Of a stretch of 64,000 bases of DNA, positions 1-64,000 are shown in pieces (position 1 is the first letter of the stretch; each line of letters starts with the position of its first letter). Below the pieces are notes generated by a model. That model did no database searches. It was not told the origin of the DNA and saw only the letters and a program-made list of their open reading frames with translations. Both the position numbers and the translations under genes were made by a program. The stretch comes from an uncultured virus (IMG/VR IMGVR_UViG_3300025916_000011) (lineage: Duplodnaviria; Heunggongvirae; Uroviricota; Caudoviricetes), in the IMG/VR virus record IMGVR_UViG_3300025916_000011; one strand, written 5' to 3'.

Positions 1-306
1 AAGAGCCGCAAGCCGTGACCTGCGAAGAGCCGCAAGCCGTGACCTGCGAAGAGCCGCAAGCCGTGACCTGCGAAGAGTCGCAAGCCCTGACCTGCGAAGA
101 GCCGCAAGCCCTGACCTGCGAAGAGCCGTAAGCCGTGACCTGCGAAGAGTCGCAAGCCGTGACCTGCGAAGAGTCGCAAGCCCTGACCTGCGAAGAGCCG
201 TAAGCCGTGACCTGCGAAGAGTCGCAAGCCGTGACCTGCGAAGAGCCGCAAGCCGTGACCTGCGAAGAGCCGCAAGCCGTGACCTGCGAAGAGCCGTAAG
301 CCGTGA
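1..306. repeat. 24-bp tandem repeat (about 12.5 copies visible) encoding 8-aa units SSQV[T/R]A[C/Y][G/D]
   Basis: Unit aagagccgcaagccgtgacctgcg repeated head-to-tail with three variable positions; open on the minus strand. Confidence 0.95.
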
Positions 307-394
307 ATACTCCGGCCCTGACAACTGCGATATTCCCATCAGCGCAAGCCTTCTCTAATTCGGCTTGTGTCTTTACTTCAATCTCTTTTTTCAC
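1..394 (-). CDS. Octapeptide-repeat (beta-solenoid-like) phage protein, runs off the window edge; absent from the ORF track
   Basis: GGAGG SD then GTG at 394; MKKEIEVKTQAELEKACADGNIAVVRAGVFTAYG followed by SSQVTACG repeats. Confidence 0.85.
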   Translation of the reverse strand, partial: MKKEIEVKTQAELEKACADGNIAVVRAGVFTAYGSSQVTACGSSQVTACGSSQVTACDSSQVTAYGSSQVRACDSSQVTACDSSQVTAYGSSQVRACGSSQVRACDSSQVTACGSSQVTACGSSQVTACGS

Positions 395-396
395 TT

Positions 397-492
397 TCAA
401 TCCTCCGAATCGGCAAGGATGATCCACATGAAAAGCATTCCCGCCATAAACGCCACTACGAGAGAAGCAGGGATCAGCAGCGCATCTAGCAC
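397..492 (-). CDS. 31-aa single-pass membrane peptide
   Basis: MLDALLIPASLVVAFMAGMLFMWIILADSED; exactly fills the gap between neighbouring minus-strand genes. Confidence 0.55.
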   Translation of the reverse strand: MLDALLIPASLVVAFMAGMLFMWIILADSED

Positions 493-686
493 AGGTTTAC
501 CTCGTCCCGTAGAACTCGAATCACTTCAGCCCATTTCTTCTCATCTGAATCTTTGTCTGCATACATGAACTGGATTCGCGCCAGACCAATGGCTTGCTCC
601 AGTTCGTCGTTGCAGTTGTCTAAGAGGAACATCGCTTGTGGCGCTGCTCCGTCGAAGATTGGGCGATCTAGCGTCAGGTCGGTCAT
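486..686 (-). CDS. Hypothetical protein
   Basis: ATGA overlap with 683..865; operon context. Confidence 0.7.
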   Translation of the reverse strand: MTDLTLDRPIFDGAAPQAMFLLDNCNDELEQAIGLARIQFMYADKDSDEKKWAEVIRVLRDEVNLC

Positions 687-865
687 TTCATTTCCAGATA
701 TTCCTTGCGAACTTCCTTCAGCCGCTCGATGATTTGAGCCTGGTCAACGTCCTTCCAATCGAGCATTTCGACGAGTCCGCAAAATTGGCCGACAACCTCT
801 GCGCGCTTCAGTTCCGCACGCATCACAGCATCGGTCAGGTCGGAGATTAGGGTTCCTGAGTACAT
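683..865 (-). CDS. Hypothetical protein
   Basis: Abuts 866..1132. Confidence 0.7.
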   Translation of the reverse strand: MYSGTLISDLTDAVMRAELKRAEVVGQFCGLVEMLDWKDVDQAQIIERLKEVRKEYLEMK

Positions 866-1132
866 TTAGAACCTTGCCTTCCTGCGCTCCAAACGATTGA
901 TGGCTCGGGCTGTGCGGCGGCGCATTCGCTCCTGCTGTGCGTGCAGATCGGCGGCGTGCTTGAAAAGCCACTCAAAGCTAAAGCCATAGCGTTGCCGCGT
1001 TCCTGCGAGTCGCGTGCTGGCGTGAAAGCCATTCTCGACTTCGATTACTATCGACCGTAGCTTCCCGCGATACCTCAACTCTGAATCAGTCACGAAGCTG
1101 AGCTTGGTCTTGCGCTGGCTTAATTTCGTCAT
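866..1132 (-). CDS. Basic hypothetical protein, first gene of the leftward operon
   Basis: GAGG SD, ATG start, downstream of a sigma70-like promoter. Confidence 0.75.
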   Translation of the reverse strand: MTKLSQRKTKLSFVTDSELRYRGKLRSIVIEVENGFHASTRLAGTRQRYGFSFEWLFKHAADLHAQQERMRRRTARAINRLERRKARF

Positions 1133-1184
1133 CTGGCAGCCTCTCTATGCACTGCACTATCGGTGGTGCGCGAGTACGATTGCA

Positions 1185-1214
1185 ACTCTACCCCCGAGGG
1201 TAGCGGGCTGTCAA
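1185..1214 (-). promoter_or_regulatory. Leftward sigma70-like promoter TTGACA-N18-TAGAGT
   Basis: Read directly on the minus strand; overlapped by the palindrome at 1188-1203. Confidence 0.6.
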
Positions 1215-1324
1215 GCGGAATCTTTTGCTACGCCTAAAAGTAGGTAAATCCCGCACCAGTAAAGGGTTCTAGCCCGATGGTAACTGAGCGCGAAAAACAC
1301 GTTTTGCACAACCTCTGAGGGTAG
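1188..1324. promoter_or_regulatory. Three 16-bp operator-like sites C[T/A]AC-N8-GTAG at 1188-1203, 1228-1243 and 1309-1324
   Basis: CTACCCCCGAGGGTAG, CTACGCCTAAAAGTAG and CAACCTCTGAGGGTAG lie in the divergent intergenic region. Confidence 0.65.
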
Positions 1325-1346
1325 GCATGGTACATTCCACTTGAAC

Positions 1347-1520
1347 ATGACAGCCCCCAAGAGTCGTTCGGCCTATCAGTTGGAATATCAGCGAGAACTT
1401 CAGAAGGAAGGCCGTTGCGTCAGTTGTGGCAAGAAGCGCGGTCGGAGCAAGAGCAAGCGATTCTGCAGAGTCTGTCACGAAGCAGTGAAGGCGCGGGATC
1501 GGGAGCGGAAGAAGCGATGA
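1347..1520 (+). CDS. 57-aa basic zinc-finger protein (CVSC...CRVC), first rightward gene; absent from the ORF track
   Basis: MTAPKSRSAYQLEYQRELQKEGRCVSCGKKRGRSKSKRFCRVCHEAVKARDRERKKR; ATGA-coupled to the next gene. Confidence 0.75.
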   Translation: MTAPKSRSAYQLEYQRELQKEGRCVSCGKKRGRSKSKRFCRVCHEAVKARDRERKKR

Positions 1521-1714
1521 ACCTAGCCCTTGAAATCCAGTGCCAGTTGTGGGTTCGGAGGTTTCAATCCCGCTACGGTTACCTACCCACGATTATCTGG
1601 GTGGATGGTTTCTGGTGGGCAGAGATGTACGCAGAAGTTGTGCGGTTTCCCTACTACATGCCAGCAGGAGTAAAGGGCATCACTTGTTACGGAATTCCGG
1701 TGTACCAACGATGA
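1517..1714 (+). CDS. Hypothetical protein
   Basis: ATGA overlaps at both ends. Confidence 0.65.
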   Translation: MNLALEIQCQLWVRRFQSRYGYLPTIIWVDGFWWAEMYAEVVRFPYYMPAGVKGITCYGIPVYQR

Positions 1715-2088
1715 GTCCCGTCAACCAACAGCTAGATAGCGCGTTCCCACTCGGCCACGGATTAGCCGCCGAGCAACTTGAACTTCTCTACAGCGCCAAG
1801 AACCCCGAGTCCTCGTTTTGGGCCTTCGATAAGAAGCATCCCTCGGTCTATCGCATGCTGGTGCATCTGGCGCGCGGACTGAAGAAGCAGGGATTCAAGA
1901 CCTACTCGATTGACGCACTATTCCATCGAATCAGATGGCACCACTACGTAAAGAGGAACCGCGGCCAAGAAGCATTCAAGCTGAACGACTGGTACACGAG
2001 CTTCTATGCGCGGCTGATCATGGCTCGCGAGCCGGATCTCGCAGACTTTTTCAGTATTAGAAGACAGCGCTCTAAGGCGAAGGGATAA
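1711..2088 (+). CDS. Conserved phage hypothetical protein
   Basis: RIRW...FKLN...[16 protein letters not shown] pattern familiar from phage early genes; ATGA start. Confidence 0.75.
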
Positions 2089-2636
2089 TGCCAGCGTTCA
2101 AGGATGTTTCGGGTTGTGTGTTCGGACGGCTTACGGCCAGATGGCCCATAGGTCGGAGAACGCGCTGGCGGAACACTTCAGAGATTGTGTGGTTGTGCTC
2201 CTGCGAATGCGGAAATCTTCACCTTGCAACTATTCAACATTTGGGTCGCTCGCGCAGTTGCGGCTGTCTCGTGGTTGAGTTGATGCGCAATATCGGCATG
2301 GCGAATCTGAAGCATGGGCACGGGAAGGACGGCAGTAAGACTCCAGAGTATTGCTCGTGGCGAGCCATGCTAGACCGTTGCTACAACTCGAACCTGAAGA
2401 ACTTCGAATACTACGGTGGCCGCGGCATTTCCGTGTGCGAGAGATGGCGTGGCAGTTTCGAGGCTTTCCTTGAAGACATGGGTCCGCGCCCGAGTGGAAA
2501 GACCTTGGACCGGTGGCCCGACAATGACGGCAATTACGAGCCCGCAAACTGCCGATGGGCGACAAAGCTTGAGCAGATACACAACCGACGACCTTCGAAA
2601 AAATATAAGCAGCGGAGTAAGACGAAAGGAGCATAG
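2088..2636 (+). CDS. HNH homing endonuclease
   Basis: [57 protein letters not shown]. Confidence 0.9.
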
Positions 2637-2969
2637 ATGTTCGACGGACCAGTAGACGCAAACATCGGCAACATTTGCAACGGATCGGTGCCGGAACGCT
2701 TCGAGCACGAAATGAAGAAGATCCTTGCCAACATTGCTGATGTGAATACAGACCCAGAAGCCAAGCGGTGTTTGACTCTGGAATTCAAGATTGCCCCATC
2801 GCCTGACCGGAAATCCGCGGTGATCACGTTTGGGTGCAAGTCCAAGATTCCAGGGGCCACGGCTGTGTCCTCCTCGATTTTCTTCGCCAAGGGCCAGGCT
2901 TACACAGAAGACCCTCGCCAAGCTGCGTTGTTTGCGAAGGAGGCGCCGGCAACCCCAAAAGCTCAATAA
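2637..2969 (+). CDS. Conserved phage protein (often labelled replication terminator-like), partner of the next gene
   Basis: ERFEHEMKKILANIADVNTDPEAKRCLTLEFKIAP motif and gene pairing. Confidence 0.7.
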   Translation: MFDGPVDANIGNICNGSVPERFEHEMKKILANIADVNTDPEAKRCLTLEFKIAPSPDRKSAVITFGCKSKIPGATAVSSSIFFAKGQAYTEDPRQAALFAKEAPATPKAQ

Positions 2970-3090
2970 CAAGTTACCCCTAAACCTAAAACTAGCGGCA
3001 GTGGAGTGGTGGGCGAGGCATGGCATTGCGTCCTATCAGCCCTGATAAGTCCCATCACTCCTAAGCTGCACAACCGAAAGGACAATTCAC

Positions 3091-3843
3091 ATGGCAGAAG
3101 TCGAAAGAGAAGCCCTTGAATACTTGGTCGACGTCGGCAAGAAACTGGCCGAACCGATCGAGCGCGACTACGATGGCCGGCAATTCATCAACAAGGAACT
3201 GAAGCCGATGGAGCCGCCAGTAGTGACGGCCCTAAAGATCAGCACCCTTGGAAGCCTGATTGAACTCTGTGTCGGACAGTTCACCGACGAAGCCGCATTC
3301 GAGAAATTCGACTGCAAAACCCACATCGTTCACGTCGTCGATGAGGAGCACGTACAGGTCATCGGTGCATTCTCAAACGCCTGGGCCCGGCGCGAAGGAC
3401 TCATCCACTGCCAACTCGATTCCGCCATCGGATTCCGGTTCGGCCAATTCATGTCCCATGAAGACTTCTTTGTCGGCGTCCTGGCGCAGTTCACCCAGAC
3501 CGACGACAAGGACTACGTTCTTCGGATCGCCTCAAGCCTAACGACCGAGCGCGTAGTGACCTCAGACGACGATGGGATCTCACAGGGAGTCGGGCTCAAG
3601 GCAGGTGTCTCGCTCAAGACGCAGGAAACGCTACGGCCGAGGGTAAAACTCGCACCCTACCGGACCTTCCGCGAAGTCGCACAACCAGTCTCGGAATTCG
3701 TCTTCCGCGTGAAACAGAGCGGGGATGCAATGCCACTGCTGGCGCTATTTGAGGCGGACGGCGGCGCGTGGAAACTTGAGGCTCGGGACAACATCGCACG
3801 CTTCCTGAGCGCGGGAATCACAGGCGCAACGGTCGCAAGCTGA
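3091..3843 (+). CDS. Conserved phage protein (possibly DUF2303-related)
   Basis: DDGISQ...VKLAPYRTFREVAQPVSEFVFR...ALFEADGGAWKLEA. Confidence 0.8.
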   Translation: MAEVEREALEYLVDVGKKLAEPIERDYDGRQFINKELKPMEPPVVTALKISTLGSLIELCVGQFTDEAAFEKFDCKTHIVHVVDEEHVQVIGAFSNAWARREGLIHCQLDSAIGFRFGQFMSHEDFFVGVLAQFTQTDDKDYVLRIASSLTTERVVTSDDDGISQGVGLKAGVSLKTQETLRPRVKLAPYRTFREVAQPVSEFVFRVKQSGDAMPLLALFEADGGAWKLEARDNIARFLSAGITGATVAS

Positions 3844-3974
3844 TGAAATGCAAAAACCCCAAGTGTCCTCGCCTTCGCTTTCGGGACAAATCCAAGTGTC
3901 GGAGATGCCTGTTAGCGAACGCGAGGTACGCTGCGGCCAAACGGAAACTCTCAACTTTTCCACAAGAATCTTGA
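3843..3974 (+). CDS. 43-aa basic Cys-containing peptide
   Basis: TGATG coupling; MKCKNPKCPRLRFRDKSKCRRCLLANARY. Confidence 0.5.
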   Translation: MKCKNPKCPRLRFRDKSKCRRCLLANARYAAAKRKLSTFPQES

Positions 3975-4133
3975 CTTCTATGGTCCAAAGTACAGCTTTT
4001 TACCTTGCGTAGTAAAGCAAAACCTGTATTGTGGAATCTACCTACAGCGTACCTGGGATGGCCGGTTGGTTTCCTCCACGAACCTTCCGGCCTTTTCCAG
4101 TGAAAGTAGGTCAGTCGTGGAGGCTGCTTCGTC

Positions 4134-4847
4134 TTGTCAGACAAATTGCCCTGGTTACCGTTCTACATAAGCGATTGGGAGAATGATCGGCGCGTCCGCG
4201 CGATGGGCCCGGTGGCGCGGAGCTACTACCTGACATTGCTCATCTGCCAGTGGCGCGAAGGTTCTCTCCCTGCCGACCGTAAGACTCTTCAAAGACTCTT
4301 AGTGCTACCTTGCGACCCTCTTCGCTCTGACTTGCAGCTTTCACTCAACTCTGACCCGCATCAGCGTATGGACGGCATCGACCACGATGCGGTTTTAGAT
4401 CAGGTGCTTGAGTGTTTCGATCTGACAGACGCAGGCGTCTTTGTGAACGCTCGCCTTAACTCTATAAGAGAACAGCAACTTAGAGTGGTAGAGGCGAAAT
4501 CCAGAGGGGGTAAGCAGTCTGCTAAGAGTGGTAAAGGAGTCTCGCAAGACTCTTCCAAGAGTGTCGGACAAAGACAGAGGGAGAGTCAGAGTCAAATAGA
4601 AACTAAAAATCAAAAGAGGGGGAAGCATCCCCTCCCCACTTATTCACAGAGTGATTTCGATGAACGAGACCTGCGCCGACTGGCAGATGCGCGCACCAAA
4701 GTTCGCGAACGGATAGAAGCGATCGTAGGCTGTGACCCGATAACCGAGCAGGAATTTATGACCGCGGTGCTTGAGGAATGTGGCCTGAAGGAAGCGCGGG
4801 TCCGCGAACTCGACAAAATGACGAAATGGACCGGAGCCACGGCATGA
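4134..4847 (+). CDS. YdaU/DUF1376-like replication initiator
   Basis: LPWLPFYISDW...YYLTLLICQWREGSLP...NARLNSIRE...KSRGGK. Confidence 0.8.
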   Translation: MSDKLPWLPFYISDWENDRRVRAMGPVARSYYLTLLICQWREGSLPADRKTLQRLLVLPCDPLRSDLQLSLNSDPHQRMDGIDHDAVLDQVLECFDLTDAGVFVNARLNSIREQQLRVVEAKSRGGKQSAKSGKGVSQDSSKSVGQRQRESQSQIETKNQKRGKHPLPTYSQSDFDERDLRRLADARTKVRERIEAIVGCDPITEQEFMTAVLEECGLKEARVRELDKMTKWTGATA

Positions 4848-5047
4848 ACCCCCACTTCGTACCCATCGGCTCCGGCCAAGCGTTAGCCTATAAAGTAACA
4901 ATCCGTCTGCGTCAAAGGTACTCCGAGTGGACGGTAGACCGTAGACCGAACGGGCCGGGGATACCGTACCTGCATTGGACCGACGACGGCGCGCGGGATG
5001 CGTATTGGCTCATTTGTGACACCTGCAGAATTCCAAGGGAGGCATAA
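4844..5047 (+). CDS. Hypothetical protein
   Basis: ATGA overlap. Confidence 0.55.
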   Translation: MNPHFVPIGSGQALAYKVTIRLRQRYSEWTVDRRPNGPGIPYLHWTDDGARDAYWLICDTCRIPREA

Positions 5048-5074
5048 ATGCTTTCAAATTAATACATTCTAGAG

Positions 5075-5389
5075 ATGTTCGTAAACAGCATCACACTACC
5101 CCCGGGCGTTCGTTGGGGACTTCCAGACCAGCATCCGATGGACACTCCAATTCTCGCGCAAACCTTCAGCAACGGTGGTGGGCCTACAGGAACCTACGTC
5201 ACCTACTTGCACATTCGGAACGGAACGCGAGTCTGGATCAACACGGTGAAGATCGAAGACGACGACGACCTAGGCGAGATCAAAGCAAACGTTCTAGCGG
5301 CCGCCGGTGACCTTGAGACCGAAGTGCTGAAAGACCGTAAAGCCGTGCAGGAGTTGGAAAATCTCTACTCTCGAGGAGAGCATCTGTGA
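5075..5389 (+). CDS. Hypothetical protein, probably leaderless
   Basis: TACATT 6 nt upstream of ATG; no SD. Confidence 0.7.
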   Translation: MFVNSITLPPGVRWGLPDQHPMDTPILAQTFSNGGGPTGTYVTYLHIRNGTRVWINTVKIEDDDDLGEIKANVLAAAGDLETEVLKDRKAVQELENLYSRGEHL

Positions 5390-5583
5390 AGCAAAAACAA
5401 GCAGAACGGGAGGTTGTATGCATCGGGATAATCCCACAGAGGCTTATTGTCGTCTGGAGCTTGACCCAGGCGCCGCGCTTAATCGGTGCAGGACCGAAGA
5501 AGCCTTCGCAGTGCTGCGCAACGAACTCCAGCGAATCGAAGAAGGCAATCGTGAAGGCGGCAGGAAACGCCGCAGGAAAGTAA
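5386..5583 (+). CDS. Hypothetical protein
   Basis: GTGA overlap with GAGGAG SD. Confidence 0.55.
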   Translation: MKQKQAEREVVCIGIIPQRLIVVWSLTQAPRLIGAGPKKPSQCCATNSSESKKAIVKAAGNAAGK

Positions 5584-5587
5584 CGAA

Positions 5588-5800
5588 ATGAGACGCGCTA
5601 AAGTCCGCTACTCCTGGAATCGAAACCATGAACCCTGTGGTGGAACAGGATGGGTAACTACGATGGGAACTTCGAGACTGGGCGGAAGGCCGATGGTGGG
5701 AGTGGAACGCTGCTCCTGCTGGTACAAAATCTCAGCCGATCCGCAGCCAAAGAAGCGTAATAAGCACCATGATGGAAAAGCGAGAGGAGCAGGAGAATGA
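5588..5800 (+). CDS. Small zinc-binding protein (DnaJ-zinc-like CGGTGW...RCSC)
   Basis: Motif; operon position. Confidence 0.6.
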   Translation: MRRAKVRYSWNRNHEPCGGTGWVTTMGTSRLGGRPMVGVERCSCWYKISADPQPKKRNKHHDGKARGAGE

Positions 5801-6039
5801 GGATTTACGGGTTTTTCTATGGAAGTATGATGCGGTTGGCGCACCGATTCAACTGGCACTATGCCCCGGCAATTGGCCCGCTCGAAGACAGCACCCCGAA
5901 GTACCAGAAGTACATGCGATGGTGCAAGTGGTGCGGTATGCGCGATACGTTCTATCGAATACCCGCCGTCGATGCTAAGGCGATATTCGGGAGAGAGCGG
6001 TTCCCTCCGACAAAAACGACCGTCCACGGAGACAGGTGA
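5797..6039 (+). CDS. Hypothetical protein with CKWC
   Basis: ATGA overlap, AGGAG SD. Confidence 0.6.
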   Translation: MRIYGFFYGSMMRLAHRFNWHYAPAIGPLEDSTPKYQKYMRWCKWCGMRDTFYRIPAVDAKAIFGRERFPPTKTTVHGDR

Positions 6040-6137
6040 CGGAGGGTAGGGACCCATCCCAAAACTGCCAGACGCGGAGCCTAACTTCATAGAATAAAAG
6101 GGGTAAAAAAGGTGTACTTAAGAGGGAATAGATAATT

Positions 6138-6884
6138 TTGAAAGCCTACTACGAGACTGCCGAGATCCAACTCTTTCACGGCTCATGCTTTGATGGTGTG
6201 GAGCACTTGGTTTTCCCGTGCCATTCGCTGATTATTGCCGATCCGCCCTACGAGCAAACGTCGCTTGCTTGGGATAAATGGCCGAAGCGCTGGCCTCGGA
6301 TGGCGACCGGATTCCTAGCTAACTCGATGTGGTGCTTTGGATCTCTGCGAATGTTCGCGGACAAGTGGGAGGAGTTCGCAGACTGGCAACTGTCTCAAGA
6401 CGTCATCTGGGAGAAGCACAACGGCTCATCGTTTCATGCGGACAGGTTCCGGCGCGTCCATGAGCAAGTGGCGCATTTCTATCGTGGACCGTGGGAGAAA
6501 ATCTACAAAGACGTGCCGACAACGCCAGACGCTACCAAGCGCACGCTCCGGCGGAAGCAACGGCCTACGCACATGGGGCATATCGAGGCTGGCGCATATG
6601 CATCACAAGACGGCGGCCCACTCCTAGAGCGCAGCGTGATATTCGAGCCATCCTGCCATGGCGAGGCTGTCAACGAGACCCAAAAACCCGTGCGCATACT
6701 CGAGCGGCTAATCCATTACGGGTGCCCGCCGGACGGCGTAGTTGTAGACCTGTTCTCAGGAAGCGGTACGGCGCTCGTGGCAGCCAAGCGACTCGGACGA
6801 CGCGCGGTGGGCTGGGAAATCCGCGAACAGCAATGCGAAGAGGCGGCCAAGCGTTTATCTCAGGAGGTACTCCAGTTTGGCTAA
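6138..6884 (+). CDS. DNA amino-methyltransferase (N6-A/N4-C, beta class)
   Basis: DPPY motif IV first, TQKP, then DLFSGSGT motif I. Confidence 0.92.
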   Translation: MKAYYETAEIQLFHGSCFDGVEHLVFPCHSLIIADPPYEQTSLAWDKWPKRWPRMATGFLANSMWCFGSLRMFADKWEEFADWQLSQDVIWEKHNGSSFHADRFRRVHEQVAHFYRGPWEKIYKDVPTTPDATKRTLRRKQRPTHMGHIEAGAYASQDGGPLLERSVIFEPSCHGEAVNETQKPVRILERLIHYGCPPDGVVVDLFSGSGTALVAAKRLGRRAVGWEIREQQCEEAAKRLSQEVLQFG

Positions 6885-7122
6885 AGAAAGCACTCCCAAG
6901 CCGACGCTTCGAGAACTCCTGACTGCCAGACAGTTCCAGATTGCGAAGCTGGTGGCGGAAGGCTACTCTGACAAGCAAATCGCTGCCGAACTGGAACTTG
7001 CTCAGGGTACAGTCTCTGTCATGGTCTATGCGGCCATGGATCGGGCAGATGTGACGAAGAGAGTATTATTGGCGACCCGCTATGCTTTGGAGAAAGACCG
7101 CGGCTACTACGAGGGAACCTAG
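6877..7122 (+). CDS. Stand-alone LuxR/GerE HTH regulator
   Basis: LTARQFQIAKLVAEGYSDKQIAAELELAQGTV. Confidence 0.85.
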   Translation: MAKESTPKPTLRELLTARQFQIAKLVAEGYSDKQIAAELELAQGTVSVMVYAAMDRADVTKRVLLATRYALEKDRGYYEGT

Positions 7123-7123
7123 C

Positions 7124-7597
7124 ATGGAGAACTCGCTGGTTCAGTTCAATAGCTATGATGCCGACTACGGGGATGGCCGGGGGCCGCTCACGGGAGTAGC
7201 GCGTCATGCCCAAGTTTACGCTGTAGGCGGTTTTACCTGTGACAAAGGCATTAGTTGCTTGGTGCGTGCTTTTTGGGATGCTGGGATGGAAACCCATGGC
7301 GGGTGCGAGAATTCCAATGTAGGCGAGGGGTTCCGTTCCTGGTACGTGCCTAGGGGCAAGATTATATTTTCCAGCCCCAAAGGTGTTTATCACCTGCTCG
7401 ATTTTTGTTTATTCCTAAAGACAAACATGCGGGATGGAGGTTGGAGTCAACAATTGGTCTTGGACAACCATGCAATTCCGAACGATCCGTTCGCGCAAAT
7501 AACCTTCACATGGAAAGCGCAGCAGGAGTTGACAGAGGTTGTGCGGGCATTGACTCGCCGTATGCGGTACGGCGATAGTGCCCGTATAAGAACCTAG
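7124..7597 (+). CDS. Hypothetical protein
   Basis: ATG directly after the LuxR stop with GAGGG SD. Confidence 0.6.
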   Translation: MENSLVQFNSYDADYGDGRGPLTGVARHAQVYAVGGFTCDKGISCLVRAFWDAGMETHGGCENSNVGEGFRSWYVPRGKIIFSSPKGVYHLLDFCLFLKTNMRDGGWSQQLVLDNHAIPNDPFAQITFTWKAQQELTEVVRALTRRMRYGDSARIRT

Positions 7598-7821
7598 GCC
7601 GCCCTCTGCATCCAGACCGAACTCTGCTCCGTCTCCCGCAAGTCCTGAAACCTCTCCGGATCCTCGAGCGCCCAAGCGATTACAGGCCGAATCTGAGGTT
7701 GGACCCCATCCAAGTACACCGTGAACCAGAACGCCACGCTACGGGAGCGGAAACGAGCGGATAAGCCATTTCGTGCGGCGTCGGACTGAAGAGTTTGAAG
7801 CCAGGTCACCACGTCGAGCAT
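7594..7821 (-). CDS. Hypothetical protein, divergent from the late region
   Basis: AGGTAGGA SD; convergent stop overlap. Confidence 0.55.
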   Translation of the reverse strand: MLDVVTWLQTLQSDAARNGLSARFRSRSVAFWFTVYLDGVQPQIRPVIAWALEDPERFQDLRETEQSSVWMQRAA

Positions 7822-7994
7822 TGCGAAATCCTACCTGTTGAGATAAAAACCGTCTGTGCTGTTTTGCACAACTGTATGTATTTTTGCTATTACGTGGCAT
7901 CCGGTTAATCCTGTAGTACGTAAGAGTACCCCGTACCATAGCTGTAGCCACCTTCGCGGCCGAATAGAGCGATTCCTTAGAATGGGGCTGATCC

Positions 7995-8306
7995 TTGGCG
8001 AAAACAGCAGTTCTCGACAGCAGCGGTCGGCTCGTAAAATGGTGTTTCAAGAAAGAAGCGATAAGGCTTCTGATAGATGGATTCGCAGAACCAATCCGAC
8101 ATCCTGAATTCAGAAACCCGTGTCTCCGCCTGTTTCGTGGAATGCCAAGGAAAAAACAAGCGTTGAAGAGTACGCAGGGTGAAGTCTACGAAGCTGCGGC
8201 GATTGAGAAATACCCCATCATCTTCCTCGGTGGGCTTGTAAGAACCGAAACTAAGCCGGCGAAAATCAAGGCTTTCTCCGGTGCAAAAGTCGGACATCAG
8301 CCCTAA
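7995..8306 (+). CDS. Basic hypothetical protein
   Basis: First ORF after the AT-richer spacer 7822-7994. Confidence 0.6.
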   Translation: MAKTAVLDSSGRLVKWCFKKEAIRLLIDGFAEPIRHPEFRNPCLRLFRGMPRKKQALKSTQGEVYEAAAIEKYPIIFLGGLVRTETKPAKIKAFSGAKVGHQP

Positions 8307-8311
8307 TCCCC

Positions 8312-8701
8312 ATGAAAATTAGAGTGTTTTCAGCAGACGCAAACCCCCGCGTCGACGCTCCCCTATGTCGCAAATCTCTGTCTTATGTGAGCACGGAGAT
8401 TCAAACCGGCCGTATGGTCATGCTGAATGCAAAAGAGGCTCAGTGCGTATCCCGCCGACCACTGAGCGAACTCACAGCCGAAGAATTAGTCTCTGCCGCG
8501 CACGAAACAGCCTGCAATTCAGCTATTTCCAACAAAGAGATGGAAGCCAACGCAGGCATAGCGGAGACACAGGGAGCCGTGCTACGTGCCCAGGTAAAGA
8601 TCAAGGCGTGGATGTCGCCGCTCACTGCAGACGAACGCGCGCCCCTGCCCCGCGGCAAGTGGTACGACTCAAGTCGGATTCAAGTCGTTGTTGTCCAGTA
8701 A
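8312..8701 (+). CDS. Hypothetical protein
   Basis: Operon packing. Confidence 0.7.
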   Translation: MKIRVFSADANPRVDAPLCRKSLSYVSTEIQTGRMVMLNAKEAQCVSRRPLSELTAEELVSAAHETACNSAISNKEMEANAGIAETQGAVLRAQVKIKAWMSPLTADERAPLPRGKWYDSSRIQVVVVQ

Positions 8702-8703
8702 AC

Positions 8704-8934
8704 ATGACCCACTGGCAAGAAGCCGGATTGGTGGTCGGCTCTGTGCTGCTATTTGCAGCTGGGTGCTACGTCTGGAACCGGATCCCCGTCCTGCAATGTC
8801 CCAACTGCGAAAAATATCTACTCGAAGAGGACATTGAACTCCAAGTGATGGGAACCAATGGCGAAGACCGGGAGTACGCGACGTGCCCAACCTGCGAATA
8901 CCAGTGGATGCTGGAGAAAGTTGCGGAGCGATGA
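8704..8934 (+). CDS. Small membrane-anchored zinc-ribbon protein
   Basis: TM segment then CPNC...CPTC; ATGA-coupled to the fibre gene. Confidence 0.65.
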   Translation: MTHWQEAGLVVGSVLLFAAGCYVWNRIPVLQCPNCEKYLLEEDIELQVMGTNGEDREYATCPTCEYQWMLEKVAER

Positions 8935-11900
8935 AGAAACTACTGGCAGTCGTTCTGTTCGCTTCTCTCCAAGCCTTCGCTACGGTCACAGTGAACGCGA
9001 CGTTCAATTCTCCGACCGGCCAGCCTGCCTCATTTGCCTACCTGACGTTGGACCTCGAGAACTGCGGCTACAACGTTCCCATCGTGCCAAGTTCTTCGAC
9101 GACGATGGTCCTGAAGCACATGCAGCTGCGGCCGAGTCAACTGCCAGCGACGATCTACGGGAACAACGAGATAACCTGCGGAAACTCGTACTCAACTCTA
9201 TGGCACGTGACAGCCTGGGCGGATTCGAATACGCCGATTGCCGGCGATTTGAATTATGACCTGTGCAGTTCTTCAACGAACTGCCTGGTGGCCTCCACGG
9301 GTGCATTCAATCTGGCGCAGAGCCAGCCATTCATGGGCACTCCTCCCCCGCCGGGATTCCGCAGCATCTTCGGCAATCCTACGCAGAGCCAGCTGGTGAA
9401 ACAGCCGAGCGGGACTTCGTTCTCGTTCGTCGGCACGTTGGATCTGACGCAGGCAACGGTTGTCGGACTGAGCGCGATCGGCATCAACGCCACGCAGATT
9501 GGGGGAATCAACGTCTGCACGACGGCGCCAACAAACAATCAGGTGTTGACGTTCGTGCAGGGAACGAATAGCTGGTGCCCGGGCGCCGCAGGACAGAATG
9601 CGAATGCTTCGCAGCTGCAGGGATTCAATGTCTCGAGCACGGCGCCGACAAGTGGACAGTTCCTTGGCTGGACTGGAAGCCTGTGGGCGCCTACGGCCAT
9701 TACGGGGTTCTTGCCCACGACGGGCGGGACGCTGACCGGCGCTCTGACACTCTCAGCGAATGCGGCCACGAATTTACAGCCAACGACTCTCCAGCAGGTG
9801 ACTGGGCTGCTTACTGCTAAAGCCGACCTGACTGGAGGGTTTGTTCCCCAAGCAGAACTGGGAACGGGTTCGCTTGGGACGGGAACCAAGTGCCTGCTCG
9901 ACAATCACAGCTTTGGAACCTGCGGATCAGGTTCTGGATCCGGCACGGTCTCAACGGGCACCCAGAACTTCCTCGCGCTGTACACCACGCCGGGGAGCGG
10001 AACCACGGTTGGACCAAGCAAGTTCTCGGATACTTCTACAGTCGGTGCTTACACCGGAACCCAGTTCCAGTTTCCTCAAGGCTCGAACGCATCGCCGGCG
10101 TTCTTCTTTCAGGGCACGAATATTGGGATGTACATTGGGGCGATTTCTGAGCAGTTCCAGGTCACGTCGACGTCTGCTTCGGGCGGGACAGCCACAATCG
10201 TCATTGCGAGCTCTGCCGGCTTCGCGATCAATCCGAAAGTCGGTGAGTACTTTGTAACCTCGGGCATCGGTGGCGGCTATGACTGCGCCATGCCAAACCC
10301 GTGCGTTATCACAGGGGTAAGTGGCGCGAATGTCAGCTACCTATCCTCTGGCACTGGCAGCTTCAGTTCGGGAACATTCAACTATGTCTACCCGACTCTG
10401 ACCCAGACAGCCTCGCGAAAGCTGGTGTTCAACAGCCTGCTCTCATCGACCAACAATGCGGCTCTGTCCTGCTCTCTCTGCTTGGCCGCGGGAGATACGG
10501 TTGCCTACCACGACACAACCCTAAACGCCGATGTCGTGGAATTGCAGGGCTGGACCGGAACCGGAACCAAGGGCCGCGTACAGATCGGGGACTTGCCTTC
10601 GAAGGTTCCGACCGCGGGCGCAATCGTCCCTGGCACCCTCGAGGTTCAAGGCAACGTAACATTCGACGGTTCTTGCACGGGATGCGGAGCGGGCGGCGCG
10701 GGCCTACAGAACCAGATGGCGTTCTATAGCGCGAACGGGAATACCTCAGTCGGCAACTCCAACACCACGGAGAACGGGACAACGTTCTCCTACTCGGGTA
10801 CAGGCGGCGGAAACTTCGCCAACGGAATCAGCGCCAACGGGACAGCCGGCATTCTGGCGAAGTTGGCATTCCCCGGCGCTCCCATGGCAGTCAGTCCGGT
10901 AGGCTATGTGGCCTACGGTGCCTCGAATGACGGGCACTCTTATGGTTCAGAGAACGGCGGCGCAATCTTCCAATGGCTGACCTCGGCCACCCTGACCCGC
11001 GGCCAGCGCGTATTCGGCACGGCCTTGGGAAATGGAGTGAATGTCACTGCTGGCTCAGAGTACGAATACACCTCGCTCTTGGCTGGTGCGACGGCTGACG
11101 CGCGTCTTCAGCAGTGCATCACGGATCTCGCGAGTTCTGGCGGAATCTGCGACATGACCGGGGAAGCCTCGGCTATCTCGCCAGCGGCCACAATTACCAT
11201 CACGACCAACAACATCACGATTTATTGGGTTTCTGGCACTTATACCGAAGGCAACAGCATCACGATCAACATCTCAGGCAATAACGACCAAGTTCTTTGC
11301 CTGCAGAAGTGGACTTGCACGATTGACGCCTCAAACAACGGGGCGGTGGGCGCGTTCAATATCAATGCCGGGCAGAATAACCTGCTCTCTGGTTTTAAGG
11401 TACTCGGCGGCCGCCTGACGAGCCAAGCAGGATTCGAAGTGAACATCTCCGGTTCACACAACGCCATGCAGGATATGTGGATTGTGAACGGCGGGGCATG
11501 GGGATCGCAGTTCGTCAACTGCTTCGAGTGCTCTGGAGTCCGCAACCGCATCGAGCAGGCGACTCGCGCGGGCATCGGGGTCACTGGCTCAGCTTTGGCA
11601 GTGTCGACGGCCACGCGAGTTGGGACACTCGCCACAATCACCACCACCGCGGCGCAAATCATCGGCGGAACCGGGACACGCACCTTCGTAGATATGCAGT
11701 CCTGTTCCTTGAGTCCGTACAACGGAGTCTTTCAGGCGACGGCGACCGGGGCAAATACCTTCACCTACACGATGGCCTCTGACCCGGGCGGATCGGCCAC
11801 GTCCTGCACCTATACCATCTACACCGAAGGCACTCTTATTGCGGACAATGTGCTGATCGACAACAACACGATCGACACAGGAGACGGTGGGCTAGCGATT

Positions 11901-13196
11901 CAATCAGCTTCGGGCATTGGAGTGGTCGAAGGCACAATCGTCAGAGGCAACACCGTCCGCTACAACTCCTACGGAACTGCTAGTTGCAACGGTGATACCA
12001 CGGGTGCGACTCCGCTAAGCGTGACCCTGGCGGGCAATGGCGCAACGATCACGGCGACAGTTGGCGCGGGCGTTACGGCTCCGAACCAAATGATGCTGAC
12101 CAGTCCGACGGCCAGCGTCGTGACCTTCAGCGGGATTACTGGCGGCGGCCTGGCGAACGCTACGCCGTTCACCGTGGCAAGTGTTGGCGCTACCACTTTC
12201 ACCATCACGAACGCCAACTGCAACCCGTCTTGCACCGGAACAATCACCTTCGTCATTAACGGCCATGGTAGCCTGGCGACAGGATGCTCGGAAGGCATTC
12301 AGCAGACAGATAAAGCCACAGACACGGAGATCGTCGGGAATACGGTCATCAACTCCTACCGCGAATCCTTCGCGACCTCGGGGACCGGCCTGAATATGCA
12401 CGCGAACCGCTGCATCAACCCTGCACTGCTCGGTGGTAGCGGGAACGGATGCTTCATGCTATCAGTCTCGAGCGGCGGTGGGCTGACGATCGCGGGCGAT
12501 GCGGTCATGGCGGATAACATCGCAATCAATGGTGGAACGAACTCGAACGCCTATGCATTCTCCGTCCAGGCGGGCACTGGATCCTCGAATACGACATTCC
12601 AGAACATTGACATCCACGACAACCAAATTGACGGCACAGTGACAGCCTTTGGAAATGGCGTGCGCTGGAATAACGCCTCGACCAACACCATGACGCTGAA
12701 AAATATCAGCGTTCACAACAATACCATGGTGGCAGCAACGACAGGCTTTGTCCTAAACAACAGCGTGGCCGGCACGACTACGATCTCAAACGTCGGCGTC
12801 CATGATAACCCAATGAGCGGGTTCACGACGGCCATCTCGATCCTGAACGGCGGCGGTGGCACACTAAACGGTGCGATCTACAGCCTGAATAACGGCACCA
12901 TGATCCAGGCCGTTCCTCTGACCGTAGCGCTTGGCACAACGACGGTGAACGCGAATACATGCAACACGGTATCAGGATCACCATTCACGGCGACAGGCGT
13001 CACGACTACCAGTCGGCTGAGTTGGAGCTTTGAAGCCACTCCCAACGGAGTGACAGGTTACACCCCAAGCGCAGCCACGTTGAATGTTGTGACTTATCCC
13101 ACAGCGAATGCGATCAACGTCCTTCTCTGCAACCCGACTGGTGGTGGCATTACCCCGGCGGCGATGAGCATTTCAGTAGATGCACGCAATCCGTAA
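8931..13196 (+). CDS. 1421-aa tail-fibre/spike-like protein with Sec signal peptide and right-handed beta-helix region
   Basis: MKKLLAVVLFASLQAFA|TV; fibre repeats (STAPTSGQFLGWTGSLWAP, FLPTTGGTLTGALTL); Asn-ladder beta-helix repeats (IADNVLIDNN, IVRGNTV, IHDNQI); ATGA start at 8931. Confidence 0.8.
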   Translation: MKKLLAVVLFASLQAFATVTVNATFNSPTGQPASFAYLTLDLENCGYNVPIVPSSSTTMVLKHMQLRPSQLPATIYGNNEITCGNSYSTLWHVTAWADSNTPIAGDLNYDLCSSSTNCLVASTGAFNLAQSQPFMGTPPPPGFRSIFGNPTQSQLVKQPSGTSFSFVGTLDLTQATVVGLSAIGINATQIGGINVCTTAPTNNQVLTFVQGTNSWCPGAAGQNANASQLQGFNVSSTAPTSGQFLGWTGSLWAPTAITGFLPTTGGTLTGALTLSANAATNLQPTTLQQVTGLLTAKADLTGGFVPQAELGTGSLGTGTKCLLDNHSFGTCGSGSGSGTVSTGTQNFLALYTTPGSGTTVGPSKFSDTSTVGAYTGTQFQFPQGSNASPAFFFQGTNIGMYIGAISEQFQVTSTSASGGTATIVIASSAGFAINPKVGEYFVTSGIGGGYDCAMPNPCVITGVSGANVSYLSSGTGSFSSGTFNYVYPTLTQTASRKLVFNSLLSSTNNAALSCSLCLAAGDTVAYHDTTLNADVVELQGWTGTGTKGRVQIGDLPSKVPTAGAIVPGTLEVQGNVTFDGSCTGCGAGGAGLQNQMAFYSANGNTSVGNSNTTENGTTFSYSGTGGGNFANGISANGTAGILAKLAFPGAPMAVSPVGYVAYGASNDGHSYGSENGGAIFQWLTSATLTRGQRVFGTALGNGVNVTAGSEYEYTSLLAGATADARLQQCITDLASSGGICDMTGEASAISPAATITITTNNITIYWVSGTYTEGNSITINISGNNDQVLCLQKWTCTIDASNNGAVGAFNINAGQNNLLSGFKVLGGRLTSQAGFEVNISGSHNAMQDMWIVNGGAWGSQFVNCFECSGVRNRIEQATRAGIGVTGSALAVSTATRVGTLATITTTAAQIIGGTGTRTFVDMQSCSLSPYNGVFQATATGANTFTYTMASDPGGSATSCTYTIYTEGTLIADNVLIDNNTIDTGDGGLAIQSASGIGVVEGTIVRGNTVRYNSYGTASCNGDTTGATPLSVTLAGNGATITATVGAGVTAPNQMMLTSPTASVVTFSGITGGGLANATPFTVASVGATTFTITNANCNPSCTGTITFVINGHGSLATGCSEGIQQTDKATDTEIVGNTVINSYRESFATSGTGLNMHANRCINPALLGGSGNGCFMLSVSSGGGLTIAGDAVMADNIAINGGTNSNAYAFSVQAGTGSSNTTFQNIDIHDNQIDGTVTAFGNGVRWNNASTNTMTLKNISVHNNTMVAATTGFVLNNSVAGTTTISNVGVHDNPMSGFTTAISILNGGGGTLNGAIYSLNNGTMIQAVPLTVALGTTTVNANTCNTVSGSPFTATGVTTTSRLSWSFEATPNGVTGYTPSAATLNVVTYPTANAINVLLCNPTGGGITPAAMSISVDARNP

Positions 13197-16100
13197 GTGA
13201 ATCGTTTCTCCCTCATCCTAGTGCTGGCCCTCTGTAGTTCGGCCTTGGCCGCGACCCAGCCTTGCGGCACAGGAACGACGCCCTGCCAGATGATCTCTAG
13301 CGCGTCGGACTTTCCGCTCGTCTCGACGCAGCCGAACTACGCACCAGCGAATAACTTTATTCTGCCCAACCCGACATTTACAGGGCCATCGCTGCTCATC
13401 AGTTGGGGTGACACGACCGGAACGGAAAACTCCGCGCTTCGATTAGACACTGGCACGACAGCACCATCATTTGACTTCACAGGCCTCGATTCCGCTCTCG
13501 CGGTGAACATTATCCCCAACAAGGGGCGCTTTAATCTAATCGTCCAGCCGGCATTTCTCGGAGTCGGTGGGACGATCAACAGCGCGACCCCGCTCTACAT
13601 CTACCGGCAGGATTACGCGGATTCCGTCTATCTCACCTATGCCGCCGGTTTGGTTGTCATCCCCGGCTGGTACATCTGCCTCAATGGAACCTGTCCGGGC
13701 ACGGGGCAATACTGGCAAGTCACATCGACCACAATTTCCGGGGTGAGTGCGACCTGCGCGCTGGCTGGAACCACAACCTTCCCCAGTTCTCCCATCGTCG
13801 GCCAAACTGTGACCGACTCTTGCGCGACCTTTGCCTACGTGGGTCCGCATGCTCCTCCCCAGGATACGGCTTTTTCGAGCACCTATAAGGGCCATGGATA
13901 TTCCTTGACGGTGGCGAGTGGATCTCAGTCGGGAACGACTGGCACGGTGACGGCCTCTGGCTTTGCGCCAACGTGGAAGTCTGGCGATCTGGTAACGGTA
14001 GCATTTGCAAGCGATCCCCGCCTGAACTGTACAAACTGTGCAGTGGTGGGGACGCCAACAGCAACCACCGTCAGTTACCAAATGGCAACCTCGGCCGTGA
14101 TTAACTCCGAGGTTTGTACCGGAGCCTGCACGATATCCGGGAAACACTCTGCCAATATCAATAGCGCGAACGCGACTCCTGCCCTGCTCGCGACAGGCCT
14201 TGCAGTCTGCTACGAATTGCCCTGCACCACAGCGATGAAGAATCTGATGCTACGGGTGCTAGAGCACTACTCCGCGAATTGTGCATCGGGCACTGAGCCT
14301 CCCTGCTCAGGCAACGCCGGAAACAATGGGCCTGCGCTCGGTAAATTCCTCGGCTACGTCCGCTTTGGTCTGCAGCATGGCGGCGAGAACGTTGTGGACG
14401 ATCCTTCGGTCTGGTCAACCTTCGCGCTGACATCGACCGCATTCAAGCCGATCTATTTGAGTTGGGTGAACTCGATGGATCAGTACGAGAACGTCACAAA
14501 CCTGGCGAACGCGAACGTCTGGTTGAATGGCAATCTCTATACCAACGTAAACCCCGCGACGAGCGCCCCAGATACGGACTTCCCCGACTTCGAAGCGACC
14601 TATGCCGTCCAGAACAACATAGGGATTGATCAGAACGGACTGAACAGCGCAGACATGACAGCCGGCGGCGTCCCGCCGAATTGTGCCGCTGGTCCCAATG
14701 TGAACGTCACGGGCGATCTGGTCTACAACTGGTGCAAATACATCGTTCCGACCGTGGCGGGGCAGTGTAAGTACAAAATGCCGAACGGCCAATGCGCATG
14801 GGGAACTTTGCAGACCCAGAGTTGCTCGACGCCCGGAATTGCGTCGGGGACTCAGGGCGGAACGAGTTGCTCCTCTGGTTCCTACTCGCCTATCCCCGGC
14901 TTCATCGGTCTAGCAGCCTGGGCTTCGTTGCTTCATAACACGAATCTCGAAGTCTACACGTCGGATCTTTTGCAAGGATTCGACCTGACTCCCACAGCGC
15001 TTCAGTGCCCGCAGTGCAGCACGCCGTTCCAGTTGCCCTATTTCGAGTCTTACGCGACCTTCCGCAACAGTCCAGAACTGATTCAGGCTGGCAATTGGGG
15101 CAGCGGGGCTACTGGGGGAGCGTTCACGATCGCCCCGGTGCCATTGGTCAATCTGCCGACAATCGGAGTTGCGAATCACGAATGTGACTCATCGTTTACT
15201 TATGAACTCTCTTTGCCGAATACGTGGGTCACGAGCGCGGCCCCAGGCTGGCCTGCGCATCTTCCCTATGCCCTGTCGCAAACCGGGATCCAGTTAGCCG
15301 TTAACGATATGGAAGCGTACCGGACGGCAAACAACGTCGGGATCAAACTCGACATTCCGCCCGGGGTTTACTCCGGCTCGGCGCCACTGACGCTTCCTCA
15401 GACAAGCACTACGGCATCCTCTTCGAGTCATTGCCTGATTCTCGCTTCCACGCAGGATTCCAACCTGCCAAACGGTCGCACAGTTTGCTCTCATGGCATT
15501 CAAGACAACCTCGCATCATCGACCGATCCAGGAGTTGAGAACTTCGACTGCACGGGCACGCAGATGACGTACCAGCTAGGAACGACTGTCACTCCGATTC
15601 CAGTGGGCACATTCACTCTGGCGAATGGGACGGTGACGAACACCTCGGCCTACAACGATGTGCAGTTCATGTGGACGTGGGAGATTACAGGCGTAAATAA
15701 GCCGGTAATCCAAGTGTGTTCGCCCATCGGCGTGAGTGGGACTTCCGTCCCTCCTCTTTGCGGAGCTACGGTGATCGGCCCTGATCATTGGCTAATTATG
15801 GACGCGGAAGGACGGCCACAGGCTGGACTAATTACCAATGCTGACATTTTCTCTGTCGGCCAAACTGGGACAGAAACAGCGACCACGCAATTCGCTTCGC
15901 ATATTCATTGGCGCAAGGATTGGGGGCATGGAGACTGGGCGCACACGGTCGCTGGGCTCTCTGTTGGGATCAATGCTATCGGCAGGGTGTTTTTCCTGAG
16001 TTGTTTTAATTGCTCAATCGTTGATAGCTACGCGAGCGAAGCGATTACGCCTGGGGCAGAAGGGCATATCGTCGGTTGCGGAATGGGGTCAATTTTCAAG

Positions 16101-17585
16101 ATTAACCACAACTGGTTCAGCGGAGAATCGCAGAGCGTTCTGTGTGGGGGAACTTCTACGCCAACGGTTGCCGGCTACGTCATGGGGAAAGACCTGGAGA
16201 TTCGCAGGAATCGGTTTAGTTTCCCCTACGCATGGCTCGGAGTGCTCAAGATCCCTGCGGGTAATCCGCACTGGGCCAATCAGAGCATCGGGCGTAAAAA
16301 CCTCTTCGAGATGAAGCAGGGCGAGCGGCAAGTAATCATGGGCAACATTCTCGAAAACGATGATAACTCTGGCGGGCAATCTGGGCCGGAAAGTGTGTTT
16401 ACAGTAAGAAATTTTGATGGTGCCAATTACCTCGCAACAATCACCGATTTATATGTGAACTCCAACATTTTCCGAAACACTTGCGAGGGACACCAGGTTG
16501 CTGGTAGGTCAGGAATCGGTGGGAACGGGTCAGGTGTGTCTCGCGGTATGCAGCGCGTCTGGTTCTTGAATAATCTCCATTACAACTATTCCGTGTCCAA
16601 CCCGGGCTGTACGGGTGTTAACAACACTGGTCAAAAAATCACTACCGCCGGTGAGCATTGGAATGGGACGATGACGAGAGATGCCACTGGAACGGTGGCG
16701 ACCTTCATTGCGACTTGCACTACGGATGTTGGCGGGAATTGTCCTCTCGGGCCGCCACCGCTTGGATTCCAGCAGACTCAGATTCAGATTGGTGACCATG
16801 TTGCGGTTACGGGATGCACTGTGGATTCCGGCTTCAACACTCCGGCTAACGGTAGCGGAGTAGTCTTGGGGGCAGCTGCGCTTTATGGAACGTTGCCATC
16901 TGGTCTTACTGTGGTGTTTCCGAACGCAGGAACCCCGAACTCTGTCGATTCTTCGGGAAACTGTCAGATAACGAACACTCAGGGTTACCCGAATAATCTA
17001 ATTTGGACGCATAACACTGCCGTAAGTGCAGTAACCGGCGGAGAGGTGCTCGGCAATCAGGTGAACCCTTCTGGGTATCCCTACAGTCTTTCTGGAGTCT
17101 TCCGCGACAGCATCTTCACCGGAATATCAGGATGGAACAACAACAACGGCGAAGGCACCGTCACCCAAGGGCAAGACTGGGATACCACCACGCTGACCGC
17201 CGACCATCTGGTTTGGGCAGGTCGTACAGCTTCGAAGTACACCGAGTACTCGAACAACACTTTAGTTCAGCAGTTGGGTTGCTTCTTTACTTCGGCAGAG
17301 CATTGCACTCCGCCACTCTCGATGTTTTTCCCGACGACGCCATACTGTACGGGTGCAACGTCGACTTCATCGTGTATTGGATTTGTGGGAGAGATGAGCG
17401 CGAGCAGTTTGAATCTTGCGTTGCCGGACTACCACGGCTACGCGCTGCGCTCAGACAGTTCTTTTATCAATAGCGCCTCAGACGGCACACAAATGGGCGC
17501 GAGCATTTCCGCGATCGACGCGGCCCAGACCCAGAAGCAGTTCGTATGTCCATGGGCATGCACGATGAATCCGCAACCGGACTGA
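13197..17585 (+). CDS. 1462-aa secreted putative depolymerase/adhesin (glycoside-hydrolase-like N-half, beta-helix C-half)
   Basis: MNRFSLILVLALCSSALA|; SW..E...FDFTGLD TIM-barrel-like start; KNLFEMKQGERQVIMGNILEN beta-helix; many cysteine pairs. Confidence 0.7.
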   Translation: MNRFSLILVLALCSSALAATQPCGTGTTPCQMISSASDFPLVSTQPNYAPANNFILPNPTFTGPSLLISWGDTTGTENSALRLDTGTTAPSFDFTGLDSALAVNIIPNKGRFNLIVQPAFLGVGGTINSATPLYIYRQDYADSVYLTYAAGLVVIPGWYICLNGTCPGTGQYWQVTSTTISGVSATCALAGTTTFPSSPIVGQTVTDSCATFAYVGPHAPPQDTAFSSTYKGHGYSLTVASGSQSGTTGTVTASGFAPTWKSGDLVTVAFASDPRLNCTNCAVVGTPTATTVSYQMATSAVINSEVCTGACTISGKHSANINSANATPALLATGLAVCYELPCTTAMKNLMLRVLEHYSANCASGTEPPCSGNAGNNGPALGKFLGYVRFGLQHGGENVVDDPSVWSTFALTSTAFKPIYLSWVNSMDQYENVTNLANANVWLNGNLYTNVNPATSAPDTDFPDFEATYAVQNNIGIDQNGLNSADMTAGGVPPNCAAGPNVNVTGDLVYNWCKYIVPTVAGQCKYKMPNGQCAWGTLQTQSCSTPGIASGTQGGTSCSSGSYSPIPGFIGLAAWASLLHNTNLEVYTSDLLQGFDLTPTALQCPQCSTPFQLPYFESYATFRNSPELIQAGNWGSGATGGAFTIAPVPLVNLPTIGVANHECDSSFTYELSLPNTWVTSAAPGWPAHLPYALSQTGIQLAVNDMEAYRTANNVGIKLDIPPGVYSGSAPLTLPQTSTTASSSSHCLILASTQDSNLPNGRTVCSHGIQDNLASSTDPGVENFDCTGTQMTYQLGTTVTPIPVGTFTLANGTVTNTSAYNDVQFMWTWEITGVNKPVIQVCSPIGVSGTSVPPLCGATVIGPDHWLIMDAEGRPQAGLITNADIFSVGQTGTETATTQFASHIHWRKDWGHGDWAHTVAGLSVGINAIGRVFFLSCFNCSIVDSYASEAITPGAEGHIVGCGMGSIFKINHNWFSGESQSVLCGGTSTPTVAGYVMGKDLEIRRNRFSFPYAWLGVLKIPAGNPHWANQSIGRKNLFEMKQGERQVIMGNILENDDNSGGQSGPESVFTVRNFDGANYLATITDLYVNSNIFRNTCEGHQVAGRSGIGGNGSGVSRGMQRVWFLNNLHYNYSVSNPGCTGVNNTGQKITTAGEHWNGTMTRDATGTVATFIATCTTDVGGNCPLGPPPLGFQQTQIQIGDHVAVTGCTVDSGFNTPANGSGVVLGAAALYGTLPSGLTVVFPNAGTPNSVDSSGNCQITNTQGYPNNLIWTHNTAVSAVTGGEVLGNQVNPSGYPYSLSGVFRDSIFTGISGWNNNNGEGTVTQGQDWDTTTLTADHLVWAGRTASKYTEYSNNTLVQQLGCFFTSAEHCTPPLSMFFPTTPYCTGATSTSSCIGFVGEMSASSLNLALPDYHGYALRSDSSFINSASDGTQMGASISAIDAAQTQKQFVCPWACTMNPQPD

Positions 17586-17596
17586 GGAGAGTGAAT

Positions 17597-17845
17597 ATGT
17601 GGAATAAATTTTGGCTTTGGCTCGGAGAGAAGTACGAGACTAACCCGGTATTTCACGGGGCAGTCGCCGCGGCGGAAGGCGGCGCTGTCGCGGGCCTCGG
17701 AACCTGGATCACTGCGGGGGCCCCTCTGACAAAGCAGGGGCTGGCGGCTGCCCTAGCTGGTGTCGGTGGTGGAGCGGGAATCGCACTGCGCAACTACTTC
17801 AAGAATCGGCTGACTCAGCCGGCGACGGGAGCACCCAAAGCCTAA
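17597..17845 (+). CDS. Small membrane protein, holin candidate
   Basis: GAGGAG SD; Gly/Ala-rich hydrophobic segments, basic tail; upstream of the candidate endolysin. Confidence 0.55.
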   Translation: MWNKFWLWLGEKYETNPVFHGAVAAAEGGAVAGLGTWITAGAPLTKQGLAAALAGVGGGAGIALRNYFKNRLTQPATGAPKA

Positions 17846-18094
17846 ATGAACGAGACGGGATTCACTCTGCTAGAGCATCACTTAACCTTCGGCGCGATTA
17901 TGACCATGTGGGCCAGCATGGTCGGCGCTGGAGTCTGGATCCTTAACAAGCACAAAGTCTGGCTCAACATCAAGAACCGTTTGAACGATCTTTGGTGGGA
18001 CCGTTGCGCGATCCGACAAGAGCGGTACACGCCTCTTGAGAATGGCGCACCGGCAGTAATACCTCCGCGACCTTCGCACCATCACGGCGACTAG
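17846..18094 (+). CDS. Single-TM protein, holin/antiholin candidate
   Basis: TM LTFGAIMTMWASMVGAGVWIL; TAAATG coupling. Confidence 0.55.
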   Translation: MNETGFTLLEHHLTFGAIMTMWASMVGAGVWILNKHKVWLNIKNRLNDLWWDRCAIRQERYTPLENGAPAVIPPRPSHHHGD

Positions 18095-18463
18095 ATGTGG
18101 ATTTATTCACAGTCCTCCGGCCTTCTCACGAAGGATGGGATTCACGTTGGCTACGGCTACTCCGGCGCAGAACCTGACGGTAAAAACAATCCAGCCATGG
18201 AAGCAACGCCAAACGTCGGGCCCATTCCCCAAGGCGATTGGATGATCTCGGGACCTCCACAGGACACGAAAGAGCACGGGCCCTACGTTCTTAAGCTGGA
18301 TCCGAAAGATGGGACATTTACCTTCGGGCGTTCCGGGTTTCTTGTACATGGTGACTCTTTGGAATCCCCTGGGACCGCCTCAAAAGGTTGTATCGTCGCC
18401 AATCGAATTGTGCGAACGAGAATTTGGCAGAGCGGAGACGCGGATTTGCAGGTGATTCCGTGA
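18095..18463 (+). CDS. DUF2778/Tlde1-type L,D-transpeptidase-fold protein, candidate endolysin
   Basis: GYSG...NNP...NVGPIPQGDW...FGRSGFLVHGDS...ASKGCIV (His...SxGC catalytic motif). Confidence 0.85.
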   Translation: MWIYSQSSGLLTKDGIHVGYGYSGAEPDGKNNPAMEATPNVGPIPQGDWMISGPPQDTKEHGPYVLKLDPKDGTFTFGRSGFLVHGDSLESPGTASKGCIVANRIVRTRIWQSGDADLQVIP

Positions 18464-18687
18464 GCCACGGTCTGACTCCACGCGAGGTTGAATCGCTGGA
18501 ATTGGCTGCTGACGGGCATCGCTCACTGGATATTGCACGGATGTGGGGATACACAAAAGCGAAGCATGGAAACGACACTGGTCCGAGCCATGTACGAAGA
18601 GTCTGGAAAAATGCTGAGGAAAAATTGGGCGCCGACACGATCACGCAAGCAGTGGCGATGGCTCTGAGGCGCGGACTGATTCAATGA
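18460..18687 (+). CDS. Stand-alone LuxR/GerE HTH regulator
   Basis: GLTPREVESLELAADGHRSLDIA...KLGADTITQAVAMALRRGLI; GTGA overlap. Confidence 0.85.
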   Translation: MSHGLTPREVESLELAADGHRSLDIARMWGYTKAKHGNDTGPSHVRRVWKNAEEKLGADTITQAVAMALRRGLIQ

Positions 18688-19259
18688 GCCATCCATTTAG
18701 CAATAACGGTTTGGCCTGTGGAGTCTGCAAAGTCTGTGGCGATGCGATTACCGTCCATGAATTCCTTGAGATTGCGCCGGGGAAGACGGTTCGCGTCGGT
18801 CCTCCAATCCCGAAGCACTGCCTATTTGTCTCAACCGTGACCTTCGATCCAATCAGTGCCTACATTCGCTGGCGAACGAACTGCGCATGGTCCCACACAG
18901 GCTGGTATCGCCTTTCTGACGGCTGGACCTATTCAGCTATGTCCGACGGTAAAGGACTCGACTGGCGGCCCCCGAATGCGCGCGCAAAGATACTTCTACT
19001 GGACGCTCCGGGGGTAGATGAATCTCTGGCGAAGGCATTGGAGCATCGCGGAGCAGGGTACGACTTCTTTCAGATATTGGGCCTTGGGCTGGCGCGGGAC
19101 TGGTCAATGCCGGGGCGGTTCATCTGCGACAAGGCAGTGTTCTATTTCCAGCAGCAGGCAGGATTTCCGCTGCTGAATCACACGTTCATTCAATTGAACA
19201 AACTCACACCAGAAAGCATTCTGCTCAGTGAGCACGTAACTGAGAGAAAACAAGGATAA
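18684..19259 (+). CDS. Permuted papain-like NlpC/P60 amidase (YiiX/YebB-like)
   Basis: ISAYIRWRT..WSH precedes GYDF...RFIC, i.e. His before Cys. Confidence 0.75.
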   Translation: MSHPFSNNGLACGVCKVCGDAITVHEFLEIAPGKTVRVGPPIPKHCLFVSTVTFDPISAYIRWRTNCAWSHTGWYRLSDGWTYSAMSDGKGLDWRPPNARAKILLLDAPGVDESLAKALEHRGAGYDFFQILGLGLARDWSMPGRFICDKAVFYFQQQAGFPLLNHTFIQLNKLTPESILLSEHVTERKQG

Positions 19260-19263
19260 ATCT

Positions 19264-19887
19264 ATGAAGAAACTCTTGATTCCAGTTCTATTGCTTACCA
19301 TTGTCCTCTCCGGATGCTCGACGGCATGGTTGACGACTTTGGATTCCGTTCTCGCTGCGGCGGCACCAGCACTCATTAACATCCTGCAAATTGCAGCACT
19401 TTCGAAGGGACTCACTGCCAGTTCTGCCAGCGCTCAGTTGACGGCCAAGATCAATGCCGACGCCGCGGCGCTCCAGAAATCAGCCAGCGACTTTGCGAGT
19501 GCCTCGGCCGCGGCCGCTCCAGGTGCCTGCGCTCAATTGCAGGCCGCGCTGACGACCTACCAGAGCGATCTGCCGGCAGTTCTGCAGGTGGCCCAGGTGT
19601 CGAATGCGAACACACAGAGCAAGATCGAGACGCTCTCGGCCCTCGTCGTAGGAGTGTTTGGCAGCATTGAACCGCTGATTCCTAACTGCCAGGCGCCGAA
19701 GATGATGAGTCTGGCCGGAGCAACACATTCTGCCCCACCGCTCGAGTTGAAGAACTTCGTGCAGGCTTACAACGCTGTCTTGGTCTCGCCCGTCAATGAC
19801 AAGGCTGTAGACGCGGAGACTTCAAAGATGAAAATCCATCGGCACGGAAAGTTCGCACGCGCCGTAACGCTCGGAGTCTTGCGGTAA
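19264..19887 (+). CDS. Lipoprotein, alpha-helical, possible spanin-like
   Basis: MKKLLIPVLLLTIVLSG|C lipobox. Confidence 0.75.
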   Translation: MKKLLIPVLLLTIVLSGCSTAWLTTLDSVLAAAAPALINILQIAALSKGLTASSASAQLTAKINADAAALQKSASDFASASAAAAPGACAQLQAALTTYQSDLPAVLQVAQVSNANTQSKIETLSALVVGVFGSIEPLIPNCQAPKMMSLAGATHSAPPLELKNFVQAYNAVLVSPVNDKAVDAETSKMKIHRHGKFARAVTLGVLR

Positions 19888-20091
19888 ATGAAACTGTCTC
19901 TGCTCGCGTGCCTTCTTCTCATTGGTTGTGGGAACAGGCATGCGCGCCAGAGCGGAGTCAACTACTTCGTAGGCCAAGAATGCCACACGGAAGCGCTGAT
20001 GAAGGATTGCGATCCCCACACAGAGCCTCCAGTGTGCAAGAAGATTCGATTGACCTTCGACAAAGGCTGCGAACGGGTGAAGGTAAAGTAG
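19888..20091 (+). CDS. Small Cys-rich lipoprotein, o-spanin candidate
   Basis: MKLSLLACLLLIG|C lipobox; four further cysteines. Confidence 0.65.
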   Translation: MKLSLLACLLLIGCGNRHARQSGVNYFVGQECHTEALMKDCDPHTEPPVCKKIRLTFDKGCERVKVK

Positions 20092-20092
20092 C

Positions 20093-20326
20093 GTGCCTGT
20101 CGACCGTTTCGGTTCTCGAGTCCTTACTCCCAAAGAACTCAGCATCATAGCCTTACTCACAGAAGGCATGACGAACAAAGAAATCGCCAAAGACGCAGGG
20201 ACGACCGAGAACATGGTCAAAAACTATCTGCGGGTGATCTTTGACAAGACGGGGATGTTCTCACGCTTGGAACTGGCTCTCTGGAACGTAACACGGGACG
20301 GCTCTACCGGAGCAAAAAGGGCGTGA
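20093..20326 (+). CDS. Stand-alone LuxR/GerE HTH regulator
   Basis: LTPKELSIIALLTEGMTNKEIA...GTTENMVKNYLRVIFDKTGMFSRLELALW. Confidence 0.9.
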   Translation: MPVDRFGSRVLTPKELSIIALLTEGMTNKEIAKDAGTTENMVKNYLRVIFDKTGMFSRLELALWNVTRDGSTGAKRA

Positions 20327-20814
20327 CTCAATTCATGCGAAAACATTTGAACCTACTCTTCAGCTTCCTACATGCAGCCGCGGTCATTTGCGTGATGAGC
20401 GTATTGTCAACAATCAGCTTGTCAGCGCAGGCATCTGTGTCGAGGACGACTCCGAAGGTGGTTCAGCGAAGCGCGGAGTTGAGCACGGACGACTCCCTGC
20501 TACCGACTAATCCCGTGCCGCAGCCAAAGCCTGCGAGCTTCTTTACCTTCCGATCCTCATGGAAGTCCCCTGCGCTCAAGCCGAACAAGAAGTCTTGGGC
20601 GATCTTTGCAGCCGCACATGTCGCGCTGGGAATCACGCTGGCCTACGACATTCATCACACGCACGGAGCCCGCGAAACAGTGGACTCAGAAGTTCCGGCA
20701 GTCCTGGCAGTTAGCGCTCTGGACTTTGCCGCATTCAAGTTTTTCTCGCCGGCGCTTTCAATCGAAGCGCCGATCTACGGCATTCAGCACTATGCGCGGG
20801 ATGCCGCGAAATGA
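20323..20814 (+). CDS. Exported/membrane protein
   Basis: Long hydrophobic N-terminus ending SLSA|Q plus C-terminal hydrophobic helices. Confidence 0.65.
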   Translation: MTQFMRKHLNLLFSFLHAAAVICVMSVLSTISLSAQASVSRTTPKVVQRSAELSTDDSLLPTNPVPQPKPASFFTFRSSWKSPALKPNKKSWAIFAAAHVALGITLAYDIHHTHGARETVDSEVPAVLAVSALDFAAFKFFSPALSIEAPIYGIQHYARDAAK

Positions 20815-20846
20815 CTTTCCCGAACTCTCAACAGGAGAACTCACCA

Positions 20847-22508
20847 ATGAAACGAAAGCTTGCGCTGGTACTTGCGTTACTCGGCGGGCTGGTGGCTGGA
20901 ATCGTCCCAGCGCTGGCTCAAAACCCTAACTACCCCTCGGCTGCTGCAGGGCGCGTGATGGCCTCGGAATACAGCAAGTGGTCTGTCCATGCTTTGAACG
21001 CAGTCGCTGTCGGTTCGGCTCAGATGCTGGTCGACAACTGCTACGTGAGCGTCGGCACGGAGAACCGCAAGGTATTTCCGTTCGCTATCAACGTTCCAGT
21101 CACCATCATCGACGGAGCGAACACTGAGAACGTGACGCCGACCGCGATCTTGGCTCCGACCGTTGCAACTGGTCCTTCCACTGGTCCGAACCCTTTCCAG
21201 TGCGGATTTACTGCAACCTTCGCCAACGCACATACGGCACAGGTCTCAGTAGCTTCAAACGACGGCGGACTGGAAGAAGCGATCAATGACGCGATTGCCC
21301 GAAATATCGGCATCGTGACGCTGGATCCAACTTCACAGATCAGCGCAACCCAGATGGCTGCGGCTCTGGTCTATCCGGCGGTGCAGATTGAGGACTTGCG
21401 CAACCCAGGAGTCACTTACTGGAACGGCGTAGCTTCCGGCACTACCACGTTGCCAGCGCCGACGACCTTGACGGCGGTCACCGCGCTTCCATCGGCAACT
21501 CCGGTGGGCGGGTATGGCACTGGCACCTATCACCTCTGCGTGGCCTATGTGGACATCATGGGGAACGAAGGGCAGTGCTCGGCTGACTTCTCTGAGGCTG
21601 GCTTGGCTACCGGATCATTCATCTTTACGCCTCCAGCGGCTTCGGCGGGTGCGGTGGGATACGAAATCTATATCTCTCTGACGTCTGGTACCTATGCCTT
21701 GGCATACCGCGTTCCGCTCACTTCGTCCATCTGCACGCTGACGACTCTCGAAAAGACGATCGCAGCTTGCGCGGTGGCGAATACGCTCTACGGACAAAAC
21801 GGCGCGACCGCGACGGTAACGGCCATCACAGTCAACACCGCGCGCCTTGCGGTAGGACTTGGTGGCACTTCAACCACTGCGGATTATGTCGGCAACTCGG
21901 CTTCGCGCACGACCTACATCTATGCCCCGAGCACCCACCCCGCAATCCCTGGGCTGCAGTCAACCTACACCGCGTTTGCAGGCGCTACCGCTCCGGCTAC
22001 CACCGTACCGGCAGTGCTTGGGACAGTTCAATTGCCTGCGGGCTTTATGAACTACGTGGGCCGGACGATTCGCCTCTGCGGATTGTTCACGGAAGCCTCT
22101 GCCGGCAGCACTTCAACCGTAACTGAAGTCGAATTTCTCTGGGATGCGGACGGGTCCAATACCACTGGTGCCGGTGTGATCATTCACGGCCCAAGGACGA
22201 CATCGACCTTGCCGGGTTCGGCGGCGGACCAATGGTATTTCTGCCAAAACCTGAAAACCACGGTGTCTGGTGCTGGCGTAACGGCTGGTTCGATTCAGGC
22301 AGGTGCAGGCTTCCTGTCGGAAACGTCTGGCGCGAACGGTACGGCAACGGCTGTGGGATGGGGTAACGCTCCTACGGTGGGTGCCGCTGCGGTGGGCTCG
22401 CTGAACCTGGCGGGTGAGGCACGTATCGACATTACCTACCTGCACACCACTGGCACTGACGGTGCGGCTCCAACCCTCACCGATCTGACGCTGGAGGTTT
22501 TGAACTAA
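20847..22508 (+). CDS. 553-aa beta-rich structural-type protein with Sec signal peptide
   Basis: ACAGGAG SD; MKRKLALVLALLGGLVAGIVPALA|Q; eight cysteines in four neighbouring pairs; followed by a terminator. Confidence 0.75.
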   Translation: MKRKLALVLALLGGLVAGIVPALAQNPNYPSAAAGRVMASEYSKWSVHALNAVAVGSAQMLVDNCYVSVGTENRKVFPFAINVPVTIIDGANTENVTPTAILAPTVATGPSTGPNPFQCGFTATFANAHTAQVSVASNDGGLEEAINDAIARNIGIVTLDPTSQISATQMAAALVYPAVQIEDLRNPGVTYWNGVASGTTTLPAPTTLTAVTALPSATPVGGYGTGTYHLCVAYVDIMGNEGQCSADFSEAGLATGSFIFTPPAASAGAVGYEIYISLTSGTYALAYRVPLTSSICTLTTLEKTIAACAVANTLYGQNGATATVTAITVNTARLAVGLGGTSTTADYVGNSASRTTYIYAPSTHPAIPGLQSTYTAFAGATAPATTVPAVLGTVQLPAGFMNYVGRTIRLCGLFTEASAGSTSTVTEVEFLWDADGSNTTGAGVIIHGPRTTSTLPGSAADQWYFCQNLKTTVSGAGVTAGSIQAGAGFLSETSGANGTATAVGWGNAPTVGAAAVGSLNLAGEARIDITYLHTTGTDGAAPTLTDLTLEVLN

Positions 22509-22529
22509 CCGGTTCAATCTCTTCCGATG

Positions 22530-22561
22530 AAGGGCGCTCAGAAATGGGCGCCCTTTGTTTT
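22530..22561 (+). terminator. Rho-independent terminator
   Basis: AAGGGCGCTCA-GAAA-TGGGCGCCCTT then TGTTTT. Confidence 0.85.
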
Positions 22562-22570
22562 GGAGCAAAC

Positions 22571-22762
22571 ATGGCCGACAGAAATCACTGGATGCAAAAA
22601 GCCCGAGATCGAATGAAGAAGAAAGGCACGACGGGTCTGTTCGGGAAGAAGGCGGCCGCTGCTGGCGAAAGCACTCGAGAGTATGCGCTCGACAAGTACT
22701 CCGCGTCTGGCGCGCTCGGGAAAGAAGCTAGATTCGCGGCCAATTCGCAGGGGTGGAAGTAG
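22571..22762 (+). CDS. Small basic phage protein
   Basis: GGAG SD; Lys/Ala-rich. Confidence 0.7.
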   Translation: MADRNHWMQKARDRMKKKGTTGLFGKKAAAAGESTREYALDKYSASGALGKEARFAANSQGWK

Positions 22763-22948
22763 ATGCCGTGGGACCAGGTTCTCCACAAGTGGAAGGCTGG
22801 AACGCTCAAGAGTGGATCGGGCGAACCAGTTAAGGATCAGAAACAGGCAGTCGCCATCATGCTTTCCGAGAAAAAGAAGGCCGCCGAAGGCAATTCAGAG
22901 TACGCCGCTCACCCGATGCGGAAATCACTCGGCAGAGGAAAAGGATAA
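22763..22948 (+). CDS. DUF6496-like small basic protein
   Basis: VLHKWKAGTLKSGSGEPVKDQKQAVAIMLSE. Confidence 0.75.
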   Translation: MPWDQVLHKWKAGTLKSGSGEPVKDQKQAVAIMLSEKKKAAEGNSEYAAHPMRKSLGRGKG

Positions 22949-22954
22949 CCAGCT

Positions 22955-23341
22955 ATGGCAACCGGGATTAAGCAGTCTCCGATTCGTCGAGTCATTGCAA
23001 TCAATGGGAGCGGTGGCGCCGCAGTCATCATCAAGAGCACAACCTTCGCGCGCTACGTCGAGATTCAGGAGTGCCCACCGACCAACTTCGACAACAACGC
23101 GAATCCCTTTGCTCCACAGGGCTTGCTCTACCAATTGCCCGCCGATGGGAATACCGCAAGCTTCGGCCTGTTGCCTGGGGTGGTATGGAGCCTTGGGGAC
23201 CAGAACTATCCCATGACTCGGCCAGTGGGATCTCCAACGTGGACCGATCCAGCAGGGCAAGCAGCCGGCGGGACAGAGTACATGCAAGTCAAAAGTGCTA
23301 CTGCCACGGCAACACAAGTTGAAGTCCGAGAGTATCTCTAA
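22955..23341 (+). CDS. Small beta-rich putative virion protein without signal peptide
   Basis: AAGGA SD; TAATG-coupled to the secreted fibre gene. Confidence 0.7.
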   Translation: MATGIKQSPIRRVIAINGSGGAAVIIKSTTFARYVEIQECPPTNFDNNANPFAPQGLLYQLPADGNTASFGLLPGVVWSLGDQNYPMTRPVGSPTWTDPAGQAAGGTEYMQVKSATATATQVEVREYL

Positions 23342-25149
23342 TGAGAAAACTAACTCTTCTCGCCGTGATATTTCTGTGCGGCCTAGCCTACGCCCAAAAA
23401 GGCTCAACCATCATTCAGGCGCAGAATGCCGGCACCACGGTCTATACCGGCAGCGGCTACGTCAAGATCAACTGGACGGGCGGAGGCTGTACGGCATCGA
23501 ACGTCTCAGGAACGCTGACCGTCAACTGTAGTGGTGGTGGTGGAACAGGCACGGTATCCGCCAACAACGGGAACGCCAATGCAGTCGCCAAATATTCGGC
23601 AGCAGCAGGCAGTACCACAGTCGGCCCAGATGCCACGCTGACCGATGACGGCACGACGCTCACGTATTCCGGGGGAAGCGGACTGGCAACTACGCTCGCA
23701 GGCTCGACAGGCTATCTGTGGAATAACAATGCAGCGCCAAGCGGGAACCTCTTAATAGTGAATGGGGCAAACACTTCCATCTTCACGACTACGACCGGAG
23801 TCAACCAGTTCTTTGCATGGAAGAACACGACCGCGGCACTCGTCGGCGCCTCACAGTCAAGTCCGATCATTTCCTTCTGCGGAACAGAATTTCACGCGGC
23901 GGCCTCAGTTGAAGGTTGCGGAGCATTTCAGTTTGTTCCGGGTACGGGTACAGATGCAGCCTCGACACTAGCTTTTACGCACTCGGGAACAGCGACGGGC
24001 GCAGTAACTACGACTTTCCCCGGTCCCATTTCAGCAGGTGCATCGGGCGGCGTGGGCGGAACCCTGACTCTTCCAGAAGGTACGGCTCCGTCAGCCTCGG
24101 CAGGAAACGACGTGTGCTATGCGGACTCGACGGCCCACGGCATCAAGTGCGCCTATAACAACGGAGCATTTTTCGCTATCACCTCTCCGACTGAAAACAA
24201 TCTCTTAGGTGCTACAGCGGCAGGGACGATTACCGAAGGAGGAGCGGGATTCTCTGTTACTCGCGCAGGTGTTGCGACAGCGAACCTGACCGCACCTTGG
24301 GTAATCCAGAACACTAACTCGACCAACAACAACACTTCAATCACTCTCGGTGTGACGGCACCGGGAACCTCTACCGGGCAGACAGTTCTGAATGTCAACG
24401 GAGCTTCGACGGGCGGAGATCTTCAGGATTGGGGAACAGGCGGAACTTGGACAGCAGGTGTTCTCTCAGGGCAAACGATTGTTGCCAGTGTGCTTCCTAC
24501 AGGCGGAGTCGTCTCTAAAGGCACCACGGCAGGATTCGTAGACTTTCCGCAAGGCACGACAAGCGCAGCGGTAGCGCCCTGCAACGCGGCTACGAGTATT
24601 TGCGAACAGGCTCCGACCTCGGTTACGTCGTATCTGGTCACAAAGCCGGGTGCGGGGTCGCCTGGACTTCTCGCAGGAACAGGCACTACTACGCGAACGG
24701 AGAATTATACAGGCGGCGCGGCGTTCCATCTTGGCCCTATCACAATTGGCTCGGGTTCCTCGATTTCTTCAACGTTGCTCTGCTCTACGACCAACTGCCC
24801 AGCGGGAGATTACGACGTTGCGGCTTACGTGGAAATCACCACGCAATGCACCACGACGGGAAGCTATATCGTCTGGCTCGGTTGGACCGATGACGGATCG
24901 GCTAAGACTGGATCATCGACTACGACGTTCTTCCCCTTTCCTTTGAACGGAAGCGGCGTACCAACGACCGTAGGCACCATCGTTCCGGCAGCGGTTGGAA
25001 ACTACGCGCAGGCTCACATCTTCCTGCATACCACTGGCGCAGCGACAAACGCGCAAGGCGCAATCAACTATGGGAGTACAGCAGGGGCCTGCGGCACTGG
25101 TGGGCCGATGGTAGGGAAGATGTTCCTTACAGTGACGCCGTTATCATGA
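23341..25149 (+). CDS. 602-aa fibre-like protein with Sec signal peptide
   Basis: MRKLTLLAVIFLCGLAYA|Q; GGGGTGTVS..NAVAKYS..TTVG fibre module shared with the 8931 protein; cysteine pairs. Confidence 0.75.
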   Translation: MRKLTLLAVIFLCGLAYAQKGSTIIQAQNAGTTVYTGSGYVKINWTGGGCTASNVSGTLTVNCSGGGGTGTVSANNGNANAVAKYSAAAGSTTVGPDATLTDDGTTLTYSGGSGLATTLAGSTGYLWNNNAAPSGNLLIVNGANTSIFTTTTGVNQFFAWKNTTAALVGASQSSPIISFCGTEFHAAASVEGCGAFQFVPGTGTDAASTLAFTHSGTATGAVTTTFPGPISAGASGGVGGTLTLPEGTAPSASAGNDVCYADSTAHGIKCAYNNGAFFAITSPTENNLLGATAAGTITEGGAGFSVTRAGVATANLTAPWVIQNTNSTNNNTSITLGVTAPGTSTGQTVLNVNGASTGGDLQDWGTGGTWTAGVLSGQTIVASVLPTGGVVSKGTTAGFVDFPQGTTSAAVAPCNAATSICEQAPTSVTSYLVTKPGAGSPGLLAGTGTTTRTENYTGGAAFHLGPITIGSGSSISSTLLCSTTNCPAGDYDVAAYVEITTQCTTTGSYIVWLGWTDDGSAKTGSSTTTFFPFPLNGSGVPTTVGTIVPAAVGNYAQAHIFLHTTGAATNAQGAINYGSTAGACGTGGPMVGKMFLTVTPLS

Positions 25150-25922
25150 GAAAACTTCTCATACTACCTCTTCTTTGCGCGCTCGCTTGGTCCCAAGGGA
25201 TCGGCGGGAAGGCTGGCATTGGAGGAAAGGCTGGAATTGGCGGTGGTTTATCATCGCACCCGCCTATCGCCCCAACACTCGTCGGCAGTTGCTCGCAGGC
25301 AGTTTGCAATTTTGCCTCGCCTTACTCCATCTCTTTTACGGGCACGGTCCCGGTCGGAGATACGCTCCTCGTCTTGGTTGGCGGAAATAACGCAACCGCG
25401 CAGACTCCCACGATTACGGATACTGCCGGGGGAAACACCTACACCGTCCGCTCCAGTCAAAGTGCCAGCAACATAGGGATTTTCGCTCTCGATTCCACCT
25501 TGGCAACACAAGTAACTGCGGCTAACCACATCACCCTGACCATGCCGCAGGATGGGGCGTGGAACGTCTACATCTACGACATCGCTAACGCAGCGCTGTC
25601 GAATCCGCTCGATACACAGGTCTCCAACATTGACGCGGGCGCGAGCTCAACAGCGACTTCAAGCAGTTTGACCCCCGGCGTTCAGCCAGTGGGTGCGTTC
25701 GCGGCTTTTTGTACTAACCAATCTGGAGGCGGAAACTTTAGTGCCTACGGAAACATCATGGGATCGGCAGCTACTGGACTTAATAACCAGACCGGAGCGT
25801 CGAGAATTCTTGCTGTGGAATGGCTGAGGTTGACCTCGACTTCGGCGGGGACAGCGACATTGGCATTAACAGCAAGCGGCGATACTACGGGCATTGTGTT
25901 CCTGACTTACAAGGAACGATGA
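25146..25922 (+). CDS. 258-aa beta-sandwich protein with Sec signal peptide
   Basis: MRKLLILPLLCALAWS|Q then GIGGKA repeats; GDTLLVLVG...ITDTAGGNTYT fibre-tip-like domain. Confidence 0.75.
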   Translation: MRKLLILPLLCALAWSQGIGGKAGIGGKAGIGGGLSSHPPIAPTLVGSCSQAVCNFASPYSISFTGTVPVGDTLLVLVGGNNATAQTPTITDTAGGNTYTVRSSQSASNIGIFALDSTLATQVTAANHITLTMPQDGAWNVYIYDIANAALSNPLDTQVSNIDAGASSTATSSSLTPGVQPVGAFAAFCTNQSGGGNFSAYGNIMGSAATGLNNQTGASRILAVEWLRLTSTSAGTATLALTASGDTTGIVFLTYKER

Positions 25923-27871
25923 GACTTAAACTTGCAATCTTCGTGCTACTCGTCTCTGCTTCGGCGTGGGGCACGACATACTTTGTCGATCCGCAGAATA
26001 CTCTCGGCACTTCTGCGGACACGAACAATGGAACGGCGAAGGCTACAGCGTGGATTCACGCCCCCGGTATGACGGGATGTGCCAGCACTTGCAACTCGAC
26101 TGTCTTAGCTGCTGGCGACAGCGTTATCGTGCGCGGCGGCACCACGATTCCCAAAGCATATCTTCCGTGGACACTGCCAGCGCGTAATGGCAGCGCAGGA
26201 AACGTGATTTATTACGGCGTAGATTTGACGTGGTTTGTCGGCGGTTCATTTACGCGGCCGATCATCAGCGGCGGAAATCCTTTGAGTACCAGTTTCGTCG
26301 CTAGTTGCACGGGCGGGGCGAATAGCGGGACCCAGGTGCAGATGGCTTCCACGCTGGCCTTTATCACCTTCGACAATTTTGAGTTCTCAGGATTCTGCTG
26401 GACGGGCAACGTCTCCTCGAACGGAGCGATGCTCAACATCGACGGTGGCGCATCGAACATCATCATCTCGAATAATTACTTCCACGGCTGGACGATGACC
26501 AGCGGAGCCTCCGACAACTTTCCTTCCATCACCGCATTTGGAGCGGGATCAGATACGAACCAGTTCACCCTTAATGTCTTTGATGGCGTGGACTCTCCGC
26601 ATTTCGCGGCAGGGGATACAACCAACTGCCAATGGGCCTCGAACAACGCGGTCAGTTGCTACTCAGGGCAGGGCATGAATGGAAGCCACTTCTACGATGT
26701 AAATAAGAACGTCTTTCGCTACCTATCGAACGCCGTGGTGACGGCAAACTGTCATTCCTACCATGACAACCTGTTCGAGTTCATCGGTCACACGTTCGCA
26801 TCAGGATCGTTGCAGCAGCATCCGAACGTGATGAACTGCCTCGGAGGGGCATCGAGCGAGAATCTCTACTGGTACAACAACACGATGCGGCACACATTCA
26901 TGGAGGAAGACGTTTACTTCGCCGTCCGAACGAACCTCTATGTCTTCAACAACGTGATGTACGACAACATGAACTCCGATTTCGGGCCGCTGCCGAGTGC
27001 TTGCATGAGGTTCAACACCGTCTCGAATAGCACGCTTCCAGCCCATGCCTTCGTCTACAACAACACGGACGGAGACAACACTTGCCAGATAAAGTTTGAA
27101 GTGGCGAACGCTCCTTTAACGCAATGGAGCGGCACAGGGACATTCGAGAACAATCACTACGGGGCGCAAGGGTCGAACTGTACGGGAGCGTGCGGAGCGC
27201 AATGGACTGCTGAGTTTTCCTGTGCTACGGCTGGAACCTGTACTACAACAAACAATGGCTCACACGTCTTCCAGACGACCGCGACGGAAACCGCGCAGGG
27301 TTATACCTCGTCCAACATGTACCAGCCTACGACAGGCGGCACAACTATTGGGGCAGGAACGAATGCCTCGGCTTCCTGCGCGACGTTCTCGACGGACTCG
27401 GCTCTGTGCAGCGGCAGCAGCGCGGGCGTTAAAGAAAGTAGCGCTAACGGAGGAAATGTCGCTACCTATCCGGCAGTCGCAACGATTGCGCGTAGTTCTA
27501 CTTGGGATGCGGGGGCATTTCAGTTTCAAACTGCTGCGCTATCACCCTCTTGCTCCCCCGGTTCAGGATCTTCTTCTACGACCATCACCGTAACCTGCAC
27601 CAATCCGAACGGTGGCACAACGGTGATGTGCTACACGACGAATGGCTCACTGCCAGTCACGAATGGTGCGGGGACAGCCTGCACAACGGGCAGCATCGTG
27701 ACGACGACCATTTCCATCGCTTCGAGTACGACCACATTGGAAGTAGTCGCGGGGACTAGTCTTCTGCCGGACAGCCCAGCCAGTGTCTATGGGGCATATG
27801 TGATTTCCTCGACAGCTAACAGTGCAATGTCTGGTGGAGTAATCCTGTCGAATGGGGCGAAATTTCAATGA
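25919..27871 (+). CDS. 650-aa secreted beta-helix (polysaccharide-lyase-like) protein with C-terminal Fn3-associated/CHB_HEX_C-like domain
   Basis: MRLKLAIFVLLVSASAWG|TTYFVD...DTNNGT...AW; LAAGDSVIVRGG; WDAGAFQF; CYTTNGSLP; ATGA start. Confidence 0.75.
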   Translation: MRLKLAIFVLLVSASAWGTTYFVDPQNTLGTSADTNNGTAKATAWIHAPGMTGCASTCNSTVLAAGDSVIVRGGTTIPKAYLPWTLPARNGSAGNVIYYGVDLTWFVGGSFTRPIISGGNPLSTSFVASCTGGANSGTQVQMASTLAFITFDNFEFSGFCWTGNVSSNGAMLNIDGGASNIIISNNYFHGWTMTSGASDNFPSITAFGAGSDTNQFTLNVFDGVDSPHFAAGDTTNCQWASNNAVSCYSGQGMNGSHFYDVNKNVFRYLSNAVVTANCHSYHDNLFEFIGHTFASGSLQQHPNVMNCLGGASSENLYWYNNTMRHTFMEEDVYFAVRTNLYVFNNVMYDNMNSDFGPLPSACMRFNTVSNSTLPAHAFVYNNTDGDNTCQIKFEVANAPLTQWSGTGTFENNHYGAQGSNCTGACGAQWTAEFSCATAGTCTTTNNGSHVFQTTATETAQGYTSSNMYQPTTGGTTIGAGTNASASCATFSTDSALCSGSSAGVKESSANGGNVATYPAVATIARSSTWDAGAFQFQTAALSPSCSPGSGSSSTTITVTCTNPNGGTTVMCYTTNGSLPVTNGAGTACTTGSIVTTTISIASSTTTLEVVAGTSLLPDSPASVYGAYVISSTANSAMSGGVILSNGAKFQ

Positions 27872-28227
27872 GATTCCCTTTCGTAGCTCGCTCCACCTAC
27901 GACGAAGTAAAGCAGCAGCGTGACGACTTCAAGGTGAAGTACGAACGCCTGTTGAACCAGTTCGTCTATCGCGGCACGGGCGTAGCGCTCGATCCAGACG
28001 AACTCCCGAAGGCCCTGCGGCCGAGGCGCGAAGCAGAGCCACAGCATCACCTGATGGATGCAAAGCCAGAACCGGCGCAATTTGTGGACCCCAGAACTGC
28101 ATTGAAACGTGCGGAAGAAGCGCGCGAGAAAGCTTACGCGGAATCCCTTGGGAAGATTCCAGCAGCAGCCAGCACTATCGAAGTGCAAGAGCGAGACAAC
28201 GTGCGGGACATTTCGAAGGGAGCCTAG
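27868..28227 (+). CDS. Hypothetical protein
   Basis: ATGA overlap. Confidence 0.7.
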   Translation: MRFPFVARSTYDEVKQQRDDFKVKYERLLNQFVYRGTGVALDPDELPKALRPRREAEPQHHLMDAKPEPAQFVDPRTALKRAEEAREKAYAESLGKIPAAASTIEVQERDNVRDISKGA

Positions 28228-28230
28228 CCA

Positions 28231-28524
28231 ATGGCAAAGAAAAAGCTTCACATTCATGCGGAATCGTCCGACAACGGCGGCTACACCGTGAAGTCGCACA
28301 AGTCGAAGCCGATGGGCATGCACGGCGGAATGATGCCTTCGGACCATGACGGCGACGAGTCAACCGACCACACCTTCGGTAGTCACAAACAAGCCAGCGA
28401 TCATATTGCGCAACTAATGGCGGCTCACGCCGGAGGAGATTCATCTCCTGCACCTTCTGACAACGATGGGGACGAGTACGCTTCCCATCCCATGAAATCG
28501 CACTTTGGACCCCGTAAACGATAA
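28231..28524 (+). CDS. His/Asp-rich small protein upstream of portal
   Basis: AAGGGAG SD; composition. Confidence 0.7.
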   Translation: MAKKKLHIHAESSDNGGYTVKSHKSKPMGMHGGMMPSDHDGDESTDHTFGSHKQASDHIAQLMAAHAGGDSSPAPSDNDGDEYASHPMKSHFGPRKR

Positions 28525-28526
28525 CT

Positions 28527-31013
28527 GTGGCAAGCCAGTCCCTAGCGCTTCAGGACGATTCGGCTCTCGCCAATCAGCCCGACCAGGATGTGGCCGGGAA
28601 AGGCCCAGAGCCATCTTCCGACGCCCCTGTAACGGCCTCGCCTCAAGAGATCAAGGCGAACTTCGGGCTGACGCCGACCCTCGAAAAGCGCCTCCTGCAA
28701 GTCTGGAGGCTCTACAAAGAGGATTGGAGCATTGCCAGACGTCAGGCTCTACGGGAAACCTTACGGCACATCGAATACAAGAAGGGGCACCAGTACATCA
28801 GTTGGGATCCCTTCGCCATGGCCTACAACATCGGTCAGGCGGCATTCTCCCTTCCGGGGCAGGGTAACGAACAGGGAAAGAACGATTACTCCAGACTTCA
28901 GTGCTTCAACATCATAGGCTGGCTGACGCGGAACTGGATTTCAACCTTTCCAGTTCCGGGTATCGAATGGTGGCCCGGGGATTCAGAATCGGACCTCGAC
29001 AGCCGCGCAGCCCAAGCCAGAAACCGTGCCTATCAGAAGATCGAGTACGACAACAAGAGCAAGGAATTCTTAGAGCAGTGTCTAAACTCCCTCTTTCTGA
29101 CCGGCTCTTACTTCCGCTACATCCGATGGTCAATGGACCGCTCGATTACGGGCGTGAAGTACGAACCGAAGATCGCGCTGCAGCCAAAGACGATCGCGCC
29201 CGACCGCTACACCTGCCCGAACTGCGGCACGGACAACCCCGCGAATCAGTTGACGGAGCAGATGCGGGGAACGATGTGTATGAACTGCGGGCAGCGCTTG
29301 ACCTCGGCGCATTTCTACCCCGCGACAACGATTCAAGCACCGACGATCGTAGGGCAGGAAGAAGTTCCACGCGGCCAAGTTCTCTGGGATGTTTACAACC
29401 TCTTGAACGTTGAAGTGATGCCCCAAGCCAATACCAGCGGTGGAGGAGTGATCGCGAACACTCCCTTGCTTGACCTCCAACTGGATTGGACGAAGGGTGC
29501 TCTCCGCAGGGCTTACCCCGGAGCGTGGGACTTACTGAAAGAGAACGTCAACGATACCAGCACGCCAGACGGAGAACTGTCGCGCATCGCGCGCGCGAGG
29601 ACACGCACCCCAGGCCCGCTGCAAAGCTCTTACGTTTCGCCCCAAGTTCCGGCAACTCACCTGATCTGGTTCACGCCAGACTCAATCGCGGCGCTCGACA
29701 AGAAAAACGAGTCGGACGAACTGATGTCGATTGTCACCAATGATGGCCGGGAAGCCGGCTGCAAGGCCTTAGTCCTCGGGGAAACCATCATCGACATTGG
29801 TTATGCGGACGTAAAGAAAAGTTGGACGTGGTGCGGTGCGGCAAAAGACTTGGGTGCGAATCCCCCGGCGCCAGTTTCCGTGGCGATGCCGTTTCAGGAC
29901 TCGATTAACGACCGGATTAACTCCAATGAAGAATTCTTCGACCGTGCTGGTCAGCCGCCCATCCTGTTCTCCAGAACGATGATTGGGGAAGGATTGAATG
30001 GCAAATTCCTTCCCGCTGGTTCCCTAGTCGGATTGGACGACAATGCCGAAGTCGGGCTCGATCTAAAGAAGGCTTTCTTTCAGCCAGAATTTCATCAGGC
30101 CGAAGGCCAACGCGAATGGATTGACGCACAGTTGCTTAAATGCCAGTTGCTCTGCGGCATCCCTCCGCAAACTTGGGGCGGGTCCGATCCGAACGTCAAG
30201 ACCAAGGGCGGGCAGGAACAAGCGCTCAAAACCGCCAAGAATACGCAGCAGCAGTATTGGAACCAGATCAGGGGCGAGTGGGCGGAAGCCGCGAACCTCT
30301 CTGTCGATTGCTTTGCGGACAATGCGCAGGATGATGAGTACCGCGTAGCCAAAGGAGACGACGCCCCAGACTTCCAGAACGAACCGATTCGCCTGGCCGA
30401 CCTCGCCGGGGAAGCCGATGCCCGTCCTTTGGCACAGGAAGATTACCCCATTGACTACGACCAGCAGCGGGCCATCTTCCAGCAGTTACTTGGGATGGAA
30501 AGCGGCCGTGAGCCCAATCCTCTTGTCGAGGAGATGCTCAACACCTACGAGAACCGGAGAATCGCCCTACGGTATCTCGCGCCGGCTGACATGCAGTTGC
30601 CGGAGACGGCGGCGCACAACAAAGTTCTCGCAGACATTCAGCAGTTGCTTCAGAGCGGGCCAATCCCGGTAGACGTGCCAGCAACCGGACCCGATGGCAT
30701 GCCAGCGATTGATCCCACAGGGATGCCAGCGATGAAGCAGATTATGAAGCCCACGGTTGAGCCAAGCCAACGCTTCGACAGTTTGGATGAAGTAACGATT
30801 CCCACGGTCATGCGCTACGCTGTGCTGCATTACAAAGAGTTGGCCCAGAACCAGCCGGGGATGCAGAACCTTGAAGCGTACTTCGATTTGGCTGTGCAGT
30901 ATGCCGCACAACGCAAAGCTTCGCAAGCGCTGCTCAGTTCGAACGCTCTGGGATGGCAGGGGAAATTGGGCGCTCCGGCGAAACCTGGCGGAGATGCGGG
31001 GCCAGTCCAGTGA
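28527..31013 (+). CDS. Portal protein with zinc-ribbon insertion
   Basis: 828 aa; position before scaffold and capsid; PGDSESDLDSRAAQA, MPFQDSINDRIN, CGIPPQTWG..KTKGG features of P22-like portals. Confidence 0.8.
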   Translation: MASQSLALQDDSALANQPDQDVAGKGPEPSSDAPVTASPQEIKANFGLTPTLEKRLLQVWRLYKEDWSIARRQALRETLRHIEYKKGHQYISWDPFAMAYNIGQAAFSLPGQGNEQGKNDYSRLQCFNIIGWLTRNWISTFPVPGIEWWPGDSESDLDSRAAQARNRAYQKIEYDNKSKEFLEQCLNSLFLTGSYFRYIRWSMDRSITGVKYEPKIALQPKTIAPDRYTCPNCGTDNPANQLTEQMRGTMCMNCGQRLTSAHFYPATTIQAPTIVGQEEVPRGQVLWDVYNLLNVEVMPQANTSGGGVIANTPLLDLQLDWTKGALRRAYPGAWDLLKENVNDTSTPDGELSRIARARTRTPGPLQSSYVSPQVPATHLIWFTPDSIAALDKKNESDELMSIVTNDGREAGCKALVLGETIIDIGYADVKKSWTWCGAAKDLGANPPAPVSVAMPFQDSINDRINSNEEFFDRAGQPPILFSRTMIGEGLNGKFLPAGSLVGLDDNAEVGLDLKKAFFQPEFHQAEGQREWIDAQLLKCQLLCGIPPQTWGGSDPNVKTKGGQEQALKTAKNTQQQYWNQIRGEWAEAANLSVDCFADNAQDDEYRVAKGDDAPDFQNEPIRLADLAGEADARPLAQEDYPIDYDQQRAIFQQLLGMESGREPNPLVEEMLNTYENRRIALRYLAPADMQLPETAAHNKVLADIQQLLQSGPIPVDVPATGPDGMPAIDPTGMPAMKQIMKPTVEPSQRFDSLDEVTIPTVMRYAVLHYKELAQNQPGMQNLEAYFDLAVQYAAQRKASQALLSSNALGWQGKLGAPAKPGGDAGPVQ

Positions 31014-31180
31014 GTCAGAACACAAAAGCACTCCGTTCCCGCGAGTTCACCGAGTTTCTGACCGAAAGCATCAACGTCCTGATCGAGCAGATTGAACGGC
31101 AAACCAGCCTTCATCTGTGTCACCTGTTGTCGAAGCAATGGCGCGAAGAGTGGGAACGTAGAAAACTCCTGACCGCCTAA
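31010..31180 (+). CDS. Small hypothetical protein
   Basis: GTGA overlap with the portal stop. Confidence 0.55.
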   Translation: MSQNTKALRSREFTEFLTESINVLIEQIERQTSLHLCHLLSKQWREEWERRKLLTA

Positions 31181-31248
31181 AACCCCTTTGAAATTTCGCA
31201 CCACAATCAACGCCCTGTACTTAGGGCGCGAGGAAAGGTCTACCCCAA

Positions 31249-32907
31249 ATGGCAGATGAAACCGTAGTAGCGGGAGCAAGCAGTCCCGAATCCACCAGCG
31301 CCGCATCTAGCGCTACCGCAGTTGTCGACGCGCCTGTAGTTGAAACCCCTGCAGTCGCAGAACCGGAAATCTCCGACCCACGACAGTACCTTCGCGACGA
31401 ACTCTCGAAAGTCGTTCTGCCTGGCAGGGAAGCAACACCAGAACAGAAAGCCGCACAAGACAAGGCCGCAACCGACAAAGCAGCCGCCGATAAAGTCGCT
31501 GCTGACAAAACTGCCGCTGACGCGAAAGCCGCAGAAGATCAGAAAACCGAGGAACAGAAGGCTACTGAAAAAGCCGCAGCCGATGCCAAGGCAGCAGAAG
31601 TCAAAGCGGACCCCCTCGACAAACTTGGTCCTCTGCCGGCTGAGAAGTTGGCCGAAGCACTCAAGACAACGCCGGAACTAGCGGCCGCACTCGAAAAGGC
31701 TGGACTCGATACAGACGTGGTGTACGACACCTGTAGGAAGGCCGCAGAAGCCGAATTATTCCACGAGGCAGGCGTAGCCACCCCAGAGCAAGCCGCGCTC
31801 GCTGTGGAGCACGCAGGGCACTACTACGACATTGAAGAGGGCTTCCCTGAAGCGGGGAACAGCCTCGACAAGTTCAGCGACTTCATGACGAACACGATGC
31901 TGAAGATGTCACTCGTGCTCGACGCGAACGGCCAGCCTATCCCTGACCCAAAGAACCCAGGGGCGTTCCTCACGGACGGATCCGTACCGAAGTTCATGGG
32001 GCGAGTCGTGGAGTACGAGAACCAGATACTCAGCGGAAAGACATGCGCAGGGCAGATTCAATCCGCGCTGCAAATGGCTGATGGGAAAGACGACGAAGGG
32101 CGCCCAACCTTCCCCGACACTCCCGCGGGAGAGCAGGCGAAGCAGTACTACGAGTACTTCTCCATGCTCCAAGCGGGCGTGGATATGGTCGAAGAATTCC
32201 GCAAGAACGGTTACAAGATGCCGACCGGCCAGAAGCCCGCGGAACTCTCCCCAGAGCACAAAGCCGAAATAGATCGGTATCGCGCACGAGATGAGGAAGT
32301 TACTAAGGCCCAAGTCGAAACGCGCCAAGCGCAGGAAAAAATCTTTACCGACCAGCAGGCAGCGGACACGCTTAGAGTCGCCGCTCCATTTGTGGAAAAA
32401 CATCTGAATGAATCCAGCTTGGCGCAGAATCCGGAACTTCTCAAGCAAGCAGGTGCGGAAATCTGGGCTGCTCTTGGAAAGAAGATGGACGGATTCCGCA
32501 CCTACCAGTGGCAAAAGAATGCGCTCTATGCGCGAGCCTTTGATGCGAAAGCCACAGAAGAAATCAAGAAAGACAGTTTCGAAAAGTTGGTCACGCTCAA
32601 CGCAACGACCATGAAAAAGTTTCTGGACGGGACGAACGGAATTCTCGCCCAGGTTTTTAAGAAGTATGGCGGCCGTCAAATGTCGGCCCAGGAAGCAAGG
32701 AAGCAGAAAACCGACGCACAAATCGCAGCAGACCGCTCCTCCGGCGCAAAGGCAGGTGGTGGAACCAACGCCAAGGCCATTCCCACTGGAGACGAACTCG
32801 ACAAAAAAGTCATGGCTTTGGCAAAGACCTATCACACAGGAAGCGGGGAACCGACTCCCGCTGAAATCTTCCGAGCCGAGTTCGCGATCAAGACGGGTGC
32901 CGCTTAA
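31249..32907 (+). CDS. Capsid scaffolding protein
   Basis: Acidic, Ala/Lys/Glu-rich helical protein with DKAA repeats between portal and capsid. Confidence 0.75.
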   Translation: MADETVVAGASSPESTSAASSATAVVDAPVVETPAVAEPEISDPRQYLRDELSKVVLPGREATPEQKAAQDKAATDKAAADKVAADKTAADAKAAEDQKTEEQKATEKAAADAKAAEVKADPLDKLGPLPAEKLAEALKTTPELAAALEKAGLDTDVVYDTCRKAAEAELFHEAGVATPEQAALAVEHAGHYYDIEEGFPEAGNSLDKFSDFMTNTMLKMSLVLDANGQPIPDPKNPGAFLTDGSVPKFMGRVVEYENQILSGKTCAGQIQSALQMADGKDDEGRPTFPDTPAGEQAKQYYEYFSMLQAGVDMVEEFRKNGYKMPTGQKPAELSPEHKAEIDRYRARDEEVTKAQVETRQAQEKIFTDQQAADTLRVAAPFVEKHLNESSLAQNPELLKQAGAEIWAALGKKMDGFRTYQWQKNALYARAFDAKATEEIKKDSFEKLVTLNATTMKKFLDGTNGILAQVFKKYGGRQMSAQEARKQKTDAQIAADRSSGAKAGGGTNAKAIPTGDELDKKVMALAKTYHTGSGEPTPAEIFRAEFAIKTGAA

Positions 32908-33009
32908 CGGTGCGCAGCAGTCAGCAGGATTCACTCAAGCAGGGCGTGAGTCCACTAACGAAACGAGCCTTCCGCTAGACCGCGGAAGGTTCTCAACGAG
33001 GCCCGCACA

Positions 33010-34290
33010 ATGTCGAACACTCTTGATGTAGCTCAGACAGCCAACCTCTACCTTGAGGCTGTGTCTGACCGGATTCCGAAGCTTGTAATCACGTCGCGAA
33101 AACTCGCGTCGAAGTTCACCAATACGAGGGCGACACGGGTCTCCAACCGTCTTTTCCGTATCGTGTCGCAGATCGCATTGGCCGGCGGCGACTCTCGCTA
33201 TGTTGACCTGAACGGTGGTGCGCTCCCGATGGGCAGCCCCTCAGCCTGGATCGCAGGCGGCGTAACTCCGACCGCGACCAGCGTAGCAACCAGCTGGACT
33301 CAGTTGGTGGCAATGATCGGCCAGAAGGTGGCCGACGTCGCCGTGCAGAATGTCGTCTCGGACGCTCTCGGCAACTTGACCGAGATGCTCCGCAACTGGA
33401 TTGACATCGGCCTCCACACCGATGGACAGGGCACACTGGCAACCATCCAGAGCGCTCCTGCGAACAACACCGTGACGCTGAACCCGACTCCGTTCGGGGC
33501 GCGCAACATTGAAATCGGGCAAACCCCGGACATCGTGAACGCAGCCACAGGCGTAACCCGCGGCCAGATCACGATCGCCAACAAGACTGCCTACATCGGC
33601 AGCGCGCAGACCTTCACCTACAACACCTCGAACATGGCATCCGGTGCCCAAGCCAATGACATCGTTCGCTACGGTGGGTTGACGGACGGCGTGCCGAAAT
33701 GGATCAACGGTCTGAAGTATCTGGTCAGTTACTCCACCGTTGGAGAACTGCATGGTATCCCGCGCTCCACGCCCCAGGTTGTCGCCAACGGCTTCGACAT
33801 GGGCAACTCGGCTATCACCCGTTCCGCAGTGGAACTGCTCTTGGCCCAGCGGCGTGCGCGCATCTCCGAAGAGTACCTCGGCGAATTCTTCTGGTATGGG
33901 CACGACACCACGAAGAACTCTCTGAAGGAAATCGGCTACGACTTGACGGTCATTACGATGGCGGACGGAAAAGGCAAAGGCTTTGATCCGTTCTTCAACA
34001 ACAACGACATCAAGATCGAAGGTAAGGAATTCGGAATTGGCGAGCACGCCAGCCAGACCGATCTCTACCTGATCACGCCGGATTGCTTCGGATGGGTCAA
34101 GTTCGGTGAGCCTTTCTATCCCACGGTGAACGGCAGCCGCGTCTGGAATACGTACAACCAGGCGGGCACCGCGAACCTGCAGATGGTCAGCGCTTACATT
34201 GACCCGCGGCAGGCCTATTTGGATAACGCCCCAGCCCAAGGAATCATCAGCGGATTGGGTTCGCCCGCTGGTTTTATCTCTGGACAATAG
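33010..34290 (+). CDS. Major capsid protein
   Basis: 426 aa; follows scaffold; HTDGQGTLA, INGLKYLV...HGIPRST, DNAPAQGIISGL end; strong terminator downstream. Confidence 0.85.
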   Translation: MSNTLDVAQTANLYLEAVSDRIPKLVITSRKLASKFTNTRATRVSNRLFRIVSQIALAGGDSRYVDLNGGALPMGSPSAWIAGGVTPTATSVATSWTQLVAMIGQKVADVAVQNVVSDALGNLTEMLRNWIDIGLHTDGQGTLATIQSAPANNTVTLNPTPFGARNIEIGQTPDIVNAATGVTRGQITIANKTAYIGSAQTFTYNTSNMASGAQANDIVRYGGLTDGVPKWINGLKYLVSYSTVGELHGIPRSTPQVVANGFDMGNSAITRSAVELLLAQRRARISEEYLGEFFWYGHDTTKNSLKEIGYDLTVITMADGKGKGFDPFFNNNDIKIEGKEFGIGEHASQTDLYLITPDCFGWVKFGEPFYPTVNGSRVWNTYNQAGTANLQMVSAYIDPRQAYLDNAPAQGIISGLGSPAGFISGQ

Positions 34291-34299
34291 CTTTACGAG

Positions 34300-34331
34300 A
34301 AGGGATCAGCGAGAGCTGGTCCCTTGTTTTT
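34300..34331 (+). terminator. Rho-independent terminator after the capsid gene
   Basis: AAGGGATCAGC-GAGA-GCTGGTCCCTT then GTTTTT. Confidence 0.85.
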
Positions 34332-35052
34332 ATGGAATGTGTTTCCACGAACGGCGCGATATTACGTTGCAAATCATTACGATGCTAACGCCGTACATCG
34401 CAGCCAGTTCTTTGGTGGGGAGTTTGCTTGACCGAATATTTACAACGTCGTTAGCTTTAAGCTTTCCTCCTCCTCCATTGGATTCTCCGCGCCTGATTGC
34501 GAGTTCTGGATGTTGAACACGAGTCTCCATCGGCATCGGTACTTCCTTCCAATGACTACCGCGCAATACACGGTGGATTGTTCTGCGACTCACGCCGAAC
34601 TTTTGAGCGAGAGTTCTTTGCGAAGAGAATGCCGATTCCTGTCTGATCTGAAACACCATATCTTCCGTCAGCTTGGCACACGCTTGCGCCTCGCCTTTCG
34701 GCTGATTTCCTCGACCTCGGTCCTCGCGATCCTGAGCGTTCTGGGCATCTGTTCCGGGAACGATGTGCAGGGGGTTGTAGCAGTTCTTTGTAACTACCTT
34801 GCAAATGTGCATCCCAAGCGGCTCTGGCCAACTGCCGTATGTCAAGAAGTAGGCCAAGCGATAAGTTTTCGCACTCGTCTTAGCGTTTGGAAAATCTGGG
34901 GACGGTGCCCATGCGACGATTCCGTAGCCGTCGCCATTGACGGCAAACGGCCAGCGCAAACACTCGTCGCGCTTCGGTCCTGCAAGGTGTTCTTGAATTG
35001 TGCGCTTCAGGTATTCGAAGCGGGTTTCTTTGATATGCTTAGGACGGCCCAT
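34330..35052 (-). CDS. Free-standing HNH homing endonuclease with two tandem C-terminal HTH domains
   Basis: CLRW...DGYG...HIC...CYNPLHI..GT..QNAQD; two KL...IR...LA..[FY]GVS...I......WK repeats. Confidence 0.88.
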   Translation of the reverse strand: MGRPKHIKETRFEYLKRTIQEHLAGPKRDECLRWPFAVNGDGYGIVAWAPSPDFPNAKTSAKTYRLAYFLTYGSWPEPLGMHICKVVTKNCYNPLHIVPGTDAQNAQDREDRGRGNQPKGEAQACAKLTEDMVFQIRQESAFSSQRTLAQKFGVSRRTIHRVLRGSHWKEVPMPMETRVQHPELAIRRGESNGGGGKLKANDVVNIRSSKLPTKELAAMYGVSIVMICNVISRRSWKHIP

Positions 35053-35083
35053 AGAGTTCTCCTGGAACTTTGTGGTGCTACTA

Positions 35084-35119
35084 GGCCTCAGCCGCTGTTA
35101 ACGCAGCGCTGGGGCTTTT
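35084..35119. terminator. GC-rich hairpin with T-tract upstream of the HNH gene
   Basis: GGCCTCAGCCGCTG-TTAACG-CAGCGCTGGGGCT then TTT. Confidence 0.55.
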
Positions 35120-35148
35120 CTATTGTACCTCAGACCGTAGCCTCCTAA

Positions 35149-35307
35149 ATGCAATTATTGTTCACGTTCCCGCAGCAAAGTAAAGAGCGGGTAGATGCCT
35201 TGGTGCGCAGATTAAGCGCGCTCGATCAGGATCAGCAGAAAGTTCTGCTTCAAGACACTCTGGATTTCATGCTGCAGCGCATGGATGAAAGTGCGAAAGC
35301 GAAATGA
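35149..35307 (+). CDS. 52-aa hypothetical protein; absent from the ORF track
   Basis: MQLLFTFPQQSKERVDALVRRLSALDQDQQK...; ATGA-coupled to 35304. Confidence 0.6.
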   Translation: MQLLFTFPQQSKERVDALVRRLSALDQDQQKVLLQDTLDFMLQRMDESAKAK

Positions 35308-36155
35308 AAACCCCTACCTTCAAGCGTGACGACGTACTCCCCGCAGGAGAAGCGCCGAAATCCACCAAGAAATTCCTCGCGCAGTTGGGTGGCCTGAACA
35401 TCTATGGCGAACCGAACTTACGCATTGTCTTAGCTGACTCGATCATGCAGTACCGCGGTGGCCTCTGGCACGACTGGGCACCGGGAACCGACCTGAAAAA
35501 TCAGGGCGGGATGGTCTTCAGCGAAGAAACCGAAGTGAAACGAGTTGTCATGCCCGGGGCAATGGGCAAGCAGTTAGTCGTTGATGTCGAGATGCCGCGT
35601 GAGATGCAGATCAGCGAGCAGAAGCCGATCCGCGTCGTGCGCGAGCTGCGATGGATTCAGCGCTATCCCGACATGACCGGATGGATGCTTCAGCAGTGGG
35701 AACCAGCCTCTCGTTACGCTCCTCGCGAATGGTGGGAAGCGCAGCGCGTGCCCGGCGCGGAAGACTTAGCCATCCTCGGACCCTTCCCTGATCAAGGCCG
35801 CTATGAGCCGTTCGTCGAATGGCTCGACATGATGAACCCAAGCCTTCCCTTGAAACGCCAGACGTGGCCGGAGATTCCCCCGGTCGCGCGACTCGAGGAA
35901 GCTTACTACAAGACATTGCGCTCGGCAGAGAAAGCGCAGTCCGCGAATCCTGACTGGCGCCGGATGACGACGCTAATCGAGTGGCGCGAACAGCAAGCTG
36001 CGCAGGACCGGCGCGAGAAGGAAGAACAGACGGCGCAATTCAGAGATGCGCTCAAGCCCTACCTCGGGAACTCTCTCGAAGCCGGGCGCGCGCGCGAAGA
36101 AGTAGCAAACAGACTCCGGGCGAAAGGCTTGGAGCTTGGGCATTGCGGGAACTAA
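35304..36155 (+). CDS. Hypothetical morphogenesis-region protein
   Basis: 283-aa ORF in the late operon. Confidence 0.75.
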   Translation: MKTPTFKRDDVLPAGEAPKSTKKFLAQLGGLNIYGEPNLRIVLADSIMQYRGGLWHDWAPGTDLKNQGGMVFSEETEVKRVVMPGAMGKQLVVDVEMPREMQISEQKPIRVVRELRWIQRYPDMTGWMLQQWEPASRYAPREWWEAQRVPGAEDLAILGPFPDQGRYEPFVEWLDMMNPSLPLKRQTWPEIPPVARLEEAYYKTLRSAEKAQSANPDWRRMTTLIEWREQQAAQDRREKEEQTAQFRDALKPYLGNSLEAGRAREEVANRLRAKGLELGHCGN

Positions 36156-36198
36156 GCAGGTCCGCCTGAACTAAAGGGCAGCCTGAAGGAGAAATACC

Positions 36199-37176
36199 GT
36201 GGCAGAACATTTTGCAGGCAACGCGATTCCGGGGGAAAAAGGCACCTTCACGCCTCCGATTCTCACAGCCGACCAAAAACACCGACTCGAACGCTACAAC
36301 CGGATGGTCACTCAGGCCAACACCATCGGCTATAAGCCGTGGAGCGTCATTAACATCGCTCCGTTCACCGTTAACCCTCCGAATATCAAATTGTTCGGCT
36401 TGCAGATTCCCTCTGTGCCGATCTCAGAGGAACTCTGGAACGGCGCTCCCAAAATAGAACTGCGCAGCGGGATCAGTCTCCCGTTTACTCAGTGGGTCTG
36501 CACGACGCCGCAGCATGATGTCTGCCAGCAGGTCCACGGCATGACGGACGAAGAATTCACGGCGACGACAGACAATCTGACTTGGTTCCCGGAGCAAATC
36601 ACCGCCGACATCGTGCTCTGCAACAACCAGCAGGAGATGCGCGGCGGAGTGTGGCGCTACGAAGGCGCGCACGAGCCACTCTCAGATAGCAAGACGCGGG
36701 AGAAAGAACTCGATCTCCTGCAAGAAGCCTACGACAACCTCCTGAAGTACTGCGAGAAACAATTCATCTTCGCAGATCAGGCCATGGGGTCGATGAATGA
36801 CAACCTGCGCAAACAGGTAAGGCCTCTCCATCGCTGGTGCACCTGGTATCTGCTGCGCGTGAATTCGTTGAAAGAGCCGCCGAAGTGGTTGTCAGAGATC
36901 CGCACGGCGAATCAAGCGGCGCCAGTCTACTGCGAGAAGTGCGGGATCAAGCAGGAAAATCCACGAGCCCCGGTCTGTTCCGAGTGCGCTTATATCCGCC
37001 ATCCCTACGAAGCGCTCACCGCCGGCATCGTCGACCTTGAGACTCCGGGTGCGAAAGCGGCATTACGACGCTGCTCGAAAAAGCAGTTGCAAGACCTCGG
37101 ACTGTATCCAGCTATCAAGCCGCTCGGGGAATATCTGCGGGAGATTGGCAAACAACTCAAGGAAGAAAAGGAATAG
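36199..37176 (+). CDS. Hypothetical protein with C-terminal zinc ribbon
   Basis: AAGGAG SD; CEKCG...VCSEC. Confidence 0.75.
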   Translation: MAEHFAGNAIPGEKGTFTPPILTADQKHRLERYNRMVTQANTIGYKPWSVINIAPFTVNPPNIKLFGLQIPSVPISEELWNGAPKIELRSGISLPFTQWVCTTPQHDVCQQVHGMTDEEFTATTDNLTWFPEQITADIVLCNNQQEMRGGVWRYEGAHEPLSDSKTREKELDLLQEAYDNLLKYCEKQFIFADQAMGSMNDNLRKQVRPLHRWCTWYLLRVNSLKEPPKWLSEIRTANQAAPVYCEKCGIKQENPRAPVCSECAYIRHPYEALTAGIVDLETPGAKAALRRCSKKQLQDLGLYPAIKPLGEYLREIGKQLKEEKE

Positions 37177-37178
37177 CT

Positions 37179-37925
37179 TTGGGCGTACAACTCATCATCA
37201 CCCGTGTTCAGGTCATCGCGAAAGACATGGGCGCGAAGTGGCTCACGCCTGACGCCATCTGCGCGAATCTAGCGATCTGCAACGATGACCTGGAGATGGA
37301 ATTACAGAACCTCGGGCTAAACTTCGACACCGTAGAAGTGATTCTCCCGAACATTCCAGCCAACACCACCAACCTGAATAGCTTTCAGGCTGATGGGCAA
37401 GTTCTGTTCCCCATGGTGCTCTGCAAAACGATCGAGTGGAGATTAGCGGGACGGACGCAAGAGGACTGGGAGCAAGTTGAGCAGGTGGACAAGGTTGTAG
37501 ATACCGACACCGGAACAGGGGAAACGGGAGCGACCGTCGCTTCTGCCGATCCTACGGTGGAGAGTTGGGAGTGGAGAGGCGGAAACGTCTACCTCAGCCC
37601 ATGTCAACTGTCGGTTGACTTGCGCGTTCGCTTCCAAGGATTGCCGACGTTCCTGAATGCCGACTCACCGAATCAGCCTTTCCGTGGATTGGTAAATATC
37701 TTGGCCTATTGGGTGGCGCAGTTCATGGAAGAAAGCCGCAACGCGGGAGTGACGAAGCTCTCGCAACTGTTTGAAAAGCGGCTGATCAAGGCCAAGGCAA
37801 ACTTCCGCTCCTCGCAAGTGCAGAACCTTCAAGGCATGGCGAATCGGCTGGGCGGACGTCGCAGTTCGATACCCGGAGGCTTTCCGGGCGGAAGCGGAAA
37901 TTTCACCCCTCCAATCGTGAATTAA
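37179..37925 (+). CDS. Head-to-tail adaptor (P22 gp4/tail tubular A-like)
   Basis: Size, position, VYLSP..VDLRVRF...ILAYWVA pattern. Confidence 0.65.
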   Translation: MGVQLIITRVQVIAKDMGAKWLTPDAICANLAICNDDLEMELQNLGLNFDTVEVILPNIPANTTNLNSFQADGQVLFPMVLCKTIEWRLAGRTQEDWEQVEQVDKVVDTDTGTGETGATVASADPTVESWEWRGGNVYLSPCQLSVDLRVRFQGLPTFLNADSPNQPFRGLVNILAYWVAQFMEESRNAGVTKLSQLFEKRLIKAKANFRSSQVQNLQGMANRLGGRRSSIPGGFPGGSGNFTPPIVN

Positions 37926-37957
37926 CCAATTTTTGCAGTCCCAAGGAGAACCCAACT

Positions 37958-38380
37958 ATGGCAAACGTGCTTACCTTCATCGGTCGGAAGTTGAATATGC
38001 CGACCACGGTTACCAAACGCTTTTCCTGCTTACTGAGCGGAAACTACGCCCAGGGACTAGCCATTGGCGTACCGGGCGAGACGCTTAGTTTCAACACAGC
38101 GAAAAACCCAAACTTTGCAGCCCGCACGAAACTTCCATCGAGTCCTGGCGGAGTATTGCCGGCGACCACCGACTTTGAAGTCGTGACTTGTCCGAATGGG
38201 TATTCGGCCCAAGTCGAGAAAAATGCGGTTGCTCCCACGCCGAACAACTACGTCCTGCGCATCTTTGCGGCTGGTTCGGGCAACGCTGCCCCCGTCGAAC
38301 TCGGGGCGGGTGCCTACCCCGCTGCCCTAACCGGCGCTCCCATCGTCATCGAAGTCTCGATGCCGGCGAAGTACAACTAA
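37958..38380 (+). CDS. Small virion protein (decoration-like)
   Basis: AAGGAG SD; VELGAGAYPAALT motif. Confidence 0.65.
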   Translation: MANVLTFIGRKLNMPTTVTKRFSCLLSGNYAQGLAIGVPGETLSFNTAKNPNFAARTKLPSSPGGVLPATTDFEVVTCPNGYSAQVEKNAVAPTPNNYVLRIFAAGSGNAAPVELGAGAYPAALTGAPIVIEVSMPAKYN

Positions 38381-38393
38381 GGGAGTATAGGCC

Positions 38394-41300
38394 ATTCCCT
38401 GGGACTGCAAGTTCAACCACAAGGTTGAACGATGGGGCGGGGGCGTAGATTGGGACGATGCGACCGTCATTCCGAATGGAGTGGCGGTTGTTTGCAAAAA
38501 CACTCGGTTCCGCGCTGAGACTCCAGCCACACGCTTTGGGCGAAAACACACCATGGTAGCCGACGGAATCGCGGCGGTTACTGGTGTCGACTGCCTCAAT
38601 GTCTTGGTCAACAACCCCCAACAGGTTCCCATCGCCTTTACGGATGCCGGCGAACTCTTGCGCGAATCCCCGCCAGGCGGCGGCGACCTGATCCCCTTGA
38701 CTCCTCCAATCCCCTTACCCTTGGGCGCGTACATGGCCGACGCCTTAGCTGACAATCGCATGTACATCGCGATCAGCGATCTGGTGAAGGGATTAATCCC
38801 ACCATTGGTGGTTGATGGGCCGAGCGGAGCACTTTCCGTTGCCGGCCAGAATCCCATCGGCGCTCTCTGGCAATCAGGAGTGTGGTATCAGGTTGGGGAT
38901 CTGGTGCGCTCAACCGATGGGCGATGGTGGCGCTGTACCGACGCTGCTACCGCGATCTCGACAAGCACCGCTCCATCGTGGCCGCAGTTTAATGGATATT
39001 TCCTTCCGGCACTGAATTTTCAACCTGCGGTAGTCGCTGAGAACATCAGCGGAACCCAGTGGCAGGAGTGGACGCCAGCCGTACAGCAGTATCTTCCAGC
39101 CCCGGACGTTTCAGGGATGGTCGTAACGCAGATCGCAGGGATTGGGCTGATCCCTGCCGGCAAGGATGTTTACATCAAAGTGACCTACGTTGCAACGACG
39201 GCGAGTGGAGTCGGGGAATCGCCGCGGTCGCTGGTCATGGTGTTGGTAAACAGTTCCGCCAACGCGAGAATCTTCATTCAGCAAGTGGGATCGGTGGACG
39301 GCAGCAACAACATGCCGCAATGGTTGGCGAACCTGTTTCTGAATGAGGACAACGTTTTCAACGGTCAGATCACTGCAAATATCTACGTTGCGGCCGTCAA
39401 TCATGGTGCTGCAGCACCGGCGGATTCGTCCTATTTCTTCTATCAGAACATCGCGATGCCGAGTTCCTTCGTCATCAGTTCCATTCCCAACTCAACCCAG
39501 GCCACGGCACAGGGCGCACCTGTAGTCATCAGCCCATATATTTCCACGGACCCAGGGGGAGCACTAGGTTCCTTCATCGGAGAAGGCGGAACGCGCTACT
39601 TCATCGTGCTCCGGCAGAACCTGAACGGGTCATTTTCTCCAGTGGATACAGGAAGTCCCATTCCGATCAGTCTCGTTGGGCAAGTCGAAGTCGACATCGT
39701 GAATATCGAACGGGACGGATCGGGAAACGTCACGGCTACGGTCGGAGATATCACAGGCTTTGCTGTAGGGCAGGGAGTTCAGGTACAAGGCTGCACGAAA
39801 GATGCGACTTTCAACTCTGGGATATCGCCATTTATTTTGAACAAGGTTTACCAGACTCTCGCTCCGGGCGGGGTTTTGAAATGGCTGGACACGAATCATC
39901 TGAGCCAATCGAACGATGACACAGGAGCGGTGATCCTTCCCGCCGGACCTCCTCCAGTTGCTTTCCTTCCCCCGGGCGGGCCGAATGACATGCAGGATTG
40001 CGTAGCGTTCACAGTAGCTGCGCCACAGACCGGTCAGCCTGTGAATCTTCCGGCGGGCCCCTTCAATATCATCCCGGCATCCAACCCGAAACTTCCGTTT
40101 GCGGCGACCATTTTGAGCATGCAGGGTCCGCAAACGCTGCAGTTCTCCGGCGTAGCTCTCACGCGCGATGCGGGCGGGGATGTGCAGGCGACACTTGCGG
40201 ACATAGCCGGAATCCAGCCGGGCGCCACTGTTACGGTCCTCAATGCGGGTGATGCGAGTTTTGACGGGGATTTTACGCTTCTCGGCGTCACGCCAACCAC
40301 TGGGACTGGTGGGACTTTGACCTGGCAGCAGGCAGACACCGCTGCAACCTCGACGACTGCGACTCTGACGATCGGGATACAAGTTCTGGGAGAAGTGCAG
40401 GCAGTTGTTGATAACGCCTCGGGATTTGCCGCTGGAGACGTTGTGACGATCCGCAACGCCTCACCCGCAGCATTCAACGGGACGGTAACCATCGCGAGCG
40501 TGCTTGGCAATGTCGTCACGTTTCCCTCGGCGGCGACTGGCACGGCATCGCAGGCGGGGCTCCTGACCATGCAGATGTTCTTGCTGCAAGTCCTCCCCAC
40601 GGTCGCGGCTGCGAATGAAGCAAATATCATCTCCATCCAGAGGGATGCGCGCGGCAACGTCTCCGCCGTAATCCCTTCAATTTACGGATGGTCTGAAGGA
40701 CAGGTCGCGGTTGTAGCGAACGTAGGCGATCCATCCTTTGACGGAAACTTCGAAGTCGTATCGGCGGTAGTCAACAACGATCTCATCACCGCGACAATCT
40801 CATGGGTACAGTACGGAACTCCAGCGCTTCCGCCGGCGGCATCGTCTTCGGGTGGAACGCTTGGCAGCATCCCGATTTTCACCTGCAACTTTGATGACAA
40901 CGCGCTCTCTGCCGAGGATGTGACCTCTCAACTCACGGCCATGGCACCACCGAATTCGACAGACGTGTTTTTCTCCGAGACCTTGAATCGCATGGTCTAC
41001 ACCAAAGGGAACGACACGGCCCACTACTTCTCGAACATTGGAGACAATGAGAATATCGACCAGGCAGGCGGGATTTTACCTGTCGCGGAAAACAATGGAG
41101 CCGTGACAGTCTGCTTCCGCGAGATGGAAAGCGGGGAATTGCTCTCCCTAAAAGCCAATGGCGGATATGCGATCGAGCAAAACGACAATACCCCAAGTGG
41201 TTGGGAAGTGGTGCGGCGGTGGAAGAATCATGGGCCAGTAAACGCCAAGGCTGTCGCGCTCGGGCCAGACTTCCTAATCGTCTTCGTCGAGTACAGCGGG

Positions 41301-42371
41301 CCTTATCGCTATGACGGGCACCAGTTTGAGTGGATTGGACGAGAGAAACAGGGCACTTGGGACCGGGTGAACTGGGCCGCAAAGAATACGATCTGGTGTG
41401 AAGTAGACGACGACAAGAAAACGGTCCACTTCGGCCTTCCCCTCGATGGTTCCCCGACGCCAAATAAAGACGTGAAGTGCAACTACTTCAACGGGTGGCA
41501 GGATCCGCTGATCGTGAACATGATGGGGCAGGTGATTCCGAACCGCTACGGGCGGCGATGGTCCGAGGATGACCTCGCGGCCACTTGCGGAAAGCTTGTA
41601 CTTCGCACCTTAAATCCATCAGTCGACAACCGAATCAATGACCGCCAGATGCTGTTCGGCCTAAGTCGCGCAGTTCTCCCAGGAGAGACTGGCTACGGTG
41701 AAGGACCATACGGCGCCGACGGGTATGGTGGTCTTGGGACGGGAGTCATCACTCCAACGCAAGCCTTCGTCGACATGGAAGTGCCCGATACCTATTCTGA
41801 CGATGGGCCGGTGGGCGACGTCTCCACCACATCAGAGAATCCGGTATTCGGCAACGGCAACAGCCAGACCCTGCAAGTCGCGGACCTGACGAATATCTCA
41901 GTGGGAACGAAACTGCTGATTGATCCGGGCGTCAATGAGGAAAAATTCACAGTAACGAGCATCACGAATGGGCTACTCGCTGCCGTCTTCACAAAATCCC
42001 ACGATCCAGGGTCAGTAGTCCTTTCCGCAGACTACAGCCAGATCGGGATTGATTGGCAATATCAGCCGGCATTCGCCCAGTCGCCCACGTTTGAAATCTT
42101 CCGCTGGTCTAAGATCAAAGGCCGCTATCTCGGAAGCGGGCTGATCAACTTCGAGCCAGTCACAGAAGACCCGAATTTCGAAGTTGATCCACTGGTCTCA
42201 AATTCCCAAGTCGGCATCCCGACCAAGTTCGCTTTCGGCGTAAACGTCGAAGGGGACAATGAAATGCTCTCATTCAACATTAACAACGGAGCAGAGCCGG
42301 GAGTCTGGGGCGAGTTGCATGGATTGGTAATTGGCGGCAACGAAGTGGCGGCTTCGCAGGAGACTCAATGA
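38394..42371 (+). CDS. Tail hub/head-closure protein (P22 gp10/tail tubular B-like) with inserted beta-barrel repeats; probable ATT start
   Basis: N-terminal WGGG...D...IPNG....KNTRFR; YFSNIGD, GPVNAKAV, GPYRYDG propeller motifs; AAGGGAG SD 8 nt before ATT at 38394. Confidence 0.75.
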   Translation: MPWDCKFNHKVERWGGGVDWDDATVIPNGVAVVCKNTRFRAETPATRFGRKHTMVADGIAAVTGVDCLNVLVNNPQQVPIAFTDAGELLRESPPGGGDLIPLTPPIPLPLGAYMADALADNRMYIAISDLVKGLIPPLVVDGPSGALSVAGQNPIGALWQSGVWYQVGDLVRSTDGRWWRCTDAATAISTSTAPSWPQFNGYFLPALNFQPAVVAENISGTQWQEWTPAVQQYLPAPDVSGMVVTQIAGIGLIPAGKDVYIKVTYVATTASGVGESPRSLVMVLVNSSANARIFIQQVGSVDGSNNMPQWLANLFLNEDNVFNGQITANIYVAAVNHGAAAPADSSYFFYQNIAMPSSFVISSIPNSTQATAQGAPVVISPYISTDPGGALGSFIGEGGTRYFIVLRQNLNGSFSPVDTGSPIPISLVGQVEVDIVNIERDGSGNVTATVGDITGFAVGQGVQVQGCTKDATFNSGISPFILNKVYQTLAPGGVLKWLDTNHLSQSNDDTGAVILPAGPPPVAFLPPGGPNDMQDCVAFTVAAPQTGQPVNLPAGPFNIIPASNPKLPFAATILSMQGPQTLQFSGVALTRDAGGDVQATLADIAGIQPGATVTVLNAGDASFDGDFTLLGVTPTTGTGGTLTWQQADTAATSTTATLTIGIQVLGEVQAVVDNASGFAAGDVVTIRNASPAAFNGTVTIASVLGNVVTFPSAATGTASQAGLLTMQMFLLQVLPTVAAANEANIISIQRDARGNVSAVIPSIYGWSEGQVAVVANVGDPSFDGNFEVVSAVVNNDLITATISWVQYGTPALPPAASSSGGTLGSIPIFTCNFDDNALSAEDVTSQLTAMAPPNSTDVFFSETLNRMVYTKGNDTAHYFSNIGDNENIDQAGGILPVAENNGAVTVCFREMESGELLSLKANGGYAIEQNDNTPSGWEVVRRWKNHGPVNAKAVALGPDFLIVFVEYSGPYRYDGHQFEWIGREKQGTWDRVNWAAKNTIWCEVDDDKKTVHFGLPLDGSPTPNKDVKCNYFNGWQDPLIVNMMGQVIPNRYGRRWSEDDLAATCGKLVLRTLNPSVDNRINDRQMLFGLSRAVLPGETGYGEGPYGADGYGGLGTGVITPTQAFVDMEVPDTYSDDGPVGDVSTTSENPVFGNGNSQTLQVADLTNISVGTKLLIDPGVNEEKFTVTSITNGLLAAVFTKSHDPGSVVLSADYSQIGIDWQYQPAFAQSPTFEIFRWSKIKGRYLGSGLINFEPVTEDPNFEVDPLVSNSQVGIPTKFAFGVNVEGDNEMLSFNINNGAEPGVWGELHGLVIGGNEVAASQETQ

Positions 42372-44140
42372 GAAATTATTTCCTTCTGGCAGTTCTCGGG
42401 CTGCTATCCGTAGTGGCGCAGGGACAGACAACGTGCAATCCAAATCTGCTGCCGACCTTTACACCGAACCTGAATATGGCGCTCCCACAACTGACCGGAT
42501 GCAACTGGGGCACGTCCATCAACAGCGACTTTCTTCAGATTGATGGCCTTCTAGGGGGCACGTCCCAGATTGCGGCGATGAGCGCTTCTTCGATCACAGG
42601 CACGAAGATTACCGGATGCACGCTGAATTCCGCCAGATACGTAGGGGACATTTGCGCTTCGACCTGGGGCAACGGGGACATCGGCGCGCAACTTAATACA
42701 GCATATGCCTCACTTCCATCCACGGGCGGATTCCTTGGAGAGCTGTGCTCAACCGGAGGAACGAACTATACCTATACGACGCCAATGGTCGGGGCTACGG
42801 TGGGGAAGTACTTCTTCGCGCCCGCACAGGCGACGACCGACCAAAGCAATAACGGCTGCGGGCTGGTCTACACCCCGACGACAGCGACGAATGCACTACG
42901 CATCGACTTCGGTCCCAGTACTGGTGGAGGGTACACCCCGACCGGCGGGTTAGACAAAATCGTACTTTCCAATAACGGCTGTGTGACGAATGGAGGTTGC
43001 GGGAGTTCCGCGACGGGGATCATGTTCGGCCCGACGAACGGCGGCGGCGGAGAGATGTTCAAGATCGGCAGCAGCAAAATCGACGGCTTTGGTGTAGGCA
43101 TAAACTTCAACGATGCGAACGCCGCCGGATGGGGTACTCAAATCGAAAATTTCAGCGCAGTCCACAATACGACCGGGCTGCTATTCAGTAGTTACCACGA
43201 GAACATGCACCAGTTCGGCGGGGCGCTCGCCGTCAATAGCGTCGGAGTGGATTGCGGCACAAGCGGAACGGACTTCTCTCAGTTTGGGGTATCTAATGAT
43301 TCTCAAACGGTGGGAGGAATTCAAGGGAACTGCATCTACAGCGGGTTTGGTTCTCACTGGGAGAACCTGGGCAGTTCCACCATGGACTTCCTGCACAATT
43401 TCGGCAACTCGGCCGAGATTGCCGGCGGGTTCGCGCTAAACGATACCAACTCGGGTTCCCCAGCCACGGATATGTTCGACCTGAACGGCGCGTTGGTGAG
43501 CGTGCATGGGCTGACCGTCTACTCAGGAAGCCAGACGATCACCAATCTTTTCCAGAATCGGAACGGCGGGGTAGTCGTCGGAGACTTCAAAACCCAATCA
43601 CCCAATGCCATCACGAATCTTTGTTTCGAGATGTCCCAATGCTACATAATCCGCGAAGTTGTGAGCAGCACCCCAAATGCTTTTGGAGCGCTGACGTGGA
43701 CTGGAGACCAATGGACGTTCCAGCCAACTGCGGCGAGCGCGCTCGGCCCAATCAGATTTAACGACAGTTCCGGGACTACCCGATGGGCGTTAGGGAACAA
43801 GGATTGCAGCGGCAGTCCTTCGAATGATTTCGTGCTTTGCAGCACGGCGAACAACGGCTTTGGTCAGGCTCAGGCGCTTCGCGTTTCTGCCACGACTGGA
43901 GCCGTGAGCGGAAAGAATATCGTCATCGCGACCTCGTTCACCACGACGGCGGCGACCACAGATAACGTGACGGTGACCGGGATGACGGCCAGCGGGCACT
44001 GCATGCTGCAACCCACAAATTCGGCAGCGGCGGCTGGTATCGCCTCAGTTTTCGTTTCCAATAAGACCACAAACCAAATTACGGTGACGCATACCTCGAG
44101 CGCCAACTGGAATTTCGACGTGATGTGCACGCCTAATTAA
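42368..44140 (+). CDS. Tail fibre/spike with Sec signal peptide
   Basis: MRNYFLLAVLGLLSVVAQG|Q then TPNLNMALP...WGTSINSDFLQID fibre-anchor motif; beta-helix body; 16 cysteines; ATGA-coupled to the tail hub. Confidence 0.8.
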   Translation: MRNYFLLAVLGLLSVVAQGQTTCNPNLLPTFTPNLNMALPQLTGCNWGTSINSDFLQIDGLLGGTSQIAAMSASSITGTKITGCTLNSARYVGDICASTWGNGDIGAQLNTAYASLPSTGGFLGELCSTGGTNYTYTTPMVGATVGKYFFAPAQATTDQSNNGCGLVYTPTTATNALRIDFGPSTGGGYTPTGGLDKIVLSNNGCVTNGGCGSSATGIMFGPTNGGGGEMFKIGSSKIDGFGVGINFNDANAAGWGTQIENFSAVHNTTGLLFSSYHENMHQFGGALAVNSVGVDCGTSGTDFSQFGVSNDSQTVGGIQGNCIYSGFGSHWENLGSSTMDFLHNFGNSAEIAGGFALNDTNSGSPATDMFDLNGALVSVHGLTVYSGSQTITNLFQNRNGGVVVGDFKTQSPNAITNLCFEMSQCYIIREVVSSTPNAFGALTWTGDQWTFQPTAASALGPIRFNDSSGTTRWALGNKDCSGSPSNDFVLCSTANNGFGQAQALRVSATTGAVSGKNIVIATSFTTTAATTDNVTVTGMTASGHCMLQPTNSAAAAGIASVFVSNKTTNQITVTHTSSANWNFDVMCTPN

Positions 44141-44607
44141 TGAACCAACTTCCCTCAGTAGAATCCTTCGCCCGGGCTGACCGGGAAGCCATGCGCCGGT
44201 TCTACCGAAATTTTCTTCAGCGCATGCAAACTCTCGAGCAGATTGTCGGGAAGGTGGGATTCGACACCCAGACTTCCACGCCAATCAACCCTGCTCCGGC
44301 GCTGGCAAGAGTAGCTTTGAGCGCGCATCCGAATCAGAACATGGTGCTCGAGATCACGAACCCACAATTCTTATCCTCGTCGACACCAGGGAAGATTAAG
44401 GGGAATGTTCCGCGAACTCCATTGACCCACAAGATTCAATACAGCTTCGATCCGCAGTTCAAGAACGGGATTGTCTCGCCTCCGCCGGGAACCCAGACGC
44501 ATTACACGATTCCCACGGATGGGCGAAGAGTCTACGTGAAGGTGCAAAGCAGTCCAGATGGTGTGAATTACAACACTCCGCAACTGGTGAATGGGCAGTC
44601 GAAATGA
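44140..44607 (+). CDS. Putative tail-associated protein
   Basis: TAATG coupling; helix followed by an Fn3-like part. Confidence 0.65.
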   Translation: MNQLPSVESFARADREAMRRFYRNFLQRMQTLEQIVGKVGFDTQTSTPINPAPALARVALSAHPNQNMVLEITNPQFLSSSTPGKIKGNVPRTPLTHKIQYSFDPQFKNGIVSPPPGTQTHYTIPTDGRRVYVKVQSSPDGVNYNTPQLVNGQSK

Positions 44608-45032
44608 AAGTGGTTTGGGACGATTACCAGCCTTCCGACAAGGAAGCGGTGGAGAAACTTCACAACGAGATGTGCCTAAAGTGCGGAGTCATCTTCGACC
44701 TGCCGGACCTCGACAAAGAGCCGATTCTGATTGCGCAAGTGGGGCGAGTGAACGGAGTGGTCAAGTTCTGCACGTATCTCGAAGCAGAAGTAGAAGTCTG
44801 CGTTGCCGGGAGTTCGCCACTATCCGCGAAGCAACTCGCTCCGGCGGCGAAACGGATGACTGATGTTGCGGCCAGTTACAACCTGAGAATTGCTCGAGCT
44901 TTCGTACCAGAAAGCATGCTGAAACCCACGAAAAAGATGCGATGGTCCGCGATTGAGAGAACGCTTCTGCGTCTCGGATTCAGGCGAGAGAACGGCGCCA
45001 TGGTGCAATTTTACAAATGGCTTTCGAAGTAA
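44604..45032 (+). CDS. GNAT-like protein preceding the ejection proteins
   Basis: Position and LLRLGFRRE ending typical of P22 gp14-like genes. Confidence 0.5.
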   Translation: MKVVWDDYQPSDKEAVEKLHNEMCLKCGVIFDLPDLDKEPILIAQVGRVNGVVKFCTYLEAEVEVCVAGSSPLSAKQLAPAAKRMTDVAASYNLRIARAFVPESMLKPTKKMRWSAIERTLLRLGFRRENGAMVQFYKWLSK

Positions 45033-45043
45033 GGAGACTATAG

Positions 45044-45625
45044 ATGGCTCGCACTTCCGAAAACGAGAATATCGCAAGAGACACATCGGCTACCGCCTCG
45101 GCGGAATCGAAGGGCGCTTTTGATGCTGGACAAGCTGACATTGGAGCCTTCAATAAGAACGAAGGCATCCTCCGGCGTGGCGGGGAAGTCGCGGCGAATC
45201 CTTGGTTGAGCGCGCGCTACCTTGCCAATCAAAACCGGCTTCAGTCCGAATCGCTGAATGGGGCCACGGACGCAGGGACAGCAGAACTCCAGCAGGCTAA
45301 CCGGCGCTCTGGTGGATTGAATGGCGCGGTGACTACCGGAGCGGTAAAGGATCTAGCGCTAAAGAAAATGCGATTGGCCGACACTCTGAGCGCAGAGCGT
45401 GGTGCGCAGGACTTCAACAAAAACGTCGGCTATCAGCAGGAGATGGCAAGTGCTCCTCTGCGAGCCGCGAGCGTTGAGGAACCTTTCTACGCCAGTGCGA
45501 ATGGACTGACAGCCGCGACGAACAATGACCTCTTGGGCTACCAGAAAAATAAGTTCAGTTGGAATCAGTATCTACAGAATGCGCAACAGGGAGCCGCGTC
45601 CGCAGCGGCCTCCGCAGGAGCATAA
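45044..45625 (+). CDS. DNA ejection protein (gp7-like)
   Basis: Ala/Gln/Asn/Gly-rich, Cys-free, position. Confidence 0.6.
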   Translation: MARTSENENIARDTSATASAESKGAFDAGQADIGAFNKNEGILRRGGEVAANPWLSARYLANQNRLQSESLNGATDAGTAELQQANRRSGGLNGAVTTGAVKDLALKKMRLADTLSAERGAQDFNKNVGYQQEMASAPLRAASVEEPFYASANGLTAATNNDLLGYQKNKFSWNQYLQNAQQGAASAAASAGA

Positions 45626-45674
45626 CGAATATGCCGTGGGGTACGATTTCTACTACAGATGGTAGATTAGGCAC

Positions 45675-46196
45675 ATGAAACAAATTCCATTATCCGCTGG
45701 CTATATCGCTCTTGTTGATGACGAAGATTTCGAACGCGCGGCACAGTTCAACTGGAGCGCACTGCCGCAACGGAGTCCGCAAACTAAGGAAGTGACAACA
45801 GTTTACGCGCAGCGCCACGTCACCCTTTCCGACGGTAGGCGAGGAGGCGAGAGACTTCATCGGTTCATTCTGGAAATTTCGGACCCCAAGGTATTTGTGG
45901 ACCATCGCGACGGAGACGGACTAAACAATCAACGGTCTAATCTTCGCGTCTGCAACAACACGCAAAACATGATGAATCTCGTAAGGATCAGGCCACATTC
46001 CTCGCGATTCAAGGGCGTCTATTGGAACAAGGCGCTTCAAAAATGGCACTCCAGAATCAGTATTCATGGTCACCGCGTCCATCTCGGTTTCTTCGACTCA
46101 GAGGAAGATGCTGCCCTTCGGTACAACGATGCGGCTGTGGCGAATTTCGGTGAGTTCGCGCGCCTAAATGTTTTGGAAAATGGGAGGGTCGCCTAA
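45675..46196 (+). CDS. HNH-AP2 domain endonuclease
   Basis: IALVDDEDF, LHRFIL, VDHRDGDGLNNQRSNLR, SRFKGVYW...HLGFFDSEEDAALRYNDAA. Confidence 0.92.
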   Translation: MKQIPLSAGYIALVDDEDFERAAQFNWSALPQRSPQTKEVTTVYAQRHVTLSDGRRGGERLHRFILEISDPKVFVDHRDGDGLNNQRSNLRVCNNTQNMMNLVRIRPHSSRFKGVYWNKALQKWHSRISIHGHRVHLGFFDSEEDAALRYNDAAVANFGEFARLNVLENGRVA

Positions 46197-46198
46197 TT

Positions 46199-47485
46199 AT
46201 GTGGGGTATGCCGCCACTACCGCCTGAACTTCTGAGAGTTATGGGGCCAAACCCCGTCCAGCCTACCGGGAACGTTGCGCCCCCGAATGGTGCTCTAGCG
46301 CAGCCCTATGGTCCTCCGAGAATCCCTCCCCCGGCTCCGATTCGCATGGGGCCGGGCGGGGTTAATCTCGCACCAAAAGACCCGAATCCCGCTCCGTTTC
46401 TGAATCAAACCACAGGAACTATGGAGCCATTGCCGACAGGCTCCTTCTCGCCCGCGGCGAAAGCCTCAGACGATCCTGGGATTAACAGCCCCATGCCTAC
46501 ACCACCGGACCAGTCGAATTCTCCGGTTATGGGTGCTTACAAACGCTTTCAGGATCTGACGCAGCAAAGAGAAGCGTTACAGCCTCCCACGCGCGCCGAT
46601 TACAAGCCGAATTGGAAAGATCGACTCAAGGGCGGACTCATCGGCGGAATCGTCGGACTCGGCGGAGGGGCGGCGCTCGGCACAAGGGTTGGCAGTGGCA
46701 TCACGGAGCGAAAGTTTAACAACGCTCAATCTGATTACGAATCGAAGTCTGGCGCTCTCGACAAAGCTATCGAGAATGAGCGTGGAGGATTCGGAGCAGC
46801 AGAAGCAGTTGGGAAGATTCCACAACAAGACTTTGAAAACAAGATGAAGGTCCGCGGCGAGCAGCGGCAGGAATCCCGCGACACCGCGAACGAGCAGTAC
46901 AAGTCGGACCTAAATGACGTTCGTCAGAGCATCGCAGACCAGAAGCACGAAGACGCGATGAACAAGTTGGATCAGTTACAGAAGCAACTCGACCAGAAGA
47001 CGGGCAACGACAAAGACAAACTCGACCTCCAGCGCCAATTGCTTGAACTCCGGCGCGATGCGCTCGATGCGCGGGAAGGAAAGGCCAAGTCGAATACCAC
47101 ATCCGTCAACATCGAGTCGAAGAAAGCCGCCGCCCTCCAGAAAGCGAAAACGCAGTTCGATAAAGAGATGGCGAACGCCCCGGACGAAGAGAGTAAAAAA
47201 CAGGCACAAGACAATTACTCCCAAGCCCAGCAGGAAGCCCAAGACGCTTATGAGGCAGAGATTCAGGCCAACGGCGGGACCGCAAACCACCAGGACGTTT
47301 CGACGTGGCAGGGTAAGCCAGCCGCAGCAGCCCCACCCGCAGCGAAACCGGGACCGTCGACGCCCCCCGCGCCCACAAAGTCAGGTAAGCAACCGCCAAA
47401 AGTAGGTGATCCCGTCACCCTCAAAGGTGGCAAAACCGGAAAAGTTACAAAGCTCTATCCAGATGGAACGTTCGACGTCCAGTAG
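46199..47485 (+). CDS. DNA ejection protein (gp20-like)
   Basis: Pro-rich N-terminus, Gly-rich hydrophobic stretch, coiled coil, Cys-free. Confidence 0.6.
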   Translation: MWGMPPLPPELLRVMGPNPVQPTGNVAPPNGALAQPYGPPRIPPPAPIRMGPGGVNLAPKDPNPAPFLNQTTGTMEPLPTGSFSPAAKASDDPGINSPMPTPPDQSNSPVMGAYKRFQDLTQQREALQPPTRADYKPNWKDRLKGGLIGGIVGLGGGAALGTRVGSGITERKFNNAQSDYESKSGALDKAIENERGGFGAAEAVGKIPQQDFENKMKVRGEQRQESRDTANEQYKSDLNDVRQSIADQKHEDAMNKLDQLQKQLDQKTGNDKDKLDLQRQLLELRRDALDAREGKAKSNTTSVNIESKKAAALQKAKTQFDKEMANAPDEESKKQAQDNYSQAQQEAQDAYEAEIQANGGTANHQDVSTWQGKPAAAAPPAAKPGPSTPPAPTKSGKQPPKVGDPVTLKGGKTGKVTKLYPDGTFDVQ

Positions 47486-47500
47486 GAGGAAAACAACACC

Positions 47501-47929
47501 ATGAAAGTTCCCGGCATCGGCAGTCACGTAGTTTTAGTCTCCCAAGAAGTCGTCGACGGTAAGCGAGTCCCCGTCGAAATCAACGCCATAGTTGTTGGCT
47601 ACGATCGCGCAGCCGACCATGACCCAGAGAAAGACGGGCAACCGAAACTCCATCTGGTGTACTTCGACAAGACCCAGGCAAACCGTTTGGATGGCCTCGA
47701 CTATCTGGATGCCTTCCCCAGATTGTTCAGCGTATTTCACAAGGGAGTGGATTCCACAGGACACTTCTGCTGGTTTGACGCCCACGCCGAGCACCAGAAA
47801 ACAGTGGACGACATGAACAAGGGGATAGCCATTCTCCGCAAGCAACTGGCCGAGACCACTGAAGGCCGAGATGAAGCGCTGCAAAAATTGGCCGATGCCG
47901 GAGCCAAGGGGAAAAAAGCAAAGGACTAG
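47501..47929 (+). CDS. Hypothetical protein
   Basis: AGGAGG SD. Confidence 0.75.
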   Translation: MKVPGIGSHVVLVSQEVVDGKRVPVEINAIVVGYDRAADHDPEKDGQPKLHLVYFDKTQANRLDGLDYLDAFPRLFSVFHKGVDSTGHFCWFDAHAEHQKTVDDMNKGIAILRKQLAETTEGRDEALQKLADAGAKGKKAKD

Positions 47930-47936
47930 AATCGTC

Positions 47937-48704
47937 ATGCCTTACGAAGCGCCCCCTCTCCCGTATGATCCGCTCGACCCTAACTTCAAACTGGAAGCCG
48001 TGGTAGTTTGCGACCGCTACCACGACTTTCTGCGCTGTACGCTCCCGCACAACAAGTTTATCTTCGACCGGATCGTTGTCGTCACCTCCTTTGAGGACAA
48101 AGAGACTCAGCGAATCTGCGAGTTCTACCATGTGGAGTGTGTCAAGACTGACGCCCTTGAATCCCGCAAGCAGCACTTCTGCAAAGCCGATGGGATCAAT
48201 GAGGGTCTGGCGAAACTCAGCATGGCGGATTGGGTTGTCCACATGGACGCCGATATCTGGCTTCCTCCGCAGACGCGCGACCTCTTGCATCAGGCGGGCC
48301 TCGCGAAACGGATGATCTACGGTATCGACCGCTTCATCGTAAAGGGCTACAAAGAATGGGACAAGTTTCTTGAGAAGCCTTCGCTGCAGCATGAGAACAA
48401 CGCCTGGATTCACATGGGCGCTTTCCCGCTCGGCACAAGGGTGATGCAACGGCACGCGCACGGCTACATCCCCATCGGCTTCTTCCAGATGTGGAACCCC
48501 AAAGAGTCCGGCATTAAAAGCTATCCTGCAAAACACACCGACGCAGGAAGGACTGATCTACTCTTCGCCATGCAGTGGCCGCGAGGACTTCGCGGATTCA
48601 TCCCCGAAATCGTCGGCTACCACCTTGAAAGCGAAGATGCCGCGATGGAGTCGAACTGGAAGGGTCGCAAGACAGCCCCGTTTGTCCACGGAAGCTCTGA
48701 GTAA
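47937..48704 (+). CDS. GT-A fold glycosyltransferase (GT2-like)
   Basis: VVVCDRYHDFLRCTLP, IVVVT, KADGINEGL, WVVHMDADI (DxD), IGFFQMW. Confidence 0.8.
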   Translation: MPYEAPPLPYDPLDPNFKLEAVVVCDRYHDFLRCTLPHNKFIFDRIVVVTSFEDKETQRICEFYHVECVKTDALESRKQHFCKADGINEGLAKLSMADWVVHMDADIWLPPQTRDLLHQAGLAKRMIYGIDRFIVKGYKEWDKFLEKPSLQHENNAWIHMGAFPLGTRVMQRHAHGYIPIGFFQMWNPKESGIKSYPAKHTDAGRTDLLFAMQWPRGLRGFIPEIVGYHLESEDAAMESNWKGRKTAPFVHGSSE

Positions 48705-48719
48705 ATCCCCACTCTTGAG

Positions 48720-49034
48720 GTGAAATCTTCAATGTCAAAACCAGTACTTCTGGTAGATGGAGAAGTGTTTGACCCAGACAAGCCGACACAGACTCTACTT
48801 GATATTAAAAAATTTCTGGACCGGGCTCCGCAGAACGAAGTCTATTCGGTCGGAAGAATGCGGGCATTGGTGAATTGCGGCGATTCGACTGTGCGGAATT
48901 TTGCCGAGCATCCTTACTTTGAGGCTTACCGATTCCAGTACGGGAAACGAAGGAATCTCCACTTCGGGCATCCGGAAGCCATCAAGAGACTCAAGGCAGT
49001 TGTGGAGAAGAAGTTGGCGGAGCGTGGTAAGTGA
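48720..49034 (+). CDS. Hypothetical protein
   Basis: GTGA-coupled to the phosphoesterase. Confidence 0.65.
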   Translation: MKSSMSKPVLLVDGEVFDPDKPTQTLLDIKKFLDRAPQNEVYSVGRMRALVNCGDSTVRNFAEHPYFEAYRFQYGKRRNLHFGHPEAIKRLKAVVEKKLAERGK

Positions 49035-50035
49035 AGATCGAACAGGCCGCACAAGAGGCTGAACGCGATCTTAGAAAGACAGTCCGCGATCTGCTCGTAA
49101 AGCGGCCACTCAGCCCACAAGAACTCGCGGAGGAACTCCAATGCAACATAACTTCCATCAAGTCGGTCCTGAAATCGCTGCGTTTGGCGGGCGCGAATAT
49201 CAGCGAATTGATTGGCGGAAAGCTGTACCTGAACAAACTCCTTCAGTCGGGCGGATCACTGACCCTGCAGGCGAAAGATCGAGGCGACGGGTGGACGGTC
49301 GTGGGATTCATCACAGACAACCATCTGTGCAACCGACACTCGCGCCTCGATGTACTGGAAGCGGGATATGACTTCTTTCAACGGGAAGGAGTGACCCATG
49401 TTCTCAACGGCGGAAACTGGGTGGACGGTGAAGCGCGTTTCAACCGGCACGAACTCATCGTGGCTCCCGGCATGGATCCGCAACTGGATTACGCGATCGA
49501 AACCTATCCCCAAAGACCCGGCGTCACAACACATTACATCACTGGTGACGATCATGAGGGCTGGTGGCTGCACCGTGAATGCGTCAATGTCGGGGAATAC
49601 TTTGAGATGCGTGCGAAGAAAGCCGGACGGAACGACCTTAGCTATCTGGGTCATGTCGAAGCGGATATCCGGCTCAAGTGTGGTAAAGGCGCAGCCGTCG
49701 GGCGACTCATGCACCCCGGCGGAGGCTCTGCGTATGCTCTTTCTTACGCTCCGCAGAAGCTGGTGGAAGCATTTCAGGGTGGAGAAAAACCAGCAGTGCT
49801 CTGGATCGGCCACTACCACAAGTACGACTGGTGCTATCCTCGCGAAGTGCATTGCATTTCCGGCGGCTGCACCACAGACCAATCAGCCTTCCTGAGAAAG
49901 AACAAAATCGGCGTGCATGTCGGCTACGGCATGACGAAGATTCAGCAGGACAAAACAGACGGGCATATCACACGAGTCCAGCACGAATGGGTTCCGTGGT
50001 ACGACCGTGGATACTACGAGCGGCGCTTCGGGTGA
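49031..50035 (+). CDS. Calcineurin-like metallophosphoesterase with N-terminal HTH
   Basis: TDNH, GNWVDG, GDDHE, MHP, GHYH motifs; LSPQELAEEL HTH. Confidence 0.85.
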   Translation: MKIEQAAQEAERDLRKTVRDLLVKRPLSPQELAEELQCNITSIKSVLKSLRLAGANISELIGGKLYLNKLLQSGGSLTLQAKDRGDGWTVVGFITDNHLCNRHSRLDVLEAGYDFFQREGVTHVLNGGNWVDGEARFNRHELIVAPGMDPQLDYAIETYPQRPGVTTHYITGDDHEGWWLHRECVNVGEYFEMRAKKAGRNDLSYLGHVEADIRLKCGKGAAVGRLMHPGGGSAYALSYAPQKLVEAFQGGEKPAVLWIGHYHKYDWCYPREVHCISGGCTTDQSAFLRKNKIGVHVGYGMTKIQQDKTDGHITRVQHEWVPWYDRGYYERRFG

Positions 50036-50116
50036 TCCCGTGTTTTGGGAAGGCGATTGCGAAGACCGTCCTTCAAGAGAAGTGTTGGCGATACTACTGC
50101 TTCAGGAAGAGAGATC

Positions 50117-50380
50117 ATGGAAAAGACGTTTGACGCATTTATTAAATCCGTCCGCGATTCAGTTGAAGGGCATGCCCAGAGGAAAAATTACACCACTGAG
50201 GGCGCAGACGGAGACAACCAACTCCTAAAGGTCTGCGTCCTCCTGGGTATTCACGATCAGCACGCAATCGGAGAAATCATCTACAAGGCAGTCGAGTATC
50301 TGAAGGCGCCACACGCAACGAAGAAAGTCCTGCTTGAGAAGATCGCGGGATGGGCGTTCGTGCTCTGGCGTGAACTCTAA
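50117..50380 (+). CDS. Small helical protein (possibly DUF3310-like)
   Basis: HAIGEIIYKAVEY...LEKIAGW. Confidence 0.55.
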   Translation: MEKTFDAFIKSVRDSVEGHAQRKNYTTEGADGDNQLLKVCVLLGIHDQHAIGEIIYKAVEYLKAPHATKKVLLEKIAGWAFVLWREL

Positions 50381-50429
50381 CTGACACCTGGACAACTCCT
50401 AAGTCCTACGTGAAACACCAACACAAATT

Positions 50430-53400
50430 ATGGCCGACCCTCAAGGCAAATACTCCCTCGCTGATCTAGAAGATTCCCCGCCACAACAGCGAGGGAAGTA
50501 TTCGCTGGATGACCTTCAAGAAACTCCAGCGCCCGCACCCGCGTCTACCGCACCCGCCACACCCGCGCCGATCTCGCGCAAGAATCCCAAACTCCTAGAA
50601 GCTGAAGCAGGTATTCCCGCTGGCCCTGCCGTGGCAGCGGTGGGCGAGAGAGCGATTCAGGATGTAAAGAATGTCGCCACGATGGGGCGCGAACTCGCCA
50701 CGTCGCAGCCAACTCGAAGTCTGCCTTCTCCGTCACTGGCGCGAAGCGGCGCAGTGAGCGCTCCGCAGCAGACACCGGACCAATACAAAGAACAAGCCAG
50801 ACGTGAGGCAGTTCTATCCCATGGCATTCAGGGAGCGGGAGAACTTGCATTGCCAGCGATGGCCCCGGCAGCGGTTGAAGCTCCCATTGCTACAGCCCTG
50901 GGTGCTGCAGGTGGCTATATCAGCGGGAAAGCCGCGAAAGCCGGAACCAAGGCAGCCGGAGGTGGACCGGAAGCGCAGGAACTTGCCGAGACGTTAGGAT
51001 TCTGGGCACCGCTCAGTCTGAGTACCGTTCTTCGACCCGAAGGCGGAATCGACATTTCGCCAGAAGGAACGAGGGCAAGTGGCACTGTTCTCGGTGGGCG
51101 CGTCGGTGCTGGAATTGCCAAAACCCCCGAAGGCGTCACGATCCGCGGCAAAGTCGGCCCCTTTGAAGGCAGTAAGACCTTCGGCGGCAAGCCTCCCGCT
51201 AGACCAGCCATTGAACCCCCGACCATAGAAGCGGACCCAGCCACAGAAGCCCTAGCCCGTCACGACCAGATCCAGCAAGGTGCAGAGCGCATGGCAAACG
51301 GCCAGCCGCCCGTTGCCCCTCCGCCTCCACCGCCAAGCATTCTGGAACGCCCCGGCGCGCCTCCAGAACTGAAGCAAGGCGTCATCTCGCAGCGCATGGT
51401 CGACACGCTCGCGCAGGGAATCTCCAAACTCCCAGAATCTGCTCGTCCTGCGGCAATCCAGCAAGCCCATGAAACGCTTTCCCAAGTTCTGTTAGAAGCC
51501 AGCCAAAAAGGGCCAATGGTCGGGCCAGATGGCAAGCTGATCGCGCCAGTCAAAGACCCCGAGCAAGCCTCCAAAGTCGCCATCGGTCTAATCAATACGG
51601 CTGTTGGGGAATACGAGAAGCAAGTTTCCGCTGCGGTGAAACCAGGAGAGGCGGGCGGAAAGGGTGCGGCGGCGACACCTCCCACTGCCGCACCTAAGAA
51701 AACCAGTAGGGAGAAAGCCGCCGAACTCGCTCCGAAGTCTGGAAAGTACTCTACAAGTGACCTTGCGGAGCCGGAAACGGCCCTTCCTGCGACTTCTACA
51801 TCAGAGGGTAAGCCAGAAGCCACGGAAGTAGAGAAAACGGCTGTAACGGGAAAAGAAGAGGGTGTACAATTCCACCATGAAACGGGCGGAGAAGGAACTA
51901 GCGGAGTTGCTAATGCCCCTGAGCGCGAAAATGTCCCTGCGGCAGGAAGCGGAAGCGCAGTTGAATCTCGAACTGCTCATGGTCAGGGAAACGGTAAAGT
52001 TGCTCCGCAGGTCGAAGTCCAAGGCGCTGAGGGAGCACGGTCAGATGTTGCTGGCGGCGGCGGAACTTCTCCAGAGTCATTACCGCTCCGCAGGGGCGAC
52101 AGGGCCGTCCTTACCCGCCCGACCGAAGGGGAAAACGGCAAGATCTACCCGAAAGGCACCGAAGTAATCATCAAATGGCCGCACCCGAACGGATTAGTAG
52201 CGCGAGCGCTGGTCAATGATGGAAGCCCGGATTGGCAAAACAATGGCCCAAAAATCAGCAAGGGAGTCTCGTCCTTCGCCCGAGCTACCACCGAAGATGG
52301 AACCAAGATCAGCAGAGGAACGTCAGCATTCACCCGAGCAACTGTACCTGTATCGGTGGGAGCTGTACATGGGAATGCCGACGTGCGGGGGAAACAGGAA
52401 GGGGCACCTGTGCCGAGTACTGGCGCGGGGGAAGCGGAACAACGCACTGGTGGAGTTCCTGAGCGACGGCCAGAGGTTTCTGGTGAGCCGGAACGCGCTG
52501 AAGAAAGCCCCGCCAAGTCTGAATGGCAAACTCTCTTCGACCAAGCCTCTAAAATCCAACCTGACAAAGTAGACTCTCTCCGTAAGATGAGCGGAGAACA
52601 ACTCCGTGAAATCGTCCGCGCATCCGGAAATGCTAATTCCGGACAGACCTCTATTTCCGGACATGTCGAAAACGATCAAGCTTCTAATGAACGATCCCGA
52701 AAGGTCTCCGACTACATCGAGAAACTATTTGAGCGTCGCGCGCGCAGTGAAGCCGTCAAGAGCCGCATGGACGAACTCGAAGAGGATGAGCGCGATCCGC
52801 GAGCCATCATGCAGGAGTTTTGGGCTAAAACCTTCCCGGTTCTGGATGAGCGCGGCCGCAAGACGTTCCTCGGCAATTTCAAAGCCCAGATCGGACTCGG
52901 ACCGGGCGATACGATTTCGACCGGACCCAGCGGAAACATTGTCGCCAAATCCCACCAGCACATTACGGACGAGTTTTTCAAGAATGCAAAGACGTTCGAC
53001 GGGCTGGAGCAGAACGAGCAAGCCGTCGTTGCGCTGGCAGATATCGTCAACGAGATGCGGCGCAAGAATGAACCAGTAGAAGCTGCTGCCCCTGCCTTGA
53101 GCGCGCCACAAGGAAAATTAATTGAAGGTGAATCAGGAGCCTCCCCAGTAAGCAACAAAGAACCGTGGGAGATGACTAGAGCGGAGTGGAAGCAGAGTAA
53201 AGGTCTGACATTCACTGGCGGGGTCCATCAAGCCTTTGTCGAGGAAGCACTCGCAGCAGGTAAACAAGTTCCCCCCGAAGTCCTGAAAGACTATCCCGAC
53301 CTGAAGAAAAATGAACCCAGTGTCTCCCCAGTAAGTAAGACAGAGACGAAATCTAAAGTTGAGAAATCTACCCCAGTAGTAGCAGAAGACACCGAACCAG

Positions 53401-56400
53401 CCAAAGAGGAACCGACAAAAGCAGAGAAGACATTCGCTGCCGACCTAAACAAAAAGGTTGATGGACTACGGAAGCAGATCAAGGAACTGGAAAAAGAAAC
53501 TGCCGCACCTGCCGCGTACTTCCAAGATTCCGCGAAGAATGCCAGCGAGCGGCTGAAGCGCGCCGCTCGCAATCAAAAGTTGAGCGACCTGAAATCCGAA
53601 CTCCGCGAGATAGAGCAGGCGCACAAGATTGACCTCGCTGAGAAAATTACGCCGGAAGAGAAGGTTCCCGAGGAAGGCAAGAATTTCGAGGGGCGCTACG
53701 TCCGTGCCTCACTCGAACCAGTAAAGGCCGCATGGTTGGAGAAGTACAAACCACGCGAAGGCGAGGACGTAGACGAGCACTGGAAATGGATGGTCAAGAA
53801 TGCCAGCAACGCGGACAAGCCCGCCGACTTCGCCAAAGGGCATCTCTACATCAAAGTGCCGGACGACGGTTCGTTCTACATCCCCAATAATCCCGCTGCC
53901 ATCGACCACGCACTAAAAGCGGCAGGCAAATTCGCAGCGTCAAAAGTCGGAGAAGCGCTGCCGAAAGCTGGCCCTAAGCCTTTCCGGATGACTTCGCCCA
54001 AGGAATTCGACAATGAGAAGTACGTCGCCGGACTGAAAAAAGAAATCTCGGACCTAGAAAACGAACTCGATTCTGCGGGCGCATTGCAAAAACCCTACAT
54101 CGAAGAACAGTTGAAAGCAGCCCGCGAGAACTTAGTAGAAGCCAAAAAGGAAGAACCAGAGTCTATTCTCGCTGGTGAACGTGGTGAAGTTGCTCCCGGT
54201 GGCCCTCTCTCCGCTGCTGCCGAAGCGGCTGGCGCAGTTGGCAATTACCTTCGCGAAGCCGCCCACTATACCAAGATTGCCCGCGACCTCCAGCGCAACC
54301 TGGAAACCCTCGACACCAAGAAGCAAGCGCTAATCCTGAGTGCAAAAAATACCTTCGAGAAACTGAAAGCCGAAGGACTGACCAAAGAGGATGACGCGAA
54401 ACTCTACCACTTCGTAGAGAACCCCGAAGGCGAATCCCTTGACCCGAAGCAGGAGAAATTCTTCGATCAGGCTGAACCTCTGCTGGATAAGAACTCGGAA
54501 CTCTACACCGAACTGAGCCAGGGCGGAATCCCGATTGAGAATTACGTCCACCGTGTAGTGAAGGGGAAAGGCGGAGTACTCGACCGGATCGCGCAGGGCA
54601 TCAAGGGAATCACCCAAAAGGCCACACTCTCTAAATCCGCGCCACAAACCAAGCACCGTACTTACATGGTGTTGGAGAATCAAAAGGGAGAGCGGCAAGT
54701 AGTCTCGGTCAAGGGTGGGCAGGTTACTTCATGGAAGAACGGCTCCCCAGAAAATCTCGGCGGGATCTCTCACACCCAAGAGGGAACTGTCTTCGAAGAC
54801 AAAGACGGAAACGTCTGGAATCTGAAGCAAGCCACGACCAAGGAAATCGAGCAGCACACGGAGACGAAGTATTATCACTCGTTCTGGGCTTCGACTCTAG
54901 TCTCGAACGTTCAGTTGCAGGGCGCTGTGAATGCGATGCGATTCCTGAACGAGTTTAAGACCAGCCCGGAATTCCAAGAGACTGCCTTCGATCTTAAAAA
55001 AGGGAACGCACCGAAGGGCTGGAAGACCACCAACCTCCAGCAGTTCAATGGGTACGCTTTTGAACCCAGAACCGCCGAAGTTCTCGACGCCTATTACGAT
55101 CGGATGCGCCAAGGAAATCTGGGGGCGCTGGAGCAGGTCGGGAACTTCATGCGGATCGCGATGCTCCTGAATCCGCTCTACCATCCGGCAAACGTCGTCG
55201 CGTCGTGGGCGATGGAGCGCGGCGCAACAGGCTTCTTACTTCCGAGCGAATATAAGATCGCATGGAAGACAGGGAACAAAGCCGTCAAAGCCGTCATCGG
55301 GAAGAATCAGGACTTCATCGACGCACTCGACGCTGGCGGAGCGCTCCAGTCTCACCGCGAGGCCATGAAAGACATCAATAAGCTGTTCTTCGACCAACTC
55401 TCAGAGGGACTCGGCAAGCAGGAACCGTGGGCCATGAAAGTCGCGAAGGCTCTCGGAATTGAACACGGAAACCTTCTAAATATCCTGCACAAGTTCTCCT
55501 CGACCGTAGCCTGGGGAGCAAATGACATTCTGATGCTTCAGTCCGCGTATGCCTATCAGGAGAAAAATCCGGGCGTCTCGCTGGCCGATGCGTTCAAGGA
55601 AGTTGGGCGAATCATCCCTGAGTATCGCGTGCCGACGCGCATCGCAGACAGTCAATTGCTTTCGAAGTTGATGACAAACAAGTGGGTGACAATTTTTGGT
55701 TCCTATCACTACTCACTTTTGCGCTCATTTGGGGAAGTGGCGAAGTCAGCGATCGGCGCGCAGGAACCTCCGCCGGGAAGCTCGAAGGCGAAGGAAGTCG
55801 CGAAGGGTTGGGACCGCATTGCTTTACTCGCTCTCGTCAGTATGGCGCTATATCCGATTTTGGATGAGATGGCGAAAAAGGCCACCGGCGACAAGCATGC
55901 GAGAGTGAAGCGATTCGGCCCATTCGGAATAATCGACGCCGCAGCCGCTACAGCCAAGCACGAGCAATCCGTGAGCCAGACCATGCAGCGCGTTGTCACC
56001 CCGGCGCCACAGAGCAAAGCAGCCGCAGAACTCCTGACGAACCATGAGTTCTACGCAGGTCACAACATTTACGATCCGCATGCTTCGTTCAAAACCCAAG
56101 CCGAGCAGATTGGGCGTTACATCCTCGGGGAGACTGGGCAAATCGGCCAGTACGAAAAAGCGCAAACCACACAGCAGAAGAGGAACTTCGCACTAGGCCA
56201 GGTCGGAATCCAGATGCACAAAACGGCCGCCGAAAAAACCGCCTCCGACATCGCAATGTCGAAAGTCGGGACACAGGCAGAATCCCCAGAGGATCAGGAG
56301 AGTCGTGTCCTTCGCCGGGAAATTCTCGACCAACTGAGAGCAGGGAATAAGAAGCCATTGGTGGACGCCGAGCACGCGCACGACATCACGCCGAAACAAG

Positions 56401-56597
56401 CACGAACGCTCGAAGAGAGAGCCAGGCGGACCCCTCTCCAAGATACCGTCCACGGCTTCACCTACTCAGAAGCACGGAGAGTCTACGAAGTAGCGAGTCC
56501 GGAAGAGAAAAAGGAACTCGACGCGACGATGCGCCAGAAACGTATGAATCTGCTGAAGGCCGGACGTGGGCGAGAAATCACCACCGCAACTCCCTGA
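50430..56597 (+). CDS. 2055-aa large ejection/internal virion protein (gp16-like)
   Basis: Size, position at the end of the ejection cluster, no cysteine seen, low-complexity N-half and helical C-half. Confidence 0.7.
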   Translation: MADPQGKYSLADLEDSPPQQRGKYSLDDLQETPAPAPASTAPATPAPISRKNPKLLEAEAGIPAGPAVAAVGERAIQDVKNVATMGRELATSQPTRSLPSPSLARSGAVSAPQQTPDQYKEQARREAVLSHGIQGAGELALPAMAPAAVEAPIATALGAAGGYISGKAAKAGTKAAGGGPEAQELAETLGFWAPLSLSTVLRPEGGIDISPEGTRASGTVLGGRVGAGIAKTPEGVTIRGKVGPFEGSKTFGGKPPARPAIEPPTIEADPATEALARHDQIQQGAERMANGQPPVAPPPPPPSILERPGAPPELKQGVISQRMVDTLAQGISKLPESARPAAIQQAHETLSQVLLEASQKGPMVGPDGKLIAPVKDPEQASKVAIGLINTAVGEYEKQVSAAVKPGEAGGKGAAATPPTAAPKKTSREKAAELAPKSGKYSTSDLAEPETALPATSTSEGKPEATEVEKTAVTGKEEGVQFHHETGGEGTSGVANAPERENVPAAGSGSAVESRTAHGQGNGKVAPQVEVQGAEGARSDVAGGGGTSPESLPLRRGDRAVLTRPTEGENGKIYPKGTEVIIKWPHPNGLVARALVNDGSPDWQNNGPKISKGVSSFARATTEDGTKISRGTSAFTRATVPVSVGAVHGNADVRGKQEGAPVPSTGAGEAEQRTGGVPERRPEVSGEPERAEESPAKSEWQTLFDQASKIQPDKVDSLRKMSGEQLREIVRASGNANSGQTSISGHVENDQASNERSRKVSDYIEKLFERRARSEAVKSRMDELEEDERDPRAIMQEFWAKTFPVLDERGRKTFLGNFKAQIGLGPGDTISTGPSGNIVAKSHQHITDEFFKNAKTFDGLEQNEQAVVALADIVNEMRRKNEPVEAAAPALSAPQGKLIEGESGASPVSNKEPWEMTRAEWKQSKGLTFTGGVHQAFVEEALAAGKQVPPEVLKDYPDLKKNEPSVSPVSKTETKSKVEKSTPVVAEDTEPAKEEPTKAEKTFAADLNKKVDGLRKQIKELEKETAAPAAYFQDSAKNASERLKRAARNQKLSDLKSELREIEQAHKIDLAEKITPEEKVPEEGKNFEGRYVRASLEPVKAAWLEKYKPREGEDVDEHWKWMVKNASNADKPADFAKGHLYIKVPDDGSFYIPNNPAAIDHALKAAGKFAASKVGEALPKAGPKPFRMTSPKEFDNEKYVAGLKKEISDLENELDSAGALQKPYIEEQLKAARENLVEAKKEEPESILAGERGEVAPGGPLSAAAEAAGAVGNYLREAAHYTKIARDLQRNLETLDTKKQALILSAKNTFEKLKAEGLTKEDDAKLYHFVENPEGESLDPKQEKFFDQAEPLLDKNSELYTELSQGGIPIENYVHRVVKGKGGVLDRIAQGIKGITQKATLSKSAPQTKHRTYMVLENQKGERQVVSVKGGQVTSWKNGSPENLGGISHTQEGTVFEDKDGNVWNLKQATTKEIEQHTETKYYHSFWASTLVSNVQLQGAVNAMRFLNEFKTSPEFQETAFDLKKGNAPKGWKTTNLQQFNGYAFEPRTAEVLDAYYDRMRQGNLGALEQVGNFMRIAMLLNPLYHPANVVASWAMERGATGFLLPSEYKIAWKTGNKAVKAVIGKNQDFIDALDAGGALQSHREAMKDINKLFFDQLSEGLGKQEPWAMKVAKALGIEHGNLLNILHKFSSTVAWGANDILMLQSAYAYQEKNPGVSLADAFKEVGRIIPEYRVPTRIADSQLLSKLMTNKWVTIFGSYHYSLLRSFGEVAKSAIGAQEPPPGSSKAKEVAKGWDRIALLALVSMALYPILDEMAKKATGDKHARVKRFGPFGIIDAAAATAKHEQSVSQTMQRVVTPAPQSKAAAELLTNHEFYAGHNIYDPHASFKTQAEQIGRYILGETGQIGQYEKAQTTQQKRNFALGQVGIQMHKTAAEKTASDIAMSKVGTQAESPEDQESRVLRREILDQLRAGNKKPLVDAEHAHDITPKQARTLEERARRTPLQDTVHGFTYSEARRVYEVASPEEKKELDATMRQKRMNLLKAGRGREITTATP

Positions 56598-56700
56598 TAC
56601 CGAGCGGATCAATACCAATGTGGGATAGGAGCCAGTTCGCGGCAAAGGCCATAATCAAAGCCCCGGCCAGCCAGAGCGGAATCTTTATCGCGTCTTTCAT
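56578..56700 (-). CDS. 40-aa membrane peptide moron; absent from the ORF track
   Basis: MKDAIKIPLWLAGALIMAFAANWLLSHIGIDPLGIRELRW; own TTGACA-N19-CATGAT promoter ending 6 nt before ATG. Confidence 0.6.
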   Translation of the reverse strand: MKDAIKIPLWLAGALIMAFAANWLLSHIGIDPLGIRELRW

Positions 56701-56797
56701 CCTGAAATCATGGACTGGGAAAGACCGTAGCTGTCAATGGTAGTAGGGTAGAATCTCATTTCCCCTGAACTTATGGGGGAAAGAGGGGAGCAGTGCC

Positions 56798-57424
56798 ATG
56801 GGGGAACCTTCCCCAAAGAAAAGTAAGCCGTCCGCGAAGTCTCTTGCCAACCTGCGACCCAACCCGCAGAGCCTAAAAAGAGGCGGGAAAAAACCGCAAG
56901 AATTCATTACCCAGCCCGAGCTCGACTTCTGCAATTACCTGCTCGACGGCGCCACTGGCAAGGATGCCGTGATTTGGGCAGGATTTCCCACCAAAACTCC
57001 CTCCCAACTGGCTTATAACCTCCGCCATAAGCCTATCGTAGCTCGGACACTCGAAGAACTGCAGGAGCAGCGCAAGAAGGAGTCTATTGAGCGCACTTCC
57101 CAACTTCGCGAGGAGCGTCGCATCTTCGCCCACCACCACTCCCTCCACTTAGCCCGCAAGATGAAGACCCACAAGTATCGTGGGGATGCGGACATCGTAA
57201 AGCACGCCGAGAATCTCCTACGATCGGTAGGAGATATCCAGCCGAATACCGTCAGCGCCAAAGCTGGAGCCGTAGCTGGTGCGCTTGCGGCCGCGCCGAC
57301 GGCCACCTCGATCCCGCACTTATTTGTCCCTGCTTGGAAAAAAGCCATGACGCAGGTCGTAGAAGGAGAACCCTCTGTCCCTCAATTGGGAAGCAGCGAG
57401 CCCGGCGCAGGACGCATTCCTTAA
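56798..57424 (+). CDS. terS: Terminase small subunit
   Basis: KSLANLRP; FCNYLLDGATGKDAVIWAGF....AYNLRHKPIV HTH; precedes TerL. Confidence 0.8.
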   Translation: MGEPSPKKSKPSAKSLANLRPNPQSLKRGGKKPQEFITQPELDFCNYLLDGATGKDAVIWAGFPTKTPSQLAYNLRHKPIVARTLEELQEQRKKESIERTSQLREERRIFAHHHSLHLARKMKTHKYRGDADIVKHAENLLRSVGDIQPNTVSAKAGAVAGALAAAPTATSIPHLFVPAWKKAMTQVVEGEPSVPQLGSSEPGAGRIP

Positions 57425-58892
57425 TTCTCTCGCGCAGTTTACCTGTGGAGGAGGAGCGGCCGGGACGTACAAAACCGAATCCCTGCTCGTTGACGCCGTT
57501 CACGAGTACGAGAATCCCCGGTTGAACGCTGTCCTGTTCCGCACGACTTTCCCAGAGCTCCAAGGCAAGATCATCCCGCGCTCCTACGATCTCTACAGTC
57601 AAATGTCCGGGGTGTACCACGAGAGTGAGCACTACTGGGAATGGCCTTGGGGATCTCGCGTCAAGTTCGCCTACCTCGGCCGCGACAAGGACGTTTACGC
57701 GCATCAGGGAGCCGAATACTCATGGATCGGCTTCGACGAAGGTACTCACCGCAGCGAATTCCAGATTCGCTATCTCCTATCCCGCCTTCGGTCGACTGAC
57801 GGGCAAATCTTCTGTCGTGCAAGGGATGCGACCAACCCAGGCGGACCAAGCCACGATCTACACATGCACGTCTTTCTGGGAGGAGTCTGCCCGCATTGCC
57901 AGCCCGCCGTGAGAAAGCCCGGAGTCCTCTACCGCGATGCCACATGGTTGAGCGACAAGAAACCGCTCGAGATGACCACGGAATACATTTTCAGTCTGTG
58001 GGATCCAAACGGACTTCTGCCCGACTACGGTAAGCAGTTGAGAATGCAGTCTGGTGGAATTTCCAAGGCGCTTCTCGAGGGGTGCTGGAAATCATTCGAA
58101 GGTCAGTATTTTGACATTTGGGAGCCGAATCGGGCGGGTATGCCAATGGTGGTGCCGCGGCAGAGCATCGGAGACGATTACTACTGGGCGCACTGGATTG
58201 GCTGCGACTACGGTTTCTCTGGCTCGAGCGCAGTCGCGTACCTTTTTGCCGTCGGTCAGGATCAGAAGATTTATTGCCTCGATGAGTACGTCTCGGAGAA
58301 AACCGCCAACGGAAAATCTGAAGATGTGAAGCAGTTCACGCGCAGCGTCTTTGAGCGGTTCTGCACAAAGCGCGATTGGCAGGAACAGCCACGAAAGATT
58401 CAGGCGATGTATCTCTCGCCAGACTGCTGGGCCGATCGCGGGGACGCGCACACTCTAGCCTCGCAGATGAACGAAGTCCTGCGGCCGCACAACCTTCACT
58501 GGATACAGGCTCGCAACGACCGCGCCGGTGGAGCGATGCTGATGTATACCATGCTCCAGACCGGGCAGTTTGTGATTGCGGAAAACTGCAAAGTGCTCCA
58601 GCAGTCGATTGAATCACGGATTCACGACCCCGACGAACCAGAGAAAGTTCTGAAGGTAATCGGCAGCATGTTGGATGACGCCTTCGACGCCTGCAGGTAT
58701 GGCATCTACTCCTACAAGCGTCCGACCGAGAAGCCCCTTGCGATGCGCATCCATGAGCAGGTGGAGCATCTTTGGAAGGTTGATCCTACCACAGCTATGT
58801 ATAAGGCGAATCAGATCATGGAAGCAGAGCGAAAGAAAGACGCGCCGGAAGAGTACGGGGGAGCCGCAGCGCGCGCCAGATTCAGACGTTAA
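57375..58892 (+). CDS. terL: Terminase large subunit, probable CTG start
   Basis: Walker A GGAAGTYKT (upstream of the track's start), Walker B WIGFDE, ATNPGG, ALLEGCW, GCDYG, DDAFDACRY. Confidence 0.92.
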   Translation: MSLNWEAASPAQDAFLNSLAQFTCGGGAAGTYKTESLLVDAVHEYENPRLNAVLFRTTFPELQGKIIPRSYDLYSQMSGVYHESEHYWEWPWGSRVKFAYLGRDKDVYAHQGAEYSWIGFDEGTHRSEFQIRYLLSRLRSTDGQIFCRARDATNPGGPSHDLHMHVFLGGVCPHCQPAVRKPGVLYRDATWLSDKKPLEMTTEYIFSLWDPNGLLPDYGKQLRMQSGGISKALLEGCWKSFEGQYFDIWEPNRAGMPMVVPRQSIGDDYYWAHWIGCDYGFSGSSAVAYLFAVGQDQKIYCLDEYVSEKTANGKSEDVKQFTRSVFERFCTKRDWQEQPRKIQAMYLSPDCWADRGDAHTLASQMNEVLRPHNLHWIQARNDRAGGAMLMYTMLQTGQFVIAENCKVLQQSIESRIHDPDEPEKVLKVIGSMLDDAFDACRYGIYSYKRPTEKPLAMRIHEQVEHLWKVDPTTAMYKANQIMEAERKKDAPEEYGGAAARARFRR

Positions 58893-59317
58893 CCCTTCTT
58901 CTTCCTTGGCTTCGGTGGATCATTGGCTGTGGGAGCCAACTGCATCGTCCAGTTCTCATCCCACTGGACTAAACTCGTTCTGTTCTTCATCAGGATTTTC
59001 AAGTTCTGCCGATGCCGCTTGAACTGCCCCATCTCTGCCCCGCCAATCCGTAAGTCCTCCACTACTTTGTCAATCGGGATTTTCACTCCAGGTCTGGCCT
59101 TCAGATAGGACTCAAGAGCGTTTGTCATTCGCATGCCCTTGTACTGTCCGGGGGTAACAGGGTCGATCTGAAGGGAGTGGTGCGAACTTCCGTTGGGGCG
59201 GAAATTCGCGAGTGCGGAATCTATGGTTTGCATCTGAGTGGCGAGTTTTCGCTTCGCCTCGAGTAACAGGGTCACGGCCTCAGACACCTCATCCGTCTGC
59301 GGAGTTTGGCTTGCCAT
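58889..59317 (-). CDS. Putative DNA-binding (winged-HTH-like) protein, repressor candidate
   Basis: AAGGA SD; N-terminal coiled coil then ALESYLK...IDKVVEDLRIGG; convergent with terL. Confidence 0.55.
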   Translation of the reverse strand: MASQTPQTDEVSEAVTLLLEAKRKLATQMQTIDSALANFRPNGSSHHSLQIDPVTPGQYKGMRMTNALESYLKARPGVKIPIDKVVEDLRIGGAEMGQFKRHRQNLKILMKNRTSLVQWDENWTMQLAPTANDPPKPRKKKG

Positions 59318-59358
59318 TTGTTTGTTTTCCTTACGAAAATTTATAACACTGGGAGCCC

Positions 59359-59787
59359 CTAAGCCTCTAGAGTTTCATCGCTATTTTGTTCTGTGTCAAG
59401 TGGAATCACGTTTTCTGCATGATTCCGTACTGGCATTTCGATAACTTTCGCTGCAGTCTCTCGGATTAGCGCAGGTCCGTGTGCAAGAATATTCACCAAG
59501 TCTAGGAAGACTTGGCCGGGCAAACACAGTTCCCACTTCATCGTCTTGGCGTTGAATTCAATCAAACCGCGACGTTCCATCTGTCGCAATACAGTTTTTT
59601 CCTGATCCGTACACTCGATCGGGCTGAGTGCAAATTTGAAAGCAAAATCATCTCTCTGACAGGCTACGAGCAGGGAGTACTCGGTAATGGATAGCGGACA
59701 CGATCTGAGCGCCGCCATCGCGCTACTAGCTAACTGAGGCATCAGCAAAACCGACGCTACGGGGCGCCGGACGGACGAAGTGGACAC
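59359..59787 (-). CDS. Putative winged-HTH protein
   Basis: LSITEYSLL...VLRQMERRGLIE...WEL...GQVFL. Confidence 0.55.
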   Translation of the reverse strand: MSTSSVRRPVASVLLMPQLASSAMAALRSCPLSITEYSLLVACQRDDFAFKFALSPIECTDQEKTVLRQMERRGLIEFNAKTMKWELCLPGQVFLDLVNILAHGPALIRETAAKVIEMPVRNHAENVIPLDTEQNSDETLEA

Positions 59788-59919
59788 CGGGGGTTACTCC
59801 ATTTCTTTAAACAGGGTCAACTGTACGGCATCGCACAAAGCATGTCTCTAGCACTTCAGTGGTGAATAAGTAGGGCTTCATGGGTAAGGCGTTTGGCGAA
59901 CAACCCTTTGTCCCTCTCG

Positions 59920-60100
59920 GTTGTGGGTCCAACGTCAGTCCAAAACACACGGTTTTTTCGTGCTTTTTCGTGATACTGGACCCGTTAAGTTGATTGATTC
60001 CATTGTGTTTCCGTTTGGCGTTCGCAGGTAGGTTACTTTCGTGGTAGCCCTGCTTGCGCTTTTATTTGCAACAAACTTGTACCCAAGTCAGTCCAGAATT
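59920..60100. other. Candidate attP region
   Basis: Non-coding segment at the integrase 3' end with direct repeat GTCAGTCCA (59934-59942, 60087-60095) and IHF-like AT-rich motifs flanking a central core. Confidence 0.55.
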
Positions 60101-60101
60101 T

Positions 60102-61304
60102 TCACTGCACCAGCATGTTCCCAACTGCGGTTGCTGCTGAACGCGCGTCTGCGCTGACGCTGTGTGTGTAATGGACCATGGTTATTTTTGTTCCGGGCGC
60201 GTGACCCAAGCGCTCCTGCCGCACCTTCATGGGGACGCCCGCCTGGTCCATGAGTGTAGCAGAGCAGTGCCGAAATGCCTTCAATCCCTTCGAGGAAATT
60301 CCGAGGGCATCGCAGATCGGTGCCAAGCTATCCCGTCGGACGCTACAGGGATGAAGTGGCCCACCGCGGGGTGAGACAAAGATCAGCCCAATGGGATTCG
60401 GGCGCCACGTCTGCAGGAATGCGTACAGGTGCTCGGCAAGTTCTTCAGAGATGGCGATCGAGCGGATAGCGTTCGTGGTTTTGGGCGTGGTGAAGATCGT
60501 CCGCCAGACACTTCTCTTGACATGGATGAGGCGCTTTTCGAGATCCAGATCGCTCACAAAGAACGCGCACAACTCGCCTGGGCGAACTCCGGTCTCGGCC
60601 GCAAGCCAGTAGAGAGTTTTGTATTGACCCTCGGCGGCCGCAATGATGCTCTTGGCCTCGGCTGCGGTGTAGAAGAACGGCGACGTCGGACCTGACGAGG
60701 GGAACTTTAGCCGGTTGAACGGATCGTGGCTCACGTACTCGTCCGCCATGGCTGACTTCCAGACCATCTGCAGAGTGAGTACTAGGTTGTGCCGAGTCTT
60801 GGGGGACTTGCGAGATTGCCGAATGAACTCTTGGATCGTTCGCCAGTGAATGTCTCGCAGCTGCATCTTGCCGAAGTAGGGAATCAGGTGGCACTTCAGT
60901 TGACTGTTCACGGAGTACTGCGTCGAGGGCTTGTGGCTCGGGAGTACGTTCTTTTTCCAGAAGTCCACGAACTGGGCGAACGTCTCTTCGCGCCTCGCAC
61001 GGTACGACGGGTCATTGATCGGCGCCAGACGGGACTCAAGTTCTCGCAGCGCCAGCTTCATTGTTGGGAAAGACTTTTTCGAGCCGAGCACTTCGTTCTT
61101 GCGGACCCTGCGAACTTGACCGGCTGCGTCAATCACATCTTCCCGCCATCGTCCCACCCAGACAGGCTGCCGCTTCCCGCGGAGCACTACGCTTCCACGC
61201 TGATACCTTCTTCTCGCCATCTGTTCCATCTCCTTTGGAGACGGGACAGGATTGTTCGCCGGCAAGGAATCTTTCAGAGTCTCGAGTTGGGCGTCAACGG
61301 TCAT
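60102..61304 (-). CDS. int: Tyrosine integrase
   Basis: GVRPGE, TPKT, KAFRH, LGH, HYTH catalytic motifs; RYQRGSV arm-binding N-terminus. Confidence 0.95.
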   Translation of the reverse strand: MTVDAQLETLKDSLPANNPVPSPKEMEQMARRRYQRGSVVLRGKRQPVWVGRWREDVIDAAGQVRRVRKNEVLGSKKSFPTMKLALRELESRLAPINDPSYRARREETFAQFVDFWKKNVLPSHKPSTQYSVNSQLKCHLIPYFGKMQLRDIHWRTIQEFIRQSRKSPKTRHNLVLTLQMVWKSAMADEYVSHDPFNRLKFPSSGPTSPFFYTAAEAKSIIAAAEGQYKTLYWLAAETGVRPGELCAFFVSDLDLEKRLIHVKRSVWRTIFTTPKTTNAIRSIAISEELAEHLYAFLQTWRPNPIGLIFVSPRGGPLHPCSVRRDSLAPICDALGISSKGLKAFRHCSATLMDQAGVPMKVRQERLGHAPGTKITMVHYTHSVSADARSAATAVGNMLVQ

Positions 61305-61405
61305 GGCGTAGAAGTGGTTACCCTGGATATCTCCCTCTATTCCTGAACAGAATCACGTTCTATATTCTACGAAGCGCGTCTCCGTACATTGAGCAGTACG
61401 GGTCC

Positions 61406-61690
61406 CTACCCTCCGACTTTGCGGACGTGGCCGGGGTGATGCTCCCAAGGGTCCCAGCCGAATGCGTCCGCGAAGTGATTCTCCATTTTCTCGATCAGTT
61501 CCGGCAGTGATGACTTCAACTGCCTGACATGAAACTCGGCAGGCATCGGCAGCAGAAGCGCATGAGCTAAATTGTCGAGCGAGTCTATGTCCTGACCAAG
61601 CGCATCCTCTTGGCTTTCGGTAATCTGCTCTGGTTCTGCAACCTGAGTTGCTCCGTGAGTTCCTCGCGCCGGAATTTTGCGATCCGCCAT
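61406..61690 (-). CDS. Hypothetical protein (start uncertain)
   Basis: ORF overlapping the 3' end of the upstream gene. Confidence 0.5.
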   Translation of the reverse strand: MADRKIPARGTHGATQVAEPEQITESQEDALGQDIDSLDNLAHALLLPMPAEFHVRQLKSSLPELIEKMENHFADAFGWDPWEHHPGHVRKVGG

Positions 61691-61860
61691 ACTGTGAAGT
61701 CGTGCATGTCTTTTCTGTGGCCTAACTCTTCTTCGGCCTCACGCTTGGTAAGCCGCGCACTCATCCATAGCGTGTACCAGATGACGCAGTGCTTGTAGCT
61801 GCCTTCAGGCACATAGAGGAACTTTTTCGCACGCCGCACAATCTTTTTCGATCCGCTCAT
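61585..61860 (-). CDS. Hypothetical protein
   Basis: ATGA overlap start MSGSKK. Confidence 0.6.
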   Translation of the reverse strand: MSGSKKIVRRAKKFLYVPEGSYKHCVIWYTLWMSARLTKREAEEELGHRKDMHDFTVWRIAKFRREELTEQLRLQNQSRLPKAKRMRLVRT

Positions 61861-62084
61861 TTCTGCGCTCCGTCCTCCACCCCACTTGTTTGCACATATC
61901 CAGTCGCCAATTGTGCAGCGTGTGTATCGCAAAGGTTAACCGCGCCCAATTCTTTGCCCGTCACGTAGCTAAACGCCAAGAACACTCCCACGGCTTTCTC
62001 TGGGCAGCGGCTTACTCCGCAAATATCGTCCAGCGGAAGCCCGTCTTGGATGAAGTACATTGCGCGTTTATTCGGATCAGCCAT
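61857..62084 (-). CDS. Small Cys/His protein
   Basis: AAGGAG SD; MADPNKR...CGVSRC...LCDTH. Confidence 0.65.
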   Translation of the reverse strand: MADPNKRAMYFIQDGLPLDDICGVSRCPEKAVGVFLAFSYVTGKELGAVNLCDTHAAQLATGYVQTSGVEDGAQK

Positions 62085-62154
62085 CACTCTTTCTCCTTTT
62101 TCCTTTTCATCTACGTGTCCCTCTCGTTGGTGAGACTCTACCGGGTCCCTACCC

Positions 62155-62322
62155 TCAATCGTCACAGTACAAGTCGAGTGTGTTTTTCTCTGGGTCAATG
62201 ACCGATCCTGTGACGCTTTCCCATGCCATTGAGTCAGGGTCGAAGATGCGGACCACGGTGTCTGGTGACGAGCCGTGGTCCAGCAGGTTTTGCAAGTGCG
62301 CAATTAGGCTTGCAATGCTCAT
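62155..62322 (-). CDS. 55-aa hypothetical protein; absent from the ORF track
   Basis: MSIASLIAHLQNLLDHGSSPDTVVRIFDPDSMAWESVTG...; ATGA-coupled to the tad1-like gene. Confidence 0.65.
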   Translation of the reverse strand: MSIASLIAHLQNLLDHGSSPDTVVRIFDPDSMAWESVTGSVIDPEKNTLDLYCDD

Positions 62323-62612
62323 GCTGCGTTCGTTCCCTCGACCTTACGCGCCTCGCGGTCCATCTTGCGCTTTAGCGACCAGAGAATAGCCTCGTCAAGT
62401 TTAGTGATGATGATGGAATTCTCGCGGCACGGAAACGCCTTGTTGAATCCCTCGATTTTTTCCTTGGCCCATGCGATTACATCGTCAATCTGGCAGCCGT
62501 TCTCCCCGAACTCCTTGATCGGCCCGGACTGAATCTGAAAGCTGACGGTTGAGATTTGCCCATGCACTTGCGGCCAACCCGACTCTGCAATAAATTTGTT
62601 TTCCTTCAACAC
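62319..62612 (-). CDS. tad1: Tad1/Acb2-family cyclic-nucleotide sponge (anti-Thoeris/anti-CBASS)
   Basis: FQIQSGPIKEFGENG...FPCRENSIIITKLDEAILWSLKRKMDREARKVEGT matches the remembered Tad1 consensus FQEGPIKE.GVNG...F.CRENS.AITKLEEALLWL.KR...RE.RGVEGT. Confidence 0.82.
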   Translation of the reverse strand: MLKENKFIAESGWPQVHGQISTVSFQIQSGPIKEFGENGCQIDDVIAWAKEKIEGFNKAFPCRENSIIITKLDEAILWSLKRKMDREARKVEGTNAA

Positions 62613-62719
62613 TTACCACCTTCCTCCCTGATGAGGGGCAGGGACCCCGAATGGACTCACCAACATCTCTACTTCGTAGAATCAAAGGGCACAAAGAAGA
62701 AACAAAAGTAAAGTTCGCG

Positions 62720-63331
62720 TCATTCCTTCTCCTTGAGTTGCTCCGTGAGTTCCTGGATGCGCTTCTCGGCCTTGTAAAACGATTCCTCTGCGGATTCTTT
62801 TAGGGCTTGGAGCAGATCGCGCTCGTTTTGCAGTTCTGCATTCTTCCTCTCTAGCTCGGCAAGTTGAGAACGCGCATAGGCTTCGGCAAACGATAGTGCG
62901 GCATCAAAGTATCTGACTCCGATTGCTCCAAGAGTCGCGTGCCATTCCTTGCGATTGTTGCCGTAGAATTGATCCGCGCTCTGCGTCACGCTAGAGACTC
63001 CCGCAGGCCAAGGTCCATAAACACAGTTACTCATCTGTAAGCATTTCCCGCGCGGCCCCTTGTGAACGATGCAGTAAATTTCCTCCGGTGCGGCTGGCGT
63101 GGTCGAGGACTCCCCTGCACTCCCCGCGTGCAAAGGATCAATGCACTGTCCTGTCGCCAAAGGTCCGTATTTCGCACACGTTGGGCAGGTCGGTGCTGGC
63201 TTCGCCTCTACTCCAGAGTGCCAAGGATGCGAATTGGGTTCGGTATCGTTACCTCCGAGGCAGGCTTGAAGCAGCACATTCCTTTTGTCACTGCCACATT
63301 TCGGGCATCTGCTCTGTTCGCTGCTCATCAC
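62720..63331 (-). CDS. Mosaic Cys-rich/coiled-coil hypothetical protein
   Basis: CPKC, CPTC, CIVH modules; C-terminal coiled coil. Confidence 0.65.
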   Translation of the reverse strand: MMSSEQSRCPKCGSDKRNVLLQACLGGNDTEPNSHPWHSGVEAKPAPTCPTCAKYGPLATGQCIDPLHAGSAGESSTTPAAPEEIYCIVHKGPRGKCLQMSNCVYGPWPAGVSSVTQSADQFYGNNRKEWHATLGAIGVRYFDAALSFAEAYARSQLAELERKNAELQNERDLLQALKESAEESFYKAEKRIQELTEQLKEKE

Positions 63332-63558
63332 TTACCTCGCGCCCTGATTGCATAAAGATTTTTCCACTTTTTCACTTGATTGCTGGCGCGGCTCAATTGT
63401 TTCTCGGCAGCAACCAATTTCCGTTCAGCCCTTATCAGGATGTATTCTGTGGCTTGCAGTTCGGTTGGGAAATGTATGGCTGTCGGACGAACGCGCCCTG
63501 CCGAAACACGCTTAATCGAATTCAGATAATCATCTACAACATATCTCGTCTCGCTCAT
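63328..63558 (-). CDS. Hypothetical protein
   Basis: GGAG SD; GTGA overlap. Confidence 0.65.
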   Translation of the reverse strand: MSETRYVVDDYLNSIKRVSAGRVRPTAIHFPTELQATEYILIRAERKLVAAEKQLSRASNQVKKWKNLYAIRARGK

Positions 63559-63629
63559 TTCTGCGCTCCGTCCTCCACCTTATTGTCTACACGTACCCTC
63601 TACTTGGTGAGAGGCTTCGAGGTACCTGC

Positions 63630-63770
63630 CTACTTGCTTGCTTGCTCATGGTCAGATTCACCGACAGCCTGCACTATTCGCCGTCCGATCCACTCGGCTA
63701 TTTGGGGCACGATTGCATTGCCGTAGTGCTTCACCATGTTTCTGACCATCGCGACGGAAATCCCATCACA
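63630..63770 (-). pseudogene. C-terminal remnant of a C5-cytosine DNA methyltransferase
   Basis: CDGISVAMVRNMVKHYGNAIVPQIAEWIGRRI (motif X) with no upstream catalytic domain. Confidence 0.7.
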
Positions 63771-64000
63771 CTAGAATTGCAATACTTCCTGGCTCAGACG
63801 CTTGGCCGCGATCTCGCAGTACTTCTCCTCGATCTCTATGCCGATTGCCGCGTAGCCGAGAGATTTAGCCGCGAGTAGCGTCGTGCCACTTCCCATGAAC
63901 GGGTCAACGATTGGCGCGACACACTCGTCCTTAAATTGCCGAATTAACTGCTTGCAAAGATGCAGCGGCTTTTCTGCAGGGTGCTGGCCATGGACTACCG
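63771..64000 (-). CDS. Second beta-class DNA amino-methyltransferase, C-terminal part (5' end outside the window)
   Basis: HPAEKP...IVDPFMGSGTTLLAAKSLG..AIGIEIEEKYCEIAAKRLSQEVLQF. Confidence 0.9.
   Translation of the reverse strand, partial: VVHGQHPAEKPLHLCKQLIRQFKDECVAPIVDPFMGSGTTLLAAKSLGYAAIGIEIEEKYCEIAAKRLSQEVLQF

Follow-up and report, generated by a model that had tools for sequence, protein, structure and literature searches.

Sec-type leaders on fibre and spike candidates of an uncultured tailed phage suggest a periplasmic step in virion assembly

The established view is that tailed phages assemble their particles entirely in the cytoplasm. The late region of IMGVR_UViG_3300025916_000011, an uncultured virus known here from its genes alone, raises the question of why seven proteins encoded among head, tail and lysis genes start with what look like Sec signal peptides. 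The whole stretch of 64,000 nt that was analysed is referred to as the window. The phage likely has a host in the Acidobacteriota, is temperate as judged from a gene for a tyrosine integrase, and is probably short-tailed (Table 1).

Table 1 Features of the window discussed in the text. Genes are named by their start positions.
Feature	Position	Strand	Description
8931	8931..13196	+	Leader (17 aa), F1 module (mature 1-115, then extended arm), long fibre/probable beta-helix body, 30 Cys
13197	13197..17585	+	Leader, 1444-aa Cys-rich protein, no anchor module found
Probable lysis cassette	17546..20091	+	Two small ORFs, putatively holin-like; 18095, 18684, 19264, 19888
20847	20847..22508	+	Leader (24 aa), F2 module (small beta-barrel and helices), Ig/FN3-like domain, TNF-like jelly roll
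22955	22955..23341	+	Conserved cytoplasmic 128-aa protein, often directly upstream of F3 gene
23341	23341..25149	+	Leader (18 aa), F3 module (about 50 aa), fibre
25146	25146..25922	+	Leader, 242-aa protein, 3 Cys
25919	25919..27871	+	Leader, probable beta-helix glycan enzyme
Portal, scaffold and major capsid candidates	28527..34290	+	From position, size and synteny; no family match
Head-tail adaptor candidate 37179, 140-aa protein 37958, tail hub/nozzle candidate	37179..42371	+	Putative; none with leader
42368	42368..44140	+	Leader (19 aa), F4 motif (aa 29-66, fibre-N-terminal type), probable beta-helix, C-terminal domain
Ejection-type proteins 45044, 46199, 50430; small and large terminase	45044..58892	+	Ejection-type proteins putative, Cys-free
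Tyrosine integrase	60102..61304	-	Marks the phage as temperate

Seven late proteins with Sec-type leaders

All seven leader-bearing ORFs that an earlier note had listed for this DNA are present at their noted starts and together comprise 16,629 nt (about 16.6 kb in the note). In every one, a basic n-region is followed by an uncharged hydrophobic h-region and by a cleavage site with small residues at -3 and -1, according to a heuristic rule of our own, for which the rate of false calls on internal windows of these proteins was 0 to 0.004. Applied to 34 late-region ORFs, the rule called ten: the seven, the lipoprotein-type 19264 and 19888, and 20323. The seven are therefore predicted substrates of Sec and signal peptidase I. 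Six of the genes abut or overlap the gene upstream, as the note had described for most of them; the exception, 20847, is separated from its upstream gene by 32 nt and has its own RBS. The start codon of 13197 is GTG.

Thr, Ser, Gly and Asn together account for a fraction of 0.36–0.47 across the seven proteins, and neither a membrane anchor nor an autotransporter barrel was seen, there being no Pfam match and no hydrophobic 19-residue window above threshold beyond the N-terminus. Scans of the seven against Pfam, PHROG and NCBIfam gave no match, including to PF08400 or a PHROG fibre family and, in Pfam, to S74 or pectate-lyase-like domains, and their N-terminal fragments matched no PHROG tail family. 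The mature Cys counts are 30, 44, 8, 12, 3, 20 and 16 in gene order, even in six of the seven. The contrast with Cys-poor virion proteins drawn in the note was confirmed for the capsid candidate (one Cys) and the ejection-type proteins (none) and was nevertheless selective, since the portal candidate and the hub have 11 Cys each and 36199 has 10.

It is very improbable that the leaders are not used for export, with translation starting further downstream or the leader left uncut to tether the protein to the inner membrane during assembly there. The leader calls are heuristic only and in-frame GTG or ATG codons lie near the cleavage site in 8931, 13197, 20847 and 42368, as this explanation would need; against this, the start codons are linked to the stops of the genes before them, leaders and Cys pairing go together, and the tripartite form is kept across more than 130 sequence-variable homologues. 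Two of the genes, 23341 and 25146, also lack a nearby alternative start, with no in-frame ATG, GTG or TTG within 45 codons past the cleavage site, and in 25919 the first one past the cleavage site is at codon 51.

Export would also suit the distribution of leaders in the lineage. A survey of related phages, proposed in the note as a check, found them clade-wide, each of five related virus records (G002–G006) encoding several leader-bearing late proteins of low charge that contain Cys; the long late-strand ORFs of like composition that lack a leader were the hub, the protein after the hub and a few short structural ORFs. When IMG/VR was searched for the capsid, a single sequence retrieved nothing and an alignment query retrieved relatives, and tblastn of the capsid, 42368, F1 and F2 against 50,697 phage records gave no match.

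An artefact of gene composition forced by Acidobacteria as hosts was considered and rejected: the fibres of the cultured phage Tunturi_3 share the Thr/Ser/Gly/Asn bias but lack leaders and are poor in Cys, and none of the 18 late proteins checked from this phage has a leader.

Conserved modules behind the leaders

In four of the seven proteins a conserved module directly follows the leader: F1 in 8931, F2 in 20847, F3 in 23341 and F4 in 42368. These N-terminal modules are the most conserved part and the tips are exchanged, a pattern which by analogy is that of virion-anchored receptor-binding proteins. A leader precedes F1 in 7/7 loci and in 71 of 73 whole-module representatives, and F3 in seven of eight loci, the remaining one being cut by the contig end, whereas none of 20 homologues of 22955, which served as internal control, has one; the leader is thus tied to the modules and conserved as a property. 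The Cys count is even in 59 of 71 F1 proteins (p 1.3e-8).

The F1 model (pLDDT 85.6) was compared to 48,161 chains of solved structures, and the top four matches, each aligned from residue 1-2, were chains of phage necks or tail tips: 8keg_a (Z 7.5, rmsd 3.6, 100 aa), 9d93_La (Z 7.3), 9e7m_Ta (Z 6.9) and 7kjk_A3 (Z 6.3), with the next row at 5.2; a Z of 6.3-7.5 is middling and within the range that the tool calls common. Two of the four were checked as fibre anchors, namely lambda StfN (9e7m_Ta, PF08400), which forms a collar holding the side fibres on the tail (PMC12617516, available text), and A-1(L) gp82N (residues 1-125, the length of 8keg_a), which joins the neck fibre to gp5 (PMC10966104, available text). 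The F1 module of 8931 is accordingly modelled as a beta-sandwich resembling a fibre collar or neck anchor, and 8931 was the only one of the seven for which an anchor fold of the Stf-N/gp82N type was found. The N-terminal domain of lambda gpStf (9E7M chain Ta) and gp82N of cyanophage A-1(L) (8KEG chain a) share with it a beta-sandwich of like topology that begins with the first residue of the mature chain and precedes a long, variable fibre. Both start at Met1 and are cytoplasmic, whereas 8931 has a cleavable leader upstream, a Cys-rich chain and no family match at the sequence level. Its probable beta-helix body was read from the sequence pattern and a relative; two F1 relatives (P0056, P0087) have S74 or pectate-lyase-like domain matches below the curated cut-off. 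F1 matches occurred in 6 of 401 genomes. Tunturi_3 gp15 was tried as a signal-less F1 protein and rejected (hhalign probability 1.7%).

The gene for 20847 belongs to the core of the lineage, and eight signal-less F2 orthologues were found, all in phage records just downstream of a terminase gene. Each has its own RBS and begins where the leader-bearing proteins are predicted to be cleaved, and their F2 modules contain 0-1 Cys, compared to 2-4 in all 61 leader-bearing ones, so that loss of the leader is coupled to loss of Cys. Their rows are nested among leader-bearing rows (4 changes, at least 2 forced). Homologues beginning after the leader had been named in the note as evidence against export; those found here, in other phages and without the Cys pair, instead favour it. 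Loss of a leader would be fatal for a cell-surface protein and tolerable for a virion part that can be made in either compartment, and the persistence of signal-less orthologues thus favours a virion part. In relatives, F2 genes directly follow the capsid or adaptor gene, in some prophages the capsid gene. The structural matches of the F2 barrel do not single out one type and include tail-tip, tailspike, capsid and EF-Tu barrels (Z 6-9; EF-Tu-type up to 7.4). Capsid decoration proteins of the beta-tulip type are small beta-barrels that bind the capsid shell. Foldseek gave no match at E<=0.001 for the F1 or F2 model, solved structures searched with F1, F2 and F4 profiles gave nothing meaningful, and an Atlas search with a signal-less F2 protein gave nothing.

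Both the F2 orthologues and the gene positions bear on a different explanation, in which the proteins are MAT-like or lysogenic-conversion fibres that never become part of the virion; held on the host envelope by their N-terminal modules, they would serve as adhesins, shield receptors or modify the capsule. The phage does have an integrase, and F2 modules are also found at the N-termini of secreted proteins encoded in chromosomes, next to glycosyltransferases and with no phage marker in the vicinity. The layout, moreover, equals that of the Bdellovibrio MAT fibres, with a signal peptide, a conserved N-terminal beta-rich domain, a phage-like variable tip and in some cases S74 (PMC10769870, available text). 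The likeness is of layout only: the MAT fibres are chromosomal and displayed on the cell surface, whereas the window proteins are encoded in virion operons and have signal-less phage orthologues. We regard surface fibres as distinctly unlikely, given also that the genes are co-oriented and mostly stop/start-coupled inside the head, tail and lysis modules, that no membrane anchor was seen and that the F1 fold is best matched by virion collars. Promoters, which are a weak test, point the same way, as no separate promoter was found above chance (2 sites, both on the minus strand, versus 8 expected) and no plus-strand promoter-like site in 7800-27700.

For F3, one relative has a C-terminal Peptidase_S74 domain (E 1e-4, above cut-off) and a PHROG tail fibre match (E 2.8e-10), and another has a tailspike family match; the F3-sharing relatives with S74 or pectate-lyase/tailspike domains are L014 and L036. 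The F4 motif, a match of 38 residues only, is preceded by a leader in gp337 and gp341 of Tunturi_5, both annotated as tail fibres, and begins at Met1, with no leader, in Tunturi_4 gp112 (hhalign 91%). A homologue search with the F4 region returned only 42368 itself, and the viral leads of an Atlas search with 42368 were all sub-threshold. The C-terminal domain of 42368 shares 79% identity with the tip of an F1 protein.

Attachment to the virion, which the note had proposed for the whole set, is thus indirectly supported for 8931, 42368, 20847 and 23341, by an anchor-like fold or motif, signal-less orthologues, S74/tailspike domains in relatives and gene position. This support does not extend to 13197, 25146 and 25919, on which no anchor module was detected. 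The hub candidate, the start codon of which is probably ATT at 38394, is a cytoplasmic protein with beta-rich inserts of its own and could bind receptors unaided by the leader-bearing proteins.

Leader-bearing proteins without a detected anchor

The C-terminal part of 13197 is common to leader-bearing proteins of G002 and G003, and the gene lies directly upstream of the probable lysis cassette, in which 18095 is a Tlde1-domain protein and the lipoproteins 19264 and 19888 may be spanin-like. No relative of 25146 was found. The product of 25919 shares 31-39% identity over about 540 aa with host proteins in polysaccharide-synthesis loci; these homologues are full-length and their loci have no phage marker nearby, which identifies 25919, as far as such comparisons go, as a captured host exopolysaccharide-locus protein. 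A phmmer search with 25919 against solved structures gave nothing meaningful. The earlier suggestion that host-type secreted carbohydrate domains are reused for receptor binding is borne out by 25919 as regards the host origin, but a soluble enzyme fits this protein equally well.

Alternatively, all seven might be soluble helpers or aids to escape that accumulate in the periplasm until lysis frees them to cut exopolysaccharide or to condition neighbouring cells, with the anchor-like N-termini as relics. The origin of 25919, the position of 13197 and the three anchor-less proteins would suit such a role. It is nonetheless unlikely for the set as a whole: a relic would decay, whereas the N-terminal modules are the most conserved part and it is the tips that are exchanged, and the phages would be left without a recognisable fibre.

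Two-compartment assembly and known systems

We consider it probable that these phages combine Sec export, periplasmic disulfide folding and docking on particles at lysis, along with some soluble glycan enzymes. Sec export and disulfide formation, as put forward in the note, are strongly supported by the sequences, export in the cell itself being inferred. The cytoplasm would retain the capsid, portal, adaptor, hub and ejection proteins, whose late operon also encodes the fibre and spike proteins. The latter would be exported by Sec, cleaved by signal peptidase I and oxidized in the periplasm, presumably by Dsb enzymes, and they may also trimerise. Once lysis brings the two compartments together, or shortly afterwards, the freed N-terminal modules (the collar-like F1, F4, F2 and probably F3) could attach to completed particles. 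The anchor-less 25919, and probably 13197 and 25146, would take the same route and act as soluble glycan-cutting helpers or be attached to the anchored fibres. We also lean towards a wider claim, that this is a widespread route of tailed phages in which all parts for receptor binding and decoration are secreted as a disulfide-bonded set, mature in the periplasm and dock at lysis via collar and barrel modules; the set would draw in exopolysaccharide-locus domains, and a gene could be returned to the cytoplasm by the joint loss of leader and Cys.

As regards the export and late joining itself, periplasm-matured fibres that join at lysis would be a route that, to our knowledge, has no description for tailed phages; a literature search on exported tailed-phage virion parts, judged mostly from listings and with thin coverage of subscription papers and supplements, found no description. 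If true, assembly would involve a second compartment, infectivity would depend on host Sec and Dsb functions, and recombinant fibres of these phages would need periplasmic expression. Host-range evolution would be open to a large pool of secreted disulfide-bonded glycan-binding domains, of which 25919 looks like a capture, and pipelines that read a signal peptide as a sign of a non-virion protein would miss the receptor-binding proteins of many soil phages.

Among tailed phages, seven leader-bearing proteins of the Cellulophaga phages phi18:3 (gp085-087) and phi10:1 (gp091-094) are annotated as structural from MS/MS, although detection in lysate particles could reflect co-purification. Like the window proteins they are late-operon products with typical Sec leaders; unlike them, they have 0-3 Cys and Bacteroidota hosts, and they are homologous neither to F1 or F2 nor to any of the window proteins. 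The records of these phages leave the leaders unmentioned. Closer in host are Tunturi_4 and Tunturi_5, a cultured sipho- and jumbo myovirus of Acidobacteriota (PMC11924767), the available main text of which mentions neither "signal peptide" nor "mass spectrometry". Both phages have leader-bearing, Cys-rich fibre genes, and the F4 motif is shared with Tunturi_5, but no F1, F2 or F3 match was found among 18 proteins tested. The hosts of Tunturi_3, Tunturi_4 and Tunturi_5 belong to one genus. With leader-bearing fibres in Tunturi_4 and Tunturi_5 and leaderless ones in Tunturi_3, the question is directly testable in cultured phages. Passage of virion proteins through Sec is familiar from pIII and pVIII of filamentous phages, and pIII gains disulfides in the periplasm; both are membrane-anchored and join the particle during non-lytic extrusion. 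The window proteins differ in being apparently soluble and in belonging to a phage with a terminase, a portal candidate and a probable lysis cassette.

Late genes and leader-bearing proteins

The window phage is temperate and tailed. Its candidate virion genes were assigned by position, size and synteny, as the portal, scaffold, capsid, adaptor, hub and ejection-type proteins had no match in the family libraries searched. Capsid relatives numbered 45 (45-100% identity); one, frameshifted, lies within an Acidobacteriaceae MAG and more distant prophages occur in genomes of the same order, making Acidobacteriota the most likely host. The decayed prophage in this Acidobacteriaceae MAG (L006, G007:C24:74893-81594) has both capsid and portal genes frameshifted. 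Hub relatives at two loci (L014 and L023) start with TTG, and the hub family may use weak start codons. The terminase large-subunit ORF apparently lacks its first 70-90 residues, unless a non-standard start lies upstream. Relatives carry ORFs similar to the HNH-like insertion, also after the capsid gene.

Features of the window outside the seven leader-bearing genes
Feature	Position	Strand	Remark
Integrase	60102-61304	minus	
Terminase subunits	56798 and 57522		genes (56597-58892) downstream of ejection genes, far from portal
Portal candidate	28527		
Scaffold candidate			
Capsid candidate	33010		
Adaptor candidate	37179		
Hub candidate	38394		apparent ATT start (38394-38396), good RBS upstream
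Ejection-type proteins			large, Cys-free
Probable lysis cassette	17546-20091		Tlde1-domain enzyme found; putative holin and spanin
Tlde1-domain protein	18095-18463		stand-alone, lysis region; candidate unusual endolysin; also in related record G005
Eighth leader-like ORF	20323-20814		hydrophobic C-terminal part, immediately upstream of 20847; possibly a membrane protein
HNH-like insertion (by eye)	34330-35052	minus	after capsid gene
HNH-like insertion (by eye)	45675-46196	plus	among ejection genes
Small LuxR-type HTH-like ORFs (by eye)	6877-7122, 18388-18687, 20093-20326		two within late region

Our own signal-peptide heuristic, applied to 34 late ORFs, gave ten positives (rate on internal windows ≤0.004): two lipoproteins, 20323, and all seven proteins to which the earlier note had ascribed Sec leaders, each with its leader at the start given there (named by ORF start: 8931, 13197, 20847, 23341, 25146, 25919 and 42368). 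Six of the seven genes are stop/start-coupled, in line with the coupling to late genes claimed for most of them, and no internal membrane segment was found in any, agreeing with the supposed lack of an anchor. The mature proteins contain 30, 44, 8, 12, 3, 20 and 16 cysteines, respectively; the cysteine contrast drawn in the earlier note held for the capsid and ejection proteins and failed for the portal and hub, with 11 cysteines each.

Conservation and host counterparts of the modules, and absence of the leader

Leader-bearing late-region proteins of like composition were found in all five related records (G002-G006) and in four longer metagenome loci, and the predicted leader is a trait of the clade; its form is kept across relatives while its sequence varies. 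Comparison of these loci revealed modules beginning exactly at the predicted cleavage point in 8931 (F1), 20847 (F2), 23341 (F3) and 42368 (F4), and none in 13197, 25146 or 25919. The F1 leader was present at 7/7 loci. An F1 profile search returned 656 representatives (E≤0.001), which are sequences without genomic context; among the best 150, 40 lacked the module start, and the other 110 comprised 94 with a leader and 16, mostly short fragments, without, the leader being present in 71 of the 73 that hold the whole module. Cysteine counts were even in 59 of the 71 F1 proteins beginning with Met (p 1.3e-8, kinship ignored). For F3, 7/8 rows had the leader and the remaining row was cut. The conserved cytoplasmic 128-aa control 22955 gave 0/20 leader calls; those in two further controls (37958, 2/14; 44140, 1/16) look like upstream mis-starts. 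That the leaders go unused appears very improbable.

The position of F2 genes is between terminase and portal, or else immediately behind the gene for the capsid or for the adaptor. With same-phage loci and loci from two unpublished genomes excluded beforehand, 74 distinct F2 rows comprised 61 with a leader, one borderline, eight signal-less, two internal copies, one adaptor insert and one cut by a contig end. All eight signal-less orthologues, two of which are near-identical, come from phage records and sit immediately downstream of the terminase gene, with the portal next in all seven records where the contig extends that far, and have their own RBS and an in-frame stop upstream. Their modules hold 0-1 cysteines, versus 2-4 in all 61 leader-bearing ones. 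In a quick tree, with no root inferred, the seven distinct signal-less rows were nested among leader-bearing rows, with four leader changes, two forced by starred branches; leader and disulfide pair therefore go together, across only two to four independent events. One prophage (L122, G010:C8:147000-167000) has three leader-bearing F2 genes dispersed over its head and tail modules. Two adaptor homologues (L012:9251-10225 and L013:14188-15453) contain an insert with weak similarity to the profile of the F2 barrel (E 7e-7 and 1e-3), and the one in L012 also matches a hub segment; the barrel may be mobile among virion proteins.

F2 also matched 29/401 genomes, three of which are marked unpublished and enter into none of the other claims. 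Many matches are prophages, and those at L123, L126 and L127 are secreted chromosomal proteins adjoining glycosyltransferases, which favors a non-virion reading. For 25919, matches were found in 9/301 genomes from the host order. The four homologue contexts examined, with identities of 31-39% across some 540 aa, were all polysaccharide-synthesis clusters free of phage markers. This protein is as likely a soluble depolymerase, and it lends some weight to the reading, unlikely overall, that the exported proteins are only soluble helpers. Large, Cys-rich secreted proteins that lack any Pfam match are encoded at Acidobacteriota polysaccharide-synthesis loci (L123, L126, L127, L154-L157), and some of them begin with the phage F2 module; they may form an unnamed host family exchanging with phages.

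Structural and sequence similarities to fibres

The four best structural matches of the F1 model (67 sequences, pLDDT 85.6) were phage neck or tail-tip chains, aligned from their first residues: A-1(L) 8keg_a (Z 7.5, rmsd 3.6, 100 aligned), Bxb1 9d93_La (Z 7.3), Ur-lambda 9e7m_Ta (Z 6.9) and XM1 7kjk_A3 (Z 6.3), with the next row at 5.2. Such Z values are only of middling size, and a Foldseek search with the model had no significant match. The Ur-lambda chain was checked to be the Stf N-terminus (PF08400), of which a collar of twelve copies holds the side fibres (PMC12617516); A-1(L) gp82N is described as attaching the neck fibre to gp5 (PMC10966104). The 20847 model (pLDDT 86.9) combines a small barrel with an Ig-like domain and a TNF-like jelly roll. 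Among the structures that it matches best are the Chi tail tip, a K1 lyase, the SPO1 capsid, PRD1 P5 and the fibre tips of cyanophages, with EF-Tu-type barrels in the same range (Z 6-9), and the predicted fold is only suggestive of a virion link.

The F4 motif matched two annotated fibres of the cultured Acidobacteriota phage Tunturi_5 (gp337 and gp341), likewise behind a leader, and Tunturi_4 gp112, where it begins at Met1 (hhalign, 91% over 38 columns). A Peptidase_S74 chaperone or a tailspike-like domain is found in relatives of F3. Modules exchange their tips: over its final 53 residues, 42368 shares 79% identity with the tip of an F1 protein. Among 18 proteins checked from Tunturi_3, a podovirus of the same host genus, fibres of like composition had no leaders and few cysteines; the leader trait is thus optional, and a host artefact was ruled out.

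Proposed assembly and known systems

Late transcription would be followed by Sec export and SPase I cleavage of the leader-bearing proteins, which would be oxidized, and probably trimerized, in the periplasm. Lysis by the cassette at 17546-20091 would then mix the compartments, allowing the modules to dock onto neck, tail or capsid. Late joining of fibres to finished particles is possible, as in P22. We consider this route as a whole, with periplasm-matured proteins docking on particles at lysis, reasonably probable. That the proteins instead form fibres of the cell surface is distinctly unlikely, though the mosaic adhesive trimer (MAT) fibres of Bdellovibrio, which share their layout, are located on the cell (PMC10769870). 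Together with the host homologues of 25919 and the chromosomal F2 proteins, these fibres mean that export alone is no proof of virion attachment.

In the literature searched (most subscription journals lay outside coverage), no description of exported virion parts in tailed phages was found, and the main text of the Tunturi paper contains neither 'signal peptide' nor 'mass spectrometry' (PMC11924767). Leaders are present in Cellulophaga phage proteins annotated 'structural protein, MS/MS' (phi18:3 gp085-087 and phi10:1 gp091-094) and in the pectate lyase gp095, and absent from the other 15 late proteins translated, gp120 having a hydrophobic start not of leader type; these structural proteins have no sequence relationship to the window system. 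The proteins would work like collar-anchored fibres, but their site of maturation would differ and the sequence test for such fibres failed, and the system was therefore not placed in any named family: it would be a new form of fibre biogenesis. The window adds a match to an anchor fold immediately following a leader, the disappearance of leader and cysteines together, one domain with a host source, and cultured phages in which virion attachment can be tested.
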